A stretch of 64,000 nucleotides of DNA, from NCBI GenBank assembly GCA_963744315.1, contig CAVUTB010000018.1, positions 74,147 to 138,146 of the forward strand, read 5' to 3'. Positions 1 to 64,000 of the stretch are shown here, piece after piece (within the stretch, counting starts at the first letter, position 1; each line of letters begins with the position of its first letter). The notes beneath the pieces were generated by a model, which was given only the letters and a program-made list of their open reading frames with translations, did no database searches and had not been told where the DNA came from. Both the position numbers and the translations under genes were made by a program. The stretch comes from an uncultured Acidobacteriota bacterium. Lineage in GTDB: Bacteria > Acidobacteriota > Vicinamibacteria > Fen-336.

Positions 1-1979
1 GTGGCGGCGCTCGCCGATCCCGACACGAACGTGCGCCACGCCGCGGCCACGAGCCTGGGCCAGATCGGCTCGCAGGCCGCCGTGCCGCGGCTCGTCGAGG
101 CGCTGCGGGGCGAGCCGTGGCTCCAGTACCCGGCGCTGCACGCGCTCGGCGAGATCGCCGATCCGCGCGCGGCCCCCGCGCTCGTCGCGCTGCTCGACGA
201 CGATCTCCTGCGCGGCCCCGCGCTCGACGCGCTCGCGCGGCTCGCCGGGCGCGACGCGCTGCCGCGGATCGTGCGCCACCTGCTCGACCCCGACCCGGGG
301 CTCCGCAACTCGGCGATCCGCGCCGTGGTCGAGATCGAGCAGCGCGCCACCGCCTCGGGCGAGAGCCTCGACCCCGCGGTGCAGGCCACGCTGAAGCGCG
401 AGGAGCTCGTCACCCACCTGGTGTCGATGCTGGCCGACGAGGACCCGCGCAACCGGCGCACCGCGGCGGTGACGCTCGGCTGGCTGCGCGAAGGCCGCGC
501 GACCGCGCCGCTCCTGGAGCTGCTCGCGGACGCTGCCGTGCGCGAGTTCGCGAGCCACGCGCTGGTGTCGATCGGCTTCCAGGACCGGGGGCTCTGGCAG
601 CGCGGCCTCGCGCACGCGGACGACGCCGTCCGGCTCGGGACGCTGCGCTGCCTGGCCTGGATAGCACCTGCCGAGGGCACGGCGCTCGCCGCGCCGCTCA
701 TCCACGACCCCTCGGCCGAGGTGCGCGCGGAAGCCGCGGCGGCGATCGGGCAGCTGGGCGACGAGGACGCGCCGATGCTGCTGTTCGAGCTGCTCGGCGA
801 CGAGAGCGAGCTGATCCAGGAGAGCGCGATGCAGGGCCTGGCGCGCATGAGCCCGGCGCGCGTGCTGCCGCTGCTGCTGCAGGCGCTCGCGAGCGGCGAC
901 GCCGACTGCGCGCGTCCGGGCCGCCCAGACGCTCGGGCTGCTGCAGGATCCGGCGGCCCAGCCCGCGCTGGTCAAGGCGAGCCGCGACGAGCGCGAGGCG
1001 GTGCGCGCGGCCGCGGTCCAGGCGCTCGGGGAGCTGGGCGGGCCCGAGACGCTCGAGGTGCTGCGCGGCTCGCTCGCGGACGCGAGCTCGCTGGTGCGGC
1101 AGCAGGCCGTGCTGGCGCTCGGGCGGCTGCGCGAGCCCGAGTCGGCGCCGCTGCTGCTGCCGCTCGTCCCGCCGAGGACCCGCGCCTGCGCTTCGCCGCC
1201 GTGCGCGCGCTCGGCCAGATCCGCAGCCCGATCGCGATCCCGCGGCTCCTGCCGCTGCTCGGCGAGGCGCGCAAGGAGCTGCGCTTCGCCGCGGTCGAGG
1301 CGCTCGGCCAGATCAGGGCGCCCGAGGCCGTGGCGCCGCTGGTGGCGGCGCTGCGCGAGCCGGACCGCAACCTGCGCCGCGCCGCCGCGGAGGGCCTCGG
1401 CGAGATCGCCGACCCGCGCTCGGCGCCGGACCTGCTGGTGGCGCTGGAAGACGAGCACTGGAGCGTGCGCTCGGCCGCGGCCACGGCGCTCGGGAAGGTG
1501 GCGAGCCCGAAAGCGACGCTCGCGCTGGTGGCGCTGCGCCGACGACTCCGACGATACCGTGCGCCGCGCCGCCGTGCTGGCGCTCGGCGAGCTGCGGGAC
1601 CCGCGCGCGGCGCCGCGGCTCGTCGAAGCACTCTCCGATCCTGCGCCTGCAGGCGGCCGCGCGCGAGTCGCTGCGCAAGCTCGGTCCGCAGGTGCTGGCG
1701 GAGATGGAGCAGGCGATGAGGCGCGGCGCCGTCTCCGCCGACGCCCGCAAGCTGCTGGTGGACCTGGCGGGCCGCTTCGAGGACCCGGCGGCGCGGCGGC
1801 TGCTGCTGCTCGGGCTCGAGGACGAGAGCCCCGCGGTGCGCGCCGAGGCGGCGGCGGCGCTCGGCGACGGCGGCTTCCGCGAGGCGCTGCGGCCGCTCGT
1901 GGACAGGAAGGCGAGCGACCCGTCGCCCGAGGTGCGCCAGGCCGCGGCGACCGCCCTGCGCAAGCTGCAACCGCGGTGA
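1..1979 (+). CDS. HEAT-repeat (PBS-lyase-type) protein, 5'-truncated by the window edge. The reading frame switches at least 4 times (1 to 2 to 1 to 2 to 3).
   Basis: Repeated ~30-aa units of the form RxAAxxLGxIGxxxAVPxLxxLLxD in ORFs 1..1719, 1001.. and 117..1979. Each fragment continues the repeat pattern where the previous one degenerates. Terminal TGA at 1977-1979. Confidence 0.7.
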   Translation, partial: GGARRSRHERAPRRGHEPGPDRLAGRRAAARRGAAGRAVAPVPGAARARRDRRSARGPRARRAARRRSPARPRARRARAARRARRAAADRAPPARPRPGAPQLGDPRRGRDRAARHRLGREPRPRGAGHAEARGARHPPGVDAGRRGPAQPAHRGGDARLAARRPRDRAAPGAARGRCRARVREPRAGVDRLPGPGALAARPRARGRRRPARDAALPGLDSTCRGHGARRAAHPRPLGRGARGSRGGDRAAGRRGRADAAVRAARRRERADPGERDAGPGAHEPGARAAAAAAGARERRRRLRASGPPRRSGCCRIRRPSPRWSRRAATSARRCARPRSRRSGSWAGPRRSRCCAARSRTRARWCGSRPCWRSGGCASPSRRRCCCRSSRRGPAPALRRRARARPDPQPDRDPAAPAAARRGAQGAALRRGRGARPDQGARGRGAAGGGAARAGPQPAPRRRGGPRRDRRPALGAGPAGGAGRRALERALGRGHGAREGGEPESDARAGGAAPTTPTIPCAAPPCWRSASCGTRARRRGSSKHSPILRLQAAARESLRKLGPQVLAEMEQAMRRGAVSADARKLLVDLAGRFEDPAARRLLLLGLEDESPAVRAEAAAALGDGGFREALRPLVDRKASDPSPEVRQAAATALRKLQPR

Positions 1980-2848
1980 AATACCGCCACAGCGACCACG
2001 ACACCGAGCTCAGCGAGGAGGAGTTCCGCCTGCTGCGCGACTTCGTGCACGAGCGCTTCGGCCTCTACTACGACGAGTCGCAGCGCGCGACGCTCCGCGC
2101 GCGGCTCGCGCCGCGCCTCGACCTGCTGGGGCTCGCGACCTACGAGGACTACCACCGCTACCTGCGCTTCGCGCCCGAGCGCGAGCAGGAGCAGCAGCGG
2201 ATGGTGAGCCACCTGACGAACAACGAGACCTACTTCTTCCGCGAGCAGCCGCAGCTCGACGTGTTCGCCGGCCACGTGCTGCGCGCGCTCAAGGATCGCA
2301 AGACCAAGCTGGGCGAGAAGCGGCTCTCCGTGATCAGCGCGGGCTGCTCCACCGGCGAGGAGCCGCTCACGCTCGCGATGATCCTGTTCGACAGCGGCCA
2401 GTTCTTCTGGGGCTGGGACCTCCGGGTGACCGGGCTCGACGTGGACGACGCCGCGCTCGAGAAGGCGCGCCGCGCCGTCTACCACCAGGGGTCGCTGCGC
2501 GCGGTCACGCCGACGCTGCTCGAACGGCACTTCACCAAGGACGGCACCGGCGTGCGCGTCAAGGAGTCGGCGCGCCGCAGCGTGAGCTTCAAGCGCGGCA
2601 ACCTTCTCGAGGCCGCGAGCTACGAGGAGCTGCGGCCGCTCGACGTCGTCTTCTGCCGCAACGTGCTCATCTACTTCTCGGACGGGGCGGTGCAACGCGC
2701 GGTGAGCCTGTTCCACCAGGTGCTGGCGCCCGGGGGCTACCTGTTCCTCGGCCACGCCGAGTCGCTCGCGCGCGTCTCGAGCGCCTTCGTCCCGATCCGT
2801 TTCCAGGGAGCGATCGTGTACCAGAAGCCCGAAGAGGCCGCGTCGTGA
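1976..2848 (+). CDS. cheR: Chemotaxis protein methyltransferase CheR
   Basis: GTG 1976 overlaps the upstream stop (GTGA). Motifs ETYFFREQPQLD, VISAGCSTGEEPLTLAMIL and VFCRNVLIYF are typical of CheR SAM-dependent methyltransferases. Confidence 0.85.
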   Translation: MKYRHSDHDTELSEEEFRLLRDFVHERFGLYYDESQRATLRARLAPRLDLLGLATYEDYHRYLRFAPEREQEQQRMVSHLTNNETYFFREQPQLDVFAGHVLRALKDRKTKLGEKRLSVISAGCSTGEEPLTLAMILFDSGQFFWGWDLRVTGLDVDDAALEKARRAVYHQGSLRAVTPTLLERHFTKDGTGVRVKESARRSVSFKRGNLLEAASYEELRPLDVVFCRNVLIYFSDGAVQRAVSLFHQVLAPGGYLFLGHAESLARVSSAFVPIRFQGAIVYQKPEEAAS

Positions 2849-3867
2849 GCGACAGGATCCGCGTGCTGGTGGTCGACGACTCGGCGTTCGTGCGCAAGGC
2901 CGTCGGGCGCATGCTCGCCACGGCCGACGACATCGAGGTGGTGGGCTTCGCGCGCGACGGCGAGGAGGGCCTGGCGCTCGCGCGCGAGCTGCGGCCGGAC
3001 GTGGTGACGCTCGACGTCCGCATGCCGAAGCTCGGCGGGCTCGAGACGCTCGAGCGGCTGATGGCCGAGCAGCCGGTTCCGGTGCTGCTGATGTCGACGC
3101 TCACGCAGGAGGGCGCCGAGACGACGCTGCGCGGGCTCGAGCTCGGCGCGATGGAGTTCGTCGACAAGTCCTCGGTCGAGCCGATGAGCATGCTGAGCCT
3201 GGCGGAGGAGCTGATCTCGAAGATCCGCGCGCTCGGCGGGGCGCGCGTGCGCTCGCGCCCGCGGACGCAGCCCAAGGGCGAGGCGGCGGCCGGCCGCGCC
3301 GCGGCGCAGTGCGTGACGATCGCGGCCTCGACCGGCGGGCCCTCGGCGCTGCAGGCGGTCGTCTCCGCGCTGCCCGCGGCCTTCCCCGCGGCGGTCGTGA
3401 TCGTGCAGCACATCCCGCGCGGCTTCACGCGCTCGCTCGCGGAGCGACTCGACGCCCGCAGCGCCATCCCCGTGCGCGAGGCGCGCCACGGCGACGCCGT
3501 CGAGCAGGGCCGGGTGCTGCTGGCTCCCGCGGGCATCCACACGCGCCTGGTGCGCTCACGCGCGGGAGTCGAGGTCTCGCTCGAGGAGGAGCCGAGCGAG
3601 GCGCTGCACCGGCCGTCGGCGGACGTGCTGATGTCCTCGGCTGCCGAGGTCTACGGCGCGCTCGCGGTGGGCGTGGTGCTCACCGGGATGGGCTCGGACG
3701 GCACGGAAGGCCTGCGCGCGATCAGGCAACGGGGCGGCCTCACGCTCGCCGAAGCCGAGGAGACCTGCGTCATCTTCGGGATGCCCAAGGCGGCGATCGA
3801 GGCGGGCGTGATCGAGCGCACCCTGCCGCTCGACCGCATCGCCGCCGAGATCCTGGGCGCGGTATAG
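2845..3867 (+). CDS. cheB: Protein-glutamate methylesterase CheB (REC + methylesterase)
   Basis: N-terminal receiver domain (VLVVDDSAFVRK ... DVRMPKLGG). C-terminal CheB catalytic domain (IAASTGGPSAL, VQHIP, GMGSDG). GTG start overlaps the cheR stop (GTGA). Confidence 0.9.
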   Translation: MSDRIRVLVVDDSAFVRKAVGRMLATADDIEVVGFARDGEEGLALARELRPDVVTLDVRMPKLGGLETLERLMAEQPVPVLLMSTLTQEGAETTLRGLELGAMEFVDKSSVEPMSMLSLAEELISKIRALGGARVRSRPRTQPKGEAAAGRAAAQCVTIAASTGGPSALQAVVSALPAAFPAAVVIVQHIPRGFTRSLAERLDARSAIPVREARHGDAVEQGRVLLAPAGIHTRLVRSRAGVEVSLEEEPSEALHRPSADVLMSSAAEVYGALAVGVVLTGMGSDGTEGLRAIRQRGGLTLAEAEETCVIFGMPKAAIEAGVIERTLPLDRIAAEILGAV

Positions 3868-3892
3868 TCCTCCCCGGAGACTGGAAGACCCT

Positions 3893-5726
3893 TTGGCTCT
3901 GCAAGGCAACCTGGAGGATCTGCCGCTCCTCGACATCATCCAGATCGTCTCCTTCAGCAAGAAGACCGGCTACCTCCACGTGCGGATGGAGGGCGGCGAC
4001 GGAGCGATCGTGTTCCGCGAGGGGCTCGTGGTTTCCGCGTTCACGGCGAACTCGCCGGCAGCCGACCCGCGCCTGGCGACGCTCGCGCCCGGGGCCAGGG
4101 ACACGGCCGTCAGGCGCAGGCTCGGCTTCGCGCTGGACGAGCTCGCGCGCCTGCGCGAGGGTGCCTTCGGATTCGAGCTGACCGACGCGGTTCCCGATAC
4201 CGTCGGCAAGCGCGACATCCGCCTGGAGACGCTCGTCGGCGGCATCAACCCGCAGGAGATGCTGCTCGCGCTGGCGCAGGGGATGGACGACGACCGCGCC
4301 CAGTCGGCGGCGGCCGTGGAGGCCTCGTTCGCGACGCCTGCCGAGGGCATGGTCGCCGCGGAGCTCGCCGCGCTCGTGCCGCCCGTGGTGCCGTCCGAAG
4401 CCGTGCGCACGGCGCTCGCCGCGCCGCCTTCGGCTCCCGCCGAACCTCCCGCGCCGCCGGCGCCAGCGCCCGAGGAGTTCGACGCGGCGCCGGCGCCTCG
4501 CTACGCGTCGGACACGCGTCCGCTTCCGAAGCTGCCGCGCCCGGAGCCGCCCGAGAAGGCGCCCGAAGAGGCGCCGCCGCCAGCCGCGCCTCCGCCGACG
4601 CGGCGCGAAGCCTCAGGCCGCCGAGCCTCCCGTCGCGGAAGCGCCCGCCGCGGAGCTGCCGCGCGCGGCGCGCACCATCCTGCTGGTCGACGACGAGCAG
4701 GACGTGCGCGAGGTGCTGGCCCGCCACTTCGGCGCGGCCGGCTTCGAGATCGTCGAGGGCGGGGATCCCGAGGAGGCCGCCAAGCTCGCGGCGCGCCTGC
4801 GCACCGAGGACAAGCTCTTCGTGCTGGTGACCGACCTCGGCATGCCGGCCTCGGGCGGGGCGTCGTTCCAGGGCGGCTTCGAGGTGGTGAAGCGGCTCTG
4901 GAAGATGAACCTGCGCCCGCCCGTGCTGATGATGACGGAGAGCCTCAACCAGTCGCTGCGGCTGCGCGCGCGCCAGATGGGGGTCCAGTCCTTCGTCTTC
5001 AAGCCGACGCTCAGCAAGCTCAACGCGCGCCAGTTCGAGGCCGACCTGCAGGCCTTCGCGGGCAAGCTGGTGCGCGACCTGCTGCCGCAGCTCGCCGAGA
5101 TCGCCGTGCTCAAGCAGCCGCAGGCCCGGCCGGCGCGCAAGCCGGAAGCGCGCGCCGCCGAGGCCGCACCCGTGGCGGAAGGCGCCGCCCGGCCCTTCGA
5201 GTTCCTCAAGCGCAGGCTCGTCGAGCTGCGCGAGGGCGGCGACGCCAACGAGATCGCGACGCTGGTGATGAAGGTGGCGCGCGAGTTCTTCGAGCGCGCG
5301 CTCCTGTTCCTGGTCAAGAACGAGGAGGCGCGCGGCCTCGGCGGCTTCGGGCTGGCGCCGCGCGAGGAAACCCTCAACCTGCTGGCGCGCCAGCTCACGA
5401 TCCCGCTCGGCGAGCCGTCGCTCTTCCGCCAGGTGGCGCACGAGCGCAGGGCGTTCAACGGGCCGCCACCCGCCGACCGCTGGCTCGGCCACGTGCTCGG
5501 CCGCATCGGCCGCTTCCAGTCGCACGGGATCGCGCTCTTGCCGCTGGTGGCGCACCGCGAGACGATCGCGATCGTGTTCGGCGACAATCCCGAGAGCGGC
5601 CGCGAGCCGGGGAACCTGGAGCCGCTCGAGGTGTTCGTGCAGCAGGCCGGGATCGCGCTCGAGAACGTGTTCCTGCAGAAGAAGCTGCAGGCGGCCGAAG
5701 ACAAGGACAGGGCGTCTCTGAGATAG
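3893..5726 (+). CDS. DUF4388-domain / Pro-Ala-rich linker / receiver (REC) / GAF-like C-terminal protein, with one +1 frame change near 4595-4605
   Basis: N-terminus LQGNLEDLPLLDIIQIVSFSKKTGYLHV matches the DUF4388 pattern. A Pro/Ala-rich linker continues in frame 3 (PQAAEPPVAEAPAAELPRAARTILLVDDEQDVREVL) into a receiver domain (ORF 4704..5726). The single 888-aa frame-2 ORF is an artefact. Confidence 0.65.
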
Positions 5727-5745
5727 AATCCCCGGGCGAGGTCCA

Positions 5746-6559
5746 GATGTCGCAAGACGAGCTGTCCCGCAAGGGCCAGGACATCCTGCAGATCGTCGGC
5801 AAGGCCAAGGAGTTCACCGAGGAGCTGCTCAAGGAGAACGAGCGGCTGCGCTTCAAGATCGCCTCGCTCGAGGCCTCGGGCGGGGCGCAGAAGGCCGACG
5901 AGCGCGTGAAGTCGCTCGACAGCCGCGTGCGCGAGCTCGAGAACAAGCTGGCCGAGCTCGACGCGCGCTACCGCAAGGTCGAGGAGGAGAACAAGGAGTT
6001 CGCCGACCGCTACATCGAGATCGAGGAGCAGAACAACAACCTGGCCAACCTGTACGTGGCCTCGTACCAGCTCCACTCGACGCTCGACTTCCGCGAGGTG
6101 GTGCGCATCGTCCAGGAGATCGTGATCAACCTGATCGGCGCCGAGGTCTTCCACGTCCTGATGGTGAGCGAGAAGACCGGCCAGCTCGAGATCGAGGCCT
6201 CCGAGGGCCAGACCCCCGGCCGCACGACGATCCCGGTGGGCGACGGCATCATCGGCAAGGCCGCGCAGTCCGGCGAGAACTTCTTCGCGGAGTCCGTGGC
6301 GCGGCGCGATCCGTCTCCGTTCGAGGAGCCGCTCGCGGTGATCCCGCTCAAGATCAAGGACTCGACGATCGGGCTCATCTCGATCAACAAGCTGCTGGTC
6401 CAGAAGACGCAGTTCACCTCGATGGACTACGAGCTGTTCACGCTGCTCGCCGGCCACGCCGCGACCGCCATCTTCTCCGCCAAGCTCTACTCGACCTCGG
6501 CCCGCAAGCTCACGACGCTCCAGGGCTTCCTGGACATGCTCAAGCAGAAGCAGAGCTGA
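5746..6559 (+). CDS. Coiled-coil + GAF-domain protein
   Basis: ATG 5746 after a GGGCGAGG ribosome-binding site. N-terminal heptad-rich region (LKENERLRFKIASLEA...RVRELENKLAELDARYRKVEEENKE) followed by a GAF-like fold (IIGKAAQSGENFF...IGLISINKL). Confidence 0.7.
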
Positions 6560-6643
6560 AGCCGTCCCGGGCGCCCCGCCGCGCCGCAGTGCAAAAGCCT
6601 GTAACCGCGCCCCGCGATTCCAAAGGCGCCGCGCGAGGCTTCT

Positions 6644-6649
6644 GCCTAT
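6644..6649 (+). promoter_or_regulatory. Possible sigma70-type -10 box (TATAAT) followed by a GGAGG ribosome-binding site for the ATPase gene
   Basis: ctgccTATAATctcagtcGGAGGtcccccccgtATG in the 115-bp gap after the GAF gene. No convincing -35. Confidence 0.3.
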
Positions 6650-6674
6650 AATCTCAGTCGGAGGTCCCCCCCGT

Positions 6675-8147
6675 ATGTCCCAACCGCGAACCCTCGGCGA
6701 GCTGAGGGTGTCGAAGGACCGGAGCGAGCGCGTTTCCGTCAGGGAGGAGATGCGCCGCAACCTGCTCCGCAAGCTGCAGACGAAGGGGCCGGTGTTCCCC
6801 GGGATCGTCGGCTACGACGACTCGGTGATCCCGCAGATCACGAACGCCGTGCTCTCGAAGCACAACATGATCCTGCTCGGCCTGCGCGGCCAGGCCAAGA
6901 GCCGCATCCTGCGCAGCCTCACCGGCCTGCTCGACCCGCTCGTCCCGGTGGTCGCGGGCTGCGAGATCAACGACCATCCCGAGGCGCCTCTGTGTCGGCG
7001 CTGCCGCGACCTGATCGCCGCGCATGGAGACGAGGCGCCCGTCGGCTGGCTGCGCCCGGAGCAGCGCTACGTGGAGAAGCTCGCCACGCCGGACGTGACG
7101 ATCGCGGACATCATCGGCGACGTCGACCCGATCCGCGCGGCGCGCGGCGGCTTCGATCTCGCGAGCGAGCTGACGATGCACTACGGGCTCTTGCCCCGCG
7201 CGCACCGCGGCATCTTCGCGCTCAACGAGCTGCCCGACCTCGCGGCACGCATCCAGGTGGGCTTGTTCAACATCCTCCAGGAGGGCGACGTCCAGATCAA
7301 GGGCTACCCGGTGCGGCTGCCGATCGACGTCTCGATGGTGTTCACCGCGAACCCCGAGGACTACACGGCGCGCGGCAAGATCATCACGCCGCTCAAGGAC
7401 CGCATCGGCAGCGAGGTGCGCACGCACTACCCGACGACGCTCGAGCACGGCGTCGCGATCACCTCGCAGGAGGCGTGGACCAGCCGCGGCACGGGCCTGC
7501 TGATCCCGCGCTGGGTGCGCGAGGTGGTGGAGGCGGTGGCCTTCGCGGCGCGCCGCGAGAAGAAGATCGATCGCAGGAGCGGCGTCTCGCAGCGGCTGCC
7601 GATCAGCGCGCTCGAGAACGCGGTGAGCAACGCCGAGCGCCGCGCGCTCGTCTCGGGCGAGGACCAGGTGGTGCCGCGGGTATCCGACATCTACGCGTCG
7701 CTGCCGTCGCTCACCGGCAAGTTCGAGCTCGAGTACGAGGGCGAGCTGGTGGGCGCCGAGAACGTGGCGCGCGAGCTGATCCGCGAGGCGGTCGGCGAGG
7801 TGTTCTCGACCTACCTGGGCGCCGCCGACCTGAAGCAGGTGGTGCGCTTCTTCGAGGAGGGCGGGACGCTCAGGATCCGCGAGGGCTCGCCGTCGGCCGA
7901 CGTGCTGGCGCAGCTGCGTCGGGTGCCGGACGTGCTCGAGAACCTGGGCCCGCTCGGGGTCGAGCCCGGCGCCACGCTCTCGCTGCAGGCGGCGGCGGGC
8001 GAGTTCGTGCTGGAAGGGCTCTGGGCCCAGAAGAAGATCGGCCGCAGCGACGACCGCGGCTTCGTGGCGCCCGAGCGGCGCCCCGAGCTCGAGGTCGACA
8101 TGGAGCGGCTCGAGCGCCTGCGCCGGCTCAAGAAGCAGGTGAACTGA
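6675..8147 (+). CDS. BchI/ChlI (Mg-chelatase)-like AAA+ ATPase
   Basis: Walker A-like segment LLGLRGQAKSRILRSL resembles ChlI GDRGTGKS. Walker B / sensor segments are IFALNELPDL and FNILQEGDVQIKGYPVRLPIDVSMVFTANPED. Confidence 0.8.
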   Translation: MSQPRTLGELRVSKDRSERVSVREEMRRNLLRKLQTKGPVFPGIVGYDDSVIPQITNAVLSKHNMILLGLRGQAKSRILRSLTGLLDPLVPVVAGCEINDHPEAPLCRRCRDLIAAHGDEAPVGWLRPEQRYVEKLATPDVTIADIIGDVDPIRAARGGFDLASELTMHYGLLPRAHRGIFALNELPDLAARIQVGLFNILQEGDVQIKGYPVRLPIDVSMVFTANPEDYTARGKIITPLKDRIGSEVRTHYPTTLEHGVAITSQEAWTSRGTGLLIPRWVREVVEAVAFAARREKKIDRRSGVSQRLPISALENAVSNAERRALVSGEDQVVPRVSDIYASLPSLTGKFELEYEGELVGAENVARELIREAVGEVFSTYLGAADLKQVVRFFEEGGTLRIREGSPSADVLAQLRRVPDVLENLGPLGVEPGATLSLQAAAGEFVLEGLWAQKKIGRSDDRGFVAPERRPELEVDMERLERLRRLKKQVN

Positions 8148-8154
8148 GGCCGCG

Positions 8155-9372
8155 ATGGCCGTCGTCCGCTACCACCGCTACACCGGCGAGCTGTGGGACG
8201 AGCTCGACCTGGACGCGCTCGTCGACGAGCTCTCCGACTTCTTCCTGCAGAGCGGCTTCGGCGAGGAGGCGACGGAGTTCGACGAGGACGCGCTGCAGGC
8301 GCTCCACGACGCGATCCTCGACGCGATGCTGAAGCGCGGGCTGCTCTCGCCCGAGGACCTCGAGAAGGTGATGGCGGACCAGGACGCGCTCGACGAGCTG
8401 CTGCAGAAGACGGTCGAGCGGCTGATGCGCGAAGGCTACCTGCGCGCGAGCGAGGCGCAGCCGTTCCACGACCCGACCGGCGGCGGCGACGGCCGGCCGG
8501 GGCCGCCGGTGCGCTTCGAGCTGACCGAGAAGACGGTCGACTTCCTCGGCTATCGCGCGCTGCGCGACCTGCTCGGCTCGATCGGCAAGTCCTCGTTCGG
8601 GCGCCACGACACGCGCGACCTCGCGACGGGCGTCGAGGCCTCCGGCCCCTCGAAGGGCTGGGAGTTCGGGGACACCATGAACCTCGACGTCTCGGCGACG
8701 CTGCTCTCGGCCGTCGCGCGCGAGGGCCTGAAGCTGCCGCTCGCGGTCGACTACCAGGACCTGCACGTGCGGCAGTCCGAGTACCAGTCCTCCTGCGCGA
8801 CGGTGGTGATGCTCGACTGCTCGCACAGCATGATCCTGTACGGCGAGGACCGCTTCACGCCGGCGAAGAAGGTCGCGCTCGCGCTCTCGCACCTGCTGCG
8901 CACGCAGTACCCGGGCGACAGCCTGCACCTGGTGCTGTTCCACGACTCGGCCGAGGAGATCCCGCTCTCGCGGCTGGCCCAGGTGCGCGTCGGGCCGCAC
9001 TACACGAACACGCGCGAGGGCCTGCGGCTCGCGCAGCGGATCCTGGCGCGCGAGCGCAAGGACATGAAGCAGATCGTGATGATCACCGACGGCAAGCCCT
9101 CCGCGCTCAGCGAAGCCGACGGGCGCATCTACCGCAACCCCTTCGGCCTCGACCCGCGCGTGGTGGCGCTCACGCTCAAGGAAGTCGCGAGCTGCCGCCG
9201 CCAGGGCATCCTGGTCAACACCTTCATGCTGGCGCGCGACCACGAGCTCGTCGCGTTCGTGAAGAAGGTGACGGAGATGTGCCGCGGCAAGGCCTACTTC
9301 ACGACACCGTGGAGCCTGGGCCAGTACGTCCTGATGGACTACCTGAACAAGAAGGTGCGGAAGCTCCACTAG
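8155..9372 (+). CDS. von Willebrand factor A (VWA) domain protein, partner of the preceding ATPase
   Basis: Starts 8 bp after the ATPase stop. VWA/MIDAS-like region [10 protein letters not shown]...[12 protein letters not shown]. An acidic N-terminal region resembles ChlD / CoxE-type partners. Confidence 0.8.
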
Positions 9373-9395
9373 CGGGGGCCGCTAGCGGGGGGCTC

Positions 9396-9415
9396 GGGGG
9401 GCGCTCAGCGCCCCC
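9396..9415 (+). terminator. GC hairpin after the VWA gene (GGGGGCGC-tca-GCGCCCCC), with no U-tract
   Basis: Perfect 8-bp inverted repeat 24 nt after the stop codon. Confidence 0.35.
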
Positions 9416-9533
9416 GAATACCAGTCCAGAACGTCCGTTGGCCTCTTAGTTCGTCGTTGCTTTCCTTGTTTGTTTCGCCGTGTCCTTGCCGTTGGATCCC
9501 TTGTTTGTCCCGGTCCGGCGAAGGTGCTACAAG

Positions 9534-10028
9534 GTGCCTGGGGAAGAGACCGTGGCCGAGGCCGAACCGCCGCAGGTGCTCCTGGTCGAAGACAATCCCG
9601 ATCACGAGGAGCTGATCCGCCGGGCGTTTGCCGAGCGGCAGCCGAGGGTCGCGCTCGCCGTCGCGCGCCACGGCGAGGAAGCGCTCGACTACCTGCACCG
9701 CCGCGGCAACTACCAGGACCCGCGCACGAGCCCACGGCCGCGCCTGATCCTGCTCGACCTGCGGCTGCCGCGCGTCGACGGGCTCGAGGTGCTGGGCGAG
9801 ATCAAGTCGACGCCCTCGCTGCGCTCGATGCCGGTGGTGGTGCTCACCACCTCCGACTCCGAGCACGACGTGCAGCGCGCCTACGCGCAGCACGCGAACA
9901 GCTACCTGGTGAAGCCGGCCGAGTTCTCGCGCATCCGCGAGCTGATCGACCGCGTCGAGGGCTACTGGCTCGACGTCAACCGGCTGCCGGGCGACGGCTC
10001 GCGCCCTGAGACTGGGGTCAGGTCTTGA
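9534..10028 (+). CDS. CheY-like single-domain response regulator
   Basis: VLLVEDNPDHEELIRRAF...LILLDLRLPRVDGLEVLGEIK...VVVLTTSD...YLVKP. In-frame GTG at 9534; the track ORF starts at 9480. Confidence 0.8.
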   Translation: MPGEETVAEAEPPQVLLVEDNPDHEELIRRAFAERQPRVALAVARHGEEALDYLHRRGNYQDPRTSPRPRLILLDLRLPRVDGLEVLGEIKSTPSLRSMPVVVLTTSDSEHDVQRAYAQHANSYLVKPAEFSRIRELIDRVEGYWLDVNRLPGDGSRPETGVRS

Positions 10029-10075
10029 AATAGCGCATTGCACCCGGACAATGCGTCAATTCAAGACCTGACCCC
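10014..10075. repeat. REP/MITE-like nested palindromic element, copy 1
   Basis: GGGGTCAGGTCTTGAA ... TTCAAGACCTGACCCC is a perfect 16-bp inverted repeat enclosing CGCATTG-N8-CAATGCG. It overlaps the regulator's stop codon and sits between convergent genes. A near-identical copy lies at 30110-30170. Confidence 0.6.
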
Positions 10076-10078
10076 TAC

Positions 10079-11926
10079 TCACTTTCCGGCGATCGGACCG
10101 CCGGGCACGTTCGCGGCACGGTCGAGGCCGTGGCCCGCGGGGAACAAGCCCGGCAGCGAGACGGGCAGGCGCCCGCCGATCGGAGCCTCGCCCAGGAGAG
10201 CGCGCACCGCGGCCGCCTCGGGCGCGTCGCCGATCTCGTAGGTGACGAGGATCGCCGGCAGCTTCGCGCCCAGCTCTCCCACGTAGGGACTGCCGAGCGC
10301 GACGGTGACGAGCGGGCGGCGCGCGTCGTCGCGCGCGAGCGCCTCGAGCAGCGACTGCTGCCCGGGCGACAGGCCCAGCTTGCCGTTCGGGTCGGAGGCG
10401 CGCGTGAAGGTCGCGGCCACGATCGCGTCCACGCCCTTCGCCATCGCGCGCAGCAGGTCCAGCTCGGAGGCCGTGGTGCGGTCCGTCACCTCGACCGCGG
10501 TCAGCCCCGGCAGCCGCTTGCGCAGCTCCGGGATCAGCACGCGGCCGGGCGCGGCCTCGCGCCAGCCGTTGGCGGAATCCACCACCGACAGCAGCAGCAC
10601 GCGCGCCTTCTGCGGCAGCGCCAGCGGCACCTGGCCGCGCTCGTCCTTGAGCAGCGTGATCGCGCGCGAGGCGATCTCGACGGCGACCGCCTCGTGCGCG
10701 CGCCCGCCCACGCTCGCCGGCACCGCCTCGACGTCCACGACGCGGGAGCGCTGGAGCCCGAGCCGCGCCTTCGCCCGCAGGATGCGCTCGACGGAGCGGT
10801 CGAGCGCGTCCTTCGCGATCTCGCCGCGCTCGACCGCCTGCCTGATCCCGCGCAGCGCGGCCTCGGGGTCGGGCGAGTCGAGCACCACGTCGGCTCCCGC
10901 CTCGACCGCGAGCGCCGCCGCCTCCGCGGGAGTGAAGCGCTTGCTGATCGCGTGCATCGACATCGAGTCGGTGAAGATGATTCCCTCGAAGCCCAGCTCC
11001 TCGCGCAGCAGGCCGGTGAGGATCGGGCGGCTGAGCGTCGCCGGCCGTCCCTCGGTCGGATCGAGCGCGGGCAGCCGGATGTGCGAGGACATCACGGCGT
11101 CGATGCCCGCGGCGATCGCCGCCCGGAACGGCACGAGCTCCACGGCGTCGAGCCGAGCGCGCGGGTGCTCGACCACCGCGAGGTCGAGGTGGGTGTCGGT
11201 CGCCGTGTCGCCGTGGCCGGGGAAGTGCTTGGCGGTCGCGAGCATGCCGCCTTGCTGGATCCCGCGCATGTACGCCGTCGCCATGCGCGCCACCAGCTCG
11301 GGGTCCTCGCCGAACGAGCGGATGTTGATCACCGGGTTCTGCGGGTTCACGTTCACGTCGACCACGGGGTAGTAGTCCACGTGGACGCCGAGCGCGCGTC
11401 CCTCGCTCGCGCCGACGCGGCCCGCGCGCTCCGCGAGTGCTGTGTCGCGCGTCGCGCCGAGCGCCATCGCGCGCGGCATGCGCGTCGCGCCCTCCACGAT
11501 GTAGCCGGCCCCGCCCTCGAAGTCCGCCGTGAACAGCAGCGGCAGCGCCGAGGCCCGCTGCAGCCGGTTGAGCAGCGTCGCGATCGCGAGCGCGTCGCCC
11601 TTGATCGCCCGTCCCCCGGCGAGGCCGTAGACGGGATTGAGCAGCGCCGGCGGCAGCGCCTCGCCGCCGCCGAAGACGTGGAAGCCGCCCACGCGGCCCT
11701 CGCGTACGAGCCGCTCCAGCTTCTCCGAGGCCTCGCTGTCGATCGGCGTGTAGACGCCGTTCAGGCCCGGGACCACGAGCTGCCCGACCTTCTCGTCGAG
11801 CGTCATCCGGGCGAGCGTCTTCTTGACCCAGGCCGCGGCCTGCTTGTCGCTCGGATTCGGATCTCGCGCGACGGCCGCGGACGCGAGCAGGGCCAGCAGC
11901 AGGGCGGGCGGCAGCCGTCGGAGCAT
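10079..11926 (-). CDS. Glycoside hydrolase family 3 (NagZ / beta-N-acetylhexosaminidase-like), secreted
   Basis: Signal peptide MLRRLPPALLLALLASAAVA. GH3 motifs KHFPGHGDTATDTH and IIFTDSMSM. Confidence 0.85.
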   Translation of the reverse strand: MLRRLPPALLLALLASAAVARDPNPSDKQAAAWVKKTLARMTLDEKVGQLVVPGLNGVYTPIDSEASEKLERLVREGRVGGFHVFGGGEALPPALLNPVYGLAGGRAIKGDALAIATLLNRLQRASALPLLFTADFEGGAGYIVEGATRMPRAMALGATRDTALAERAGRVGASEGRALGVHVDYYPVVDVNVNPQNPVINIRSFGEDPELVARMATAYMRGIQQGGMLATAKHFPGHGDTATDTHLDLAVVEHPRARLDAVELVPFRAAIAAGIDAVMSSHIRLPALDPTEGRPATLSRPILTGLLREELGFEGIIFTDSMSMHAISKRFTPAEAAALAVEAGADVVLDSPDPEAALRGIRQAVERGEIAKDALDRSVERILRAKARLGLQRSRVVDVEAVPASVGGRAHEAVAVEIASRAITLLKDERGQVPLALPQKARVLLLSVVDSANGWREAAPGRVLIPELRKRLPGLTAVEVTDRTTASELDLLRAMAKGVDAIVAATFTRASDPNGKLGLSPGQQSLLEALARDDARRPLVTVALGSPYVGELGAKLPAILVTYEIGDAPEAAAVRALLGEAPIGGRLPVSLPGLFPAGHGLDRAANVPGGPIAGK

Positions 11927-11935
11927 CAGCGGATT

Positions 11936-12619
11936 CTACTCACGCGCCTGCGCGGCCTCGAACTCGAGCGTGCCGAAGCAGCGGGGCAGGTGGAAGTTGC
12001 GCTCGTCGAGCGGAGACCACGAGGCCCAGTGCGGGTGCGAGGTCTCGTCGCCGCACTTGTAGAGGTTGCCGCGCCAGCGCTGTCCGCCGAGCGGCCCCAG
12101 CGGGCCCAGGTAGCGCTCGACGATCGCGAGCGGGATGAAGAAGGCGAGCTGCCAGTCGACGGGCTTCGCGAGCTCGGGCTCGACGCGCGACGGCAGCGAG
12201 GAGCGCACCTGGACCAGGCGGCCGTCGTCGGGCCGCAGGCGCTTGGCGGCCATCAGCTCTCCGCCCACGCGCCGCGGATCGGTCACGTGGCTCGCGAGCA
12301 GCGCGCCGCCGGCATTCATCTCGAAGTTCAGGTAGCCACCGGCCGGCCGCGGCTCGAGGAAGATCTCGACGCAGCTGTCCTCGTAGACGGGATCACCGAA
12401 GCGCCGGTGCCGCGAGCGCACGTAGCGGTCCTCGACGCGGAAGATGCCGGCGATGCCGTCGCCGGTGTGCAGCAGCCGCGCGCGCGTCCGCGGGCGGTGC
12501 GCGCTGCCCTCGGGCCGGAAGTGGGCGAGCTCGAGCGTCTCGGCGCCGGCCCAGGACGCGGCATCCCACTCGTCCTCGAGCCGCGGCCGTTCGCGCGCGG
12601 CGCGGACGAGCGCGCGCAT
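11936..12619 (-). CDS. CBM9-like (carbohydrate-binding family 9-like) domain protein
   Basis: ATG overlaps the upstream stop by 1 nt (TGATG). Shares the pattern xW...DxVEIFLEP...YLNFEMNAGG...LYKCGDE with the protein at 17406. Confidence 0.5.
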   Translation of the reverse strand: MRALVRAARERPRLEDEWDAASWAGAETLELAHFRPEGSAHRPRTRARLLHTGDGIAGIFRVEDRYVRSRHRRFGDPVYEDSCVEIFLEPRPAGGYLNFEMNAGGALLASHVTDPRRVGGELMAAKRLRPDDGRLVQVRSSLPSRVEPELAKPVDWQLAFFIPLAIVERYLGPLGPLGGQRWRGNLYKCGDETSHPHWASWSPLDERNFHLPRCFGTLEFEAAQARE

Positions 12620-13554
12620 CAACCGAAGTAGCTGGGCAGGCGCGCACCGCCCTGGGCTTCGGCGAGTGCTATGCGCACGGCGCCCATCGCAGGCTCGACC
12701 TCGAGCCGCTTCACCTGGCCGCGCGGCGCCGTCGCCGGCAGCCGGCGCTTCAGCTCCTCGGCCAGCCACGGCACGCCGGTGAAGACGCCGCCGGCGAGCA
12801 CGAACTGCACCGGCTCCTCCTGCATGTGCAGCCGCTCGACCACCGAGCGCGCCGCGCGCACGAGCTCGTGGGCCGCCTGCTCCAGGATCTGGGTTCCCAC
12901 CTCGTCGCCCTCGTCGCGCGCCTGCTGCACCAGGCGGGCGGTCTGCGCGAGCGCGTGGTGGGGGAGCTGGCGGTCGTAGACCTCGGGGATGAGGTCCTGC
13001 GGCTTCGACACCGCGAAGTGGTTGAGCAGGCGCGCGGTGAGCGAAGTGGCCGGGCCGCGCCCGTCCGCGGCGCGCGCCACGGCGCGCAGCGCCCGGCGCC
13101 CGATCCAGTAGCCGCTGCCCTCGTCGCCCAGGATGTGGCCCCAGCCGCCGGCGCGCGCGGCGCGATCGGCGCTGCGGCCGAAGGCGATCGAGCCCGTTCC
13201 GCAGATGATCACGACGCCCGAGGCGTCGCCGACTCCGGCCACGAGCGCGACCAGCGCGTCGTTCACGACCAGCGTGCGCGAGCGCGCGCCGATCCGGCGC
13301 ATGATGTCGGCGACCAGCGTCTTCTCGTCGTCGCGGTCGGCGCCCGCCATGCCGAGGCAGATCGCGCCCACGTCCAGGTTCCGCTTCCCGAGCGCCTGAT
13401 CCATCACCGTGTGCAGGACCTTCTCGACCGCGAGCTCGCCTTCGGCCTTCAGGTTTGCGCCCCCGGCACGCCCCTCGCCGAGCACCTTGCCTTCGCCGTC
13501 GGCCAGGTAGCCGATCGTCTTGGTGCCGCCGGCGTCGATGCCCAGGACGTGCAT
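12619..13554 (-). CDS. BadF/BadG/BcrA/BcrD-type ATPase (N-acetylglucosamine kinase-like)
   Basis: MHVLGIDAGGTKT ... IICGTGSIAFG ... ILGDEGSGYWIG are sugar-kinase / ASKHA-fold motifs. Confidence 0.8.
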   Translation of the reverse strand: MHVLGIDAGGTKTIGYLADGEGKVLGEGRAGGANLKAEGELAVEKVLHTVMDQALGKRNLDVGAICLGMAGADRDDEKTLVADIMRRIGARSRTLVVNDALVALVAGVGDASGVVIICGTGSIAFGRSADRAARAGGWGHILGDEGSGYWIGRRALRAVARAADGRGPATSLTARLLNHFAVSKPQDLIPEVYDRQLPHHALAQTARLVQQARDEGDEVGTQILEQAAHELVRAARSVVERLHMQEEPVQFVLAGGVFTGVPWLAEELKRRLPATAPRGQVKRLEVEPAMGAVRIALAEAQGGARLPSYFG

Positions 13555-13658
13555 GAGAGCTCCGCAGGCATCTTATCCGACGCCGGCTTTGTGTCCCTCT
13601 CGGACTCGCTGACGGCGCTCTACGGCCGTGGGATACTCGACTCGACGCCGGAGGCGAG

Positions 13659-13988
13659 ATGGTCGAGTCCGATCGCACGGAGAGGCGGCACGAGCGGCAG
13701 GCGCCTTCGCACACGGTGCAGGTCACCGCCGAGTTCGAGGGAGCGCTCGCCCTCGGCGAGGCGATCGACCTCTCCGCCGGCGGCGCCCGCCTGCTGCTCC
13801 AGTCGCGCGAGCTCGCGGTCGGCGACGAGGTGATCCTCTGGCTGAGCTTCGCGCGCCCGCGCCAGCCGGTGCCCGCGACCGGGCGTGTCGTCTGGGCCGG
13901 CGGCGGCTGGGACGAGCCGCTCTACGGCCTCGAATGGACCCACCAGGGACCCCAGCGCTCGTGGATCGGCTGGGCGGCGACGGCGTAG
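13659..13988 (+). CDS. PilZ-domain protein
   Basis: RRHERQ ... DLSAGGARL matches the PilZ RxxxR / DxSxGG signature. Confidence 0.6.
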   Translation: MVESDRTERRHERQAPSHTVQVTAEFEGALALGEAIDLSAGGARLLLQSRELAVGDEVILWLSFARPRQPVPATGRVVWAGGGWDEPLYGLEWTHQGPQRSWIGWAATA

Positions 13989-13995
13989 CGCTTCC

Positions 13996-15284
13996 TTGCT
14001 GATCCTGCGCTGGGCCCTCATCGCGGCCCTCGTGTTCTGGGCGTTCCGCCGGCGCTCGCTCACGACGTGGATCCTGGTGTCGATGGTCGTGGGCGCCGAG
14101 GTGGGCTACGACTGGCCCGGGGTCGCGGTCTCGCTCCGTCTGCTGAGCCAGATCTTCATCCGGATGATCAAGACGATCATCGCGCCGCTCATCTTCGCGA
14201 CGCTGGTCGTGGGCATCGCCGGACATCCGAACCTGCGCCACGTGGGCCGCATGGGCCTGAAGGCGCTCGTCTACTTCGAGGTCGTCACGACGCTCGCGCT
14301 CTTCATCGGCCTCGCCGCGATCAACCTGTCGCAGGCCGGCGCGGGGCTCCACGCGCCCGAGGCGATGCAGCCCTCGGGCACGCGCCCGCCGCCGCAGTCG
14401 CTCGCCGACGTGGTGCTGAGCGCGTTCCCCGAGAACGTGGCGAAGGCAGTGGCGGAAGGCCACGTGCTGCAGATCGTCGTCTTCAGCCTGCTCTTCGCGG
14501 TGGCGCTCTCGCTCATCGCCGAGGAGAAGCGCCGGCCGCTGCTCGCGTTCTGCGAGTCGCTCGCCGCCGCGATGTTCAAGTTCACCAACCTCGTGATGCT
14601 GTTCGCCCCGATCGGCGTGGGCGCCGCGATTGCCTACACGGTGGGGCACATGGGCATCGGCGTGCTGGTCAACCTCGCCAAGGTGCTCGTGACCCTGTAC
14701 GTGGCGCTGCTGGCGTTCCTGCTGCTGGTGCTGCTGCCGGTCGCGCTCGTCGCCCGCGTGCCGCTCAAGCGCTTCGCGAAGGCGATCGCCGAGCCCGTGT
14801 CGATCGCCTTCGCCACCACCAGCTCGGAAGCGGCGCTGCCGCTCGCGATGGAGCGCATGGAGCAGCTCGGCGTTCCGCGGCAGACCGTGGCGTTCGTGAT
14901 GCCGCTCGGCTACAGCTTCAACCTCGACGGCTCGACGCTCTACCTCGCGCTGGCGTCGGTCTTCGTGGCGCAGGCGGCGGGCATCCCGCTCACGTTTCCA
15001 CAGCAGCTCGCGATCGTGTTGACGCTGATGATCACCAGCAAGGGCGTCGCGGGCGTGCCGCGGGCGGTGCTCGTGATCCTGATGGGCACGGCGACGTCCT
15101 TCGGCCTGCCCGAATGGCCGATCCTCGGTCCTGCTGGGCATCGACGAGCTGATGGACATGGCGCGCACGTCCGTCAACGTGATCGGCAACTGCCTGGCGA
15201 CCGTCGTGATCTCCCGCTGGGAGGGCGACTTCGCGCCGGACGGCACGGATCAGGGATCCGCAGTGTCTTCCTAGCCGAGAGCCT
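13996..15284 (+). CDS. Dicarboxylate/amino acid:cation symporter (DAACS; GltP/DctA family), with a frame change near 15115-15130
   Basis: IRMIKTIIAPLIFATLVVGIAG, FEVVTTLALFIGL and ATTSSEAALP. The C-terminus (NVIGNCLATVVISRWEG...) lies in frame 3 and ends with TAG at 15282-15284. Start uncertain (TTG 13996, GTG 14032 or ATG 14083). Confidence 0.75.
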
Positions 15285-16167
15285 CGCGGGCTTCGGCCAG
15301 GAAACGGCGGACCTTCTCCTTCGGGTCGCCGGCGCCCAGGGTTTCGAGCGGAGCGTAGCCGCGGTAGCCGGAGCTCTTCAGGATGCCGAAGACCCGCCGC
15401 AGGTCGGTCTTCTCCTCGCGGTTGTGGCGATAGAGGAGCTCCTTGATCTGCCAGGTGCAGGCGTACGGCGCCAGGCGAGCCACTTCTTCGTACGGGTCGG
15501 CGGTGCGCAGGCTGCCGATGTCGACGTTCAGGCCGAACCACGGCGAGCCGACGCGCTCGCGGAGCGCGAGCACCTCGTCCGCCGTCTTGAGCAGCTCGTC
15601 GTGGTTCTGGTAGACGATCATCACTCCGCGCCGCTCGCCCGCGGCGGCGCACTCGCGGAAGGCCTCCGCCACCCAGCCCGTCATCTGCTCGCGGCTCGGG
15701 CCCTTGGCCTCGGCGCGGCCATCGAAGACGCGCAGAACCGGCGCGCCGAGCTTCGCAGCCACCTCGATCCAGCGCTTCACGTGCGCGACGTCGGCCGCGC
15801 GCTTGTCGGCCTCCGGCTGCGTGAAGTCGTTGCGGACGCCCGTGCCGCTCACCCCGAGGCCGTTCAGGAACGCGCGCCGCTTGATCGCGTGGAGGTAGTC
15901 GTCGGTCGGGACCGCGGGATGGCCGGGGAAGTAGTACCCGGTCGGATCGACCGCGTCGAAGCCCAGCTCCGCGCAATAGTCGATCGCCTGCTCGAGCGAC
16001 ATCGCCCCGCTGCGCAGCGGAGCGTTGAACGAGTAGAGGTTGCAGCTCAGCTTGATCTTCGGCGAGCGGGCCGCGGCGGGCGGCGGCGCGCCTTGCAGCC
16101 GCGGCAGCGCCAGCGCGACGGGGGCGGCGAGCAGGGCGACGAAGTCGCGCCTTGTCGTGTCGGCCAA
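15271..16167 (-). CDS. Sugar phosphate isomerase/epimerase (xylose-isomerase-like TIM barrel) with a Tat signal
   Basis: TRRDFVALLAAPVALA is a twin-arginine motif. AP-endonuclease-2 / xylose-isomerase-like fold (VYQNHDELLKT, GLNVDIGSL). Confidence 0.75.
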   Translation of the reverse strand: MADTTRRDFVALLAAPVALALPRLQGAPPPAAARSPKIKLSCNLYSFNAPLRSGAMSLEQAIDYCAELGFDAVDPTGYYFPGHPAVPTDDYLHAIKRRAFLNGLGVSGTGVRNDFTQPEADKRAADVAHVKRWIEVAAKLGAPVLRVFDGRAEAKGPSREQMTGWVAEAFRECAAAGERRGVMIVYQNHDELLKTADEVLALRERVGSPWFGLNVDIGSLRTADPYEEVARLAPYACTWQIKELLYRHNREEKTDLRRVFGILKSSGYRGYAPLETLGAGDPKEKVRRFLAEAREALG

Positions 16168-16189
16168 GAGCGTCTCCTGGCCGCCGAGT

Positions 16190-16417
16190 CTACTCCGGCG
16201 CGACGCTGCGCGGCGTGCTTCTCGCGGACCAGAGCGCGAGGAGCACGACGATCACGTTCGCGACGATGACGGGAGCCGCGTTGAGCGCGATGCCGTAGGC
16301 GAGCCACATCGTCGCCGCCGCCGCCTGGATCAGCCGGAGCGTCCGCGGGTCGCGGCAGAAGTACGAGACCGCGAAGGTCGCGGTCGCGGCCCAGCCGACG
16401 AGGTCGGGGCCGCTCAC
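16190..16417 (-). CDS. Small (76-aa) two-helix membrane protein
   Basis: GTG start overlaps the HAD stop (GTGA). Hydrophobic segments [12 protein letters not shown] and [26 protein letters not shown]. Confidence 0.3.
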
Positions 16418-17229
16418 GCCGGCGCCCCGGGCGTCTCGCGGATCGTCACGAAGTCGGTCGTCACCTTGTCCCACTCCTGGATCTGCAGGCCGTGGCGCTC
16501 GAAGAGCCCACGCACCGCGAGCGCATCGTAACCGACGATGTCCTCGAGCACGGGCACGAGCACGCTCAGCGCGTCGTCCGACAGGATCGAGCGCCGCGCG
16601 ATCGGCGCGATGTACGGGTTCTCCGAGACGGCGATCGTGTAGCCGTCGAGCCGGTTGACGTGGAGCATCACGTGCACGTCGGAGCTGCCGTCGCCGACGT
16701 AGACCACGTGGTCGTGGCTCACCTGCAGCTGCTCCTGCAGCTCCGAGAGCGTCGCCACCTTGCCGTAGCCGGCGCACACGCGCTCGACCCTGCGGATCTC
16801 ACCGGTCGCGGGGTCGTAGTCGAGGCGCGTGGCGCGGATCCGCTCCGGAGGCACGAGACCCGCGAGTGCTGCCTGCACCACCTCCTCGGGAGCGGCGGAG
16901 ACGACGTAGAACGAGAAGCGGTGGCCGTCGATGCCACGCTCCAGGATCTCCACCAGCCGCCCGATGTTCGGCTTCAGGCGGATGCGGCGGCCCACCTCGA
17001 CGAGGTGCTCGCGCCGCACCTTGCGGTACTCCGGATCGTGGAGCAGCAGGTAGGCGAGCTCGCCGCCCTGCTGGACGAGGTTGATGCGGGCGAGGCCCTT
17101 CACCTTCTCCTCGAAGCCGTGGGCGCCGAGCAGCTCGCCGAGCACGATGCCGGAGTCGTTGAAGCTCAGCGTCTGGTCGAAGTCGCTCGCGAGCAGGTAC
17201 TCCTTCTGGCCCCCGCGACGGGTCATCAC
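16414..17229 (-). CDS. HAD-superfamily hydrolase (phosphoserine-phosphatase-like, subfamily IB)
   Basis: DFDQTL (motif I) ... YVGDGSSD (motif IV). Confidence 0.75.
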
Positions 17230-17405
17230 GGCCTCCTTTTCCTCGACTCCAAGGTACGCCCAGTTCAGGCATGAGTCCAGTCGATAGAACTGATATCAGC
17301 AATCGACTACATTAATGAGCCAGCCATGCGACTGAGCCGCCAGGAGAAGGCGGATTCGCGCGCGGGCGCGACAGCCCGGCCGGCATCGGCTAACCTCCGC
17401 ACTTC

Positions 17406-18233
17406 ATGCCTCCCGCGTACGGAGTGGGCGAAGAGCGCCTGACCCACATCACCTGCCACAGGGCCTCGTCCCGCATCGTGGTCGACGGCGATCTCGCCAA
17501 GCCCGCCTGGCGTGACGCAGAGCGCTCGCCGCGCTTCGTCGACATGGTGTCCGGCGAGCCCGCGCTCTACGACACGCGCGTCGCCTGCCAGTGGGACGAC
17601 GAGCGCTTCTACGTCGCGTACTGGATCGAGGAGCCGCAGGTGCGCGCGACACTCACCGAGCGCGACAGCTTCATCTGGAACGACAACGACGTCGAGATCT
17701 TCGTGGCCGGCGACGACTGCTACTACGAGCTCGAGATCAACGCCTTCGGCACCGTGTACGAGGCGTTCTTCGTGTGGCAGGACGCGCTCGTGCGCGGCAG
17801 CCGCTTCGAGAAGGCCGGCCTCGACCCGATGAGCCGCAAGGTCGACCTGCTCGCCGGCTTCCAGGACGCGAGCCGCTACGGCAGGCACCCGCGCGGCCGC
17901 CGCTTCGCCTTCCTCGACTTCGACCTCGCCGGGCTCGAGACCGCCGTGCGCGTCGACGGCCGGATCAACGACCCGGCGACGACGGACCGCGGCTGGACGG
18001 TGGAGATGGCGCTGCCGTGGCAGAGCCTGGCGCTTCCTGTTCGACGGCCGCACGCTGCCGCCCTCGGAGGGCGAGACGCTGCGCTGCGACTTCTCACGCT
18101 TCGAGGCGGTGCGCGTCCACGGCAAGCCGCTCCCGGAGAACCCGGGCTGGAGCCTCAACCCGCACGGCGTCTACGATTCGCACATCCCGGAGAGCTTCAG
18201 CGTCGTCCACTTCGCGGAGAAGCTGGCCGGTTA
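17406..18233 (+). CDS. CBM9-like domain protein (paralogue of 11936..12619), with a frame change near 18030
   Basis: AWRDAERSPRFVDM...WDDERFYVAYWIEEP...DNDVEIFVAGDDCYYELEINAFGTVYEAFF. The C-terminus (FSVVHFAEKLAG) is in another frame. Confidence 0.5.
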
Positions 18234-18243
18234 GAAGGAGGGC

Positions 18244-19216
18244 TCAGGCGAGCGCGCGGAAGAGCCGTTCCTTGAAACGCGCGATGTCGATCTGCCACAC
18301 GACCGTGGCGTTCGGCGGGCCGGAGATCGCGGCCTCGGGCCAGCCGGTCGCGTCGCCGAGCTTTCGGGGAACCACGTCGAGCGAGTCGACGACCGTCATG
18401 CCGCGCGTCAGCGGGCTCTCGCACTCGATCTCGACCGCGTGGCGGCTGGTGCGCGTCGCGATGCCGGGCTCGAGCGCCACGGCCATCGCGACCGGGTCGG
18501 GCAGGCCGATGCCGGGGTCGTGGAACAGCCGTCGATTCGCCTCGAGTGCCGTCTTGTTGCAGTCGATCGTGAAGTGGGCGAGCGGGGTGTCGATCGTGCG
18601 GCAGCGCGCGATGTCGGCGTCGTCGAGGTTGGCCGGGCCGCGGCAGAGCTCCCAGCCCACCATCTCGATCGGCAGCCCCGATCGGAAGACGATGCGAGCC
18701 GCCTCGGGGTCGCACCAGATGTTGTACTCGGCCGCGGGCGTGACGTTTCCGACCGTGCACGGCCGCGCCGCCCATCACGACGCAGCGGCTCACCTGCGAG
18801 GCGATCCCGGGCGCCTTCTGCAGCGCGAGCGCCACGTTCGTGAGCGGGCCGAGCGTCACCAGCACGAGGCCCGGCCGCGCGCGGATGCGCTCGACGATCA
18901 CGTCGGGTCCGTAGCCCTTCGCCGGCGCCGTCTTCGGCGGCGGGTAGCCCTGATCGCCGAGGCCGTCCTGGCCGTGGAAGAAGCTCGCGTCGATCGGCAG
19001 CCGCGTGAGCGGCTTCGCCGCGCCCTCGTAGACGGGCACCGACGCTCCGCAGAGCTCCACGGTGTAACGCGCGTTGCGGCTACCCTGGGCGAGCGCGACG
19101 TTGCCGGCCACGGCGGTGATCGCGACCACCTCGAACGCCGGATCCTTGAGCGCCAGGATCAGCGCGACCGCGTCGTCCGAGGCCGTGTCGGTGTCGATCA
19201 GCAGCGGCGTGGGCAT
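18244..19216 (-). CDS. Inosine-uridine-preferring nucleoside hydrolase, frame-shifted near 18700-18780
   Basis: N-terminal DTDTASDD (DXDXXXDD) calcium-binding motif. The C-terminal half is in ORF 18244..18663 (WHAEWE-like region, CDP). Confidence 0.7.
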
Positions 19217-19261
19217 GGCGGGTCTCGGCGCGGCACATCCTACGACGGAAGCACAAGATCG

Positions 19262-19291
19262 TTGACACCAAGCTCGAACGCCGACTAATCT
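19262..19291 (+). promoter_or_regulatory. sigma70-like promoter (TTGACA-N18-TAATCT) upstream of the receptor pseudogene
   Basis: Perfect -35 hexamer at 19262-19267, with GGAAGGAG before ATG 19363. Confidence 0.35.
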
Positions 19292-19362
19292 CGCAGCCAG
19301 GTTTCACGCGCGCAATCAACAGTTTGGAGACACCGGACGGGACGCCGGAAGGAGACCTCCTG

Positions 19363-22239
19363 ATGAAAACGACCCTTCGCGCTGCAAGCCTCGCCGGCCT
19401 GGTGCTCGCGCTCGCGGCGTCCGCTCACGCGCAGCGCACGACCGGCAGCATCGCGGGCACGGTCAAGGACACCACCGGCGCCGCGCTGCCGGGCGTCACG
19501 GTCTGGGTGAGCGGCCCGAACATCGTCGGCACGCAGACCGCGCGTGACCAACGAGCAGCGGCTATCTACCGCTTCGCTCAACCTGCCGCCCGGCGAGTAC
19601 CAGGTCGCGCTACACGCTGACGGGCTTCAAGAGCATCACCGGCGCGGCGTGCGCGTGAGCGTCGGCGGCACGCATCGAGGAGAACGCGACCCTCGAGGTG
19701 AGCCAGCTCGCGGAGAACGGTCGAGGTGGTGGGCGAAGCCCCGGTCGTGGACACCACCTCCAACGAGGTGGGCACCAACTACGACCGCGAGTGGGTCGAC
19801 AACGCGCCGCTGCGCCGCAACAGCTTCTTCGACCTGGTGGCGGCCGCGCCCGGCTCGCTCGCAGGGCGGCGACTCCAACAACACCTCGCGCACGATGGTC
19901 TACGGCTCCTCCTACGACGAGAACTCGTTCCAGGTGGACGGCGTCGACATCACGGACAACTTCTTCAACGAGGCGCTCGGCCGAGCCCAACACGGACGCG
20001 ATCGAGGAGGTCGAGATCCTCTCGCTGGGCGCGCCCGCCGAGTACGGCAACCTGACCGGGCGCCGTCTACAACATCGTGACCCGGCAGGGCACGAACGAG
20101 TTCCACGGCGACGTCGGCTTCTACTGCCAGCGCGACGGCCTGACCTCGCAACAACACGGAGGGCATCACGCAACCCCGACGGCAGCTTCCTGGACGCCTG
20201 CCCGGACGGCGACGGCCGCTGCCCCTGGACGCGCGACAAGTACACCGACTTCAGCGCCCAGCTCGGCGGGCCCGATCATCAAGGACAAGCTCTGGTTCTT
20301 CGCCTCCTACGCGAACCAGCGCGACTACTACTGGGACGTGGGCGTGGACAACACCAACGACGCTGACGGCGGTCCGCGGCCGCACCGATCGCTACTTCGG
20401 CAAGCTGAACTGGCAGATCAACCCCAAGCACAAGCTGGTCGGCACCTTCCACCTGGACGACAAGGACGGACGACTTCGGCCTGGCGGCCAACTCGGCGCC
20501 CGAGACGGCGGTCACGCGCTCCGCAGAAGACGCCCACGCCCGGCCTCGGCTACACGGGCGTCCTGTCCGACAGGACGGTCGTGGAGGTCCGCTACTCGGG
20601 CTTCTACGGCGACGTGAAGCAGCGGCCCACCGATCCCGGCCAGCCCCGCGACCTGAACCGCTACTACGACATCGACACCGGCTTCATCTCCGGCGGCCAC
20701 TACTACTGGTACGACCTCGGCCCCGAAGCGCACGACGGTCACCGCCAAGGTCTCGCACCTGGCGGACAATTTCCTCGGCGCGAGCCACGACTTCCGCTTC
20801 GGCGTCCAGTACAGCGACGCCTAGGCCGGCGGCGCTCGTCGGCTACAACGACCTGATCTACACCTACAGCCAGAGCTACTCCCGACTACGGCTACGGCAT
20901 CGCCTACACGCCCTTCAGCTACAGCGGCGACACCCGCGCCGTCGGCGTGTTCCTCGACGACACCGTGCGGGTGAACGACCGGCTGTCGCTCAACCTCGGC
21001 CTGCGCTACGACTACCAGAAGGCCTTCTCGGCCGAGCACGGACCAGCTGGACGAGAACGGCAACCCGACCGGCACCACGTTCCCGCAGACCGACTACTTC
21101 ACCTGGAACACCATCTCGCCGCGGCTCGGGCTTCAACTGGAAGCTGACCGGCGACGGCAAGACCGTCCTCAAGGGCCACTACGGCCGCTACTACCGCGCG
21201 GTCGCGACCGGCGAGTACGCCAACAAGATCGGCCCCAGCATCACGCCCATCTTCGTCGGGCCCCTACGACATCCCGAGCCGGACAGCTTCGGGGACCTCA
21301 CGCTGTCCCGCTCGAACGAGAACCTGGGCTGTCGACCCGGACTACGAGAGCCCGTACACGGACCAGTTCATCGCTGAGCCTGGAGCGCGAGCTGGCGCGG
21401 GGCCTGGGCGCCCAGCTCAACTACGTCAACAAGCGCGGGCGACGGTTCGCCGGCTGGCAGGACATCGCCGGCGAGTACACGCGGGTGCCCTACGTGGACG
21501 ACGACGCTCGCGGACGCCGACGGGGCGCACGCATCGAGCTCTTCCAGCTCGCAGAGCGACCCCGAGCAGCGGCAGTTCCGGATCACGAACCCGGACGATC
21601 ATGAACTCCGACATCAACGCGGTGAGCCTCGCGCTCTTCAAGCGCATGACGGACAAGTGGCAGATGACGGCCTCCGCGACCTGGATGCGCGCCGAGGGCA
21701 CGCTGCAGGAAGGCCAGGGCGGCGCGGGCGAGGCGGGCTCCGGGGTCGGCATCATCCAGCGCGGCGGGCTGCAGTTCCGCCAGTTCGGCCAGAACCCGAA
21801 CAGCCTACGTGAACGTGGACGGGCGGCTGAAGAGCGACGTCGAGTGGCAGTTCAAGGTCCAGGCCGTGCTACCAGCTGCCGGCCGGGTTCCTGGTCTCCG
21901 CGAACTTCACGCAACCGCGACGGCGCGCACCTCGTGCGGCGCACGCGCGCGCTGCGCGACTATCACGCACGTCCCCGAGAACACGCCGATCCTGCTCCAG
22001 CCGCGCGGCGAGAACGGGCGCCTGGAGGACGTCACGATCCTCGACATCCGGCTGCAGAAGGACTTCCGCCTGGGCGAGAAGGTGCGTCTGGCCCTGATCG
22101 GCGACGCCTTCAACCTGCTCAACAGCGACACCACCGAGGGTGTCATGACCTCGCTCGTGGAGTCCTAGTCGTACCTGTACCCGCTCTCGCCGGTGAACCC
22201 GCGCCGCTTCATGCTGGGGGCGAAGCTCAAGTTCTGACG
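19363..22239 (+). pseudogene. Oar-like TonB-dependent receptor with an N-terminal carboxypeptidase-regulatory-like domain. Heavily disrupted (about 20 frame changes and an in-frame TAG at 22166-22168).
   Basis: Signal peptide MKTTLRAASLAGLVLALAASAHA. CarboxypepD_reg-like TGSIAGTVKDTTGAALPGVTV. Receptor barrel fragments fall across all three frames and end ...GAKLKF. Confidence 0.7.
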
Positions 22240-22247
22240 CACTCCGG

Positions 22248-22277
22248 GGAACGCGCCCGTCGAGCGCGCGTTCCTCG
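22248..22277 (+). terminator. GC hairpin (GGAACGCGC-N8-GCGCGTTCC) after the receptor pseudogene, with no U-tract
   Basis: Perfect 9-bp inverted repeat. Confidence 0.3.
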
Positions 22278-22313
22278 GAGATCTGACGTCCCGCCAACCC
22301 AGAATCGACCCTG

Positions 22314-24616
22314 ATGCGCCGAGCCCTCCTCGCCGCCGTGGTCGTGCTGGCGCTGGCAACCGCTGCCGTTCTCGGGCTGCGCCGCTCGGGTGTGGCCCCG
22401 AGCTGGCTCGGCGGCGGAGCGCCCAACCTCCTCGTCGTGACGCTCGACACGATACGGGCCGACCACGTCGGCAGCTATGGTTACGCCGCCGCGCGCACGC
22501 CCCGGCTGGACGGGCTCGCTGCCCGCGGACTGCGCTTCGAGCGCGCGGCGACGGTCGTGCCGCTCACGCTGCCGGCCCACTCCTCGCTCTTCACCGGGAC
22601 CTTCCCGGCGCGCCACGGCGTGCGTGACAACGGCGGCTACTACCTGGCCGCCGAGCAGACGACGCTCGCCGAGGCGCTCTCGGCCCGCGGCTACCGGACG
22701 GGCGGGTTCGTGTCCGCCTTCGTGCTCGACTCGCGCTGGGGGATCGACCAGGGCTTCGCGCGCTACTTCGACGACTTCGACCTGAGCCGCTACGAGCAGC
22801 AGGCCGGCATGGACGCGATCCAGCGGCCCGGCAACGAGACGGTGGACGAGGCGCTGCGCTGGCTCGGGCAGGACCAGCGGCAGCCGTTCTTCCTCTGGGT
22901 CCACCTCTACGACCCGCACACGCCCTACGCCGCGCCGCGGGACTACGCGGCGCAGTTCCCGCGCACGCTCGCGGGCGCCTACGACGCCGAGATCGCGTAC
23001 GCCGACGCGCAGCTCGGACGCATCCTGGATGCGCTGGAGAGCGACGGCCGCCTCGGCCGCACGGTGATCGCCGTGCTCGGGGACCACGGCGAGATGCTGG
23101 GCGAGCACGGCGAGCTGACGCACGGCTTCTTCGTCTACGACGCCGCGGTGCGCATCCCGGCGGTGGTCGTCGCGCCGGGCCTCGCGCCTCGCGTCGTCAA
23201 GGACCAGGTGCGGATCGTGGACGTGATGCCGACGCTGCTCGAGCTGCTGAAGCTCCAGGTGCCGTCCTCGGTCCAGGGGACGAGCCTGCTGCCGCTCGCG
23301 CGCGGCGAGCGGCTCAACCTGCAGGCGCTCTCGGAGAGCTGGTTCCCGCGCTTCCACTACGGCTGGAGCGAGCTCGTCGCGATCCAGGACGAGCGCTTCA
23401 AGCTGATCCGCGCTCCGCGCTCCGAGCTCTACGACCTCGAGCGCGACCCTCCCGAGCTCGCGGACCTCGCCGCCTCCGACGCGCCGCGGGCCGAGACGAT
23501 GCAGCGGGCGCTCGAGCGGATGCTCGCCGCGGTGGGAGGCGCCGGCAAGCCGAAGCCGCCCGAGACCGTGGACTCCGAGACGGCCGAGCGGCTGCAGGCG
23601 CTCGGCTACGTCGGCGGCTCGGTGAGCGCGCGCCACCTCGAGGACCGGCCGCGTGGCGACCCGAAGGACAAGATCGAGCTCTACAACCTGCTGAAGCAGG
23701 CGAGCACCGCCTCGGCGGGCGGGCGCTACGACGAGGCGATCGCGAAGGCGCGCCAGGCCCTTGTTGCCGACCCCGAGATCCTCGAAGGGCACATGCTGCT
23801 CGGGAACTTCCTCGAGCGGGCCGAGCGCCACGACGAGGCGATCGCCGCCTACAAGAAGGCGCTCGCGCTCGACCCGGAGCACCAGGAGTCGCTCTTCCGG
23901 CTCGCGCTCGCGTACAAGGAGCAGGGGCGGCTGGCGGACGCCCGCACGGGTTTCGAGCGCGCGCGCACGCTCGACCCGCGGAACGGCCGCGTGCTGTGGC
24001 AGCTCGCCGACCTCGAGATGCGCGAGCGGCGCTTCGACGCGGCCGCCGTGATCCTGAAGGACGCGCTCGAGCGGGAGGTCGATCGCGAGCGCTTCCTGCT
24101 CAAGCTCGCGGAGTGCGAGCTGGAGCTGAAGCAGCTCGACGCGGCCGAGAAGGCGCTGCGCGAGGCGATCGCGAAGCAGCCCACGCTCGAGACCGCCCAC
24201 TTCAACCTCGGCCTGGTGCACGAGGAGCGCGGCCTTCACGAGCAGGCGATCGCCGAGTACGAGCAGGAGCTCGCCACCCACGCCGGCGCGTACCGGGCCG
24301 CCTTCAACCTCGCGCAGCTGCTGCAGCGGTCGGGCCGCACGCGCGAGGCGCTCGAGCGCTTCCGGCAGGTGGCGAGCCTCGCGCCCGAGTTCGCGATCGG
24401 CCGGCTGTACCTCGCGAAGGCGCTGCTCGACGGCTCGGACCTCGAGGGCGCGGCGCGCGAGGCGAAGGCGGGGCTCGCGCTCGGTCCCGAGCCGGCGCTC
24501 GCCCCGCTGGGCCACTACGTGCTCGCCGACGTCTACAACCGGCAGGGCCGCTCCGCAGAAGCGCGCGCGCAGCAGCAGGCGGGCGACCGGATCGCGCGGG
24601 GCTTGCAGACCCCCCG

Positions 24617-24620
<4 letters not shown>
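22314..24620 (+). CDS. Sulfatase (arylsulfatase family) with a C-terminal TPR-repeat region, intact
   Basis: Signal/transmembrane N-terminus. Sulfatase motifs LDTIRADHVGSYG and GDHGEMLGEHG. About 300 aa of TPR repeats. Confidence 0.85.
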
Positions 24621-30056
<5,436 letters not shown>

Positions 30057-30109
30057 GAAGGCTCCTCGGAGGATCGAAAGGAAGCTCTGCGAATTCATTC
30101 TAGACGGAA

Positions 30110-30170
30110 GGGGTCGGGTCTTGAATCAGCGCATCGCCGTCGCAAATGCGTCAATCCAAGACCTGACCCC
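30110..30170. repeat. REP/MITE-like nested palindromic element, copy 2
   Basis: GGGGTCGGGTCTTGAAT...ATCCAAGACCTGACCCC, about 90% identical to copy 1. Lies in the divergent region between fadB and the YkuK-like gene. Confidence 0.6.
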
Positions 30171-30186
30171 GCATTCTCCTTGACAG

Positions 30187-30215
30187 GGCCTCGTTCGCTG
30201 CCTACCTTCTGGAAG
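30187..30215 (+). promoter_or_regulatory. sigma70-like promoter TTGACA-N17-TACCTT
   Basis: cTTGACAgggcctcgttcgctgccTACCTTctgg, with a consensus -35. Confidence 0.4.
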
Positions 30216-30221
30216 CTGTGA

Positions 30222-30434
30222 GAAGGAACGTGCGCCTTTATCGAGCGAACGCGACGCGGGCCGCGAGCCCACACGCGCCACGGGTCTGGTCCGGGCCAAA
30301 GAGCCGGGACTTGAACCGCGTGTGTGAGCTCGGCGTGTCCGGCGGGGAGGGGACGTCACCCTAGGCCTGAAACGAGGCAGTCGTTCGCTTCGAGGCCTTC
30401 CGGGGTGACCCCCGGAAGGCCTTTTGCTTTCTGG
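30222..30434 (+). ncRNA. Candidate ~210-nt leader RNA (riboswitch, attenuator or small RNA) ending in a strong intrinsic terminator
   Basis: Bounded by the promoter above and a 12-bp perfect GC stem (GGCCTTCCGGGG-tgac-CCCCGGAAGGCC) plus TTTTGCTTTCT at 30394-30434. The terminator is 57 nt upstream of the ATG of the next gene. Confidence 0.4.
30394..30434 (+). terminator. Rho-independent terminator
   Basis: 12-bp perfect stem, 4-nt loop and U-rich tail. It is strand-specific: the opposite strand has no U-tract. Confidence 0.7.
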
Positions 30435-30490
30435 CCTCCGGGTGGGGAGGGTGCGTTCGGGACGGAATCGAGAGAGGATTGGGGAGCCGT

Positions 30491-30956
30491 GATGACCGAC
30501 CTGAAGCCGGGCTGGAAGACGCTGACGGGGACGCCGATCGGTGACGTCGTGGACTTCGTGCGCGAGCAGTCGCGCGACGGCCAGATCGTCCACCTCGGGA
30601 CCGACTCGCTCCAGCTCGCGCGCCACACGCGCTTCGTCACCGTCGTCGCGATCCTGACGCCGGGCCGCGGCGGCCGTGCGATCTGGACGCGCTCGACGAG
30701 CCCGCGGATCCGCTCGCTGCGGGAGCGGCTGCTGCGCGAGGTGTGGCTGTCGGTCGAGCTGGGTCTGCGGCTCGACTCGGTCATCCCGGGCGAGCTGCAC
30801 GTCCACATCGACGCCAACCCGATCGCGCGGCACCGCAGCAGCGCGTACGTGCAGGAATTGGTGGGCCTGGTCGTGAGCCAGGGGTTCCGGGCCGTCATCA
30901 AGCCCGAAGCCTGGGCGGCGAGCCGCGCCGCGGATCGTCTCGTCCGCGTCGCGTAA
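30491..30956 (+). CDS. YkuK/DUF458-like RNase-H-fold protein
   Basis: GGGGAG ribosome-binding site then ATG. QIVHLGTDSLQ...FVTVVAILTPGRGGRAIW...LRERLLREVWLSVELGLRL resembles the DUF458 pattern. Confidence 0.45.
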
Positions 30957-31102
30957 CCGCGTCCGTCCCCCACGAACGAAGCCGATAGGCTCCCGGGCCG
31001 GCGGCTCGCCTCGCCTCACTCCGTGATCGGCGAGGCGTGTTCCGCGCACGGGTTCTGACGAAGGGAGGGTGTCGGCACACCCATGGCCACGAGAAGTGGA
31101 AC

Positions 31103-31177
31103 GGGTAGCTAGCTCAGTGGGTAGAGCGCCGAGCGGATAACTCGGAGGTCGCAGGTTCGAATCCTGCGGTTTCGTCG
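31103..31177 (+). tRNA. tRNA-like sequence whose acceptor stem does not pair (degenerate tRNA, remnant or assembly error)
   Basis: Canonical D arm (GCTCAGTGGGTAGAGC) and T arm (GCAGG-TTCGAAT-CCTGC). Anticodon arm CCGAG-CGGATAA-CTCGG. The 5' acceptor GGGTAGC is not complementary to the 3' GGTTTCG. Confidence 0.35.
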
Positions 31178-31450
31178 TTGACGTAAGGCCGTACCGGTTC
31201 TCGGGAGCGGGCGTCCACTCGCCGGCCCGGGTCCCGCGCCCGTCGAGGGCGGGGCCCTGGCGAGCGCGGAAGACGTCCTGCGACGCGCGACGCAGCCGGT
31301 CCCGATGTCCCGCTGGTCCGCACGACGGTGGGACGGAAGGCCCGGACGCCCGCGGGTCCCACGTCCGAGGCGTGGCGGGAGGCCGTTCCGCCCCGAGGGC
31401 CGTCTTCGTGCGAGTCGTTCGAGTCTTCGAAATGAGAGGAGGTCGTCGTC

Positions 31451-32551
31451 ATGCTGCGCCGTTTCAAGGTCCGTGAGCACGAGCGAGGGCTCCTGTTCCG
31501 GGACCGTGTGTTCCAGGACGTGCTGGGGCCGGGGGTCCACTTCTTCCTCGACCCGCTCTTCAAGCTGGCGTGCGAGATCGTGCCGGTGCGTTCGCCGTGG
31601 CTGGTCCACGGCGACCTGGACGTGATCGTGCGCTCGGGAGCGCTGCGCCGCGAGGCGCAGGTGCTCGACCTGAAGTCCCACGAGCGGGCGATCGTCTGGG
31701 TCGACGGCCGACTCGAGGCCGTGCTGAAGCCGGGGCTCCACGCGCTGTGGACGGTGTTCCGCCACGTCAAGGTGGAGCTCGTCGACGCGCGCGGGGCGCT
31801 CTTCGAGCACGAGCAGCTCGCGACGATCCTCGGGCTGCCGGGCTCGGCGCTGCAGCTGGAGACCGTGACGGTCGAGCCGGGCCACGCCGGCCTGCTCTTC
31901 CGCAACGGCCGCCACGAGGCGACGCTCGGCCCGGGCCTGTACGCGCTCTGGAAGGGCGTCGCCCGCGCCAAGGTCGAGGTCGTCGAGCTGCGCGAGCAGA
32001 CGGCCGACGTCGCCGGGCAGGAGATCATGACCGCCGACAAGGTCACGCTGCGCCTCAACGCGGTCGTGACCTTCAAGGTGGCGGATCCGCTGCGCGTCGT
32101 CTCGGCCGCCCCGGACTACCGCCAGGCTCTCTACCGCGAGGCGCAGCTGGCGCTGCGCGCCGTCGTCGGGGCGCGCACGCTCGAGGCGCTGCTCGGAGAG
32201 AAGGAGGCGGTGGCCCGCGAGCTCGACGGCGCGCTGCGGACGCGCGCGGCCGAGCTCGGTGTCGTGGTCGTCTCGCTCGGGATCCGCGACGTGATCCTGC
32301 CGGGCGAGATGAAGGAGCTCATGAACCGCGTCATCGAGGCGCAGAAGGCGGCCGAGGCCGCGCTCGTCACGCGCCGCGAGGAGACGGCGGCCATGCGCTC
32401 GCAGGCGAACACGGCGCGGCTGTTCGAGCAGAACCCGACGCTCATGCGGCTGCGTGAGCTCGAGACGCTCGAGAAGGTGGCCGAGAAGGGCCGCCTGTCG
32501 GTCGTGGTCGGCGAGGGCGGCCTCGCCGGCCGGATCGTGAAGATGGTGTAG
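31451..32551 (+). CDS. SPFH/band-7 (stomatin/slipin-like) protein
   Basis: GAGGAGG ribosome-binding site. SPFH core (QEIMTADKVTLRLNAVVTFKV...RELDGALR...LGVVVVSLGIRDV) with a C-terminal coiled coil. Confidence 0.8.
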   Translation: MLRRFKVREHERGLLFRDRVFQDVLGPGVHFFLDPLFKLACEIVPVRSPWLVHGDLDVIVRSGALRREAQVLDLKSHERAIVWVDGRLEAVLKPGLHALWTVFRHVKVELVDARGALFEHEQLATILGLPGSALQLETVTVEPGHAGLLFRNGRHEATLGPGLYALWKGVARAKVEVVELREQTADVAGQEIMTADKVTLRLNAVVTFKVADPLRVVSAAPDYRQALYREAQLALRAVVGARTLEALLGEKEAVARELDGALRTRAAELGVVVVSLGIRDVILPGEMKELMNRVIEAQKAAEAALVTRREETAAMRSQANTARLFEQNPTLMRLRELETLEKVAEKGRLSVVVGEGGLAGRIVKMV

Positions 32552-32556
32552 CCGGT

Positions 32557-32590
32557 GGCCGGGGGCGCTCGCCGCCCCCGGCCGTTTTGG
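32557..32590 (+). terminator. Rho-independent terminator after the SPFH gene
   Basis: GGCCGGGGGCG-ctcgc-CGCCCCCGGCC followed by GTTTTGG. Confidence 0.55.
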
Positions 32591-32750
32591 AGCCCTCGCG
32601 CGTGGCCGAATTCACGACTCCACGCAAAGCGGGCTCGAGCCCCGCACGCAAAAGGCCGCCTTTGCAGTGACTTGCAGGCTCCAGCCGCGCGGCATGACTG
32701 TTGTATATCGATCCCGTCGGGAGGGCGCGATCAGCGCGTCAGTCTCGACA

Positions 32751-35536
32751 TGGGGAGCACGACACAGGAACGATGCGGTCGTGTACGGAACGCCGGATCC
32801 GTCCCGCTACTCCGGCCGAGCCGGGGACCCAGCCCGCCCTCGACTCCCAGGCCTTCCGTCGGGCTGACGGCCATCGCCGACGGCACCCGGATCGGAAAGT
32901 ACGAGGTCGTGAAGCTCCTCGGGCGGGGCGGCATGGGCGCCGTGTATCGGGCGTTCGATCCCGTGCTCGAGCGCGAGGTCGCGCTCAAGGTGATGCTGCC
33001 CGAGGCGGCGGGGGACCCGGAGCACAAGCAGCGCTTCGAGCGCGAGGCCCGCGCCGTCGCGCGCTTGAGCCACCCCGCCGTCGTGACCGTCTTCGACCTC
33101 GGGTACCACACCGACGGCTCGCCCTACATCGTGATGGAGCTGCTGCGGGGGCTCGACCTCTACGGGCGGCTCAAGCAGGAGCCGGCGCTCTCGCTCGCCG
33201 AGAAGACGTCGATCGTCGCCCAGGTGCTGGACGGCCTCGGCCACGCGCACAAGGCGGGGATCGTCCACCGCGACATCAAGCCGGCGAACGTGTTCCTGAC
33301 CGAGGACGGCTCGGCGCGGATCATGGACTTCGGCATCGCGTTCTGGACCTCCACGGGTGCGACGAGCCGGACCGTGCTCGGCACGGCCGGCTACATGTCG
33401 CCCGAGCAGGTCCACGGCGAGCGCGTGGACGGCCGCAGCGATCTCTTCAGCGTCGGCACGCTGCTCTGCGAGCTGGTGACCGGGCGGCGTCCGTTCGACG
33501 GTGAGACGCCGATGGCGACCTTCTACAAGATCGCCATGGGCCACTCCACGATCGAGATGCCGGCGGGCCCGGAGTACGCCGGCTTCCTGCCGATCCTGCA
33601 GCGTGCGCTCGCGACCAAGCTCGAGGAGCGCTACGCGACCGCGGCGGAGTTCGCGGCGGCGCTGCGCGCCAGCGCGATCAGCGGAGCCGCCGTGCCCCAG
33701 GTGGTGACCGCCAGCGACTCGGCGCCCAGCCGTCGCGCCGAAGGCGGCCAAGGCGGAGGCGGTACCCGAGGCCCCGCAGACGCCGGCCCCGCGTGCCGAT
33801 CCGAGCCAGCTGCTGAAGCTGCTGCGCGAGGCCTACGTGGGCGGCAAGTCGGGCCACCTCCACCTGGCGGTGGACGGCGGGCGCAAGAGCCTCCGCATCC
33901 GGCAGGGCCAGATCGTCCACGGCACGAGCGACACGGACGGGCGAGCACATGGGCGACGTGCTCGTGCGCTACGGCCTGCTGAGCCAGGCCGACCTCGAAC
34001 GGGCCGTGGCGATCGTGCTCAAGGAGCGCAAGCGTCTCGGCGTCGTGCTCGTCGAGCTCGGCCTGCTGGAGCGCGACCGCGTCGAGGAGGCGATCGGCCT
34101 CCACGCGCGCGAGATCCTGTTCAACGCGCTCGGCCGGCCGGGGCTCAGCTGCGTGTTCGAGGAGCTCTCGGACTCGTTGGTCGAGACCGACGCCGTCTGC
34201 CCGTACTCGACCGGGCAGCTGATCCTGGAGGCGACGCGCCGGATCCTCGACCCCGAGATGGTGCGGACGGTGCTGGGCGACCTCGGCCGCGTGCTGGTGC
34301 TCTCGTCCGACCCGGCGCTGCGGGCCCAGAAGATCACGCTCACGCCGGCGGACGGCTTCGTGCTCTCGCGCATCGACGGCAGCTCGAGCGCCCGCGACGT
34401 GATGGCGCTCGTTCCGCTGCCGTCGGACGACGTCGAGCGCAGCCTCTTCGGCCTGCTGTGCACGGGCATCGTGGACTATCGCCGGGAGACGACCTCGGCG
34501 GCCCGGGCCGCGGCGCGCCGCCGCAAGCCCGCGACGGATGCGGGGAGCACGCCGATGCCGGCCGCCGCCACGAGCGCCACGCCGACGCCGTCGCACGAGC
34601 GCCACGCCGACGCCTCGCAGGCGACACCTCCGCCCTTCACGCCCGCGCCCCCCGCGCCAACGCCGCGCCCGGAGCGCAACGTCGAGGAGCTGCGCGCGCT
34701 GATCCTGAGCCTGCACGACCGGCTGAGGCTCGATCACTTCGAGGTGCTCGGGCTCGAGCGCTCGGCGACGGAGGCCGAGATCCGCGAGACCTACGCCGGC
34801 TACGCGCGCATCCTCCACCCCGACGCGTGCCTCGATCCGGCCCTCGACGACCTTCGCGAGAAGCGCGAGGCCGTCTTCATCCGTCTGTCGGCGGCGCACG
34901 AGACGCTCCGCCACCCGGATTCGCGCGCGAGCTACGAGCGCGCCTTCGAGCCTTCGAAGCTGCGCTTCCCCAGACCCGCGCCGCCACGTCCGGAGCCGAA
35001 GCCGACGGTGCCGCCGCCACCGCAGCCGCCGCCTCCTCCGCCCGCTGCGGCCAGCCCGGCGCCCGTCCCGCAGCCGGCGCCGGCACCGGCGCCGGAGCCG
35101 GAGCGGCCCACCTTCGATCCGAGGCTCCTGCCGGAGTCCATCCTGGCCACGGCCGACGAGCTGTTCAGGCAGGCGGCCTACTGGGAGGCGATCCAACAGC
35201 TCGAGCCGATGATCCCGCGCGCGACCGGAGAAACGCGCGAGAGCGCGCAGCTGCTGCTGGCGCAGGCCTACCTCAAGAACCCGAAGTGGACGCGGCGCGC
35301 CGAAGGGGTGCTGCAGGCGCTGCTGGCGAAGAACCCCCGGCACGTGCCGGCCCACCTCCAGCTCGCGGAGATCTATCGCGCCTCGGGGCTCCTGTCGCGG
35401 GCTCGGGCTGCGTACGAGAAGGTGCTCGAGATCGAACCCGACCACGTGCCAGGCCAGCAAGGCGCTCGACTTCCTGGATTCGAAGGCGAAGGAGCCGCGG
35501 CAGTCGGGCCTGGCGTCGCTCTTCCGCCGCCGCTGA
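32751..35536 (+). CDS. Ser/Thr protein kinase with a C-terminal Ala/Pro linker, DUF4388-like domain, J-domain and Pro-rich TPR-like region. Frame changes lie near 33710, 33940 and 35455.
   Basis: Hanks kinase motifs GRGGMGAVYRA, HRDIKPANVFL, DFG and GTAGYMSPE in frame 2. Frame 3 continues PAVAPKAAKAEAVPEAP...LLKLLREAYVGGKSGHLHLAV. Frame 1 carries the J-domain (ILHPDA, HPD motif), a Pro-rich stretch and TPRs. True end ...LASLFRRR, TGA at 35534-35536. Start uncertain. Confidence 0.6.
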
Positions 35537-35554
35537 GCTCGGGCCGCCGCGCGC

Positions 35555-36070
35555 CTACGGCTTCTTGGCGTCCTCGGGCGGATCCGAGACCGGGACGTCC
35601 AGCACGACCTTCCAGCTTCCCTCGCTCTGCTTCTGCCAGACGACCACGTAGTGGCCCTTCTCCGTCGCGGCCTTCTTCTTGGCGTCGCTGAGCGTCATCG
35701 AGTAGGTGCCGGTCTCGTAGGCGATGTCGCCCGAGCGCGCGACCACGACCTTGTCGGCCGCGAACGAGAGCGCGAAGTTCGCATCCTTCATCATGCCGCC
35801 GATCGCCTCCCGGATCGCCGCCTTGCCGCTGGGATCGGGCAGGTTCGGCAGCATCACGGTGGCGTCCTCGGCGTAGAAGGAGGTGAACTTCTCCGGGTCC
35901 TTCGCCGCGGCGGCGGCGGCCCAGTCCTTGACGGCCGCGTGGATCGCCGCCTCGTCCTGCGGGCGCGTGTCGGGTGGCGGCGTGGGCAAGGGCGGCGCCG
36001 GCTTCTCCTGCATGCAGGCGACGAGCGTCAGGAGCAGGACGACCAGTCCGGATCGGCCGTGACGGAGCAT
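35555..36070 (-). CDS. Lipoprotein with a SnoaL/NTF2-like (DUF4440-like) fold
   Basis: Signal + lipobox MLRHGRSGLVVLLLTLVAC, with NTF2-like residues downstream. Confidence 0.5.
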   Translation of the reverse strand: MLRHGRSGLVVLLLTLVACMQEKPAPPLPTPPPDTRPQDEAAIHAAVKDWAAAAAAKDPEKFTSFYAEDATVMLPNLPDPSGKAAIREAIGGMMKDANFALSFAADKVVVARSGDIAYETGTYSMTLSDAKKKAATEKGHYVVVWQKQSEGSWKVVLDVPVSDPPEDAKKP

Positions 36071-36139
36071 GGATTCCTCCTCGGGTGGAACGCGCAAACT
36101 TGCTCCCGAAGGGCGTGCCTGTCAACCGGGAGAAGAACG

Positions 36140-36566
36140 TCAGCGCGAGCGCTTTCGGGAGCGCTTTGGCTTCCGCTCTGCGCGCGGCCCCGTCCAGCTC
36201 GGCGAAGACCTCGGCCGCGAGGTGGAAGGCCGAGTTCGCGGCGGGCAGCCCGCAGTAGACGGCCATCTGCAGCAGGACTTCCTTGATCTCCTCGCGGCTG
36301 ACGCCGTTTCGCAGCGCGGCCCGAAGGTGCAGCCCCAGCTCCTCGCTGCGGCCGAGCGCCACCATCGCCGCGAGCGTGATCAGGCTGCGCGTGCGTCTCG
36401 GCAGCCCGGGGCGCGTCCAGATCTCGCCCCAGGCGTAGCGGGTGAGCAGGTCCTGGAACTCGCGGTTGAAGGAGCTGCGCCCGCGCAGGGTCTGCTCGAC
36501 GTAGGCTTCACCCAGGACAGCGCGGCGCACCGCGAGCCCTCGTCGCGACCGCAGGCGCTCGTCCAC
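36140..36566 (-). CDS. pcaC: 4-carboxymuconolactone decarboxylase PcaC (3' end uncertain, probably a frame change)
   Basis: GTG 36566 is 1 bp after the pcaD stop. VRRAVLGEAYV...FQDLLTRYAWGEIWTRPGL...KEVLLQMAVYCGLPAANSAF is a near-canonical PcaC. The ORF has no stop until it overlaps the lipoprotein gene. Confidence 0.7.
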
Positions 36567-36567
36567 G

Positions 36568-37365
36568 TCAGTGGGCTCGCTCGCCGGTCAGGAACCCGAC
36601 GAGCTCCAGGTTGAAGGCGGCCGTGGCCTCGAGGTTGGACAGGTGCGCGGCCGGGAGCTCGACGTAGCGGGCCCCCGCGATGGCGCTCGCGAGCGCCTGG
36701 CCGTCCGCGGGCGGTGTCGCCGGATCGTGGCGGCCCGCGATCACCAGGGTGGGGGACCGGATCGCCCCGAGATCCGCGCGCTCGTCCGCATCGCGCAGCG
36801 CCGCGCAGGCTGCCGCGTAGCCGTGCGCCGGGGTTCTCTCGATGAGCCTTCGCACTCCCGCGACCACCTCGGGCGCCGCCCGGCGAAACTCGGGCGTGAA
36901 CCAGCGCTCGAGGATGGAAGCCGAGACGCTCCTCATGCCGCCCTCGCTCACGCTCTTGATGCGCGCGTTCCAGCTCTCGGCGGTGCCGATGCGCGCGCCC
37001 GTGTTGCTCAGCACGAGCTTGTCGATCCGCGAGGCGGCGTGGGCGCCCAGCCAGATCCCGATCAGGCCGCCCATCGACAGGCCGCAGAAATGGGCGCGCG
37101 CCACGCCGAGGACGTCGAGCAGGCCCAGCACGTCGTTGGCGAGCATCGCGAGCGTCCACGGCTCGGCGGCGAGCGAGGTGCCACCGTGGCCGCGCGTGTC
37201 GTAGCGCAGCACGCGAAAGCTCCGGGCGAGCACCTTCTCCTGCGGATCCCACATCGTGTGGTCCGCGCCGAGCGAGTGGGACAGCACGACGACCGGCGCC
37301 AGCGCCGGACCCGAGAGCTCGTAGAGCACCTTCAGGCCGGAGACCTCGGCCACCGACCTCGTCAC
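36568..37365 (-). CDS. pcaD: 3-oxoadipate enol-lactonase PcaD (alpha/beta hydrolase)
   Basis: GTG overlaps the pcaB TGA (GTGA). VLSHSLGADHTMWDPQ and GLSMGG nucleophile elbow. 266 aa. Confidence 0.8.
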   Translation of the reverse strand: MTRSVAEVSGLKVLYELSGPALAPVVVLSHSLGADHTMWDPQEKVLARSFRVLRYDTRGHGGTSLAAEPWTLAMLANDVLGLLDVLGVARAHFCGLSMGGLIGIWLGAHAASRIDKLVLSNTGARIGTAESWNARIKSVSEGGMRSVSASILERWFTPEFRRAAPEVVAGVRRLIERTPAHGYAAACAALRDADERADLGAIRSPTLVIAGRHDPATPPADGQALASAIAGARYVELPAAHLSNLEATAAFNLELVGFLTGERAH

Positions 37366-38733
37366 GAAGGGGTCTCCTCGGGCGCCCTCGCGCGCACCGC
37401 CGCGTGGCGCGCCAGCACGCGCTCGACCAGCGCGTCGGCGGCGCCGATGTAGCGGCGCGGATCGAACAGGCGCTCGAGCTCCTCGGGGGTGACGTGCCGC
37501 CCGACCGTCGGGGTCGTCGGCGAGCACCTCGCGCAGATGCCGCCCGTCGGCCTGCGCCCGGCGGCACGCCGCCTCCAGCAGCCTTTGCGCTGCGGCGCGC
37601 CCGGCCTTCTCCGCGACCGCCATCTGGACGGCCTCCGCGAACACGAGCCCGTGCGTCGCCTCGAGGTTCGCGGCCATGCGCGCCGGGTCGACGCGCAGCC
37701 CCGCCATCGTCTCGGTCAGGTGATGGAGCGCGCCGGCGGTGAGCCCGACGAGCTCGGGCAGCGTCTCCCACTCGGCGTGCCAGCCGCCGAGCCCGCGCTC
37801 GTCCTCCTGGATCATGGCGCCCAGCATCGTCGCGACGAGGCCGGGAGCGCGCGCGGCGGCCGCGAGGACGACCGCGGCGGAGACCGGGTTCTGCTTGTGC
37901 GGCATCGTCGAGGATCCGCCGCGTCCCTCCGCGACGGGCTCGGAGAGCTCCGCCACCTCCGTCTGGCTGTGCAGCGCGACGTCGCGCGCGATCTTGCCGA
38001 GCGAGCCGGCGAGCAGGCCGAAGGTCGTCGCCACCTCCGCGATGCGGTCGCGGTGGGAGTGCCAGGCGATGTCGGGGAGCGGGAGCCTGAGGTCGTCGGC
38101 GAGCGCCGTGGCCACCTCGCCGCTCCTGGGGCCGAGCGCGGCGAGCGTCCCCACGGCGCCGCCGAGCTGGAGCACGAGGGCGCGGCGCCGCAGCTCGTCG
38201 AACCGCTCGCGGTGGCGCAGGATCGCGTCCAGCCAGCCCGCGGCCTTCAGGCCGAAGGTCGTGGGCACGGCGTGCTGCATCCAGGTGCGGCCGGCGATCG
38301 GCGTCGCCCGGTGCTCGCTCGCGAGGGCCGCGAGCGCGTCCGCCAGCCGGTCGAGCTCGCCCTCGATCACGTCGAGAGCCGCGCGCAGCTGCAGCACCAG
38401 GCCGGTGTCGATCGCGTCCTGGCTGGTCGCGCCCCAGTGGACGAAGCGGGCCGCCTCCGCGTCCTGCTCGCGCACGTGCGCCGTGAGCTGCCGGATCAGC
38501 GGGATCACGAGATTGCCGGCGTTGGCCGCTTCGCGGGCGAGCGCCGGCACGTCGAATCGGTGAACGGCGCAGGCGGACTCGATCATCGAAGCGGCGGAAG
38601 CGGGGATGACGCCCGCCTGCGCTTCGGCGCGCGCGAGCGCGGCTTCGAAGTCGAGCATCGCCTGCAGGCTCGCCCGATCCGAAAAGCTTTCCTGGACGTC
38701 GTCCCAGCGGAACAGCGGCCCGAGCAGGCTCAA
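37362..38733 (-). CDS. pcaB: 3-carboxy-cis,cis-muconate cycloisomerase PcaB (fumarate-lyase superfamily), with a frame change at 37470-37480 from an extra C in a CCCC run
   Basis: LFRWDDV...LQAMLDFEAALARAEAQAGVIP and GSSTMPHKQNP (lyase signature). The corrected C-terminus reads ...LADDPTVGRHVTPEELERLFDPRRYIGAADALVERVLARHAAV. Confidence 0.8.
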
Positions 38734-38740
38734 GGGCACC

Positions 38741-39304
38741 TCAGCAGTCGAAGAATACAGTCTCTCCGGCTCCTTGCAGTACGAGGTTCCACTCGAGCGA
38801 TCCGTCGGGCCGCTTCGCGGCCACCAGGCTCGACCGGCGCGCGGCCGGGGCGAGGCCGAGAACGTGGTCGGTCGCATTGGCGGGCTCGTCCGGGAAGTAC
38901 AGGCGCGTGACGAGCCGCTTCATCAAGCCTCGCGCGAAGACCGAGACGGCGATGTGCGGGGCCTGCATCCCGCCGCGTGGGCCGGGCACCGGTCCCGGCT
39001 TGACGGTCGTGAACTGGAAGCGGCCGGTCGCGTCGGTGCCGACGCGACCGTAGCCCCGGAACGCTGGGTCGACGGGCTTCGTCTGGGTGTCCTCGGGGTG
39101 GGCGTAGCGGCCGTCGGGGTTCGCCTGCCAGAGCTCGAGCACGGCGTCGGGCACGCCCTGGCCGTCGCCGTCCAGGATCCGCCCGCTCACGCCGACGCGC
39201 TCGCCGCGCACGCCGCCGGGCGCGAGATCGTCGCGCAGCAGCCAGTCGAGCCCGATCGAGTAGAACGGCCCGACGGTCTGGGAGGTCGTGGCGACGAGCC
39301 CGCG
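38741..39304 (-). CDS. pcaG: Protocatechuate 3,4-dioxygenase alpha subunit PcaG
   Basis: TTSQTVGPFYSIGL...LELWQANPDGRYAHPED...PHIAVSVFARG. In frame with pcaH with no intervening stop. Confidence 0.75.
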   Translation of the reverse strand, partial: RGLVATTSQTVGPFYSIGLDWLLRDDLAPGGVRGERVGVSGRILDGDGQGVPDAVLELWQANPDGRYAHPEDTQTKPVDPAFRGYGRVGTDATGRFQFTTVKPGPVPGPRGGMQAPHIAVSVFARGLMKRLVTRLYFPDEPANATDHVLGLAPAARRSSLVAAKRPDGSLEWNLVLQGAGETVFFDC

Positions 39305-39990
39305 TCCGGCCTCCATCGGCGTCGCGTCACGGCCGCTCAGGATCATGTCGAAGCGGTAGCCGAGCGCGTGTCCGGGCAGCGTCGTGTCCCAGTCGAACTC
39401 GGAGACCAGCCGGCCGCGGGCCGTCTCGTCGGCCGTGCAGTTGAAGATCGGGTCGGCGGCGAGCAGCGGATCGCCGGGGAAGTACATCTGGGTGACGAGG
39501 CGCGTGGCGAAGGCGGGGCCGAACACCGAGAAGTGGATGTGCGCCGGCCGCCACGCGTTGTCGTGGTTGCCCCACGGATAGGCGCCGGGGCGGATCGTGA
39601 CGACGCGGTAGCGGCCCTCGTCGTCGGTCAGGATGCGGCCGGCGCCGCTGAAGTTCGGGTCGAGCGGAGCATCGTGCTGGTCGACGGCGTGGAGGTAGCG
39701 GCCCGCCGCGTTCGCCTGCCAGACCTCGACGAGCGTGCGCGGCAGCACCTTGCCGTCCTCGTCGAGCACGCGTCCGGCCACGACGATGCGCTCGCCCAGC
39801 GGGGGCTGGGCGTGCTGGCGCGTGAGGTCGCAGGCGCGGATCTCCCGGACCTCGCTCTCGAACGACGGGCCCGTCACCTCGGTGAGCCCGTGCGGGAGCG
39901 GCACGAGCGGCTGCGCCGGCGCGCGCTTGACGGACGACTTGTAGGGCGGGTGCAGGTACTCGGGCTGCGTGCCTGGACGCGGGCGCCGGT
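39305..39990 (-). CDS. pcaH: Protocatechuate 3,4-dioxygenase beta subunit PcaH (start codon not identifiable)
   Basis: PPYKSSVKRAPAQPLV...GERIVVAGRVLDEDGK...EVWQANAAGRYLH...AWRPAHIHFSVFG...MYFPGDPL match the intradiol dioxygenase beta chain. No ATG/GTG/TTG between the receptor stop and the conserved core. Confidence 0.75.
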
Positions 39991-40004
39991 AGCCCGAGAC
40001 GTCG

Positions 40005-42960
40005 CTCAGAATCTCACCCGAAGCCCGATCTGCATCTGGAACGGATTGAAGAGAGCCCGCGGCGTCAGGAAGCCGAGCAGCGGGTTGGGCGTCGCGTTCG
40101 GGTCGTCGCTGCCGAAGTTGGTGTTCAGGTCCTTGACGTTCTCGCGGTTGAAGAGGTTGAAGGCGTCGACGCTCAGCTCCGCGCGGACGCGCTCGCCGAG
40201 CGGGAACTCGCGCGCCACGCGCACGTCCACGGTCGCGTAGGACGGCCCGACGATGCGTGTTGCGGCCCAGCAGCCCGGTGCGGTCGGAGTTCGGGTTGCC
40301 GTCGCCGTTGGCGTCGCTGCCCGCGTACTGCGTGAAGCGCCGCCCGCCCTCCGCGGAGACCAGGAAGCTGAACTTGAAGTCCTTCAGCACCGGCACGTCG
40401 CCCGGCAGCTGGCTCAGGAACGACAGCGTGAAGCGGTGCGGCACGTGCTGGCGCGAGTAGGCGTCCTCGGCGGCGCCGTCGGGGCTCTGCCAGAGGTCGG
40501 CCAGGTTCGCGACCGAGTCGCTGCGCGAGCGCGTGCGCGAGTAGGTGTAGCTCGCGTGGAAGCCGATCCGCCCGCTGAAGCGCTTCTCGAGCTCGAGCGT
40601 CCCGCCGTGGTAGGTCGAGAAGCCCTGGTTGGTCGTGACGAAGAAGTCGCCGAGCGCGGGGTCGCGGCGGCCGCCGGCGAAGCTCGGCTTGCCCGAGGCG
40701 GTCGTCCCGGTCTGGACGGCGTTGAGGTTGGCGCCGTGGATCGGCACCTCGCGCGCCCCGACGTAGAGGTAGCTCGCCGAGACGGCGAGCCCGCTGCCGA
40801 GCTCCTGCGAGAGCTGGACGCTCGCCTGGTGCGCGTACGGGTTCTTCATGTTGCCGTCCATATTGTCCGCGAGACCGGCGCCGGTCGCGGCCGGGACGAC
40901 TCCCAGGGTCAGGAAGGCGAGCGCCGCCGGCGGGGCCGCGGGCCCCGCGACGGTGTTCTGGAAGAAGAGCCCGTGGACCGGCGCTACGCCGGGGAAGAGC
41001 GAGTCGGCGCTCGCGAGGTCGCCGCGCGCGGACCACTGGCTGGCCGTGAGCAGCTGGCCGACGCTGCTCGCGAGACGGTCGGTGAAGAGCCCGTAGCCGG
41101 CGCGGATCACGCCGCGCGGGCTGTAGGCGTACGCCGCGCCCACGCGCGCCTGGATGTTGTTCGTGTCCTTCGAGAGGATGAAGGGCTCCGGGTAGCTCTC
41201 GACGTCGTAGCGCAGCCCGTAGGTGAGGGTCAGCTTCGGCGTGGCTTTCCACTGGTCCTGCGCGAAGACGCCGAAGAGCGAGTGGCTCTCGTCGAAGCGC
41301 GCGTCGTCCTGCCACTGGGACGGGACGGCCTGCGACCACGAAGTGTCGTACAGCGGGCGGACGGGATCGTCCTTGAGCGTCGGCCACCAGAAGACGACCG
41401 GAGTGAAGCTGGCGTACGCGGTCAGGTTCGGAAAGATGATGCGCGCCGGGAAGAACAGGTTCCAGACCGCCTCGTCCTGGATCCGGTTGTAGTCGAGCCC
41501 GAGCTTGAACTGGTGGTTGCCGCGCGTCCAGAGCAGGCTGTCCGTGAGCTGCAGGCGCCGCTCGCGGTAGTGGTCCATGTCGGACGTGGTCTTGCCCATG
41601 ATGATGAGGTTCGAGATCTCGAGCGCCGGCTCGTTGACGGTCGCGTCGAAGTCGTAGCTGCGCTCCGCCCACTGGACGCGCGCCTCGTTGACGAGGCGCG
41701 GTGAGATCACCGACACCAGGTTCGCGACGACGGCCTGGTCGCGCACCTGGTTGTCGCGTGCCGCGCTCGACGCCGGCGAGGCGCGGCCGCCGCCGCCCGG
41801 GAAGTTGAGCGCATCCGAGTTCAGGTAGTTGTAGCGCACCGAGAGCCGGTTGTCGGTCGTCAGCTGGTGGTCGAGCTTGACCAGGAACTGGTCGTAGTCG
41901 TTGGTCTTCACCTGGTCGAGCGTCTCGGGCCGCAGGCCGAAGCGGCTGCGCACGCTGTTGAGCGTCGCGATGTTGTCGATGATCACCTGCGAGAAGCCGT
42001 TCGACTCCTCGCGCCGCTGCCCCTCGTAGTTCAGGAAGTAGAAGTGCGGTCCTTGACGAACGCCCCGCCGAGCGTCGCGCCGTACTGGTGCTGGCGGAGC
42101 ACGTCGGACTCCGGCTGGACCAGCGGCGAGCGCGCGGCGAGCGCGTCGTTCATCCCGAAGTAGTAGCCGGAGCCGTGCGTGTCGTTCTGTCCCGACTTCG
42201 TGACGATGTTGACGAAGCCGCCGAGCGCGCGGCCGTACTCCGCGAGGTAGGTGCTGTTCAGGATCCGGAACTCCTTCGCCGCCTCCTGCGAAGGCGTCGC
42301 CCGCGGCAGGCCGGTGAAGGTCTGGACGTTGTCGGCGCCGTCCACCTGGATGAGCGTGTTGAGCTCGGACTGCCCGCCGAACGAGAGGCGCGGCGCGGCC
42401 GCGACGCCGACGCCGGTGTCGGGCTCCTTGAAGGCTCCGCCGCCGATGTTCTCGCGGCCGATCGCGACGCCGCTCGACAGCTTCACGAAGTCCACGAAAT
42501 TGCGGCCGATGTTGGGCAGCCCCTCGATCTCGCTCGTGCCGACCACGCGCGACAGCTCGGCCTTGGAGCTCTCGACGAGCGAATCCTGGTTGACGACCGT
42601 GACTTCCTCGCTCATCTGGCCCACGCTCATGGTGACGTCGGCGACGCCGAAGCCGCCGACGCTCAGCACGACGCCGCTCCGCACCACGGTCTTGAACCCC
42701 GAGGCTTCGACGCGCAGCTCGTAGCCGCCGGGCTCGAGGTTGGCGAGGCTGTAGCGGCCGGCGGCGTCCGTCGTGTCACGGCGGGTGACGCCGGTCGCGG
42801 GATTGCGCGCGCTGACCGTGGCGCCCGTCAACACGGCGCCCGACTCGTCGCGCACGACTCCCGTGAGCGTGCTGGTGGCCGTCTGGGCCGAGGCGACTCC
42901 CGCCGCCAGCGTCCAGCAGAGGGTGAGGGCCGTCGCCGCGTGAGTCGATCGGAGCGCCAT
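40005..42960 (-). CDS. Oar-like TonB-dependent receptor, first gene of the pca operon, with one frame change near 41990-42030
   Basis: Signal peptide MALRSTHAATALTLCWTLAAGVASA. CarboxypepD_reg-like N-terminal domain (GVVRDESGAVLTGATVSARN). Barrel ending ...FQMQIGLRVRF. Confidence 0.8.
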
Positions 42961-43046
42961 TGCAGCCTCCTAGCACTTGCCCAGGGCGGGAACTCTCGCC
43001 GAAGTTACCGCCACGCCGTCGAGGCTGTCAACCCGAATATCGTTTG

Positions 43047-43068
43047 ACTGGTGCGATAATCGACCAGT
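43047..43068. promoter_or_regulatory. Candidate operator in the divergent pcaR / pca-operon intergenic region
   Basis: ACTGGT-gCGATAATCGa-CCAGT. The 9-bp palindrome CGATAATCG is flanked by 6-bp inverted arms. Confidence 0.35.
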
Positions 43069-43114
43069 ACTGCGGAAGAAGGCGCCGGCCCGGCGGGCGA
43101 GCGACCCGGACTAC

Positions 43115-43865
43115 ATGCTGTCGCTGGCGCGCGGGCTCCAGGTGATCCGCGCCTTCGGCCGCGAGCGGCCGGTGCTCGGGGTCGCCGAGGTGGCGCGGCT
43201 CAGCGCGATGTCGCGCGCCGCCGCCCGCCGCTGCCTGCACACGCTGGGCGTGCTCGGCTACGTCGCGGGAGAAGGCGGGCGCTACGCGCTCGCCCCTCGC
43301 GTGCTGGCGCTCGGCCACGCGTACCTGGGCTCGGCGCCGGTCGCGCAGGCCGCCCAGCCCGTCCTCGAGCGCGTGGCGGAGCGCCTGCACGAGTCGTGCT
43401 CGCTCGCGGTGCTCGACGCCGACGAGATCGTCTACGTGGCGCGCGCGGCCACGCGCCGCATCATGGCGGTGGGCCTCGCCGTGGGCAGCCGCCTGCCGGC
43501 CTACTGCACCTCGATGGGCCGCGTGCTGCTGGCGTTCGCGAGCGACGCCGAGCGCTCGGCCTATCTGCGCCGCGTCAAGCCCGTGCGGCACACGCCCCAC
43601 ACCACGGTCGGCCGGCGCGCGCTCGCCGCCGAGCTCTCGCGCGTGCGCTCGGCCGGCTACGCCATCGTCGACCAGGAGCTGGAGCTGGGCTTGCGCTCGA
43701 TGGCGGTCGCCCGTGCGGCGGCCGGACCAGGCCGTGGTCGCGGCGATGAACGTGGGCGTGCACGCCGCGCGCGTCGAGAGCGAGACGATGCGGCGCGAGT
43801 ATCTGCCGGTGCTGCTGGAGGCGGCCGAGGAGGTGGGGCTCGCCCTCGCGCACCGGCTGTCCTAG
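43115..43865 (+). CDS. pcaR: IclR-family regulator PcaR/PcaU-like, with a frame change at ~43715 from an extra base in a CCC run
   Basis: DYMLSLARGLQVIRAF ... LGYV... is an IclR HTH followed by an effector domain. The corrected C-terminus reads ...MAVPVRRPDQAVVAAMNVGVHAARVE...LALAHRLS, TAG at 43863-43865. Start at ATG 43115 is tentative. Confidence 0.7.
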
Positions 43866-43907
43866 GTGCGCCGAGCCCCCGAGTACTTGGCTTTATCATC
43901 TCCCTCG

Positions 43908-45008
43908 ATGCCGGCACCCTATCGCGCCGACCAGGTGGGCAGCTTCCTGCGGCCGGGCGAGCTGCTCGCGGCGCGCAGCTCGATGGCCGCCGAGCCGGAG
44001 AAGCTGCGGGCGCTCGAGGATCGCCACGTGCTGCGCGTGATCGAGAAGCAGAAGGAGCTCGGCTTCGAGGTCTTCACCGACGGCGAGCTGCGGCGCCGGA
44101 ACTTCATGAGCGACTTCACGGACGCGGTGGAGGGGTTCGACCTCGGCGACGCGGTCGCCCGCTCGTGGCAGGCCGACGTCGCCAAGGCCGCAGCCACCAG
44201 CAAGGTGGCCGGCATCGTGACGGGCAAGCTGCGCGCCGTGCGGCGGCTGACCGGCCACGAGCTGCCGTTCCTGAAGGCCCACAGCCCCGGCCCGATCAAG
44301 GTCACGCTGCCGAGCGCCACGCAGTTTCCTGCGATCTCCTGGAAGCGCGGGATCACGGATGCCGTCTATCCGGACCAGCTGGCGCTGCTCGCCGACATCG
44401 TCGCGATCCTGAAGGCCGAGCTCGCCGCGATAGCCGCGGAAGGTGCCAGCTACATCCAGATCGACGCGCCGCGCTACAGCTACTTCATCGACCCCAAGTG
44501 GCGCGAGTGGATCGAGACGGAGATGCGCATCGCGCCGGACACGCTGCTCGACGCTTCGATAGAGGCCGACAACGCCTGCCTCGAGGCCGCGCGGCGCCCG
44601 GGCGTCACGCTGGCGATGCACCTGTGCCGCGGCAACAACCGCAGCCACTGGTACGCCGAGGGCGGCTACGACGGGATCGCCGAGCGGCTCTTCTCCCGGA
44701 TGGCGGTGGACCGCTTCCTGCTCGAGTACGACGACGCGCGCTCGGGCAGCTTCGAGCCGCTGCGCTTCGTGCCGAAGGGCAAGGCCGTCGTGCTCGGCCT
44801 CGTGAGCAGCAAGCTGCCGCAGCTCGAGGATCCCGACCAGCTCGCGCGCCGCATCGACGAGGCCGCCCGTCACGTGCCGCTCGAGAACCTCGCCTTGAGC
44901 CCGCAGTGCGGCTTCGCCTCCACCATGGAAGGCAACCTGCTCACCGAGGACGAGCAGTGGGCGAAGCTGCGGCTCGTGGTCGAGACGGCGCGGCGCGTCT
45001 GGAGCTGA
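43908..45008 (+). CDS. Cobalamin-independent methionine synthase (MetE C-terminal / UroD-fold) family protein
   Basis: ADQVGSFLRP...IQIDAP...HLCRGN... resemble the MetE catalytic-domain zinc-site context. 366 aa, between pcaR and pobA. Confidence 0.7.
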   Translation: MPAPYRADQVGSFLRPGELLAARSSMAAEPEKLRALEDRHVLRVIEKQKELGFEVFTDGELRRRNFMSDFTDAVEGFDLGDAVARSWQADVAKAAATSKVAGIVTGKLRAVRRLTGHELPFLKAHSPGPIKVTLPSATQFPAISWKRGITDAVYPDQLALLADIVAILKAELAAIAAEGASYIQIDAPRYSYFIDPKWREWIETEMRIAPDTLLDASIEADNACLEAARRPGVTLAMHLCRGNNRSHWYAEGGYDGIAERLFSRMAVDRFLLEYDDARSGSFEPLRFVPKGKAVVLGLVSSKLPQLEDPDQLARRIDEAARHVPLENLALSPQCGFASTMEGNLLTEDEQWAKLRLVVETARRVWS

Positions 45009-45024
45009 GCCGGGGGCGGATCAG

Positions 45025-46206
<1,182 letters not shown>

Positions 46207-46224
46207 GCCGAGCTCGTGCCGGCG

Positions 46225-47086
46225 CTAGCCCGGCGCCAGGCCGAGCAGGCGTGCCGCGTTCTCCTTCAGGATCAGCGGCCGCACCTCGTCCTTGACGGCG
46301 AGCGTCTCGAAGTCCGCGAGCCAGCGGTCGGGCGTGAGGAGCGGATAGTCCGATCCGAACAGCACCTTGCGCTTGAGCAGCGTGTTCGCGTACTGCACGA
46401 GCGTCGGCGAGAAGTACTTCGGCGACCAGCCCGAGAGGTCGATGTGGACCTGCGGCTTGTGCAGGCAGATCGAGATCGCCTCGTCCTGCCAGGGGAAGGA
46501 CGGGTGCGCCAGGATGATCGGCAGGTCGGGAAAGTCGACCGCGACGTCGTCGATCGGCATCGGGTCGCCGTACTTGAGGCGCACGCCGCCCCCGCCGCGC
46601 ATGCCGGAGCCGATCCCGCTGTGCCCGGTGTGGAAGATCACCGGCAGCCGCGCCTCGGCGAACACCTCGTAGAGCGGATACGCGAGGCGATCGTTCGGGA
46701 CGAACTGCTGGAGCGGCGGGTGCAGCTTGAGCCCGCGCACGCCGCCCCTCGCGAGGAGCCGGCGGGCCTCGTCGACCGCCGCCGTGCCGCGCGTCGGATC
46801 CAGGCTCACGAAGGCGAGCGCCACGTCCGGCGTTCTCGGCCGCGAAGTCGAGCACGGCGTCGTTCGTCACCTGCGGGCGCCCGCTCAGCCGCTCGTCCAC
46901 GGTGAACACGACGCAGGCCATCCGCCGCGAGCGGTAGTACTCGGCGACCTTGTCCCAGTCGGGGTCGGCGTCGCTTCCGAAGTACTTGCGCGGCCGCCTC
47001 GTCGGTCGCGCCGCGGTCGCCGGGGGCGTGCAGGTGCACGTGGACGTCGATCGCCGCCAGGCGGGAGACGTCGAGTGCCTGGCCCA
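46225..47086 (-). CDS. Amidohydrolase-2 family protein (LigW/ACMSD-like metal-dependent hydrolase/decarboxylase), with frame changes
   Basis: N-terminus MGQALDVSRLAAIDVHVHLH. C-terminal KLHPPLQQF...IFHTGHS...ILAHPSFPW...LFGSDYP. Confidence 0.6.
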
Positions 47087-47101
47087 TCGGCCGCGGCTCG
47101 C

Positions 47102-48977
47102 TCACGCGCCTGCCTCGAGGACGATCACGTGGGCAGCGGCGCGGGCGGCGTAGAGCCCCTCGACCCAGCGCCGCGCGGTTCTCGAGCACCGCCTTCTGGT
47201 TGACCGAGCCCTTGTCGGTGAGCTCGCCGGCGTCGAGCGAGGGCGGCTGGTCGAGCAGGACGGCGCGCGCGACGAGAGTCGTGCTGCCGGTGCTCTCGCC
47301 CGCGACCGCCTGCAGGATCTGGCGGAACCTCGAGAGCACGCGCGGATCGTCGAAGAGCGTCCGCGCCGGGGCCGCGGCCTCGAGCTCGGGGCACAGTCCG
47401 CGGCACAGCGCGCGGTTCGGAAACACGAGCGCCGACACGAACGCCCGATCGTGGCCCGCGATCACGACATCCTGTACGTAGCCCGCCCCATGCGCCAGGA
47501 TCCGCGCGCGCAGCGCGCCGACGTGGACCCACGTTCCCGTCGAGAGCTTGAAGTCCTCGGCGAGCCGGCCGTCGAAGACGAGCCCCTTCGCGGGGTCGCC
47601 CGCGTCGACGCAGCGCATCGCGTCGCCCAGCCGGTAGAAGCCCTCCGCGTCGAAGGCCGCCTTCGTGAGCGCGTCGTCCCCGAAGTAGCCCGGAGTGACG
47701 TTCGGGCCGCGCACGCGGGCCTCGAGCTTCTCGGCCACGGGAGCCAGCTTGAGCTCGAGGCCCGGGACGGGAAAGCCCAGGAAGCCGGCCCAGGCGCCGG
47801 CGCGGGCGGTGCAGAGCGCGAAGGGCGCGGTCTCGGTGGCGCCCATGCCCGTCACCCAGAGCAGCTCCTCGCCGCAGCTCTCGACCGCCAATCCCTGGAG
47901 CTCGTCGAAAACCCGCTGCGTCAGGCCGGCCGCGGCGTAGAAGAACAGCTTGAGCTTCGCGAAGAAGCGCTCGCGCAGCACCGGGTCCGCGCGCAGGTGC
48001 GGCAGCAGCATCTCGTAGGTGCGCGGCACGGTGAAGTGCGCCGTGGCGGACACCTCGCGCAGGTTCCGGACCGTGGCGTCGAAGAGGCCGGGCAGCGGAC
48101 GGCCTTCGTCGATGTAGAGCGTGCCGCCGTGGTGGAGCACGATGCCGAAGTTGTGGTTGCCGCCAGCCGTGTGGTTCCAGGGCAGCCAGTCGCAGAGCAC
48201 GGGCGGCTCCTCGGCCAGGAACGGGAACACGGCCTCGAGCATGGCCTGATTGGAGCAGAGCATCCGCTGCGTGTTGACGACGCCCTTCGGCCGGCCGGTC
48301 GAGCCCGAGGTGTAGAGGATCTTCGCGATCGTGTCGGGGCCGACCCTCGCGCGAGCCTCGTCGACGGCGGCGGTGACCTCGGTCTCGGCGAGCGCCGCGA
48401 ACGGGGTCGCTCGCATCCCCTCGGGCGCCGACACCGACGTGACGAGCTCCGCGCCCGCCGGCAGCACGGCGGCGAGCGCCCGCTCGAAGTCCCGGCCCTC
48501 TGCCGCGAACACGAGCCCCGGGCTCAGGCGGCCCACGATCTGGCGCAGCGTGGCGTGGTCGCGCGCCTGCAGCGAGTAGGCCGTCGCGAGCGGGGCGTAC
48601 GGCACTCCGCAGTGCATCGCCGCGAGCGCGAGCAGCGCGTGCTCGATGCTGTTCCCCGAGAGGATCACGAGCGGCCGCTCGGCCGAGAGCCGCCGCTCGA
48701 GGAGCGCTGCCGCGATCCGCCGCACGGCTGCGAGCGCCTCGGCGTACGTGAGCGTGCGCCAGCCAAAGGCGGCGTCGCGCTGCGCCAGGAAAGCGCGATC
48801 GCCGGCGCGCTCGGCCCAGTGCTCGAGCCGTTCGGTGATCCGCCTCGGGTAGGGCCCGAGCGTGTGCCGCGACTGCAGGTAGAGGACGCCGTCCGAGCCT
48901 CGGCGCACGGCGGTGTCGGCTGCCGCGACGTTCACCGGCCGCACGCGCCGCGCGGTCGCGGGCGCGTTCGAGCTCAC
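47102..48977 (-). CDS. Feruloyl-CoA-synthetase-like AMP-dependent acyl-CoA ligase (Fcs type), with a frame change ~47150 in a GGG run
   Basis: GTG start overlaps the upstream TGA (GTGA). AMP-binding motif ILYTSGSTGRPKGV. C-terminus TDKGSVNQKAVLENRAAL(V)EGLYAARAAAHVIVLEAGA. Confidence 0.7.
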
Positions 48978-51125
48978 GGCCGCGCCTCCGCCGCCTCGAG
49001 CCTCCGGTCGTGCTCGCGGAAGCTCGAGCCCTCGCGTGCGAGGCGCGCGAGGAGCGGCGCCGGCTCGAAGCGCGGGCCGTGATCGCGCTGGAGCGCCAGC
49101 AGCCGCTCGTGGATCCTGCCGAGCCCGACGCTGTCGGCGTAGTAGAGCGGACCGCCGCGGAAGGCGGGGAAGCCGTAGCCGGTCAGGTAGATGACGTCGA
49201 TGTCCGCGGCACGCTGGGCGACGCCCTCGCCCAGCACGCGCGCGCCTTCGTTCACGAGCGCGTAGATCGTCCGCTCGAGGATCTCCTCGCGGGAGATCGC
49301 GCCGTCGCTCGATGCGGTTCGCGCGGGCGACCGACTCCACGAGCGCCGTCACCTCGGGATCCGGGATCGGCTTGCGATCCTCTCCGTAGCGGTACCAGCC
49401 CTTGCGGACCTTCTGACCCAGACGGCCCAGCTCGACCAGCAGGTCGGCGACGAGGGGCTTGCGCCCGTCCTCGCCCTCGAACTGGCGCAGCTCCTTGCGG
49501 ACGCGCCAGGCGACGTCGAGCCCGCCCATGTCGTCGACCGCGAAGATCCCCATCGCCATGCCGAAGTCCGTGAGCACCTGGTCCACCTGCTCCGGCGAGG
49601 CGCCTTCCTCGGCCAGGAACTGCGCCTCGTACATGTACGGGAACATGATGCGGTTGCCGACGAAGCCCGGCGCGTTGCGCACGACCACGCCCACCTTGGA
49701 GAGGCGCTTCGCGAACTGGAGCGCAGCCGCGACGACGCCTTGGCCCGTGGCCACGCCGCGCACGATCTCGACGAGCCGCATCACGTGGGCCGGGCTGAAG
49801 AAATGCAGGCCGATCGACCGACTCGGGCACTCCCGAGACCGCGCCGAGCTGGTCGATGTCGAGCGTCGAGGTGTTGCTGGCCAGGATGGCGCCGGGCCGC
49901 GCCTGACGCCCGATCTCGCCGAACACCTCCTTCTTGATCGTCATGTTCTCGTACACCGCCTCGATCACGAGGTCGGCCGACGCGCAGCCGTCGTAGCCCG
50001 AGACGCTCCGGATCCGCGCGAAGCGCTCCGCGGCCGCGGCGGCCGTCAGGCGTCCGCGATCCACCGACGACTGGTAGCTGCGCTGGATGGTGGAGAAGCC
50101 GCGCGTGAGCGCCTCCGTGCTGCCGTCGCTCAGGCTCACGCGCAGGCCGGCGTTGGCGCAGGCCATCGCGATCGACGCGCCCATCGTGCCCGCCCCCAGG
50201 ATCGCCACCTGCTCGATCGCGGCCGGCGTTCCGTTTCCCGCGAGTCCCGGCAGCTTGGCGGCGCTCCGCTCGGCCAGGAACCCGTGCAGCATGGCGCCGG
50301 GCCTGCTCGGACCGCACGCAGCCGAGCGCCAGCGCGCGCTCGTGACGGCAGCCCTCGTCGAAGGGGAGCGTCGCCGCGGCCGCGATCGCCTGGATCGCCG
50401 CGAGCGGCGCGGTCTGATGGGCGCGCGTCTTGCGCGCCTGCTCGCGAGCCGCGGCGAAGAGCGGCTCGTTCGACGCGGCGTCGCCGAGCTTCTCGGTCCG
50501 CTCGCGGGTCCGCGGGTGGGGCGCGCCGCGCCGTGCCGCGTCGCGGGCGAAGGCGACCGCGCTCTCGATGACGTCGCCGTCGAGGACGGCGTCCACGAGC
50601 CCGGCGCGGCAGGCGTCCTCCGCCCCGATCGGCTTGCCGCCCACCACCATCTCGAGCGCTTTCGCGACGCCGACGAGGCGAGTCAGCCGTTGCGTTCCCT
50701 CCGCGCCCGGAATGATGCCGAGGTTCACCTCGGGCAGGCCCAGGCGCGCCTCGGGATCGGCCAGGCGATAGTGCCCGGCCATCGCCAGCTCGAGGCCGCC
50801 GCCGAGCGCCGTGCCGTTGAGCGCGATCACGATCGGCTTGCGCGAAGTCCTCGACGAGCTGCAGCAGCCCGTGGAAGTCGGGCGGCTCGACGGCGTGGTC
50901 GAGGACCGCCGCCTCGAGCTCGCGGATGTCGGCGCCGGCCGCGAACGTCCGCCCGCTGCCCGTGATCACGACCGCGCGCAGCTCCGGATCCGTTCCCAGG
51001 CGGCCGAGGGCCGAGGCGAGCGCGCTCCGCACCGGCTCCGCGAGCGCGTTCACGGGCGGGTGGTCGATGCGGACGACGGCGACGTCGCCCCGGCGCTCGA
51101 GCTGGACGAGCTCAGGCGAGCCCAT
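48974..51125 (-). CDS. Bifunctional enoyl-CoA hydratase / 3-hydroxyacyl-CoA dehydrogenase (FadJ/FadN-like), with at least 4 frame changes
   Basis: Crotonase N-terminus (VVRIDHPPVNAL...FAAGADI...LNGTALGGGLELAMA). NAD-binding VAILGAGTMGASIA. C-terminal dehydrogenase dimerisation domain ...RLVEIVRG... Parts fall in ORFs 50136..51131, 49781..50830, 49252..50292 and 48974..49255. Confidence 0.7.
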
Positions 51126-52416
51126 GGCCACCGTGCATCAGCGCGTAGTCCCTGCGGTAGGGGCGCCACGTCGCGAAGAAGAGGATCGCCGAGACGAGCG
51201 ACGCCGTGCCGACGGTCAGCGCGAGCGACCAGCCGACCATCTGCCCGCTCCGGAACACGTAGTCGTTCAGCAGTCCCGGCAGCGCGGGGCCGAGGATCAG
51301 GCCGCCGAGGTTCAGCGTGAAGACCTGCAGCGCCCCGATCTGGCCGCGCACCTGGTTCGGCAGGATCAGCTGCAGCGAGGCGTAGACGCTGCCGATCGGC
51401 ATGGCGAGGAAGAAGAAGGCGGGGCCCAGCAGCGCGAGCTGCATCTCGAGCGCGCGGCATCGACAAGGACAGCGTGAAGAAGGCGCCGGCGCAGAGCGTC
51501 GCCAGCACGCCGACCCGCAGCGGCGCTTCGGCGATCCCGCGGCGCTGCCAGTAGTCCGCGAGCCGCCCGCCGCTGTAGGACCCGAGCGAGGCCGGTGGCG
51601 AGAGAGATGACGCCGAGCGTCACGCCGGCCTGGCGGAGCGACCAGCCGTGCACGCCGCACGAAGTAGGTCGGCAGCCACGCCTGCTGGGCGTAGTTGCAG
51701 AGCGCCTGGGCCGCGAAGCCGAAGCAGATCCCGGCCACCGAGGCGAGCCGCAGCTTCACCTCGCGCGCGACGTCCGCGAGGCGGAGCCGCGCCGGCTCGC
51801 CGCCCGTGGTGCGCAGCAGGTCCTTTCGCGGCGGCTCGCGGATCGTGAGGGCCAGGAGCGCCACCAGCAGGCCCGGCAGCCCGACGATCAGGAACGTGAG
51901 CCGCCAGGAGCCGACGGCGCCGATGATGAGCCCGCCCAGGATCAGGGCCAGCCCGGAGCCGAAGAAGATGCCCATCGAGAAGATGCTGAGCGCGGTCGCC
52001 AGCCGCCCCTTGGGGAAGTAGTCCGAGAGCAGCGAGAAGGCGGACGGCGAGAGCGTCGCTTCGCCGATCCCCACGCCCATCCTCGCGAGGAACAGCGTGG
52101 CGAAGCTGCGCGCTCCCGCGCAGAGCGTGGTCATCAGGCTCCAGCAGAAGATGCCCGCGGCCACCAGGTTGCGCCGGTTCTTGGTGTCGGCGATGCGGCC
52201 CATCGGAATCCCGAGCAGCGTGTAGAAGACGCCGAACGCCAGCCCCTGCAGCAGGCCGATCTGGGTGTCGCTGATCCCGAGCTCGAGCTTGATCGGCGTC
52301 ACCAGCAGGCCGAGGATCTGGCGGTCGATGAACGACAGCGTGTTGCACGCCATCAGGACGATGGCGACGTACCAGGCGTGGCGCAGCTCGCGGTCGGCTT
52401 CGACGCTTGTTTCCAT
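51112..52416 (-). CDS. MFS transporter, with about 3 frame changes between 51360 and 51700
   Basis: Twelve-transmembrane pattern. MFS motif A-like GRIADTKNRR. N-terminus LSFIDRQILGLL. Confidence 0.65.
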   Translation of the reverse strand: METSVEADRELRHAWYVAIVLMACNTLSFIDRQILGLLVTPIKLELGISDTQIGLLQGLAFGVFYTLLGIPMGRIADTKNRRNLVAAGIFCWSLMTTLCAGARSFATLFLARMGVGIGEATLSPSAFSLLSDYFPKGRLATALSIFSMGIFFGSGLALILGGLIIGAVGSWRLTFLIVGLPGLLVALLALTIREPPRKDLLRTTGGEPARLRLADVAREVKLRLASVAGICFGFAAQALCNYAQQAWLPTYFVRRARLVAPPGRRDARRHLSRHRPRSGPTAAGGSRTTGSAAGSPKRRCGSACWRRSAPAPSSRCPCRCRALEMQLALLGPAFFFLAMPIGSVYASLQLILPNQVRGQIGALQVFTLNLGGLILGPALPGLLNDYVFRSGQMVGWSLALTVGTASLVSAILFFATWRPYRRDYALMHGGHGLA

Positions 52417-52456
52417 GCTGCCGGGTCGCGCCGCAAAGCCGGCGCTCGGCCCGGCA

Positions 52457-53067
52457 TCATAGACGATGGGCGATCTTGTCGGCCATGCGCACCAGCTCGG
52501 CGAGCGAGTGGGCGCCCATCTTCTGCATCACGCGGGAGCGGTGCACCTTGACGGTCTTCTCGGTGGTGCCGAGCCGGGCGCCCACCTGCTTGTTGAGCAG
52601 GCCCGTGACGATCAGGCCGAACACGTCGCGCTCGCGCGGAGTGAGCGTGCCGAGCCGCTCCTGCAGCTGCGCGCGCTCGGCGCGCTGGATGCGGCGCTCG
52701 CCGTCCTGCTCGAGGCCCCGCGCCACGGCGGCGAGCAGCGTCTCGTCCGAGACCGGCTTCTCCAGGAAGTCGACGGCCCCGCTCTTCATCGCCTGCACGC
52801 CGCTCTGCACGTCGGCGCGGCCGCTGATGAAGACGAGCGACAGCTCGATGCCGCGCTCGAGCAGCAGCTCCTGGAGGTCGAGCCCGCTCAGGCCGGGCAT
52901 CTTCAGGTCGACGACCAGGCAGGCGGGGAGATCGTCGAGCTCGACGCCGATCAGGAAATCCTCGGCCGTGCCGAACGCGGTCGTCTGATATCCCGCGTTG
53001 CGCAGGACGCGCGTGAGCGCGCGTCGCACGCCGGCATCGTCGTCGACGAGGTAGACACGCGTGCCCG
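52457..53067 (-). CDS. LuxR/FixJ-family response regulator (REC + HTH)
   Basis: TTG 53067. VYLVDDDAGVRRAL...VVDLKMPGLSG. C-terminal LTPRERDVFGLIVTGLLNKQVGARLGTTEKTVKVHR. Confidence 0.7.
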
Positions 53068-53195
53068 GCTGAGCCAAGTCTCTTCCCCGACCCCATACTA
53101 GCACCGGGCTCGCCCGTGAACGGATCGCGGACGCCCGCAGGACAGAACGCTCAGGACCTGAACGCGCCAGTCGACGCAAGGGCGGCTAAGTCCTG

Positions 53196-55910
53196 TTACG
53201 GCGCCCTGGCGTGGGCTGGCCTCGCCTCGACGAGCGGCAGGGTGAAGGTGAAGCGCGCGCCGCGTTCCCGGTCCGCGTCGACCGTGATCGTGCCGCCGTG
53301 CGCCCCGAGAATCGACCGTGCGATCGAGAGGCCCATGCCCATGCCCTTGGCCTTGGTCGTGAAGAAGGGCTTGAAGATCTCGTGCCGGACGGGCGTGGGC
53401 AGCCCCGGCCCCGTGTCTTCGACGGACACCCGCGCCATTCCGCCCGGAGCCCGCTCGGTGCGGATCCCGATCCGGCGGTCGCCGTCGGTCTCGGCCAGCG
53501 CCTCGAGCGCGTTCACCACCAGGTTGAGCAGCACCTGCTGCAGCTGGACGCGGTCTCCGCGGGTGGTGAGCGACTCCTCCGTCAGCTCCGAGCGCATGCT
53601 GACCCCGCGCAGCATCACGTCGTTGCCGAGCAGGCGCAGGACGCCGCGCACGAGCGCGTTCACGTCGAGCTCCTCCTGCGTGCCCTCGCCCTTGCGGAGC
53701 AGCTCGCGCAGCCCCCGGATCACCTCGCCGGCGCGCCGGTCCTCGTCGATGATGTCGGTGATGATCTCCTGGACCTCGCGGCGGCCGTCGGCGGTGGCCG
53801 GCGCGGCCAGGATCTTCCGCGCCGTCTGGGCGTTCGCCAGGATCGCCGCGAGCGGCTGGTTGAGCTCGTGGGCGATCGAGGTCGTCATCTCGCCGATCGT
53901 CGACACCCGCAGGTAGTGGGCGAGCTCCTGCCGGCTCTTGTCGGCCTCCGCTTCCGCGTCCCGGCGCTCGGTGATGTCCGTGTGGGACACGACGGCGCCG
54001 CCCTCCGGCCGGTCGAGCGGCACGGCCGTCATGTGGAACCAGCGCTCGCCGTCCGGGCCGGGGCAGCCGTAGTCCTGGCCGAAGCTCGGAAGGCCGCGCT
54101 CGAGCACGCCCTGGATGCCGACGGACGCCTCGCGCGCGAGCTCGTCGCCGCTCTCGGCCGCGCGGCGGCAGACGTCGAGATAGCTCTCGCCGGGGCCCAC
54201 GATGCTCGCGGCCGGCGAGTGCAGGCGGCCGAAGCGCGTCCAGCTCTCGTTGACCGCGATGATGCGGCCGTCGCGGTCGAGCACGGCCACCAGGCTGGTG
54301 AGCGACGACAGCACGGCCGACTTCATGCTCTCGCTGGCGCGCAGCGCGTCCTCGGCGAGCATGCGCGCGAGCGCCCCGGCCAGGACGTCGGCCACGAGCC
54401 GGCTGTTCGCCACCACCGGCTCCGGCCAGCTGCGGTGCGTCGTGGTCGAGACGAGCGCCAGGCCGCCGAGCACCTCGCCGCCTGCCACGAGCGGCAGCGC
54501 CAGCAGCGACCGCGCGCCCATGCGCCGTAAGCGCTCCCGCTCCTCCGGCCGCGTCGGCAGCGCCTCGACGTCCGAGCTGACGATCGGCAGCTGGCTCATG
54601 ATGCGTTCGGCGCACCATCCGAAGGACTCCCGCCCGACGCGCGAGGGTGCGCGGCTCGCGCTCGGTCCGTGCCAGGCCACCGGCTCGAACGCCCGGCCCT
54701 GGCGCGTGAGCAGCCAGAGCCCGCACGCGTCGAGCTCGAAGAACCTCGCGAGCCGCTCGAGCGAGGCCTGGAACTCGAAATGCATCTTGTGGCTCGGCAG
54801 GTGGACGAACGCCCCCGAGAGCTGGGAGAGCAGCTCCTCGAAGCGAAGCCGCTGCCGCAGCGTGTCGGCGATCTGAGCGCGCTCCTTCATCAGCGCGCTC
54901 ACGAACAGCAGCGGCACGCCTACCACGATCAGGAACACCTGCAGCGCCATCACGCGCTGCTCGGCCGGAAGGTCGGTGAGCGGCGAGCGGCCCGACAGCG
55001 CGGTGCCGATCGCCAGCAGCGCCGTGACCAGCAGCGAGAGGCTTGCGCCGAACGGCCCGAAGCGGACCGCCGCGACGATGATGAGCGGCATCAGGAACGG
55101 CAGCGCCGTGTAGGGCCCCCCCGGCAGGAACGGATGCGCGCGCTGGGAGTCGCTGAAGACCATCCAGCCCACGGTCACGAGCGCCAACGCCAAGAGCGTC
55201 GCCTCGAGACGCTTGCGGCGCGTGGAGGCCCGCAGCCACTGGGGCCACTGGCGCACGAGCAGGACGGCGGACGGCACCAGCGTCAGCTGGCTGAGGCTGT
55301 TCGACAGCAGGCGCCGGACGCAGACGAGGCCGTAGGGGTCGCCCTGGAAGTAGTTCACCGCCGCCGCGTCGGGAAACGTCGAGACGAGCGGCCCGAGCAC
55401 GACGGCGCCGCCGACGAAGGCGAGCGCCCGCTGCAGGCTGTCGAAGCGGTTCGGGTCGTCGCTCCACGCGCGCACGAGGCCCGCGGCCACGACCGCCTCC
55501 AGGCAGTTGGTCCCGAAGAGGGTGACGACGAAGGCCGGCGCGAATCCCGCTTGCGCCAGGGCGAGCCAGTGCGCCGGAAACGCAGCAGCGAGGCAGAGCC
55601 ACCAGCGCGTGGGAGGCGTCAGCAGCAGCGCTGCCGTCAGGAGCGAGTTGGGCGGCCAGATCACGGAGGTGACGGCCGGAGGAAAACGCAGCACGGACCC
55701 GATCTGCGCACCCAGGTAGTAGGTGGCCGCCACCGCCAGGGCCAGCAGCGCGCCCCGGGCGAGCGGCGAGCGCGTGTGGAGCGCGATCCCGGATCGGCCT
55801 TCCGCACTGCGCCTCAGGCATCTCGGATACAGGCCGGTGGTTTCCTGGCTCCCGACCGTGCCGAATAGTAGCGCATAGGACGTTGGTCCAATACCCAACC
55901 GGCTCGACAA
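53196..55910 (-). CDS. Sensor histidine kinase (MASE1 membrane domain / GAF / PAS / HisKA / HATPase)
   Basis: MASE1 helices (AATYYLGAQIGSVLRFPPAVTSVIWPPNSLL). H-box SIAHELNQPL. HATPase motifs NLVVNALEA, DTGPGL, GMGMGLS. Start uncertain: ATG 55910 would overlap the divergent regulator start. Confidence 0.75.
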   Translation of the reverse strand: MSSRLGIGPTSYALLFGTVGSQETTGLYPRCLRRSAEGRSGIALHTRSPLARGALLALAVAATYYLGAQIGSVLRFPPAVTSVIWPPNSLLTAALLLTPPTRWWLCLAAAFPAHWLALAQAGFAPAFVVTLFGTNCLEAVVAAGLVRAWSDDPNRFDSLQRALAFVGGAVVLGPLVSTFPDAAAVNYFQGDPYGLVCVRRLLSNSLSQLTLVPSAVLLVRQWPQWLRASTRRKRLEATLLALALVTVGWMVFSDSQRAHPFLPGGPYTALPFLMPLIIVAAVRFGPFGASLSLLVTALLAIGTALSGRSPLTDLPAEQRVMALQVFLIVVGVPLLFVSALMKERAQIADTLRQRLRFEELLSQLSGAFVHLPSHKMHFEFQASLERLARFFELDACGLWLLTRQGRAFEPVAWHGPSASRAPSRVGRESFGWCAERIMSQLPIVSSDVEALPTRPEERERLRRMGARSLLALPLVAGGEVLGGLALVSTTTHRSWPEPVVANSRLVADVLAGALARMLAEDALRASESMKSAVLSSLTSLVAVLDRDGRIIAVNESWTRFGRLHSPAASIVGPGESYLDVCRRAAESGDELAREASVGIQGVLERGLPSFGQDYGCPGPDGERWFHMTAVPLDRPEGGAVVSHTDITERRDAEAEADKSRQELAHYLRVSTIGEMTTSIAHELNQPLAAILANAQTARKILAAPATADGRREVQEIITDIIDEDRRAGEVIRGLRELLRKGEGTQEELDVNALVRGVLRLLGNDVMLRGVSMRSELTEESLTTRGDRVQLQQVLLNLVVNALEALAETDGDRRIGIRTERAPGGMARVSVEDTGPGLPTPVRHEIFKPFFTTKAKGMGMGLSIARSILGAHGGTITVDADRERGARFTFTLPLVEARPAHARAP
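55878..55895. promoter_or_regulatory. Recurrent 18-nt motif, instance D (AGGACGTTGGTCCAATAC)
   Basis: See instances A-C. Lies 42 bp upstream of the regulator gene at 55937. Confidence 0.35.
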
Positions 55911-55936
55911 GTGAGAGGTTACGTCCGAGAGCGCGC

Positions 55937-56308
55937 ATGACTCGCGGGACCGTCTTTCTCGTCGACGACGACGCTTCGGTCCGCAAGGCCCTGCAGCGCC
56001 TGATCCGGGCCGCGGGGTACGACGTCGAGTCGTTCGCGGACGCGGCGGGCTACCTGGCGTCCCCCGTGCCCTCGCTGCCCGCCTGCATCGTGCTCGACAT
56101 CCGGATGCCGGCGATGAGCGGCTTCGAGCTGCAGAGCGCCATCGCCGGCACGCCGCGCTCGCTGCCCGTCGTCTTCATCACCGGCCACGGCGACGAGGCC
56201 GTGCGCAGCCAGGCGCTCGAGGCCGGCGCCGTGGACGTGCTGTTCAAGCCCATCGACGAGGAGGAGCTGGTGTCGGCCATCGAGAAGGCGCTCGAGACGC
56301 GCCACTAG
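55937..56308 (+). CDS. CheY-like single-domain response regulator
   Basis: ATG 55937. MTRGTVFLVDDDASVRKAL...VLDIRMPAMSGFEL...VVFITGHGD. Confidence 0.75.
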   Translation: MTRGTVFLVDDDASVRKALQRLIRAAGYDVESFADAAGYLASPVPSLPACIVLDIRMPAMSGFELQSAIAGTPRSLPVVFITGHGDEAVRSQALEAGAVDVLFKPIDEEELVSAIEKALETRH

Positions 56309-56317
56309 GGAGGCCCG

Positions 56318-57142
56318 GTGCGCCTTCGCCTGCTCCTGGTCCTGACGCTGCTGGAGGCGGCCGTCGTGCCGTCGGCCGACGTGAGGGCGCAGCCCGCCAA
56401 GGATGCCGATCGAGAGCAGTTCCTGCTGGAGGCGCAAGTGGTGCGCGCGCGTCAGGCGCCCGGCGGCATCACGGGCTCGCGGCGGGCGACGCTGCGCCGG
56501 GGCGGCGTGACGCACGACGCCGACATCCAGGTGATCGACGAGTCGAGCCCGGAGCGGACGCTCGCGTCGACGACCGAGCTCGACTTCCGGGACAGCTGGC
56601 GCAACAACGTGGCGGCCTACCGCCTCGACCGCCTGCTCGGCCTCGGCATGGTCCCGGTGACGGTGATCCGCGACTACGACGCCAGGCGCGGTGCGTTCAC
56701 CTGGTGGCTCGACAACCGGCTCATGACCGAGAAGGAGCGCCACGAGACGCGCCAGGAGGCTCCGGACGTGGAGGCGTGGAACCGACAGGTGCACGTGGTG
56801 CGGATCTTCGACCAGCTCATCTTCAACTTCGATCGCAACCTCGGCAACCTGCTGATCGACAAGAGCTGGCAGCTCTGGATGATCGACCACACGCGCGCCT
56901 TCAAGGTCTTCAAGGACCTCCGGGACCAGAAACAGCTTCCGGAGAATTGCCCGCGCCGGCTGCTGGCGGCGCTGCGCAGGCTCGACGAGCCGACGCTCAA
57001 GATGCGCGCGGGCGGCCTGCTGAGCATGGGCCAGATCGAGGGATTGCTCGGACGCCGCGACCGCATCGTCGCCCACTACGACCGCCTGATCGCCGCGCAC
57101 GGCGAGGCGGCGGTGCTCTACGACCTGCCCGTGCGGCGCTGA
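56318..57142 (+). CDS. Secreted hypothetical protein with PI3K/PI4K-like catalytic-loop motifs
   Basis: Signal peptide MRLRLLLVLTLLEAAVVPSADVRA. FNFDRNLGNLLID (DRxxxN) and WMIDHTRAF (DFG-like) resemble the atypical-kinase catalytic and activation segments. Confidence 0.4.
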   Translation: MRLRLLLVLTLLEAAVVPSADVRAQPAKDADREQFLLEAQVVRARQAPGGITGSRRATLRRGGVTHDADIQVIDESSPERTLASTTELDFRDSWRNNVAAYRLDRLLGLGMVPVTVIRDYDARRGAFTWWLDNRLMTEKERHETRQEAPDVEAWNRQVHVVRIFDQLIFNFDRNLGNLLIDKSWQLWMIDHTRAFKVFKDLRDQKQLPENCPRRLLAALRRLDEPTLKMRAGGLLSMGQIEGLLGRRDRIVAHYDRLIAAHGEAAVLYDLPVRR

Positions 57143-57173
57143 GGCTCGCCGCCTCGGGCGCCCGGAAAGCAGT

Positions 57174-57201
57174 CCGGCCGGGACTTCGAAGCCCCGGCCG
57201 G
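57174..57201. terminator. GC hairpin between convergent genes (CCGGCCGGGAC-ttcgaa-GCCCCGGCCGG)
   Basis: 10-bp stem with one mismatch and no clear U-tract. Confidence 0.3.
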
Positions 57202-57220
57202 ACCAGCGGTCAGGAGAGTC

Positions 57221-57901
57221 TCAGAAGCGGAAGACGATGCCGCCCGAGAACTCGAACTGGTTCGAGTACTGCGAGTCGCCGACGACGTAGCAGCCCCAGT
57301 ACGGATCGCACCACCAGCCTTCGGCGTCGGACTTGATGTAGGTGGGCGTCCAGCGTACGGCGAGGTTCAGGCCGACCTTGGGGGCGGGATAGAGCTTCAC
57401 GCCGAGCGCCCAGGTGGTGGAGAACTGGGTCGCACTCCCGGTCTCGCCGGCGATGTTCCCGACACTGAAGGGCACTTTGCCATAGCTCGTCGCCCCGGCG
57501 CCGCCCAGGAAGTAGGGCCGCGCCTTGGCATCGGGGTCGCCGAAGTGGTAGGCGATGAACCCGTGGTAGTTGTTGACGCTCATGTCGCCGATCTCGCGCT
57601 CCTGCGTCCCGCCGACCGTGAGCGTGCTCTTCTGCTGGCCGAAGAGGAACCCGATCTCCAGGTTCGGATTCACGAAGAACCCTGCCTGGAGGTTGTACGA
57701 GAACGAATCCTTGGGCTCGATCGAGTTGTAGACGTTTCCGTCGCCGGCGATGACGCCGTCGAACGTCACGCCGTCGCTGAGCGTCCACCCGGCGCTGCCG
57801 CCGATCTCGATGCGCGGGTCCTGTGCCTGGGCCGGCGCCGCCGCCAGAAGCCCCACGCTGGCACACACACACGCGACCTGACGAATCACCGCTCGAGTCA
57901 T
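57221..57901 (-). CDS. Outer-membrane beta-barrel protein (OmpA/OmpW-like)
   Basis: Signal peptide MTRAVIRQVACVCASVGLLAAAPAQA. Alternating amphipathic beta-strands, C-terminal ...GGIVFRF. AGGGGG ribosome-binding site. Confidence 0.65.
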   Translation of the reverse strand: MTRAVIRQVACVCASVGLLAAAPAQAQDPRIEIGGSAGWTLSDGVTFDGVIAGDGNVYNSIEPKDSFSYNLQAGFFVNPNLEIGFLFGQQKSTLTVGGTQEREIGDMSVNNYHGFIAYHFGDPDAKARPYFLGGAGATSYGKVPFSVGNIAGETGSATQFSTTWALGVKLYPAPKVGLNLAVRWTPTYIKSDAEGWWCDPYWGCYVVGDSQYSNQFEFSGGIVFRF

Positions 57902-58004
57902 TACTTCCCCCTGTTCGGATCCCCCATCAAACACAATACGGCATCTCTTACTTGATTCATACGACCGTGCTCCCATCGTACGCAGGGGCGGGCCGAGCCG
58001 ATAT

Positions 58005-58022
58005 GGGACCAAGGTCCAATAG
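58005..58022. promoter_or_regulatory. Recurrent 18-nt motif, instance A (GGGACCAAGGTCCAATAG)
   Basis: Contains the palindrome GGACC-AA-GGTCC followed by AAT. See B-D. Confidence 0.35.
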
Positions 58023-58079
58023 CTCGAAGGCGGGAGCTCGCAGGAACCTGCGATAGGAGCCGAGGCCGTGCCTCGAGGC

Positions 58080-58500
58080 GGAGACCCGTAGCCATCTTCC
58101 GTCGCGCGTTCCTGGGGGCGGCGGCCCTGCCCTCTCGGCGCCAAGGTCTTCGGAGCGCCCGGCAAGCTGCCGATCGCGGCGTTCGGTGCCACGGGCGTCC
58201 AGGTGCCGCTGCTCGCCTGCGGCTGCGGCAGCCGTCCTGGCCTACAAGGACGACGACGAGGCGGTGGGCGTGCTGTCGCGCGCGATCGACCTCGGCTTCA
58301 GCTACGTCGACACCGCGAACAACTACGGCAACGGCAAGAGCGAGGAGCGCGTGGGCCGGCTCACGCCGCGCCGCGGCGAGGTCATCCGCCGACCAAGCTC
58401 GCCGCGCTGGCCAAGGCGAAGCTGCCAGCTCGAGGCGAGCTTCTGCGACCGGTCGACGTTCCAGCGCGGTGCCGAACTGATGCGACAGGCGCTGTGCTGA
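58080..58500 (+). pseudogene. Decayed partial duplicate of the aldo/keto reductase gene at 60482 (N-terminal ~100 codons, frame-shifted)
   Basis: 58137-58420 aligns at nucleotide level with 60535-60800 (estimated 80-85% identity). One 30-mer, ctacaaggacgacgacgaggcggtgggcgt, is identical. The reading frame is broken at ~58235 and ends prematurely. Confidence 0.5.
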
Positions 58501-58784
58501 AGGTCGTGCACGGGCCGCGCAGGACTTCAAGGCTGCCGGCACTCGACCTCGGGAACGATCGCAGGCGGCCCTGGAGCGCGACTTCGGCTGCAGTGGCGCG
58601 AACGTGCGGCGCGCGCATGAAGCTCGACGCAAGATGGGCCGCAAGCCCGGCCAGATGGCGATTCAAGCTGGCGCTCGCGCTCGTGGAGGCCGTCCAGTCG
58701 AACGGCGGCGCCGAGGCCGCTCAGCTGCTGGCGACCGCCCTCGAGTAGGGAGCCTCCACCCCCATCCCCGGGGGCAAGCGCCGT

Positions 58785-58802
58785 AAGACCAAAGGCCAAT
58801 AG
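58785..58802. promoter_or_regulatory. Recurrent 18-nt motif, instance B (AAGACCAAAGGCCAATAG)
   Basis: 34 bp upstream of the NarL-type regulator start. Confidence 0.35.
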
Positions 58803-58835
58803 ACACGCCCGCCGGCCGTGTGAAGGATTGCAGGC

Positions 58836-59477
58836 GTGAGGCCCCGCGTCGTGCTGGCCGATTCGCAGGCCGTGCTCGCGGAGGCGCTCGCGTGCCTGCT
58901 CGAGCCGGACTTCGACGTGGCCGGCGTCGTCACCGACGGGATCGAGCTGGTGAAGCAGGCGACGCGCCTGTCGCCCGCGCTCGTAGTGACGGACGTGTCG
59001 TTGCCGCGCCTGGGCGGCCTCGCGGCTGCGGGCCGCGTGCTTCAAGCGCGGCCCGGCACGCGCGTGGTGTTGCTGACCGCCTGTGAAGACCTCCAGGTGG
59101 CCGCCCAGGCGTTCGAGCTGGGAGCGGCAGGCTATGTGCTGCGGAGCACCGGCGCCCGCGAGTTCCTGCGGGCCCTCAGGACGGTCCTGCGCGGCGGGCG
59201 CTGGCTGTCGGTCGCTCTCGCCGGGGGCGATCCCGACGCGCTCGAGCCCCAGCCTCCCGCGCTCGAGCCTCTCGGGCGCCTCAGCCCGCGCAAGCGCGAG
59301 GTCGTGCGGCTGCTCGCCGAGGGGCATTCCATGAAGCAGGCAGCGGCGGTCCTGGGCATCAGCACCCGGACTGTGGCCTACCATAAGTACCAGGCGATGG
59401 AGGCGCTGGCCGTGCGCTCGTCCGCACAGCTCGTACGCTTCGCGGTCGAAAGCCGGCTGATCGGAGCGGGCGTCTAG
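58836..59477 (+). CDS. NarL/LuxR-family response regulator
   Basis: VVLADSQAVLAEAL...VVTDVSLPRLGG. C-terminal LSPRKREVVRLLAEGHSMKQAAAVLGISTRTVAYHK. Confidence 0.75.
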   Translation: MRPRVVLADSQAVLAEALACLLEPDFDVAGVVTDGIELVKQATRLSPALVVTDVSLPRLGGLAAAGRVLQARPGTRVVLLTACEDLQVAAQAFELGAAGYVLRSTGAREFLRALRTVLRGGRWLSVALAGGDPDALEPQPPALEPLGRLSPRKREVVRLLAEGHSMKQAAAVLGISTRTVAYHKYQAMEALAVRSSAQLVRFAVESRLIGAGV

Positions 59478-59500
59478 CGCCTCTTACCGAGGCTAGAGCC

Positions 59501-60361
59501 GTGAAGAAGCTGCGCGGCATCCAACGCAGCGTGGACCGCCACTGGGTGGGCAACGGCTTCCCGGTGCGGACGCTCTTCGCCTACCCGAACGAGGGGGAGC
59601 TGCTGAGCCCCTTCCTGCTGCTCGACTACGCCGGGCCCACCGAGTTCACGCCCACGACCGAGCGGCGGGGCGTCGGACCTCACCCGCACCGCGGGTTCGA
59701 GACCGTCACGATCGTGTATGCCGGCGAGGTCGAGCACCGCGACTCGTCGGGCGGCGGCGGCCGCATCGGCGAGGGCGACGTGCAATGGATGACGGCCGCC
59801 TCGGGAATCGTGCACGAGGAGTTCCACGGGCGCGAGTACGCGACGCGAGGCGGACCCTTCGAGATGGTCCAGCTCTGGGTCAACCTGCCGCGCAAGGACA
59901 AGATGGCGCCTCCCGGGTACCAGGCGATCACGGACAGCCGGATTCCATCCGTGCCGCTGCCCGGCGGGCTCGGCACGGCACGCGTGATCGCGGGGGAGCT
60001 CGCCGGCGCGAAAGGCCCCGCCCGCACCTTCACGCCGCTGCACGTCGTCGACCTCAAGCTGCACGGCACGAAGCGGGAGCAGATCGCCGTGCCGGACGGC
60101 TGGACGACGGCCGTCGTGGTGCTGCGTGGCTCGCTGCGGGTGGAGGGCTCGGACCCGATCGAGGAAGCGGAAATCGGGCTGTTCGACCGCGAGGGCGCGG
60201 ACATCGCGATCGACGAGGCGAGCGAAGCGCGCGCGCTGCTGCTCGCGGGGGAGCCGATCCACGAGCCGATCGTCGGGATGGGCCCGTTCGTGATGAACAG
60301 CCCCGGTGAGATCCGCCAGGCGATGATCGACTTCGAGAGCGGTCGGATGGGACGGCTGTAG
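59501..60361 (+). CDS. Pirin-family (cupin) protein
   Basis: GTG start. HPHRGFETVTIVYAGEVEHRDSSG...VQWMTAASGIVHEE. Bicupin with a metal-binding His cluster. Confidence 0.8.
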   Translation: MKKLRGIQRSVDRHWVGNGFPVRTLFAYPNEGELLSPFLLLDYAGPTEFTPTTERRGVGPHPHRGFETVTIVYAGEVEHRDSSGGGGRIGEGDVQWMTAASGIVHEEFHGREYATRGGPFEMVQLWVNLPRKDKMAPPGYQAITDSRIPSVPLPGGLGTARVIAGELAGAKGPARTFTPLHVVDLKLHGTKREQIAVPDGWTTAVVVLRGSLRVEGSDPIEEAEIGLFDREGADIAIDEASEARALLLAGEPIHEPIVGMGPFVMNSPGEIRQAMIDFESGRMGRL

Positions 60362-60481
60362 AGGCAGGCCCAGGCCGCCGAGAGGGTCCTTGGCGAGGGA
60401 TCCGATAATGGGAAGCGCCGCCAAGTCCGAACCGCGGTACGATCCCCGGCGAGGCAGGTCACGCCTCGAAGGAGGAGCCAC

Positions 60482-61447
60482 GTGAGCATCTCCCGCCGCG
60501 CGTTCCTGGGGACAGCGGCCCTCGCTCCGCTCGGTGCCAAAGTCTTCGCCGCCGTGGGGAAGCTCCCGACGCGCGCCTTCGGCAAGACGGGCGTCAAGGT
60601 GCCGATCCTCGCCTTCGGCTGCGGCAGCCGCTACCTCGCCTACAAGGACGACGACGAGGCGGTGGGCGTACTGTCCCGAGCCATCGACCTCGGCTACACC
60701 TACCTCGACACCGCCAACAACTACGGGAACGGGAAGAGCGAAGAGCGCGTCGGACGGCTGATGGCCAGCCGTCGCGGCGAGGTCTTCCTGCAGACCAAGA
60801 TCGCCGCGCGCAAGGGCGACGAGGCGCAGCGCCAGATCGAAGCCAGCCTGAAGCGCCTGCAGACCGACAGGCTCGACGTGCTCCACATTCACAGCCTGAC
60901 GAGCATGGATGACCTGGCCGCGATCGAGGCGGCGGACGGCGTGCTCAAGGTCGTCCAGCAGGCGAAGGAGCAGAAGATCGCGCGCTTCATCGGCATCACC
61001 GGCCACGCGAACCCGGCGGCGATGCAGGCCGCCCTCGAGCGGCACGATTTCGACTGCGTGCAGATGGCGCTGAACGCCGCCCGCGCCCGCATGGAGTTCG
61101 ACGACAAGGGGCCGAACCCGGTCCCGATGGCGGATGCGAGCTACGAGACGCTCGCGCTGCCGGTGGCGGTCCGCAAGAAGATGGGCATCATAGCGATGAA
61201 GGTGTTCGGCCAGGATCGGCTGCTGGACAAGAACGCCCCCGACAAGCTGATGTATTACGCGCTGTCGCTCCCGGTCAGCCTCGGCCACCGTGGGGATGCC
61301 GAAGCCCGACCTGCTCGAGAAGAACGTCGCGCTCGCGCGCTCGTTCGCCCCGCTCGCGCCGGGAGAGATGCAGTCGCTCCGCGCCGCCGTCGGCGAAGCG
61401 AAGGGAAGGGAGCTCGCGCAGTTCTTCGCACACCACCAGGACGCGTA
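60482..61447 (+). CDS. Tat-exported aldo/keto reductase, with a frame change ~61290
   Basis: SRRAFLGTAALAPLGA is a Tat motif. LDTANNYGNGKSEE and IGITGH. The corrected C-terminus reads ...LSLPVSLATVGMPKPDLLEKNVALARSFAPL...FFAHHQDA, TAG at 61445-61447. Confidence 0.75.
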
Positions 61448-61563
61448 GCCGCACGCGGAGGCCCTGGTCGACGCGGCCGGAACCAACTACGGGATGCTGC
61501 GGATGCAGGACGCCATGAAGCGGCTGAAGCACGTCGAGAGCATCGCGCCTCCGCGCAACTGAT

Positions 61564-61959
61564 TCACGGATTCGAGGAAGGAGCCGCGCCGGCGAGAACC
61601 CGCGCGCAGGTCTCGAGCAGGGCGTCCACGCCGAGCAGCTTGTCGTGGCGCGCCCGCACCAGCGGCGAGTCGAGGAAGCCGTGGCGAATCTCGGCGGTCA
61701 TCAGGACCACCGGGACGTCGATGCCCTCGGCCTCGACCCGCTCCAGGAACTCGCTGCCGTCCATGACCGGCATCCGCAGGTCGAGCAGGACCAGGTCGGG
61801 TCGGCGCCGCCGGACCTCCGCGAGGGCCTGCTCGCCGTCGGCGGCGACGACGAGGTCGTAGGTGCGGGACAGGACCCGTTCCAGCATGTGCCGGATCGAA
61901 GCGTCGTCGTCGACGGCGAGCACTCTCTTCCTGATGTCGGTCGGCTTGCTGTTGTCCAT
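61564..61959 (-). CDS. CheY-like single-domain response regulator
   Basis: RVLAVDDDASIRHMLERVL...LVLLDLRMPVMDGSEFL...VVLMTA. Confidence 0.75.
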   Translation of the reverse strand: MDNSKPTDIRKRVLAVDDDASIRHMLERVLSRTYDLVVAADGEQALAEVRRRRPDLVLLDLRMPVMDGSEFLERVEAEGIDVPVVLMTAEIRHGFLDSPLVRARHDKLLGVDALLETCARVLAGAAPSSNP

Positions 61960-62012
61960 CCGGGTTGTCGTCCATCCTCCGTCGCGCCGCCAAGGATAGG
62001 CCAGGCCGGCCT

Positions 62013-62030
62013 AGGACCAAAGTCCAATCG
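62013..62030. promoter_or_regulatory. Recurrent 18-nt motif, instance C (AGGACCAAAGTCCAATCG)
   Basis: Lies in the divergent region between the regulator gene (start 61959) and the HAD gene (62107). Confidence 0.35.
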
Positions 62031-62106
62031 ACGCTGCCGGACCGGGCTTGTAGAGTTCGCGTGGCGGAGCCTGTCGGGACGCCTGCCCCAAGGAGAAATC
62101 CAGATC

Positions 62107-63096
62107 ATGCCGAGAATGCAGCGAACGTCCCTCGTCCTTGCCGCGGCACTCGTGTCGGCCACGGCGGCCGCGCAGACCACGGACCCGCTGGCGTCGTGGA
62201 ACGACGGGCCGGCGAAGCAGGCGATCGTCAAGTTCGTGGCGGAGGTGACGAGCGAGGGCGCCGCGTTCGTGGAGCCGGCCCAGCGAATCGCGGTCTTCGA
62301 CAACGACGGCACGCTCTGGTCCGAGCAGCCGATCTACTTCCAGCTCGCCTTCGCGCTCGACCGGGTGAAGGCGATGGCGCCCAAGCACCCCGAGTGGAAG
62401 ACGCAGGAGCCCTACAAGACGCTGCTCGCCGGAGACGTGAAGGGCGCGCTCGCGCAGGGCGAGAAGGCGATGCTCGGGATCCTGGCCGCGACGCACAGCG
62501 GCATGACGACCGAGGAGTTCGCCTCGAGCGTCGAGGCCTGGGCGGCGAGCGCCAAGCACCCGAAGAGCGGTCGGCTCTACACCGAGATGGTCTACCAGCC
62601 CATGCTCGAGCTGCTCCGCTACCTGCGGGGGAAGGGCTTCAAGACCTTCATCGTCTCCGGCGGCGGTGTCGAGTTCATGCGCGCCTGGGCCGAGAAGGCC
62701 TACGGCATCCCGCCGGAGCAGGTGGTGGGAAGCAGCGGCGTCACGAGGTTCGAGCTGCGGCCGAACGGTCCCGTGCTGCTGAAAGAAGCCAAGATGGAGT
62801 TCGTCGACGACGGGCCGGGCAAGCCGGTCGGCATCAACCGCTTCATCGGGCGGCGTCCGATCCTGGCGTTCGGCAACTCCGACGGCGACCACCAGATGCT
62901 GCAGTGGACCGCGGCCGGATCGGGGCGTCGCTTGCTCGGGCTCGTGCACCATACCGACGCCGAGCGCGAGTGGGCCTACGACCGGCAGTCGCACATCGGC
63001 AAGCTCGACAAGGCGCTCGACGAGGCGCTGCAGCGGGACTGGGCGGTCGTCGACATGAAGAAGGACTGGAAGCGCATCTATCCTTTCGAGAAATAG
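62107..63096 (+). CDS. Secreted HAD-like hydrolase (subfamily IB; phosphatase-like)
   Basis: Signal peptide MPRMQRTSLVLAAALVSATAAA. VFDNDGTLW (motif I) ... FGNSDGD (motif IV). Confidence 0.65.
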   Translation: MPRMQRTSLVLAAALVSATAAAQTTDPLASWNDGPAKQAIVKFVAEVTSEGAAFVEPAQRIAVFDNDGTLWSEQPIYFQLAFALDRVKAMAPKHPEWKTQEPYKTLLAGDVKGALAQGEKAMLGILAATHSGMTTEEFASSVEAWAASAKHPKSGRLYTEMVYQPMLELLRYLRGKGFKTFIVSGGGVEFMRAWAEKAYGIPPEQVVGSSGVTRFELRPNGPVLLKEAKMEFVDDGPGKPVGINRFIGRRPILAFGNSDGDHQMLQWTAAGSGRRLLGLVHHTDAEREWAYDRQSHIGKLDKALDEALQRDWAVVDMKKDWKRIYPFEK

Positions 63097-63174
63097 CAGG
63101 GTCGGGGCCGTTCCGGCCACGTCGCCGACCTCGACATCCAGCCACCGGATGCGCTACACCTGACAGGGAGGCCC

Positions 63175-64000
<826 letters not shown>

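Follow-up and report, generated by a model that had tools for sequence, protein, structure and literature searches.

In most descriptions, RAYT/REP systems are specific to one species and pass on vertically. Both IS200/IS605 and E. coli TnpA_REP act on ssDNA hairpin substrates by HUH/Tyr cleavage, and the REP/REPIN-RAYT systems themselves are said to have been set out by Nunvar 2010, Bertels & Rainey 2011, Ton-Hoang 2012, and Messing 2012 (structure 4ER8).

Closest to the element discussed here are RAYT-like genes flanked by long TIRs, which the passages on this class in Di Nocera, De Gregorio & Rocco 2013 (PMC3733652) call “TIRtrons” encoding “TIRYTs.” According to the same passages, many TIRtron TIRs share GGGGWSAS and some are dispersed repeat families, Acidobacteria included; whether a TIRYT binds, cuts, or moves TIR repeats is listed there as open. 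Similarly, the relevant part of Quentin et al. 2018 (PMC6006769) gives TnpA_REP subclass 2.1 as long, with a C-terminal HTH, no nearby REP, and GGGG[AT][CG]A[CG] in its flanks. A MITE census of 183,232 genomes placed 97.4% of MITEs and 98.2% of MITE clusters within one genus (PMC11602168).

Here, we follow up a nested palindrome that is present twice in a 64-kb stretch of DNA (the window, meaning the whole stretch that was analyzed) and that the initial annotation took for a REP-like or miniature mobile family independent of position. That proposal holds: the same arms occur in many genomes, both copies are insertions, and the arms flank a REP-associated tyrosine transposase. On the evidence of its sequence, the element is a TIR-type repeat of TIRYT/RAYT subclass 2.1, a known but little-studied class, and the two window copies are very probably transposase-less mobile derivatives, consisting of two TIRs of a TIRtron and moved by a RAYT/TIRYT. 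In the scheme of Bertels et al. 2017 (PMC5581495), the transposase probably falls into RAYT Group 1.

The two copies

The features of the window that are referred to in the text are as follows.

9480..10028, plus strand: response-regulator gene (Pfam Response_reg), its last 4 codons and stop supplied by copy 1
10014..10075, no strand assigned: hairpin copy 1, 62 bp, two TIR arms back to back, without coding capacity
10014..10029, plus strand: copy 1 left arm GGGGTCAGGTCTTGAA, containing the in-frame TGA at 10026-10028, with a TTGAAA -35-like box at its inner end
10033..10056, no strand assigned: copy 1 inner stem, GCGCATTG (10033-10040) and CAATGCGT (10049-10056), with an 8-nt loop
10060..10075, minus strand: copy 1 right arm TTCAAGACCTGACCCC, complementing the left arm perfectly
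10079..11926, minus strand: GH3 glycoside hydrolase gene, convergent with the response regulator, its stop (10079-10081) 3 nt past the copy 1 right arm
27906..30056, minus strand: FadB-like gene, with copy 2 lying 53 nt upstream of its ATG (30056)
30110..30170, no strand assigned: hairpin copy 2, 61 bp, older and slightly decayed, 1 mismatch per arm
30110..30125, plus strand: copy 2 left arm GGGGTCGGGTCTTGAA
30155..30170, minus strand: copy 2 right arm TCCAAGACCTGACCCC

Both copies lie where they had been placed, at 10014-10075 and 30110-30170, and the 16-bp outer inverted repeat of copy 1 is perfect, as had been claimed (GGGGTCAGGTCTTGAA/TTCAAGACCTGACCCC), with an inner inverted stem also present. 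The figure of “about 90%” identity between the copies was not borne out: counted on a pairwise alignment, 52/62 positions agree (84%), and 30/32 in the arms alone. Reading inward from either arm, the subterminal part of the window copies is TTGACGCATT / ATAGCGCATT, which is subfamily-specific. The outer end fits both GGGGWSAS and GGGG[AT][CG]A[CG], being GGGGTCAG in both arms of copy 1 and GGGGTCGG and GGGGTCAG in copy 2. The window contains 4 matches to the 16-mer arm at a tolerance of 3 mismatches, where 0.23 would be expected (0/100 shuffles reach 4), and a relaxed search of the 64 kb for the 13-nt arm core revealed no additional or degenerate arms.

When folded as RNA in both orientations, as the initial annotation had proposed, the copies form stable hairpins of -37 to -44 kcal/mol (copy 1, -43/-44 kcal/mol; copy 2, -37/-40 kcal/mol), with z-scores of -6.6 to -10.1. 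The corresponding ssDNA values are -26 kcal/mol for copy 1 and -19 kcal/mol for copy 2. Each strand of each copy folds into one long hairpin; an arm taken alone forms none. Rfam gave no match at the hairpin element at the gathering threshold, and only generic miRNA-hairpin noise, far below that threshold, at a permissive setting. In addition, copy 1 contains a promoter-like TTGAAA-16-GACAAT at 10025-10052.

Distribution of the arms

An exact scan for GGGGTCRGGTCTTGRA in 596 Gb, with one genome per species, returned at least 118 loci. Single matches to GGGGTCRGGTCTTGRA are expected by chance in this amount of DNA (an estimated ~1,100), and inverted pairs within 300 bp are not. The 118 listed loci hold 48 paired elements, 26 of them perfect and about 20 with 1-3 mismatches in the partner arm, which are 43-284 bp long and stand in DNA of 37-73% G+C. 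Those without a transposase sequence, 46-269 bp in length, are dispersed through intergenic DNA. The same arms were found in at least 14 bacterial phyla. By record title, the hosts include Acidobacteriota, Methylomirabilota/Rokubacteria, Nitrospirota, Planctomycetota (Scalindua), Gemmatimonadota, Actinomycetota, and Desulfobacterota, together with Alpha-, Beta-, and Gammaproteobacteria, Omnitrophota, Binatia, Atribacterota, Bacillota, Spirochaetota, Vulcanimicrobiota, and Uhrbacteria.

The half-site consensus continues for ~11 nt inward from the arm as WT-nn-GACA-TTT. Outside the GGGG, the flanks carry no conserved base (at most 40% at any position), and direct repeats in the flanks of 49 elements are at chance (k=1, 9 versus 12.2 expected; k=2, 5 versus 3.1). 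Neighbor clustering of the ORFs within 2 kb of paired elements gave no shared gene family. The element is dispersed in multiple copies, with 2 in the 64-kb window and 3 in 8 kb of locus L072, and nested and tandem arms are found in L012, L093, L055, and L110. The subterminal motif TTGACGCATT / ATAGCGCATT was seen only in the Acidobacteriota loci L027, L124, and L125, which suggests a lineage-specific subfamily to which the window copies would belong.

Neither the hairpin element nor the transposase was found in the viral contigs scanned or in a collection of sequenced plasmids, where blastn gave no match. The exact 16-mer appears in no paper in the searchable full text; the published TIR sequences stand in a figure.

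The transposase between the arms

The link to a transposase became visible only once the distance allowed between arms was widened to 2.5 kb. In five genome loci, from different phyla, the arm directly adjoins an ORF of ~283 aa: L003 (Marinagarivorans), L030 (Omnitrophota), L095 (Desulfobacterales), L106 (Nitrospirae), and L020 (Desulfobulbaceae, decayed). These ORFs match Pfam Y1_Tnp with E values of 1e-12 to 1e-15 and have a C-terminal HTH (HTH_23). The proteins score 80-97 bits (cutoff 80) with the NCBIfam model NF047646, “REP-associated tyrosine transposase,” and only 20 bits with the IS200 model. They are ~50% identical to one another, with the HYH motif and the Tyr invariant. A single-sequence search of the PDB with the transposase gave no match and a profile was required, with which 4ER8 (E. 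coli TnpA_REP) proved to be the best solved relative, the HUH and Tyr regions aligning.

An independent set was assembled by protein alone (alignment plus the patterns HAYCLM and NHYHL..E) and comprised the 80 best metagenome loci, at 52-84% identity. Arms, with up to 3 mismatches allowed, were counted only where the flank was 60 nt or longer. On this basis, an arm lies upstream of the transposase start in 68/76 loci, with a gap of 23-102 nt that is mostly ~30, and an inverted arm follows the end of the protein match in 64/75, with a gap of 0-77 nt that is mostly 6-36. By chance, the association of arm and transposase would be expected at an estimated ~0.06 loci. A search for RAYT-type transposases had been among the checks proposed at the outset, and arms do flank such a gene in the five genome loci and in most of the 80 metagenome loci. 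The transposase has more than 8000 homologs, and the contigs that carry them are very often ~1 kb long, a length that would fit a multi-copy unit or flanking repeats that break assemblies.

Across 146 half-sites, the arm core at positions 2-13 (GGGTCAGGTCTT) is 95-100% conserved. Positions 13-16 vary among loci (TGAA, TGCA, TTAA, and others), and at these positions the left arm equals the right in 47/64 loci. The subterminal motif beside the transposase gene, WTATCAnTTTT, is that of the short elements. A -10-like hexamer (such as TATATT or TAGACT) begins 16-18 nt past the inner TTGAAW of the arm, with the ATG ~6 nt further on, a spacing that suggests a TIR-embedded promoter and a leaderless transposase mRNA.

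Some loci hold altered versions of this unit. The 284-bp element of L104 still encodes transposase residues 244-277, which makes it an internal-deletion derivative of the transposase unit, and as such it links the long unit to the short hairpins. In L020, the transposase gene is frameshifted and ~80 codons are missing. The arms of L057 (Uhrbacteria) are perfect, their subterminal sequence matches, and they enclose exactly one gene, of 126 aa and of the glyoxalase family.

Closer to the window, no transposase of this family was found in the 64 kb or in ~140 kb of related Vicinamibacteria-like loci (L119-L126). None of the top 120 transposase homologs is labeled Vicinamibacteria, and no transposase-adjacent TIR among the loci compared has the TTGACGCATT subterminal motif.

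Comparison with known systems

The likeness to TIRtrons is extensive. Both have a RAYT-like Y1/HUH gene with a C-terminal HTH and inverted repeats at a fixed distance from it, and in both the TIR is also dispersed, often dimeric or clustered, with a wide and patchy taxonomy that includes Acidobacteria. Beyond the TIRtron passages of PMC3733652 go an end of 12-16 nt that hardly varies over at least 14 phyla and 34-73% G+C, the insertion polymorphism among relatives, the deletion derivative, and the apparent TIR promoter.

The REP/REPIN-RAYT systems of E. coli and Pseudomonas likewise involve short extragenic palindromes that flank, and are presumably moved by, an ssDNA-specific Y1 transposase; their mobile form is a long hairpin, they often lie past gene ends, and they make no target duplication. 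Classical REPs, however, are imperfect palindromes of 20-40 bp with an unpaired GTAG/CGTC tag, two of which make a REPIN, whereas the present arm has neither hairpin nor tag. REP sequences are species-specific and the present arm is common to many phyla, and the transposase is ~120 aa longer than that of REP/REPIN systems and has an HTH in addition. Of the features of a REPIN, the present element shows the long hairpin and the RAYT association, with units that are plain TIR halves and not REPs. A classical REP was rejected because the conserved GTAG/CGTC tag is lacking; a minus-strand GTAG before copy 1 is not common to the other copies.

With IS200/IS605 elements and PATEs, the element has in common a Y1/HUH transposase, the recognition of ssDNA hairpins, the absence of a TSD, and short non-autonomous derivatives. 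The ends of IS200/IS605 are separate subterminal hairpins, direct on one strand and without TIRs, whereas the present ends are inverted. As regards PATEs, which insert 3' of a fixed tetra- or pentanucleotide, the flanks of the element have no conserved nucleotides and its ends are inverted, with junctions too diverged for defining an insertion target. Classical MITEs (Correia, RUP, ERIC-like) are alike in their TIRs, small size, intergenic position, and origin by internal deletion of an autonomous unit; the present element differs from them in having neither a TSD nor a DDE parent and in having ends that cross phyla. Since it lacks a target-site duplication, it is not a classical MITE.

Several other candidates were considered and set aside. 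The Tn3-family IR shares the GGGG start, but the inner TAAG and the 5-bp TSD are missing, and the R/L box consensus of an integron attC site does not fit. A shared GGUCAGGUC suggested mimicry of SRP RNA; the stem, however, pairs along its full length, and the conservation is accounted for by the association with a RAYT. A sequencing-adapter artefact is at odds with the varied interiors and with the presence of the element in one isolate genome. Finally, the flanks are enriched in inverted matches, as for insertion into palindromic targets, but RAYT units show the same lineage-specific TIR extensions of 2-5 nt, so that these matches are more simply explained as a longer TIR.

Insertion history

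Orthologous loci were obtained via close homologs of the GH3 protein (L119-L123) and of FadB (L124-L126). The best named homologs of the proteins flanking the copies are from Vicinamibacteria (Acidobacteriota), and the window GH3 protein itself has no exact match on record.

At the copy 1 site, the element is absent from L122 and L123 (97% GH3 identity), where 3 nt separate the response-regulator and GH3 stops, and from L120 (91% identity) and L121 (88%), where the two stop codons are 13 nt and 31 nt apart. L119 (97%) has the 10-nt deletion found at the 3' end of the window's regulator gene, together with the last bases of the element and the flank GACCCCTAC, and the other 56 bp are missing. 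We read this remnant as a probable partial loss after insertion; it may instead be a long-read assembly error at the palindrome. At the copy 2 site, the element is present in L124 with perfect arms and in L125 with one arm mutated (97% and 96% FadB identity, respectively), and it is absent from the orthologous site in L126 (89%).

Set against these relatives, the loci show both window copies to be lineage-specific insertions without target duplication. The comparator junctions are 3-11% diverged, and the insertion cut sites and target are therefore not definable from them. By the same comparison, the element is evidently a recent insertion. From its presence or absence at the sites in relatives and from the state of the arms, copy 2 is evidently the older, with decay begun, and copy 1 is young and perfect. 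A pattern of young and perfect, old and decayed copies is as would be expected for selfish insertions followed by neutral drift.

Probable effects on neighboring genes

Copy 1 does overlap the TGA of the response regulator, which lies in the left arm at 10026-10028, and it does adjoin the GH3 stop, 3 nt away, as had been noted from the start. A 10-nt deletion in the 3' end of the response-regulator gene puts the ancestral TGA out of frame when the frames are read against L120-L123. On this reading of the frames, the response regulator would now run 4 codons into copy 1 and end at the TGA of the arm, which gives it a new C-terminus. Copy 1 would also put a very stable 3' hairpin on both convergent mRNAs.

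The further idea that copy 1 is a bidirectional terminator failed the canonical test. A terminator scan found nothing terminator-like at copy 1 on either strand, the tails being CTACTCAC and CAGTCTCA; with no T-run next to the stem on either strand, copy 1 is not a canonical terminator.

The placing of copy 2 in a divergent promoter region stands, since it lies between the ATG side of the FadB-like gene and an opposite-facing TTGACA box. It is 7 nt beyond a conserved TAGAAT box and 10 nt before the TTGACA, which faces an RNaseH_like (PF04308) gene. Copy 2 would thus split the conserved TAGAAT box on the fadB side from the conserved TTGACA of the opposite promoter, sitting between divergent core promoters, and because the two boxes are separated, the fadB -35 region may be changed. 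The local effects of both copies would be by-products.

Alternative explanations

Selection by the host could have made the family if the hairpin were an RNA element, acting as a bidirectional terminator or as a 3'-end stabilizer for the response-regulator and GH3 mRNAs. Copy 1 does stand exactly between convergent stops, its fold is very stable in both orientations, and REPs downstream of genes are thought to stabilize mRNA, as the passages on them in PMC3733652 have it. Nevertheless, neither strand has the T-run and the terminator scan is empty at copy 1, while four close relatives keep both genes, 3-31 nt apart, hairpin-free. Copy 2 lies in a divergent promoter region, the arms of this older copy collect mismatches, and the same 16-mer around a transposase gene would be left unexplained, so that we consider a host-selected RNA element improbable. 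An operator for a dimeric DNA-binding regulator of the adjacent genes would suit the perfect palindrome and the promoter setting of copy 2, but hardly a copy 1 that lies between gene ends. The neighbors are, moreover, unrelated across 48 elements and both copies are insertion polymorphisms, and we give the operator next to no credence.

The remaining explanations accept mobility and differ as to its agent. A classical MITE derived from a DDE-type IS, moved by cut-and-paste with target-site duplication, would have the perfect TIRs, variable interior, and small size that are seen here, and one Paraglaciecola contig mixes copies with ISAs1- and IS110-like gene fragments. Direct flank repeats are, however, at chance in 49 elements, no DDE transposase recurs beside the arms, and the gene that the arms bracket is a Y1/HUH transposase; this origin is very improbable. 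It could also be that the hairpins are independent repeats and a preferred insertion target of the transposase unit, much as REPs are for some ISs, with the arms around the gene representing a split target. The nested and tandem arms (L012, L093, L055, L110), an IS110-like fragment between arms in L010, and the glyoxalase-family gene enclosed in place of a transposase in L057 speak for this. Yet the distances between arm and gene are near-constant (~30 nt upstream, mostly 6-36 nt downstream), the TTGAAW of the arm, with a -10-like box at a distance of 16-18 nt, seems to belong to the promoter of the gene itself, and the L104 deletion derivative joins the long and short forms. A separate agent for spreading the hairpins would still be needed, and we think a split target unlikely by some distance.

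Proposed mechanism

We return to the preferred reading, that the window copies are transposase-less derivatives moved by a RAYT/TIRYT. The TIRtron is a unit of ~0.9 kb in which a long HTH-bearing TIRYT (TnpA_REP subclass 2.1, Y1/HUH) lies between GGGGTCAGGTCTTGAA ends with a WTATCAnTTTT-like subterminal motif. The window copies are at the short end of the size range, each consisting of a pair of TIR halves joined by a short loop. The conserved 12-16 nt end would be recognized by a transposase of this family whose gene lies in another part of the genome. By analogy with IS200/IS605 and E. coli TnpA_REP, the likely substrate is the ssDNA hairpin formed by the paired arms, at which the HUH/Tyr site would cleave and then rejoin the element at a new place without target duplication. 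Strict end recognition by a conserved and probably horizontally exchanged enzyme would keep the arm invariant in hosts of 34-73% G+C, which may explain how it survives across very different base compositions.

A broader view, which we put forward tentatively and regard as possible but on the whole doubtful, is that this RAYT subclass, with its invariant end of 12-16 nt, is active and passes between phyla, and is not a domesticated RAYT inherited vertically. If so, the TIR may also serve as the -35 box in the promoter of a leaderless transposase mRNA, and the ends may mobilize whatever lies between them: gene fragments, a passenger gene (for which the glyoxalase-family gene of Uhrbacteria is an example), or nothing at all, as in the 46-bp hairpins. 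In that case, the comparison of the window copies with relatives would be evidence for natural transposition of TIR-type RAYT repeats.

Conclusions

The long HTH-bearing RAYT subclass gains an end that is defined at the sequence level and differs very little among at least 14 phyla. A soil Acidobacteriota lineage supplies two dated insertions and one partial loss, alongside a deletion intermediate between long and short forms from elsewhere. Together, these are comparative evidence, drawn from sequences, for the mobility of TIR repeats, which the relevant passages of PMC3733652 list as untested. The near-invariant end makes in vitro binding and cleavage tests straightforward, since one substrate of 16-27 nt should suit many enzymes. 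In the window itself, a response-regulator gene apparently owes its present 3' end to one copy of the element, and the other copy sits within a divergent promoter region; for the family as a whole, the conserved end is a possible marker for tracing horizontal spread.

The copy 1 junction in the window and its relatives

Compared with two relatives (L122, 9244-9260, and L123), the response-regulator gene of the window carries a 10-nt deletion close to the 3' end (window 9990-10028), and the ancestral TGA is therefore out of frame. Its present stop is a TGA lying within the left arm of copy 1, which gives the protein a new tail, PETGVRS. In a 97% relative (L119, 11850-11880), all that remains of copy 1 is GACCCC together with the flank, and the other 56 bp are replaced by GCGC. 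The regulator ORF of that relative has no stop close by, and no gene was called there. Either the palindrome was lost imprecisely, or the remnant reflects an error of long-read assembly.

Surroundings of copy 2

Two features lie on the far side of copy 2:

Window 30181-30436, + strand: stretch running from a promoter-like sequence to a terminator-like hairpin, immediately beyond copy 2
Window 31104-31176, + strand: tRNA-Ile(GAT), a lone gene between the RNaseH_like and Band_7 genes

The first of these opens with a promoter-like TTGACA-17-TACCTT, after which approximately 220 nt are strongly conserved among relatives. The last part of this conserved sequence is a strong terminator-like hairpin with a T-run (30392-30423). 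The region folds with a minimum free energy of -118 kcal/mol (z -3.85), and a search of Rfam returned no family match for it. Situated upstream of the RNaseH_like (PF04308) gene, it is a candidate for a small RNA or an attenuating leader.

The interval between fadB and the GH3 gene is ~6.5 kb longer in the window than in L124, a relative's locus at the FadB site. Separately, an 89% relative has an insertion (L126, 17513-21430) that the other relatives lack; it includes a phage-type integrase, an IS91-type Y2 transposase, and a fragment of an rve-family transposase.

What the arms may carry and where they may end

At several metagenome loci chosen by similarity to the REP-associated tyrosine transposase (RAYT), including L130, L138, L174, L181, L193, and L199, the region ~60 nt upstream of the transposase start contains an arm whose inner TTGAAW is 16-18 nt ahead of a -10-like hexamer. 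The ATG follows ~6 nt past that hexamer, with no Shine-Dalgarno sequence. The transposase promoter thus appears to lie within the arm (TIR), and a leaderless mRNA is possible.

Arms do not always enclose an intact transposase gene. A 284-bp element (L104, 152-435) keeps only the HTH-coding end of the gene, and at another genome locus (L020, 1-590) the gene adjoining an arm is frameshifted and internally deleted; both have the appearance of transitional forms linking the full unit to the short hairpin. On a Candidatus Uhrbacteria contig (L057, 2974-3399), perfect arms with matching subterminal sequences enclose exactly one gene, which encodes a 126-aa protein of the glyoxalase/bleomycin-resistance family and has both its start and stop codons within the subterminal TIR regions. 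It is possible that this is a passenger that has replaced the transposase. The isolate genome of Paraglaciecola sp. MB-3u-78 has five arms within a single 2-kb contig. By our reading of the sequence, one element there interrupts a putative ISAs1-type transposase gene, and a putative IS110-like N-terminal fragment is located between arms; the contig appears to be a nest of mobile-element debris.

Nested sets of arms (two left, three right) and local tandem duplications of ~22 nt that include flank sequence were found at genome loci such as L012 (639-900) and L093 (1608-1790). Similarly, nested or tandem arms adjoin transposase genes at L164, L179, and L140. Nested insertion and slippage are both possible origins.

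Among 49 elements and the arms flanking RAYT genes (e.g., L169, L130, L132, and L005), the palindrome frequently runs 2-5 nt past the outer GGGG, in bases that are lineage-specific. Of the 49, 9 have inverted flank matches of 3 nt or more, against 0.8 expected, so in some lineages the true element end may be a few nucleotides farther out than the conserved arm.

Abundance of the transposase

A protein search returned more than 8000 transposase homologues at E < 1e-20. Among the listed protein hits (P0241-P0360), very many sit on contigs of only ~1-2 kb, which points to a transposase unit present in multiple copies or to assembly breaks at its repeats.

Follow-up and report, generated by a model that had tools for sequence, protein, structure and literature searches.

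A promoter, a leader and a terminator are arranged as a compact unit directly upstream of a ykuK-like gene in the 64-kb stretch of Acidobacteriota DNA that we analyzed (the window). This unit is probably a ribosome-mediated (leader-peptide) transcription attenuator, and most likely belongs to an undescribed family in Vicinamibacteria-type Acidobacteriota, in which other members precede long tRNA arrays. Several features of such an attenuator are present: a start codon with a ribosome binding site lies near the predicted transcription start, an open reading frame (ORF) is maintained for translation, and a terminator stands between this ORF and the genes.

Anatomy of the unit and its flanking genes

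The promoter of the original prediction, a consensus TTGACA separated by 17 nt from TACCTT, is present in all its parts, with the coordinate of the -35 hexamer corrected as in Table 1. TTGACA-N17-TAnnnT occurs a single time when both strands of the window are scanned. We take it to be a strong sigma-70-type promoter (30180-30208) that would start the leader transcript, with the first nucleotide predicted from the promoter position to lie at about 30214-30217. Promoters of family units (described below) were located with the pattern TTGACR-N17-18-TAnnnT, which matched 52 distinct units; 7 further loci gave no match. The -35 is TTGACA in 51 of the 52 and TTGACG in the other, the family -10 consensus is TAnnTT, and the spacing is fixed at 17 nt. 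In orthologous loci the -35, spacing and -10 are conserved, and the sequence 5' of the -35 diverges.

Table 1. Features of the unit and of the genes that follow it, in window coordinates
Feature	Position	Strand	Basis or remark
-35 hexamer TTGACA	30180..30185	+	Read directly; just outside the start of the segment originally described
-10 hexamer TACCTT, 17-nt spacer from -35	30203..30208	+	Read directly
Shine-Dalgarno-like GAGAAGGA, within conserved 5' block TGTGAGRARGAAMGTG	30220..30227	+	Conserved alignment columns
Leader small ORF	30230..30364	+	Frame conservation; GTG 30230 (or GTG 30218) to TAG 30362
P1 helix, 5' strand	30250..30264	+	RNAalifold; pairs with 30333-30346
P2, long irregular hairpin of variable length, inside the ORF	30265..30332	+	Folding, alignment
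P1 helix, 3' strand	30333..30346	+	RNAalifold and pair counts
Small hairpin AGGG (30348-51)/CCCU (30359-62)	30348..30362	+	RNAalifold; 96% of cells paired, one-sided variation only
CCC-TAG-GCCTG: Pro codon, stop and post-stop GGCCUG, candidate antiterminator strand	30359..30369	+	Mimics terminator 3' arm
Spacer hairpin between stop codon and terminator	30373..30392	+	Predicted by folding
Intrinsic terminator: 13-bp perfect stem, loop TGAC, U-rich tail	30393..30432	+	Folding, conservation
Post-terminator leader GGCCTCC...GGGGAGGGTGCGTT...	30433..30491	+	ykuK Shine-Dalgarno GGGGAG at 30482-30487
ykuK-like gene (RNase H-like, YkuK/DUF458)	30492..30956	+	PF04308, E 5.6e-28; first gene after terminator
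Degenerate tRNA-like element	31104..31176	+	Anticodon GAU, weak acceptor stem, no CCA
Band_7/SPFH gene	31451..32551	+	Candidate distal operon member

The terminator stem pairs AGGCCTTCCGGGG (30393-30405) with CCCCGGAAGGCCT (30410-30422) and is followed by the tail TTTTGCTTTCT (30423-30433). It had been described as a 12-bp perfect stem with loop TGAC, lying 57 nt before the ATG of ykuK; the perfect pairing, the loop and the position all held, and the stem measures 13 bp and the distance 59 nt. The hairpin begins 28 nt after the leader stop codon, and folded alone it gives z = -4.95 relative to shuffles. All 33 distinct sequences compared keep the stem fully paired (100%), and its sequence hardly changes. 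Such invariance is unusual for a plain terminator. The distance from stop codon to U-tail is 52-63 nt across the family. As first noted, no convergent gene needs the terminator; the upstream neighbor is a fadB-like gene on the minus strand, divergent from the unit.

Between terminator and ykuK no sigma-70-like promoter was recognized in a consensus scan. The post-terminator leader of the window resembles the conserved GGCC..GGGAGGKTGTGTCT block that precedes tRNA arrays in relatives. The ykuK ATG at 30492 has an in-frame GTG just before it, at 30489. The tRNA-like element matches the Rfam tRNA model at 45.3 bits, over model positions 8-63 only, and is the sole gathering-score match in the window; it probably shares the ykuK transcription unit. 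No convincing terminator was seen between ykuK and the Band_7 gene, which possibly belongs to the same operon.

A family upstream of ykuK and of tRNA arrays

A YkuK protein search yielded six genome loci from uncultured Acidobacteriota and Vicinamibacteria, and twelve additional metagenome and Logan loci were reached through eight YkuK homologues. An HMM of the unit found promoter, leader and terminator directly 5' of ykuK in every Vicinamibacteria-type locus recovered. The unit is kept there whether the upstream neighbor is fadB, a sulfatase or HlyIII, and the orthologous loci lacking a conserved leader or terminator that would have spoken against the original prediction did not appear among them. 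Several loci carry a tRNA-Leu(CAG) gene in the interval from terminator to ykuK, which argues against a simple 5'-UTR riboswitch for ykuK.

Metagenomes were further scanned with a terminator pattern, giving 79 loci (numbered with the prefix L) and about 60 distinct units that share a 3' module: ...GGAGGG-N5-8-CCC-stop, a GGYCUG-like block 0-7 nt on, a short spacer hairpin and the near-identical terminator. Viral contigs scanned with the same pattern gave 0 matches. Class A units, those of the window type, precede ykuK or tRNA-Leu plus ykuK. In loci with enough downstream sequence they are co-oriented with ykuK at 34-409 nt, and within about 210 nt in all but L005. The window copy would be a class A member controlling ykuK, the tRNA-like element and perhaps the Band_7 gene.

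Class B units have a longer, unrelated 5' part on the same 3' platform and lie directly 5' of co-oriented long tRNA arrays, with 21 tRNAs in about 2 kb at L019, 19 each at L040 and L061, and 11 each at L032, L041 and L060. Long arrays (L-arrays) have been defined as at least 20 tRNA genes at a density of at least 2 per kb (PMC4758250); with one degenerate tRNA-like element the window falls outside this definition, which is reached or approached in relatives (L019, L040, L061). Often no more than 64-90 nt separate the terminator from the first tRNA, and no TTGACA-type promoter was found in the terminator-to-array gaps. In 2.6 kb scanned at L040 there were 0 promoter-like sites and a single terminator, the unit's own; all of these promoter scans were simple consensus scans, which could miss real promoters before ykuK or the arrays. 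At L007, L031, L045, L070 and L019, a class B unit and its array stand back-to-back with a class A unit. Further variants precede asd (aspartate-semialdehyde dehydrogenase), MatE transporter and Band_7/SPFH genes, and in other genomes a family unit lies directly before a tRNA-like element followed by Band_7. Conservation of the unit with ykuK, together with the lack of a recognizable sigma-70-type promoter at the arrays of relatives, supports the conditional read-through that had originally been proposed for the ykuK-like gene.

A frame-maintained ORF within a structured leader

The leader was at first described as about 210 nt of GC-rich non-coding sequence. The length stands, at about 215 nt, and the non-coding description is contradicted by a conserved, frame-maintained small ORF. 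In the window it has 44 codons from GTG 30230, or 48 from the invariant GTG 30218, and ends in ...GGEGTSP-TAG. Of the 52 units with a located promoter, 51 have this frame free of stop codons as far back as the predicted transcription start, compared with 1 and 14 of 52 for the other frames, and a Shine-Dalgarno-like motif with an in-frame start at most 40 nt from the predicted transcription start occurs in 46 of 52 (3 and 0 for the other frames). Start codons across the family are GTG (39), TTG (6) and ATG (2). The stop is TAG in 37 and TAA in 15 of the 52 units, and L071 and L096 use TGA; the sense codon just before it is CCC in 48, CCT in 3 and TCC in 1, with CCG in L006. The conserved CCCTAG of the leader is this Pro codon plus stop.

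Class A units have their stop 108-147 nt from the invariant GTG (of TGTGAG), and each of the 9 different spacings observed is divisible by 3. Nine lengths imply at least eight length changes, and at one in three for each we calculate a chance of ~1.5e-4 that all would be in frame. Two class A groups have 23/20/22 and 26/25/20 substitutions at the three codon positions, and class B has 77/68/53, with neither a codon-position bias nor a third-position excess. By an estimate from the peptides themselves, those of close relatives differ at about half of their residues, and the middle of the peptide varies freely in both sequence and length. Since frame, start and stop are kept without codon-position bias, selection seems to act on translation and not on the peptide, which is the signature of a regulatory leader ORF. 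What is selected would be translatability and the site at which translation ends, and the leader is probably translated, or at a minimum kept translatable.

The peptide ends are conserved, as x-[IL]-[HYR]-[RF]-x-N-[AS] at the N-terminus and [VL]D..EGxAP at the C-terminus; these motifs could point to a functional peptide. No family in Pfam or NCBIfam matched the leader peptides. A bona fide small protein was set aside as the main reading, given the missing third-position excess and the lack of a Pfam or NCBIfam match.

We consider it rather unlikely that the unit is an independent small gene, whether for a small RNA, a small protein or a dual-function RNA, with a constitutive terminator and with ykuK and the arrays served by unrecognized promoters or fixed leakage. 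The complete promoter-to-terminator cassette, its very strong terminator and the conserved peptide ends would suit such a gene, the unusually conserved terminator sequence could mark a protein-binding 3' end, and attenuator RNAs and leader peptides that act in trans are known (rnTrpL/peTrpL; PMC6614838, PMC7298713). A functional peptide is, however, hard to reconcile with the absent codon-position bias and with a middle free in sequence and length, and a pure small RNA function leaves the frame maintenance unexplained. Moreover, with the exception of L026, every unit with enough downstream sequence has a tRNA array or a ykuK, asd, MatE or Band_7 gene in the same orientation within ~25-410 nt, and no sigma-70-like promoter is seen in the 64-90-nt gaps before arrays, in a lineage that clearly employs consensus -35 boxes. 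Three other candidates considered by eye (6S RNA, SRP RNA and a CsrB-like sponge) were dropped, the unit being multi-copy, ORF-bearing and tied to downstream genes.

A run of regulatory codons was looked for in the leader ORF of the window and none was found. This run is the hallmark of the amino-acid subclass of attenuators and does not define inhibitor-responsive ones. Only in the asd-linked variant does the leader end in a stretch rich in Lys and Thr (LGLYKRTSKKGAITP-stop), as expected for amino-acid attenuation.

The RNAalifold consensus of 34 class A sequences consists of a helix P1 enclosing a variable P2, the small AGGG/CCCU hairpin and the terminator. Comparative alignment had been suggested at the outset as a way of finding covarying helices, and P1 is one: columns 53:127 are AU in 12, GC in 10 and GU in 7 sequences, seven consensus pairs change on both sides, and 0 of 500 shuffles reach the observed values. 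The consensus pairs are paired in 97% of cells, against 35-61% in slid controls. P2 is 24-30 nt shorter in the L003/L004/L009 group, every length change being a multiple of 3. The small hairpin runs from the Gly-Glu-Gly codons through the Pro codon to the initial base of the stop. At the position of the spacer hairpin, alignments read by eye show a hairpin of other sequence in relatives. The whole window leader folds with z = -4.0.

Searched at gathering score with Rfam 15, T-box included, the leader matches no family, in keeping with the earlier inspection by eye, which could not match it to a familiar riboswitch class. With the cutoff relaxed to E<=10, over 30050-31250, nothing emerges for the leader beyond chance matches to hairpins below threshold (mir-607, flavi_FSE, Rhizobiales-2), the spurious mir-607 match arising from P2. 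A conserved ligand-binding core independent of translation is absent; the core varies in length and sequence and is crossed by the maintained ORF.

A metabolite-binding riboswitch with the GC-rich leader as its aptamer would share the order of promoter, structured leader and terminator and could account for the P1 covariation and the stable fold of the leader, but we give it very little credence. Besides the lack of an Rfam family, the region enclosed by P1 shifts by 24-30 nt and changes in sequence between close relatives, the class B 5' part is unrelated and longer on the same 3' platform, the downstream genes are functionally heterogeneous, and a frame-maintained ORF runs through the would-be aptamer. 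Riboswitch and attenuator had both been offered originally; the attenuator is favored by the kept ORF and by conservation with ykuK, and the non-coding ligand sensor is disfavored by the Rfam result and the variable core.

Proposed mechanism and relation to known systems

The block CCC-stop-(0-7 nt)-GGCCUG resembles the terminator 3' arm CCCC(U)GGAAGGCCU, and most of the 60 distinct 3' modules have the GGYCUG-like part, 0-7 nt beyond the stop. The sequence that follows the stop in L076, GGAAGGCCU, is identical to the last nine nucleotides of the terminator 3' arm. Folding of the nascent RNA 30337-30405 to minimum free energy (MFE) pairs CCC (30359-61) and AGGCCU (30363-68) with the 5' arm (30393-30405) around the spacer hairpin, and the equivalent pairing of stop region and 5' arm appears in the nascent-RNA MFE structure of the class B unit at L040. 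When upstream segments are ranked by window, the 21-nt stop-codon window comes first as partner for the 5' arm in 26 of 52 units, the window's own included; in the other half (e.g. the L002 group, with AGCCUG) a different upstream stretch gives the better pairing. It is these windowed rankings and nascent-RNA folds that indicate a stop-region antiterminator; pairings of equal stability arise in shuffled GC-rich sequence (z about 0). When the entire upstream transcript was run against the 5' arm with RNAduplex, dinucleotide shuffles reached energies as good as the real ones, and the best sites differed among units. The AGGCC blocks are invariant, so covariation is uninformative for this pairing. 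The candidate antiterminator falls short of the 13-bp terminator by ~10 kcal/mol in stability and could be displaced by it. An alternative antiterminator, in which the P1 3' strand (GGCCUUCGUG in L009 and L058) pairs with CGACGAAGGCC, was rejected because it is convincing in few units only.

That a switch exists is well supported by context; for its strands and direction we propose the following. The promoter at 30180-30208 would start a transcript whose first ~150 nt carry the translated small ORF (30230-30364), followed by the terminator (30393-30432) and then by ykuK, the tRNA-like element and probably the Band_7 gene in one transcript. The Pro codon, stop and post-stop GGCCUG (30359-30369) would pair with the terminator 5' arm before the true 3' arm exists. 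A ribosome in step with RNA polymerase would, on reaching Pro-stop, mask this mimic, letting the terminator form and release an RNA of ~215 nt. A ribosome lagging or stalled on the Gly-Glu-Gly codons, which themselves can pair with the mimic, would leave the mimic free to form the antiterminator, with read-through into ykuK. In E. coli, a C-terminal proline slows termination. The Lys/Thr codons of the asd variant sit exactly in the stall stretch, an observation that supports the proposed direction. The presence of the same cassette before long tRNA arrays suggests that the input is likely to be translation status or tRNA supply, and the cassette may couple tRNA supply to ribosome performance. 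Matching of leader codons to the first tRNA of the array (Trp codons in class B leaders and tRNA-Trp) was tried and put aside, the correlation being imperfect.

Bypass of the terminator could instead be the work of a trans-acting factor, such as an antiterminator protein, YkuK itself bound to the conserved hairpins, or an uncharged tRNA acting as at a T-box, with the ORF incidental. Sequence conservation across paralogues does exceed the needs of a plain terminator, both in the terminator itself and in the spacer region and the post-terminator block GGCC..GGGAGGKUGUGUCU, and the genes under control encode tRNAs and an RNase H-like nuclease. Yet neither a T-box nor any other Rfam family matched, even at E<=10, the asd, MatE and Band_7 units have no ykuK nearby, and the conservation of ORF frame, start and stop would go unexplained; we regard such a factor as quite improbable.

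Leader-peptide attenuation itself is a textbook mechanism. Classical amino-acid attenuators (trp, his, thr, leu, pheA, ilv; PMC1183508, PMC3082878) have the same order of promoter, short ORF, alternative pairings, terminator and genes. They are also alike in a stop placed just 5' of the strand that competes for the terminator 5' arm and in a largely unconstrained peptide, and the asd-linked member of the family resembles them in its Lys/Thr codons in the critical stretch. The family differs in several respects: (i) its ORF is long (33-56 codons) and passes through a large covarying helix; (ii) the window's leader has no run of regulatory codons; (iii) one conserved 3' platform (Pro-stop, GGCCUG, spacer hairpin and near-identical terminator) is reused before unrelated operons; and (iv) the cargo is mainly tRNA arrays and an RNase H-like nuclease and not biosynthetic enzymes. 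Bacillus subtilis bmrCD (PMC4191407) and mef/mel (PMC4335068) use a leader ORF and terminator to sense general ribosome slowing, as we propose here. They control efflux or resistance, and one family member precedes a MatE efflux gene; however, they are Firmicutes resistance and efflux genes that share no sequence with the unit, and an antibiotic response is known for those systems only. Release of a ~215-nt terminated RNA is an expected by-product of attenuation. In Sinorhizobium, the terminated attenuator RNA rnTrpL and the peptide peTrpL act in trans (PMC6614838, PMC7298713), and accumulation here could be alike, but there is no sequence relationship to the unit and no trans target can be inferred here.

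A parallel in biological logic, a long tRNA array induced by stress, is the trn L-array of Anabaena sp. PCC 7120, which has a strong sigma-70-type promoter, is silent, and is induced under translational stress; its repressor TrcR binds direct repeats over the -10 and transcription start (PMC8421152, PMC10272220). In contrast to that repressor control, we propose that a translated leader acts once transcription has been initiated. None of 'leader', 'attenuat' and 'terminator' appears in PMC8421152, a 2021 survey that places Acidobacteria among the phyla with mostly stand-alone tRNA genes. In the literature we searched, regulation of long tRNA arrays has been characterized only in Anabaena, by a repressor, and no case of leader-peptide attenuation of tRNA genes was found.

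A broader reading, which we advance tentatively as a possibility, is that this modular translated leader-terminator cassette serves Vicinamibacteria as a direct sensor of ribosome performance that opens a translation-stress regulon, with autoregulation by the arrays. Lag or stalling on Gly/Glu/Lys/Asp codons before Pro-stop would open transcription of supernumerary tRNA arrays, the RNase H-like YkuK, an SPFH protein and a MatE exporter. The tRNAs at array heads are Gly-UCC, Lys-CUU, Asp-GUC and Glu-CUC; these would read the codons GGG, GAG, AAG and GAY and so close an autoregulatory loop at the arrays.

For annotation, the unit teaches that a 'GC-rich non-coding leader' can conceal a frame-maintained ORF without a protein-level signal. 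If the attenuator reading is right, the family would be the first known leader-peptide attenuator of tRNA genes, reaching the same outcome as the Anabaena L-array repressor by a different route, and Rfam would gain a family that it lacks. It would constitute a compact, portable expression platform reused before several operons, and the uncharacterized YkuK/DUF458 nuclease would gain a functional context, that of tRNA arrays in cells and phage-like contigs. It would also provide a direct, protein-free link from ribosome speed to tRNA gene dosage in an abundant and poorly studied soil phylum.

Gene order and upstream sequence of class A units

In relatives of the L002 type, the class A unit (the window-type unit that precedes ykuK or tRNA-Leu and ykuK) lies divergent to and back-to-back with a class B unit (whose 5' part is longer and different) and its tRNA array, with fewer than 20 nt separating the two -35 boxes; in the window, fadB takes the place of that class B unit and array. 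At the two most distant ykuK loci, L005 and L006 (70% identity), the leader unit and ykuK are separated by an additional ORF. In the window, the interval from the -35 of the unit to the divergent fadB-like gene contains an imperfect inverted repeat. This repeat, which may be an operator of the fadBA operon, is found in L001 and is absent from L002.

Features of the window and of related loci (L handles, each with its own coordinates)
Feature	Location	Detail
Back-to-back class B / class A units	L007 77-355 (minus strand) beside 372-638 (plus strand); L019 9491-12063; L031, L045, L070, L033	
ORF between leader unit and ykuK	L005 3600-4000; L006 3600-4000	~110 codons
Post-terminator blocks	L019 11453-11535; L040 2757-2845; L041, L060, L061; additionally L028, L031, L032, L075, L085	terminator to first tRNA in L019, L040, L041, L060 and L061
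Phage-like tRNA arrays with YkuK homologues	L014/L015 1-6483; L016 1-6477	
Imperfect inverted repeat, 25 nt	window 30110-30170	GGGGTCGGGTCTTGAATCAGCGCAT / ATGCGTCAATCCAAGACCTGACCCC, 80% complementary, 11-nt gap
76-nt tRNAs, Leu anticodons	L003 3895-3970; L040 2275-2350 (minus strand); L019 10895-11049 (minus strand); L061 1737-1812 (minus strand)	
tRNA-like element	window 31104-31176; L002 4585-4658; L003 4578-4650; L043 2059-2134 (minus strand)	conserved across loci
asd-linked family variant	L024 (minus strand), L066 (plus strand)	unit end ~25 nt before asd start

Post-terminator blocks and an asd-linked variant

Conservation continues 3' of the terminator, where a first block, the hairpin GGCCUCAAGCCCG...CGGGCCAGGCY, is followed by a second, GGGAGGKUGUGUCUUCGA...GAGACGUGA, to which window positions 30433-30470 are similar. 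Loci with a longer gap carry an extra block, GGGTCTTTGACAAC...CCGGTGAACGACACCGG, which includes TTGACA; no recognisable -10 was found with it. One family variant lies immediately 5' of the aspartate-semialdehyde dehydrogenase gene (asd). Its -35 is TTGCAC, its leader ends C-terminally in LGLYKRTSKKG(A/S)ITP-stop, and its appearance is that of a Lys/Thr-codon attenuator carried on the common 3' platform (the conserved 3' end) of the family.

Unusual tRNAs and the apparent association of YkuK with tRNA arrays

A long variable arm is expected of bacterial tRNA-Leu. The tRNAs with Leu anticodons (CAG, GAG, CAA) in the arrays and class A loci lack it, while Ser and Tyr tRNAs of the same arrays (88-89 nt) retain theirs. 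All of these 76-nt tRNAs encode CCA; in the class A copy, A1 and C72 are mismatched. A tRNA-like element separates ykuK, on its 5' side, from the Band_7 gene, on its 3' side. The D-arm, the anticodon stem and the T-arm of this element hardly differ from genome to genome; the anticodon triplet is different in every genome (GAU, CAU, GGA, GCU, and others that ARAGORN could not name). The element has a degenerate acceptor stem and encodes no CCA; it could be a processing signal, not a decoding tRNA.

Phage-like arrays, in which small ORFs are scattered among 11-13 tRNA genes, include genes for YkuK homologues with 64-67% identity to the protein of the window; these arrays carry no leader unit, and HNH and 3D domains are encoded close by. 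YkuK/DUF458 therefore appears to be a nuclease associated with tRNA arrays in cellular and phage-like contexts alike.

Follow-up and report, generated by a model that had tools for sequence, protein, structure and literature searches.

A probable gene cluster for the import of plant-derived hydroxycinnamic and hydroxybenzoic acids and their breakdown via protocatechuate in an uncultured acidobacterium

The window analysed here is a 64,000-nucleotide stretch of contig CAVUTB010000018.1, from the assembly (GCA_963744315.1) of an uncultured member of the Acidobacteriota. It contains a chromosomal set of genes for the catabolism of aromatic acids, arranged in what appear to be three adjacent transcription units (Table 1). 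Every gene family named in the original prediction was recovered with Pfam and NCBIfam models, in the order and on the strands given there, although the limits of the cluster require revision. The start proposed earlier, position 35555, is the stop codon of a previously unlisted DUF4440/SnoaL-like gene and not that of pcaC. Whether this gene belongs to the cluster is uncertain; in one related locus (L086) pcaHG has a SnoaL_3/DUF4440 gene about 4 kb away. A TTGACA hexamer is present in the gap between it and pcaC. At the other end, the cluster probably extends to 55910, beyond the limit first set, because the upstream sensor kinase and response regulator are conserved neighbours. The G+C content is uniform at 0.69-0.74, in the cluster and its flanks alike, and there is no compositional sign of a horizontally acquired island.

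Table 1. Features of the cluster, in window coordinates; lengths of frame-broken genes are those after repair
Feature	Coordinates	Strand	Basis
DUF4440/SnoaL-like (NTF2-fold) protein, 180 aa, 3' of pcaC	35555..36097	-	Pfam DUF4440 and SnoaL families; TIGR02246, 47.5 bits
PcaC, 4-carboxymuconolactone decarboxylase, ~141 aa	36140..36566	-	TIGR02425, 168 bits (cut-off 156)
PcaD, 3-oxoadipate enol-lactonase, 265 aa, intact	36568..37365	-	TIGR02427, 300 bits (cut-off 256)
PcaB, 3-carboxy-cis,cis-muconate cycloisomerase, ~458 aa	37362..38739	-	NF006554, TIGR02426
Fused protocatechuate 3,4-dioxygenase, PcaH (beta) then PcaG (alpha), one frame of at least 422 aa	38741..40009	-	TIGR02422, TIGR02423
TonB-dependent receptor, Oar type (CarboxypepD_reg and OMP_b-brl_4 barrel), ~975 aa, first gene of the pca operon	40006..42960	-	Pfam
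Putative PcaR operator in the divergent promoter region: CGAATATCG (43034-43042) and CGATAATCG (43054-43062)	43034..43062		Motif match
PcaR/PcaU/PobR-family IclR regulator, ~264 aa	43070..43865	+	Pfam HTH_IclR and IclR_C; TIGR02431
MetE-like protein ('cobalamin-independent methionine synthase II family'), 366 aa, single domain, intact	43908..45008	+	Pfam Meth_synt_2, 1.3e-14
PobA, 4-hydroxybenzoate 3-monooxygenase, 393 aa	45025..46206	+	NCBIfam PRK08243
CouO/Atu1421-type amidohydrolase-2 (4-hydroxyphenyl-beta-ketoacyl-CoA hydrolase type), ~287 aa	46225..47087	-	Pfam Amidohydro_2
Fcs-type (feruloyl-CoA synthase family) AMP-forming CoA ligase, ~624 aa	47102..48977	-	NCBIfam PRK12582
FadB-architecture bifunctional enoyl-CoA hydratase/3-hydroxyacyl-CoA dehydrogenase, ~715 aa	48974..51125	-	Pfam domain fragments over four frames
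MFS transporter, 433 aa, first gene of the side-chain operon	51112..52416	-	Pfam MFS_1
Response regulator (receiver and LuxR/GerE helix-turn-helix, FixJ-like)	52457..53104	-	Pfam; position kept in related contigs
Sensor histidine kinase (MASE1-GAF-PAS-HisKA-HATPase), 904 aa, intact, outside the limits first proposed	53196..55910	-	Pfam

The pca genes form the leftmost unit. Its receptor gene, which carries a 1-nt deletion near 42044 and a +1 insertion near 40249, encodes a protein sharing 562 of 962 residues with an intact acidobacterial receptor (L027), and an intact 975-residue receptor occupies the same position in a related contig (JGI 3300056388). PcaH and PcaG had been described as the products of two genes with a junction between them. 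They instead occupy one continuous frame with no stop and no separate start, joined as ...DATPME-AGRG-LVATTSQ..., and each part exceeds the cut-off of its model (TIGR02422, 325 bits against 296; TIGR02423, 207 against 126). The fusion is genuine: the frame has no indels relative to L088, a protein 97% identical to it (P0001) has the same joint, and more than 60 related protein clusters of 416-441 residues, likewise fused, cover 99-100% of it. No ATG, GTG or TTG start is available to pcaHG, and a CTG at 40009 overlaps the TGA of the receptor gene. This junction is thus CTGA, in departure from the tight junctions originally listed; those between pcaG and pcaB (1 nt), pcaB and pcaD (GTGA, once the frame is corrected), pcaD and pcaC (1 nt) and the hydratase/dehydrogenase and ligase genes (GTGA) are as described. 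Repaired PcaB scores 663 bits with NF006554 (cut-off 595) and 446 with TIGR02426 (cut-off 356); a +1 insertion near 37512 makes its uncorrected frame run into pcaD. Similarly, an insertion near 36185 drops the stop codon of pcaC from the frame, so that the raw ORF continues to 35373, whilst the corrected frame ends at a TGA at 36142-36140.

The central unit is read from the opposite strand. A partial fragment of its IclR regulator scores 274 bits with TIGR02431, under the cut-off of 284.75, and the gene has a +1 insertion near 43709. Its start is uncertain: a CTG in frame at 43070 gives a protein as long as its relatives (265 residues in JGI 3300056388); among canonical starts, only a TTG at 42977 is in frame. 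GCGATAATCGA has a single exact match in the whole window. Of 40 related loci, 32 have CGATAATCG or CGATTATCG in the 400 nt that precede the IclR gene, where the background frequency is 0.037 per kb. PcaR probably binds these conserved CGATAATCG boxes between the two divergent units. A motif search of the window found no PcaR box upstream of the MFS operon.

The MetE-like gene is co-directional with pcaR and pobA, starting 42 nt past the pcaR stop and ending 16 nt before pobA. Its product scores 278 bits with PRK06520 (cut-off 313), its closest solved structure is PDB 1YPX (3e-63), and 81 sequences all conserve the zinc ligands His238, Cys240, Glu273 and Cys334. Of 80 related acidobacterial loci, 39 have such a gene in the vicinity of pcaHG. 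The original prediction gave it no role; it may demethylate vanillate. A vanillate demethylase of known type is absent from the window, and the ferulate branch is incomplete as read. Repaired PobA scores 584 bits with PRK08243 (cut-off 351) and 510.5 with TIGR02360 (cut-off 538.7). Its gene contains +1 insertions near 45610, 45713 and 45771 which together restore the frame, so that the ORF seems whole with some 55 codons out of frame.

The third unit begins with the two-component system. The response regulator scores 181 bits with the NCBIfam FixJ model, under the cut-off, and its gene ends 40 nt before that of the MFS transporter starts. The transporter, which has weak matches to NCBIfam aromatic-acid/H+ symporter models, is interrupted by +1 insertions at 51653, 51586 and 51454, placed identically by protein-guided alignment and by nucleotide alignment with a related contig, L087; the gene is intact in L087 and in JGI 3300056388. 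The start of the FadB-like gene overlaps the MFS stop by 14 nt. This gene has four insertions by nucleotide alignment (50839, 50296, 49815 and 49300), and the repaired protein, 92% identical to an intact 715-residue relative (P0121), aligns end to end with FadB/FadJ models at 470 bits, against a cut-off of 869. The ligase gene follows, its GTG start overlapping the preceding TGA, with an insertion near 47165 hiding its stop codon. The protein falls just short of the PRK12582 cut-off (747 bits against 777). Aligned over 95% of its length, it shares 50-55% identity with annotated feruloyl-CoA synthases, among them that of a Ralstonia megaplasmid. NCBIfam has no model for the amidohydrolase, whose gene has insertions near 46991 and 46828. 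Over its full length the protein shares 55-60% identity with homologues whose genes neighbour those for feruloyl-CoA synthase, enoyl-CoA hydratase and MarR; one such homologue is annotated as a 4-hydroxyphenyl-beta-ketoacyl-CoA hydrolase. In Terrarubrum, Rhodococcus opacus and Rhizobium the homologues form part of clusters that also contain ligase, hydratase, dehydrogenase and MarR genes. Known hydroxycinnamate clusters typically include a MarR regulator, which this one lacks.

The arrangement is conserved. The 20.7-kb JGI 3300056388 contig has it in full from kinase to pcaHG with all genes intact: histidine kinase, response regulator, MFS transporter (433 residues), FadB-like protein (709), ligase (624) and amidohydrolase (292); then, on the other strand, PobA (395), the MetE-like protein (366) and the IclR regulator; and finally the receptor and fused PcaHG. 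L087 contains the left half of this series, also with intact genes, and there too the kinase gene precedes the response regulator, MFS and hydratase/dehydrogenase genes. Adjacency of ligase and amidohydrolase is found in two further loci (L042 and L046).

Most of the genes listed in the original prediction are not intact ORFs in the sequence as given. Blastx, frameshift-aware and nucleotide alignments against intact homologues placed about 18 single-base frame changes in nine genes, all of them +1 insertions except for the deletion in the receptor gene. Over 8.2 kb the window and L087 share 96.5% identity, and within the MFS and FadB-like genes the two differ only by seven +1 insertions in the window, located where the protein-guided method had set the breaks; at 54355 the kinase frame is intact in the window and not in L087. 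Similar changes occur across the whole window; a second receptor gene, at 19.3-22.2 kb, has about 25 of them. In L089, a related long-read contig of 4.7 Mb, the orthologous receptor also contains 12 frameshifts, and these fall at other positions. The breaks are therefore most likely uncorrected long-read assembly errors, in which case the real genes of the organism are probably intact.

Could the cluster instead be a truly decayed remnant, its breaks real mutations in a pathway no longer used? Nine of its fifteen protein genes are frame-broken as given, pcaHG and perhaps pcaR lack a canonical start, and the breaks are clustered rather than even, several genes of 2.2-2.7 kb having none. Decay is nevertheless quite improbable. 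Bacterial mutation is generally deletion-biased, whereas the events here are almost all insertions, with no in-frame stop codon in any coding segment and no larger deletion seen. Furthermore, the segments past the breaks still show strong codon bias and encode protein that is 56-92% identical to intact homologues, unrelated genes are broken likewise (the 2.9-kb second receptor gene about 25 times), and L089 bears the same signature elsewhere in the sequence. Still less probable is a chance or loose association of three units that do not form one system, with the two-component system and receptor unrelated to it. The missing PcaR box upstream of the MFS operon and the many different combinations in which these modules occur among acidobacterial loci would fit such an association, but a relative with a FadB-like protein of only 87% identity retains the complete order from kinase to pcaHG, and the three units connect in sequence through their products and substrates.

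A further alternative concerns the substrate of the ligase and hydrolase, which might activate and cleave ready-made aroyl-acetates (hydroxyphenyl-beta-ketopropionates) from acetophenone-type or beta-aryl-ether lignin fragments, or a non-aromatic acyl substrate, leaving the FadB-like enzyme to serve another purpose. Its model is HpeE/HpeF of Rhodococcus rhodochrous GD02, where a ligase and a CouO homologue can act directly on a beta-keto acid (PMC9618137). The Fcs-like ligase and amidohydrolase of most acidobacterial loci have no hydratase/dehydrogenase nearby; they occur next to PQQ alcohol dehydrogenases, aldehyde dehydrogenases and a second ligase. Since a FadB-like gene accompanies the pair in only one of 80 loci (L046), in most of them the pair may indeed take beta-keto acids that are already formed, and not hydroxycinnamates, as its substrates. 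For the present cluster this is unlikely. Its FadB-like gene appears translationally coupled on both sides, in the window and in close relatives, and the cluster adjoins pobA, which uses the product expected from p-coumarate. Moreover, its ligase is of the Fcs family and not of the acetoacetyl-CoA-synthetase type, to which the closest characterised homologue of HpeE belongs (PMC9618137).

Taken together, family assignments and conserved synteny make it likely that the stretch is a conventional bacterial gene set, of an ordinary kind, for importing plant-derived hydroxycinnamic and hydroxybenzoic acids and breaking them down via protocatechuate; its substrate range, induction and operon structure we infer. 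The receptor would mediate outer-membrane uptake and the MFS transporter would import the acid. The ligase would form the hydroxycinnamoyl-CoA, the bifunctional hydratase/dehydrogenase would convert this to 4-hydroxyphenyl-beta-ketopropionyl-CoA, and the amidohydrolase-superfamily hydrolase would release acetyl-CoA and the aromatic acid: 4-hydroxybenzoate from p-coumarate, vanillate from ferulate and protocatechuate from caffeate. PobA would then convert 4-hydroxybenzoate to protocatechuate, and PcaHG, PcaB, PcaC and PcaD would carry it to beta-ketoadipate. The route through beta-oxidative side-chain shortening thus agrees with that first proposed. The Pca enzymes also stand, all passing equivalog cut-offs, but their order and end product do not: the biochemical sequence is PcaB, PcaC, PcaD, ending at beta-ketoadipate and not at enol-lactone products. 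As noted originally, pcaIJ and pcaF are absent, no CoA-transferase or PcaF being found anywhere in the window; PcaIJ and PcaF would have to be encoded elsewhere.

The fadBA genes at 26.8-30.1 kb had been suggested as a source of thiolase. They are canonical FadB/FadA equivalogs, fatty-acid genes that score below the PcaF cut-off, and chain shortening would need no thiolase, because the amidohydrolase is predicted to cleave the beta-ketoacyl-CoA. This step is performed by the amidohydrolase CouO in Rhodococcus jostii RHA1 (PMC4737184) and by Atu1421 in Agrobacterium fabrum (PMC7797058), and HpeF is an enzyme of the CouO type (PMC9618137).

The gene families found in the window support, in its main line, the original prediction of a route from hydroxycinnamate to protocatechuate. 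Pfam and NCBIfam scans recovered all of the predicted families, in the predicted order and on the predicted strands. Together they support a cluster which would encode uptake, CoA-dependent beta-oxidative shortening of hydroxycinnamates, hydroxylation of 4-hydroxybenzoate and ortho-cleavage of protocatechuate to beta-ketoadipate, under a putative PcaR-type regulator. Since the G+C content of the window is ~72%, mechanically produced ORF lists consist mostly of spurious frames. Genes were called by third-position G+C and Viterbi segmentation under a codon model, together with the domain scans and comparison with homologous loci from public genomes and metagenomes (denoted here by L-numbers). 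A strict third-position G+C caller missed or cut short the frame-broken genes, and Viterbi segmentation with homologue-guided alignment was used instead.

Genes of the cluster and frame-changed regions of the window (FA, located by frameshift-aware alignment; PN, located by protein-guided and nucleotide alignment)
Feature	Position	Strand	Frame changes
pcaC	36566->36140	minus	near 36185, stop codon lost (FA)
pcaD	37365->36568	minus	
pcaB	38739->37362	minus	near 37512 (FA)
pcaH + pcaG	40009->38741	minus	
Oar-type TonB-dependent receptor	42960->40006	minus	near 42044 and 40249 (FA)
IclR regulator (pcaR)	about 43070-43865	plus	near 43709 (FA)
Meth_synt_2-like (MetE-like) gene	43908-45008	plus	
pobA	45025-46206	plus	near 45610, 45713 and 45771 (FA)
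Amidohydrolase-2	47087->46225	minus	near 46991 and 46828 (FA)
AMP-forming ligase	48977->47102	minus	near 47165 (FA)
Hydratase/dehydrogenase	51125->48974	minus	four sites: 50839, 50296, 49815, 49300 (PN; each +1 relative to L087)
MFS transporter	52416->51112	minus	three sites: 51653, 51586, 51454 (PN; each +1 relative to L087)
Further regions, no stop codon nearby			1-1717, 3906-4579, 13994-15126, 17400-18228
Further regions, no stop codon nearby			18757-19221, 24617-27908, 33729-33938, 60479-61285

In this record the reading frames of the cluster are extensively disrupted. Single genes have their Pfam domains split over ORFs that lie in different frames, and elsewhere one ORF combines domains from neighbouring genes. 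Frame changes were detected by blastx against the ORFs of 80 related loci, which placed them within most cluster genes, and were located by frameshift-aware protein-to-DNA alignment; every one of them but one is a single extra base in the window. L087, a metagenome contig 96.5% identical to the window across 8.2 kb, carries intact genes for the MFS transporter (433 aa) and the hydratase/dehydrogenase (715 aa), and the single-base insertions of the window relative to it coincide with the sites predicted in these two genes by protein-guided alignment. A second related contig (JGI 3300056388) shows the full gene order with no gene broken. Codon-model segmentation found similar frame changes all through the window, among them in genes unrelated to the cluster which encode a HEAT-repeat protein, a DUF4388 protein, a dicarboxylate symporter, a CBM9 protein, a nucleoside hydrolase, a sulfatase-TPR paralogue and an aldo-keto reductase, as well as in the 3' end of fadA. 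The frame problem is thus window-wide, though uneven. The excess of insertions, the absence of in-frame stop codons from the cluster coding segments, the persistence of codon bias and similarity beyond each break and the scatter of the breaks over unrelated genes all favour assembly error over decay. Judged from the assembled sequence rather than from reads, the breaks very probably represent uncorrected long-read error.

Nowhere in the window are frame changes denser than in a second Oar-type TonB-dependent receptor gene (19324-22168, plus strand), with a CarboxypepD_reg-like N-terminus and barrel motifs, which falls into about 25 short frame segments. Tandem repetition was considered as the source of the periodic frame changes at 19.2-22.2 kb and rejected, repeats being absent; the ORF translations there are those of a receptor gene with many frame breaks. 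The orthologous receptor gene of L089, a related contig of 4.7 Mb and 71.8% G+C, has 12 frameshifts at positions differing from those in the window. Convergent sulfatase-TPR paralogues at 22308-24620 (plus) and 24617-26680 (minus) adjoin the fadBA operon, and the second of them is frame-broken. Not all single-base differences are errors of the window, since at 54355 the frame of a 904-aa histidine kinase is intact in the window and split in L087. In the latter, an Illumina-type and otherwise intact contig, the kinase is divided at 6775-6807 into genes of 498 and 376 aa. For the cluster as a whole, probable single-base insertion errors in a high-G+C record fragment most of the genes, and automated annotation would yield pseudogenes or false fusions, so that inferring lost function from this record is unsafe.

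The enzymes of the protocatechuate branch can be assigned from curated NCBIfam equivalog models. PcaH (TIGR02422, 325.4 against a cut-off of 296.4), PcaG (TIGR02423, 206.7 against 126.25), PcaD (TIGR02427, 300.3 against 255.85) and the frame-repaired PcaB (NF006554, 663 against 595) and PcaC (TIGR02425, 168.2 against 155.7) all score above them, whilst frame-repaired PobA passes PRK08243 (584 against 351) and lies just under the TIGR02360 cut-off. The tight packing proposed for these genes, with GTGA or 1-bp junctions, holds in spirit. The pcaG/pcaB and pcaD/pcaC spacers are 1 nt, pcaB and pcaD meet at GTGA once the frame is corrected, and GTGA also joins the hydratase/dehydrogenase and ligase genes; the MFS and hydratase/dehydrogenase genes overlap by 14 nt, a spacer of 14 nt separates ligase from amidohydrolase, and on the plus strand the gaps are 42 nt (pcaR/MetE-like) and 16 nt (MetE-like/pobA). 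One part which does not stand is the pcaH/pcaG junction, where a single fused frame was found, with neither stop codon nor start codon between the residues DATPME and LVATTSQTVGPF. Read-through produced by a sequencing error was rejected as an explanation, as no single indel creates a stop there and relatives often carry the fusion. When the 422-aa frame was used as a protein query, more than 60 clusters of 416-441 aa were recovered which cover 99-100% of it; one of these is 97% identical to PcaHG of the window and shares its AGRG joint. By this comparison the pcaHG fusion is genuine and typical of the lineage.

The first conserved codon of pcaHG is a CTG at 40009 which overlaps the TGA of the receptor gene (CTGA; window 40006-40021). 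No in-frame ATG, GTG or TTG was found upstream, and L089 has a GTG and a spacer at the same position. Canonical start codons are absent from two cluster genes, pcaHG and pcaR, where relatives possess one: pcaR is as long as its relatives only if read from the in-frame CTG at 43070, and its one canonical in-frame start, a TTG at 42977, would put the operator boxes within the coding region. In another homologous locus (L088, 1-330), the PcaHG of which is 97% identical to that of the window, pcaHG and the MetE-like gene diverge directly from each other, the receptor gene and pcaR being absent from the interval. Cluster arrangement thus differs even in very close relatives.

The absence of pcaIJ and pcaF was correctly predicted, as the codon-bias-supported ORFs of the window contain no CoA_trans domain and no PcaF-type thiolase. 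PcaIJ-like genes are present in 15 related loci, and the genes for PcaIJ and PcaF may reside elsewhere in this genome. The sole thiolase in the window is a FadA equivalog (615 against a cut-off of 519), scoring 356 against 597 with the pcaF model. The lower boundary proposed for the cluster, 35555, is the stop codon of a DUF4440/SnoaL-like gene which the original prediction did not list. A TTGACA hexamer in the gap between pcaC and this gene (window 36098-36180) suggests that the gene may have a promoter of its own. NTF2-fold genes lie close to pca-type genes also in the homologous locus L086 and on a Rhodococcus opacus plasmid (L082).

Within the side-chain module, the ligase scores 747 bits against a cut-off of 777 with the NCBIfam model PRK12582, and shares 50-55% identity, along 95% of its length, with annotated feruloyl-CoA synthase genes, including one on a Ralstonia megaplasmid; a PDB search matched only distant malonyl-CoA and benzoate-CoA ligases. 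Pfam places ECH_1, 3HCDH_N and 3HCDH domains together in one cluster gene of FadB architecture, the intact products of which in relatives have 709-715 aa. With a score of 470 against a cut-off of 869 for the FadB/FadJ models, this enzyme is a dedicated paralogue, standing in place of the separate hydratase and dehydrogenase of known systems. The amidohydrolase has the Pfam Amidohydro_2 domain; NCBIfam offers no model for it, and a PDB search gave only the uncharacterised 3IRS. Plasmid-borne homologues from Terrarubrum, Rhodococcus opacus and Rhizobium match it along its full length at 55-60% identity. Their clusters contain genes for a feruloyl-CoA synthase or an AMP-ligase, a hydratase, a dehydrogenase and a MarR protein, and the Rhizobium homologue is annotated as a 4-hydroxyphenyl-beta-ketoacyl-CoA hydrolase. 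The amidohydrolase is thus of the CouO/Atu1421 type, as assigned through these cluster-embedded homologues rather than through the CouO sequence itself.

CouO, which belongs to the amidohydrolase superfamily, performs the final step of p-hydroxycinnamate deacetylation in Rhodococcus jostii RHA1, giving an aromatic acid (PMC4737184), and its homologue HpeF is proposed to do likewise in acetovanillone catabolism (PMC9618137). The corresponding Agrobacterium fabrum enzymes are, in order, Atu1416, Atu1417, Atu1415 and Atu1421 (PMC7797058). With an amidohydrolase of this type taking the last step, the module of the window would need no thiolase. The original prediction had looked to the fadBA operon (26.8-30.1 kb) as a possible source of one; both products pass the FadB/FadA equivalog cut-offs and fall short on the PcaF model, so that fadBA was rejected as part of the pathway on the grounds that its products are canonical FadB and FadA. 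No vanillate demethylase of known type was found in the window.

A 216-aa fragment of the putative PcaR-type IclR regulator scores 274.2 against the TIGR02431 cut-off of 284.75 (NCBIfam). The divergent region (109 nt) carries CGAATATCG at 43034 and CGATAATCG at 43054, the form of the latter box, GCGATAATCGA, having its single occurrence in the window here. Two approaches led to this putative operator, a direct motif search and conservation between loci. In 32 of 40 related loci, CGATAATCG or its complement is present in the 400 nt upstream of the IclR gene, the background frequency being 0.037 per kb. No inverted repeats were found when the divergent promoter was searched for them. We take the CGATAATCG motif to resemble the PcaR box of Pseudomonas putida. 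No such box lies upstream of the MFS operon. Directly upstream of that operon, in the same direction, are genes for a MASE1-GAF-PAS histidine kinase and a FixJ/LuxR-type response regulator, and the pair holds the same position in both L087 and the second related contig; domain scans found no MarR domain in the window, this conserved pair being present instead. Its conservation suggests that the functional cluster probably reaches 55910, past the predicted upper boundary.

The term island, used in the original prediction, is better replaced by cluster. G+C is uniform, at 0.69-0.74 in cluster and flanks alike, and domain scans of the window found no integrase or transposase; the signs of horizontal acquisition (deviant composition, a flanking tRNA or integrase, mobile-element genes) were not seen. 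The sole RNA gene of the window, a tRNA-Ile (GAT) at 31104-31176 (plus), is about 4.4 kb away with unrelated genes between. Its Rfam match spans model positions 8-63 of 71, and ARAGORN calls a full tRNA.

The MetE-like gene is the only component of the cluster without an obvious role. Rather than a two-domain protein of ~750 aa passing the equivalog model, its product is a single-domain protein of 366 aa in the 'cobalamin-independent methionine synthase II' family, which falls under every NCBIfam methionine-synthase cut-off (NF003556, 31.9 against 541). The closest solved structure is the uncharacterised structural-genomics entry PDB 1YPX (3e-63). His238, Cys240, Glu273 and Cys334 are invariant across 81 aligned sequences and, by motif position and known MetE chemistry rather than superposition, are presumably the zinc ligands of MetE. 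Riboswitch control of the gene was considered and rejected, as only one tRNA reached an Rfam threshold in the window. A genome scan returned 580 relatives, of which the best 80 are 64-77% identical and nearly all from acidobacterial MAGs. Genes found no more than 10 kb from the MetE-like gene in these 80 loci include pcaHG (39 loci), a PcaR-type IclR gene (40), an Oar-type receptor (25), pobA (13), a CouO-type amidohydrolase (10) and an Fcs-type ligase (7). In one locus (L074) the MetE-like gene heads a co-directional row with pcaHGBDC; in L070-L079 it comes immediately after the IclR gene, the order also seen in the window. Distant homologues (~40% identical) from cultured bacteria, on Rhodococcus and Rubrobacter plasmids, lack neighbouring genes for aromatic catabolism.

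Also common near the gene are an aldehyde dehydrogenase, a PQQ dehydrogenase, a second ligase, a DUF5938 protein, PcaIJ-like transferases and a second Meth_synt_2 paralogue. The last is shorter (~334 aa) and in 13 of the 80 loci (e.g. L014, 8108-9112) lies no further than 7 kb from the pca-linked MetE-like gene, so the two Meth_synt_2 proteins are possibly a working pair. Genes for a saccharopine-dehydrogenase-like/DUF5938 protein, a 522-aa AMP-ligase, an aldehyde dehydrogenase and a PQQ dehydrogenase with a cytochrome c domain also occur near the MetE-like gene, each of them in some 13 to 20 of the 80 loci (L042, 12338-17261; L032, 8751-12521; L043, 17012-18130). This set, absent from the window, looks like a further, not yet described aromatic side-chain module.

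Several roles can be considered for the MetE-like protein. It might be a new kind of aryl-methyl-ether demethylase acting on vanillate or a related methoxy-aromatic acid, although this is considered unlikely. In such a reaction a zinc-activated thiol acceptor, homocysteine or another thiol, would take the methyl group of vanillate and yield protocatechuate, with no involvement of oxygen, tetrahydrofolate or cobalamin. If true, demethylation would fill the missing ferulate-branch step of the cluster and account both for the place of the gene between pcaR and pobA and for its closeness to pcaHG (10 kb or less) in about half of the 80 loci, including the one in which it comes first in the operon. 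One alternative is that the protein recycles methyl-folate from a demethylase encoded elsewhere, and another that it carries out thiol chemistry on a pathway intermediate. The conserved neighbours in the 80 loci include no folate-dependent, Rieske or corrinoid partners, and the literature searched held nothing tying the family to aromatic catabolism (protocatechuate, vanillate, O-demethylation). A demonstration that the protein is a demethylase, or a funnelling enzyme of another kind, would bear on the turnover of lignin-derived carbon by abundant soil bacteria.

The system is a variant of well-known ones, beta-oxidative deacetylation and the protocatechuate branch both being well described, and the pathway itself adds little to them. 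Its value lies in the annotation warning, in the altered architecture and in the conserved MetE-like gene. The architecture by which this lineage departs from the model systems comprises the fused PcaHG, the FadB-type bifunctional enzyme and the TonB-dependent receptor heading the pca operon; its control combines IclR with a two-component system in place of MarR. The MetE-like protein, with its zinc site, is highly conserved and consistently linked to pca genes in soil Acidobacteriota.

A number of parallels can be drawn with the hydroxycinnamate systems of other bacteria. The cou cluster of Rhodococcus jostii RHA1 (CouL, CouM/N, CouH, CouO, CouT, CouR) feeds the beta-ketoadipate pathway and, as is predicted for the window, specifies CoA-dependent beta-oxidative deacetylation of p-hydroxycinnamates with an amidohydrolase-superfamily hydrolase instead of a thiolase (PMC4737184). 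The amidohydrolase of the window is 60% identical to a Rhodococcus opacus homologue which adjoins AMP-ligase, SDR and MaoC dehydratase genes. In the window, by contrast with RHA1, hydration and oxidation fall to one protein of FadB architecture, regulation to IclR and a two-component system with no MarR (CouR), and the side-chain genes are physically linked with pobA, the pca genes and an outer-membrane receptor gene. The ligase of the window is of the Fcs type, whereas CouL is reportedly a 4-coumarate-ligase-like enzyme. Agrobacterium fabrum C58 has the same series of enzymes in its SpG8-1b region (Atu1415-Atu1422): feruloyl-CoA synthase Atu1416, enoyl-CoA hydratase Atu1417, beta-hydroxyacyl-CoA dehydrogenase Atu1415 and Atu1421, which cleaves the beta-keto-thioester, with subsequent conversion to protocatechuate (PMC7797058). 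A similar gene set occurs on the Rhizobium plasmid, with an amidohydrolase 55% identical to that of the window. A. fabrum differs in using MarR and GntR regulators where the window has IclR and a two-component system; the MetE-like gene of the window is a further point of difference.

The Fcs-Ech-Vdh route of Pseudomonas, a CoA-dependent and non-beta-oxidative route for ferulate, uses an Fcs-family ligase, as would the window, in which domain scans found neither a separate hydratase/lyase (Ech) nor an aldehyde dehydrogenase. The presence of a dehydrogenase domain and a CouO-type hydrolase instead indicates that the route predicted here is beta-oxidative. The protocatechuate branch resembles pcaHGBCD-PcaR/PcaU-pobA of Pseudomonas putida and Acinetobacter baylyi in the five enzymes which pass equivalog models, in a PobA which passes PRK08243, and in a putative regulator of the PcaR/PcaU/PobR family. 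It differs from them in that PcaH and PcaG form one polypeptide, a TonB-dependent receptor heads the pca operon, the MetE-like gene lies between pcaR and pobA, and pcaIJ and pcaF are outside the window. Finally, the MetE-like protein shares its fold family, its length of ~370 aa and the His-x-Cys...Glu...Cys positions with proteins consisting of the MetE C-terminal domain only, such as 1YPX; in contrast to these, its gene forms part of a pcaR-pobA unit and, in many Acidobacteriota, shows linkage with pcaHG.

Follow-up and report, generated by a model that had tools for sequence, protein, structure and literature searches.

A single-domain MetE-family protein at the protocatechuate loci of soil Acidobacteria, a candidate homocysteine methyltransferase for methoxylated aromatic acids

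Genomic organization of the locus

The window, that is, the whole stretch of 64,000 nucleotides analyzed here, from an uncultured Acidobacteriota bacterium, carries on its forward strand an intact open reading frame (43908–45008) for a 366-aa single-domain MetE-family protein, hereafter METE, with a Meth_synt_2 domain, zinc ligands, homocysteine-binding residues and a clade-specific signature. The gene starts with an ATG at 43908, ends with a TGA at 45006–45008 and has a codon-position GC content (0.69/0.47/0.94) typical of coding sequence in a window of 71% GC. An alternative GTG start at 43866 would give a longer product, but close homologues favor the 366-aa form (modal length, 100% coverage).

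Upstream on the same strand, an IclR/PcaR-type regulator gene (43068–43865; HTH_IclR and IclR_C domains), whose start is approximate and derived from the 265-aa length of a homologue and whose frame shifts near 43708, has its stop codon (43863–43865) 42 bp before the METE ATG. Downstream, pobA, coding for 4-hydroxybenzoate 3-monooxygenase (45025–46206, forward strand; 476 bits against an NF006091 cutoff of 351), starts with a GTG at 45025, 16 bp past the METE stop. The coordinates thus agree with the arrangement given in a preliminary description made from the DNA letters alone, and with such short gaps its proposal that METE is co-transcribed with pcaR and pobA is kept as probable. No terminator- or promoter-like site was found across 42700–46500, the scan being uninformative at 71% GC in an acidobacterium. 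Relative to a locus 96.8% identical to that of the window (L001), pobA contains three single-base insertions (45609, 45710 and 45773), garbling approximately residues 195–250, which are probably assembly errors; L001 also lacks the segment 40002–43879 with the IclR gene and the adjacent TonB-dependent receptor gene.

This receptor (40040–42969, reverse strand; CarboxypepD_reg and OMP beta-barrel domains, with frame changes) is followed on the same strand by a fused pcaHG gene for protocatechuate 3,4-dioxygenase (38744–40039; PCDO_beta_N and two Dioxygenase_C domains in the homologue), pcaB of the 3-carboxymuconate cycloisomerase type (37365–38742; Lyase_1/ADSL_C), a pcaD-like alpha/beta hydrolase gene of the enol-lactone hydrolase type (36571–37375) and a pcaC-like gene for a CMD-family decarboxylase (36151–36540). 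On the other side of pobA, a reverse-strand operon encodes an Amidohydro_2 protein in a CouO-like position (46225–47105, two frame changes), an AMP-binding acyl/aryl-CoA ligase of ~624 aa (47100–48975), an enoyl-CoA hydratase/3-hydroxyacyl-CoA dehydrogenase fusion of ~710 aa (48975–51125, several frame changes) and, at its end, an MFS transporter (51115–52416). This gene set fits a cou-type hydroxycinnamate pathway; cou pathways make aromatic acids via an amidohydrolase-family enzyme and would yield 4-hydroxybenzoate and vanillate (PMC4737184). Beside this cou-like operon, genes for a GerE-type response regulator and a MASE1/GAF/PAS histidine kinase (52460–56174, reverse strand) occupy a position that they also have in L001, in L002 and on the P0028 contig.

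Regarding other demethylation systems, neither Rieske nor P450 motifs occur in any frame of the window, and the scanned window ORFs (all but ~6 kb, at 18.8–21.6 and 24.6–27.9 kb, were covered by Pfam) contain no GCV_T, VanA or second MetE-family gene. A search for SAM, B12 and T-box elements with Rfam models, in the window and in seven related loci without aromatic context, returned only tRNAs.

Fold and family membership

METE matches PF01717 (Meth_synt_2) over residues 31–361 at E 1e-14 and 54.9 bits (cutoff 21), and the Pfam scan gave no match to Meth_synt_1, the N-terminal barrel. Among PDB sequences, METE is closest to 1YPX (E 4e-63; profile E 4e-123). The AlphaFold model (pLDDT 94.4) retrieves with Foldseek 1YPX, 1XPG (the MetE C-terminal barrel) and 3RPD (MesD) as top matches (probability 1.00, TM 0.71–0.75) and matches UroD structures far less well (TM ~0.53). 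The modeled fold is hence the (beta/alpha)8 barrel of the MetE C-terminal domain. The earlier view of a catalytic-domain-only protein of 366 aa is confirmed by the ORF, Pfam and structural matches, while its "MetE/UroD fold" label should be restricted to the C-terminal barrel of MetE, the UroD part having found little structural support. Readings of METE as a UroD-like decarboxylase or as a corrinoid methyltransferase were likewise ruled out by residue conservation and weak fold similarity.

Within the family, METE falls outside the canonical MetE model (TIGR01371, 22.6 bits against a cutoff of 929.95) and below the cutoffs of PRK06520 (278 against 313) and PRK06233 (233.9 against 576), far under those of NF006589 and NF003317, and is only distantly similar to MesD (3RPD, E 6e-7). 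It would best be described as a member of the single-domain "methionine synthase II" branch (Listeria 1YPX; Bacillus and Lactobacillus YxjG/YxjH; PRK06520/PRK06233), with which it shares length, fold, zinc ligands, the homocysteine triad and many Arg and Gly positions. However, identity to these proteins is only ~28–40%, the donor-site loops differ, and METE lies under both of the branch's NCBIfam cutoffs. The genetic settings differ as well, METE following IclR genes within aromatic clusters, in contrast to the Met T-box/S-box control and luxS association of the Firmicute proteins (Met-T-box control and co-transcription with luxS are described in PMC6004538).

Canonical MetE (EC 2.1.1.14) has the same C-terminal barrel, HxC...E...C zinc site and Ser/Glu/Asp homocysteine site, and its thiolate-SN2 chemistry is presumably common to METE; yet it comprises two barrels in ~750 aa, whereas METE has no N-terminal barrel and its folate contacts are replaced. 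The core methionine synthases MesA/MesB/MesC, which are corrinoid-linked, and MesD/MesX (PMC7857596; PMC7005905) are also single-domain, folate-independent MetE relatives with both sites kept, but METE is only distantly related to them and belongs to an aerobic aromatic-catabolism context devoid of corrinoid, Wood-Ljungdahl or MesX neighbors. As for the known aryl O-demethylases, METE stands outside them, Pfam detecting in it no domain of the VanAB Rieske, LigM/DesA GCV_T or GcoA P450 type. The exact METE sequence had no record in a protein look-up, and in a search for cultured carriers of the METE clade every named relative was a MAG.

A conserved catalytic core and a predicted, clade-specific donor site

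Across 98 family members, each zinc ligand of METE (H238, C240, E273 and C334) is either invariant or at least 90% conserved, and the four are retained in 83/83 members of the METE clade, in line with the zinc-dependent methyltransferase fold proposed earlier. The homocysteine-binding triad S12, E60 and D186 corresponds to S433, E484 and D599 of the E. coli enzyme and aligns with Ser22, Glu73 and Asp188 of 3RPD; the roles of the zinc- and homocysteine-site residues in the family have been described (Price 2021, PMC7857596).

The predicted methyl-donor site diverges. In T. maritima MetE, the folate is contacted by the DMV motif, Trp539 and Glu583, together with Lys104, Arg15 and Lys18 contributed by the N-terminal barrel (PMC539065). 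In METE, the DMV motif is replaced by N65-F66-M67 (Asp by Asn65) and Trp539 by I143; Glu583 aligns with Y192 in the ungapped alignment but with E200 in an HMMER alternative, so that this position is ambiguous. Seventeen residues (N65, M67, R85, T138, Q139, F140, P141, I143, K146, R189, S191, Y192, K197, W198, W201, H247 and Y249), at positions aligning to the DMV motif, the Trp539 loop and the Glu583 helix, make up a signature matched at 15–17 of 17 positions in each of 83 METE proteins and at no more than four in 90 other family members. The alignments thus show that the METE clade has its own invariant residue set in those loops which in MetE build the methyl-donor site, the zinc and homocysteine sites being invariant between the clade and other family members while these 17 residues differ. 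The Arg, Lys and aromatic residues of the signature would, however, also suit a folate.

Linkage to ring-cleavage genes

In close Vicinamibacteria-like relatives, METE adjoins pcaHG-pcaB-pcaD-pcaC; the order pcaHGBDC, METE (pobA), cou-like operon is kept in relatives at 97%, 88% and 81% identity, and METE is retained even where pobA is missing. A broader comparison set comprised at least 80 acidobacterial loci, mostly from Terriglobia (METE identity 66–77%), the closest Vicinamibacteria being left out. Among the 80 listed loci, a PcaHG or LigB-type (protocatechuate/gallate) ring-cleavage dioxygenase gene lies within 10 kb of METE in 42, any pca, lig or van gene is nearby in 47, and an IclR gene directly precedes METE on the same strand in 24; in 21, no recognized aromatic gene is within reach. 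These loci display at least 10 distinct gene orders around METE, in ortho- as well as meta-cleavage clusters. In one of the meta-cleavage type, METE lies between an Amidohydro_2 gene and a LigB-type dioxygenase gene followed by two genes for RraA-like aldolases, which is the place that an O-demethylase would occupy in such a cluster. In seven listed loci the gene directly downstream of METE encodes an aldehyde dehydrogenase, and 15 have such a gene within 7 kb; other partners include Cupin_7, DUF5938, PQQ dehydrogenase and E1-type TPP enzymes. Several MAGs possess two METE copies in separate aromatic clusters (L046/L061, L066/L076 and L068/L070), and some clusters carry two or three different MetE-family genes.

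Known demethylation genes are occasional neighbors. VanA-like genes occur near METE in five listed loci and genes for LigM-like GCV_T proteins (468–498 aa) in four (L055, L061, L064 and L070), 1–2 kb upstream of the IclR-METE pair and, in L061 and L064, beside a weak MTHFR-like gene; no GCV_T gene lies near METE in the window or in 76/80 listed loci. Given such neighbors, METE cannot be cast as the "missing" demethylase at every locus, and the statement of the preliminary description that vanAB and ligM-type genes are lacking holds for the scanned window ORFs but fails as a general argument. No recurring folD, purU or metF was found near METE, and no corrinoid protein, Wood-Ljungdahl gene or DUF1852 (MesX) in the window or the Pfam-annotated loci. 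Among 86 neighbor ORFs, one per cluster and counted per family, B12-binding domains appear in two clusters and radical-SAM domains in three, and methionyl-tRNA synthetase-family ORFs are also present.

More distant family members (46–51% identity; P0131 from Amycolatopsis thermophila, and P0126) have no clear aromatic context, which makes the linkage specific to the METE clade. Conservation of METE in the pca/pob neighborhoods of relatives, a check put forward with the first description, is thus clearly positive across many arrangements, and the linkage to protocatechuate and gallate ring-cleavage genes is tight and resistant to rearrangement.

A methoxylated aromatic acid as proposed methyl donor

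Taken with the active site, this context suggests that METE in soil Acidobacteria takes a methyl group from methoxylated aromatics (such as vanillate) and hands it to homocysteine. We tentatively favor, at somewhat less than an even chance, METE being a zinc-dependent homocysteine S-methyltransferase with a methoxylated aromatic acid as donor, recruited into aromatic catabolism under PcaR/IclR control. In the mechanism that we propose, the zinc-bound homocysteine thiolate would attack the O-methyl carbon of the donor, most likely vanillate, in an SN2 reaction. To judge from the signature residues, Y192, Y249 or H247 would be a putative proton source for the leaving phenolate, and R85, R189 and K146 putative holders of the carboxylate. 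The products would be methionine and protocatechuate, the latter passing to PcaHG. METE and PobA, probably transcribed together, would then be the two funneling enzymes of the window, converting to protocatechuate the vanillate (from ferulate) and 4-hydroxybenzoate (from p-coumarate) supplied by the divergent cou-like operon.

In LigM, the methyl group of an aryl-O-CH3 already moves by a cofactor-free SN2 reaction to N5 of THF, a less potent nucleophile, and betaine-homocysteine S-methyltransferase (BHMT/Bmt) offers a precedent for the direct coupling of a catabolic demethylation to zinc-dependent homocysteine methylation. The job proposed for METE resembles that of LigM/DesA, which turn vanillate or 3-O-methylgallate into the catechol by transferring the methyl group directly, with no need for O2, and whose genes likewise sit near protocatechuate or gallate cleavage genes (PMC6021390); their GCV_T fold is nevertheless unrelated and their acceptor is THF, where that of METE would be homocysteine. 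BHMT/Bmt (discussed in PMC12478193) differ from METE in belonging to the S-methyl_trans Pfam family and using a quaternary amine donor, as opposed to Meth_synt_2 and the proposed aryl ether. The missing N-terminal barrel, the lack of a nearby corrinoid protein and of a methionine-responsive RNA element count in favor of an aromatic donor, and the core MetE enzymes that have been characterized do without methyl-THF (PMC7005905).

Several observations weigh the other way. Catabolic flux through METE would generate one methionine per vanillate, and a methyl sink would be needed; further points against are the 21/80 listed loci devoid of aromatic genes and the position of the 46–51% identity members outside aromatic contexts. 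The aryl demethylation role that the preliminary description had put forward stays an inference: we know of no enzyme of the MetE fold that demethylates aryl methyl ethers, and nothing relevant was found in the literature tying a MetE-like enzyme or the METE clade to protocatechuate, vanillate, O-demethylation or aromatics. Occurrences of "MetE" in the lignin literature are strain genotypes or journal DOIs. With more reserve, we consider it possible that METE defines a further aryl O-demethylase class, a zinc enzyme independent of O2, folate and corrinoid that moves a vanillate-type methyl group to homocysteine, giving protocatechuate and methionine, and that the "methionine synthase II" family more generally comprises homocysteine methyltransferases in which variable loops at the donor site select different donors.

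Alternative explanations

In the main rival reading, METE would instead be a single-domain methionine synthase, co-regulated with pca genes and fed by 5-methyl-THF or another soluble C1 carrier from a THF-dependent O-demethylase (LigM/DesA type) whose gene lies nearby or elsewhere, thereby regenerating THF and salvaging the lignin methyl group. This rather unlikely alternative draws on the LigM-like and MTHFR-like neighbors described above, a coupling of MTHFR with THF-dependent demethylases being known in Sphingobium (PMC11868366). Moreover, the homocysteine site is intact, known MetE-family donors are all N-methyl or Co-methyl, and the signature offers basic and aromatic side chains that could accommodate a pterin and its glutamate tail. 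However, the folate contacts of the N-terminal barrel are absent, those of the catalytic barrel are substituted (Asn65, Ile143 and, in the ungapped alignment, Tyr192), and characterized core enzymes reject methyl-THF (PMC7005905). The donor loops also differ from those of the nearest family members, which is unexpected for a universal donor; the window and 76/80 listed loci have no GCV_T gene nearby although METE keeps close to ring-cleavage genes, and folD, purU or metF do not recur.

A back-up methionine synthase under PcaR-type control, relieving inactivation of the main MetE/MetH by catechols or quinones or a raised methionine demand and having no role in carbon flow, is improbable. It is consistent with the full conservation of the zinc and homocysteine sites, with the regulation of Firmicute relatives by methionine availability and their co-transcription with luxS, with the mention of B. 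subtilis YxjG in the thiol-stress literature and with the methionyl-tRNA synthetase-family neighbors. Against it, the search of the window and seven loci gave no methionine-responsive RNA element, the linkage survives at least 10 rearrangements in both types of cleavage cluster, and the donor-site signature is clade-specific. Duplicate METE copies and multiple MetE-family genes per cluster look like substrate-specific catabolic enzymes.

Within aromatic catabolism, the zinc-activated thiol could also serve a different alkyl transfer or an addition, with another thiol acceptor or a non-methyl electrophile, a reading to which we assign a still lower probability. The family is chemically versatile at its donor site, epoxyalkane:CoM transferase being a MetE-family enzyme with a non-methyl electrophile, and the cluster partners of METE are diverse; but the S12/E60/D186 triad, specific for homocysteine/methionine, is invariant, and the contexts share a dioxygenase needing a vicinal diol. 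Finally, although 21 listed loci lack aromatic genes and more distant members occur in unrelated contexts, a housekeeping paralogue placed by chance between pcaR and pobA, as the preliminary description had allowed, is rejected as very improbable, since the linkage recurs through at least 10 gene orders and two Acidobacteriota classes, in loci that are not near-clonal (66–77% METE identity, differing architectures), and proximity (≤10 kb) to a single-copy pcaHG, seen in 42/80, would be expected in well under 1% by our own estimate (20 kb/~5 Mb).

Implications

O-demethylation is a recognized bottleneck in the funneling of lignin aromatics, for which the known systems are limited to Rieske, THF-dependent and P450 enzymes and to anaerobic corrinoid ones (PMC6021390). 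If METE acts on methoxylated aromatic acids, a single-polypeptide O-demethylase requiring neither O2, NAD(P)H nor folate would offer a new mechanism with appeal for engineering, and its route would avoid the release of formaldehyde. If it is fed by methyl-THF instead, a dedicated methionine synthase in a pca regulon would be a new C1-handling feature of lignin catabolism. Acidobacteria rank with the soil phyla that are most abundant and hardest to work with. With an aromatic donor, METE would tie the largest biogenic methyl ether pool of soil directly to their methionine and SAM metabolism, and the "methionine synthase II" family, widespread as it is, would gain its first concrete hypothesis on a methyl donor.

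Fold and family of METE

METE, a 366-aa single-domain protein, is encoded by an intact ORF (43908-45008, plus strand; 366 codons and a stop) whose codon-position GC (0.69/0.47/0.94) is as expected in a window of 71% GC and thus speaks for a real gene. In Pfam, the protein reaches 54.9 bits (cutoff 21) with Meth_synt_2, which models the catalytic part of cobalamin-independent methionine synthase, and its best solved relative is 1YPX (E 4e-63), a Listeria 'putative B12-independent methionine synthase family protein'. In agreement with the catalytic-domain-only MetE fold proposed in the preliminary description, Foldseek places the AlphaFold model (mean pLDDT 94.4; 98-sequence alignment) next to 1YPX, MesD (3RPD) and the C-terminal barrel of MetE from T. 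maritima and fungi, the match to UroD being far weaker. METE belongs to the MetE catalytic-domain superfamily; the N-terminal barrel of MetE is missing, and METE scores under the NCBI cutoffs of both family models. It was rejected as a canonical MetE, as MesD, as a core MetE of the corrinoid-linked kind and as any of the known O-demethylases.

Regarding the acceptor site, S12, E60 and D186 correspond in the alignment to Ser22/Glu73/Asp188 of 3RPD, and their counterparts in E. coli are S433, E484 and D599 (PMC7857596). METE is almost certainly an enzyme activating homocysteine as a zinc thiolate, as predicted from these residues and its zinc ligands. The methionine-specific T-box control of the YxjH-type members from Firmicutes and their co-transcription with luxS (PMC6004538) support methionine formation as the output of the family, whereas no methionine-specific T-box or like RNA element was found at METE.

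Organization of the locus

The locus was mapped by comparing the window with two close, gene-called metagenomic relatives, L001 (96.8% DNA identity) and L002, and with a third contig, P0028. pcaC, pcaD, pcaB and a fused pcaHG (36151-40039, minus strand) and a TonB-dependent receptor gene (~40040-42969, minus) precede a pcaR-like IclR gene, METE and pobA on the plus strand (~43068-46206). The spacing first described is correct, with METE 42 bp after the stop of the IclR-type regulator and 16 bp before the GTG of pobA, which encodes a 4-hydroxybenzoate 3-monooxygenase (NF006091, 476 bits; cutoff 351). A cou-like operon follows (46225-52416, minus), encoding an Amidohydro_2 protein, an AMP-forming CoA ligase, an enoyl-CoA hydratase/3-hydroxyacyl-CoA dehydrogenase fusion and an MFS transporter. 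This operon is directly adjoined, in the window as in L001, L002 and P0028, by genes for a response regulator (GerE type) and a histidine kinase with MASE1, GAF and PAS domains (52460-56174, minus), likely a second regulator of the island.

The cou-like operon has the same gene composition as the Rhodococcus cou pathway, in which hydroxycinnamates are CoA-activated and beta-oxidised and the amidohydrolase-superfamily protein CouO frees the aromatic acid (PMC4737184); by analogy, p-coumarate would give 4-hydroxybenzoate and ferulate would give vanillate. As judged from sequence, 4-hydroxybenzoate would be handled by PobA, and vanillate has no recognisable handling enzyme in the window. No Rieske or P450 motif was found in any frame of the window, and the window ORFs scanned (the Pfam scan covering all but ~6 kb far from the cluster) include neither a GCV_T or VanA_C gene nor another member of the MetE family.

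Many single-base insertions or frame changes occur across 36000-51200 relative to L001 and homologous proteins (e.g., 37511, 42046, 43708, 45609, 45710, 45773, 46827, 46992 and 49300-50840). They hit pcaB, the TonB receptor gene, pcaR, pobA (three changes, the frame being regained after ~55 garbled codons), Amidohydro_2 and the hydratase/dehydrogenase gene, none falling in METE, and are most likely long-read assembly noise, not pseudogenes. The 3.9-kb segment carrying the TonB-dependent receptor and pcaR (40002-43879) is present in the window and P0028; L001 lacks it and has pcaHG and METE as direct divergent neighbours. The segment is an indel polymorphism among very close relatives. A second hydratase/dehydrogenase fusion lies at 27906-30125 (minus), 20 kb from the cou-like copy, with a weak, short DNA match to the L002 cou-operon region (68% identity over ~430 bp). 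A tRNA match at 31110-31167 (plus) covers model positions 8-63 only.

Conservation beside aromatic catabolism genes

At 97%, 88% and 81% protein identity, METE lies each time between pcaHGBDC and a cou-like operon; L002 keeps this position though pobA is absent. Scanning a single genome for each species provided 80 loci among the matches listed (METE identity 66-77%), nearly all from Acidobacteriota MAGs and mostly Terriglobia, whose neighbours were counted by tblastn with the window neighbours and by de novo clustering of adjacent ORFs with Pfam annotation. PcaHG or a LigB-type extradiol dioxygenase is encoded within 10 kb of METE in 42 of these 80 listed loci, some pca, lig or van gene is nearby in 47, and a PcaR-like IclR in 44, while 24 of the 80 have an IclR directly upstream in the same orientation; a recognised aromatic neighbour is absent in 21. 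By our own estimate, a random gene would fall within such a distance of single-copy pcaHG in well under 1% of genomes.

At least ten distinct gene orders keep this linkage in the listed loci, including IclR-METE-pobA; IclR-METE with pobA-pcaCDB-HG on the opposite side; Cupin_7-METE / pcaHG-pcaIJ; METE-aldehyde dehydrogenase / pcaGH; aldehyde dehydrogenase-METE / pcaCDBGHJI; VanA-like / IclR-METE / pcaHG; and TBDR / METE. The most telling context, found in four listed loci, is Amidohydro_2 (LigI/LigJ family)-METE-LigB-type dioxygenase-two RraA-like (LigK/GalC-type) aldolases, a protocatechuate-4,5 or gallate meta-cleavage cluster. METE is thus kept beside both kinds of dioxygenase needing a vicinal diol. 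Aromatic contexts are scattered over most clades of an NJ tree. Family members at 46-51% identity have unrelated contexts, so that the association is a property of the METE clade, not of the whole family. Conservation in pca/pob neighbourhoods of relatives is borne out, and the link to aromatic catabolism is strong.

Other genes recur in or beside these clusters. A DUF5938/saccharopine-dehydrogenase-like protein (~370 aa) and an AMP-binding ligase of 522 aa form a recurrent pair next to pca/METE clusters (L012:15652-18393 and 16-19 other listed loci) that may carry out an aromatic side-chain step as yet uncharacterised. At least 13 loci (e.g., L018:5769-8542, L009:6383-9104, L061:11132-13590 and L005:14696-17154) also have MetE2, a second and distant gene of the MetE family. 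Its product (333-339 aa, PRK04326-like, zinc and homocysteine residues kept) is in each case paired with a putative SAM-dependent methyltransferase, either AprA-MT2-like (~560 aa) or a 483-aa protein having a VLEIGVGMG motif and no Pfam match. L026:9103-19571 and L041:9106-19603 combine METE and a 42%-identity copy whose donor-loop signature differs. The same clusters carry two IclR genes as well as genes for a lipoyl-domain protein, E1 alpha/beta TPP subunits, AP_endonuc_2 (xylose-isomerase-like), DUF5938/Sacchrp_dh and an acyl-CoA ligase.

A clade-specific signature at the putative donor site

Comparing 83 METE sequences from Acidobacteriota with 90 other members of the family delineated 17 signature positions (N65, M67, R85, T138, Q139, F140, P141, I143, K146, R189, S191, Y192, K197, W198, W201, H247 and Y249), of which 15-17 are matched in all 83 METE, PcaHG-linked or LigB-linked alike, and at most four in all 90 others. 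Profile alignment with MetE of T. maritima pairs these positions with the methyl-THF-contacting elements (DMV motif, Trp539 and Glu583; PMC539065): DMV with N65-F66-M67, the Trp539 loop with 137-146 (I143 at the Trp position) and the Glu583 helix with 189-192 (Y192 at the Glu position, ungapped), an alternative HMMER alignment pairing Glu583 with E200. At the sequence level, the acceptor and metal half is invariant across the family and the donor half differs between subfamilies while being fixed within the METE clade, as expected if subfamilies use different methyl donors; pocket roles of individual METE residues are putative.

Proposed reaction and alternatives

The most likely reading, though a tentative one, is that METE may be a homocysteine methyltransferase whose donor is a methoxylated aromatic acid, vanillate being the likeliest; that it forms a new class of aryl O-demethylase is proposed with slightly more reserve. 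METE would hold homocysteine on zinc and the aromatic acid in the clade-specific pocket, the thiolate would attack the O-methyl carbon and the leaving phenolate would be protonated by Tyr or His, giving methionine and protocatechuate. To our knowledge, aryl methyl ether demethylation is without precedent in this fold. LigM catalyzes the same direct SN2 methyl transfer, onto a weaker nucleophile, N5 of THF. Betaine-homocysteine methyltransferase offers a precedent for catabolic demethylation coupled to homocysteine methylation (discussed in PMC12478193). Among O-demethylases, anaerobic corrinoid systems are one class. The remaining known classes are Rieske, THF-dependent and P450 enzymes (PMC6021390), and no paper on a MetE-type O-demethylase was found in the literature. 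Stoichiometric methionine output would require a methyl sink, which counts against the proposed reaction, as do demethylase genes near METE in some loci, including VanA-like Rieske oxygenases in 5/80 listed loci.

The main rival, which we consider unlikely, is that METE takes methyl-THF made by a THF-dependent demethylase, salvaging or recycling it. It is supported by LigM-sized GCV_T proteins (468-498 aa) encoded 1-2 kb upstream of IclR-METE in four of the 80 listed loci (L061:6467-8908, L064:6423-8907, L055:7367-8863 and L070:958-2394), two having an adjacent weak MTHFR-like gene (22.7 bits, under cutoff); these may form a THF-dependent O-demethylation/C1 module. The lack of vanAB- or ligM-type demethylases noted earlier hence holds for the window ORFs scanned and not for all relatives. 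However, the other 76 listed loci have no GCV_T, METE lacks the N-terminal barrel and the folate contacts of MetE, its donor loops differ from those of its nearest relatives, and methyl-THF is not accepted by the core MetE enzymes characterised (PMC7005905). A stress-induced back-up methionine synthase is improbable, being hard to reconcile with two METE copies in separate aromatic clusters of one MAG, single clusters with as many as three different MetE-family genes and the clade-specific donor signature. Other thiol-alkyl chemistry, at odds with the intact homocysteine site, is rated lower still, and a housekeeping paralogue present by chance is rejected, contradicted by linkage across the listed loci, gene orders and clades.

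The initial observation is confirmed and its cautious reading, a role in methoxyaromatic demethylation, partly supported: the aromatic link stands and the reaction itself is a proposal. Under that proposal, METE and PobA, probably co-transcribed under a PcaR-like regulator, would turn both products of the cou-like pathway into the substrate of PcaHG.
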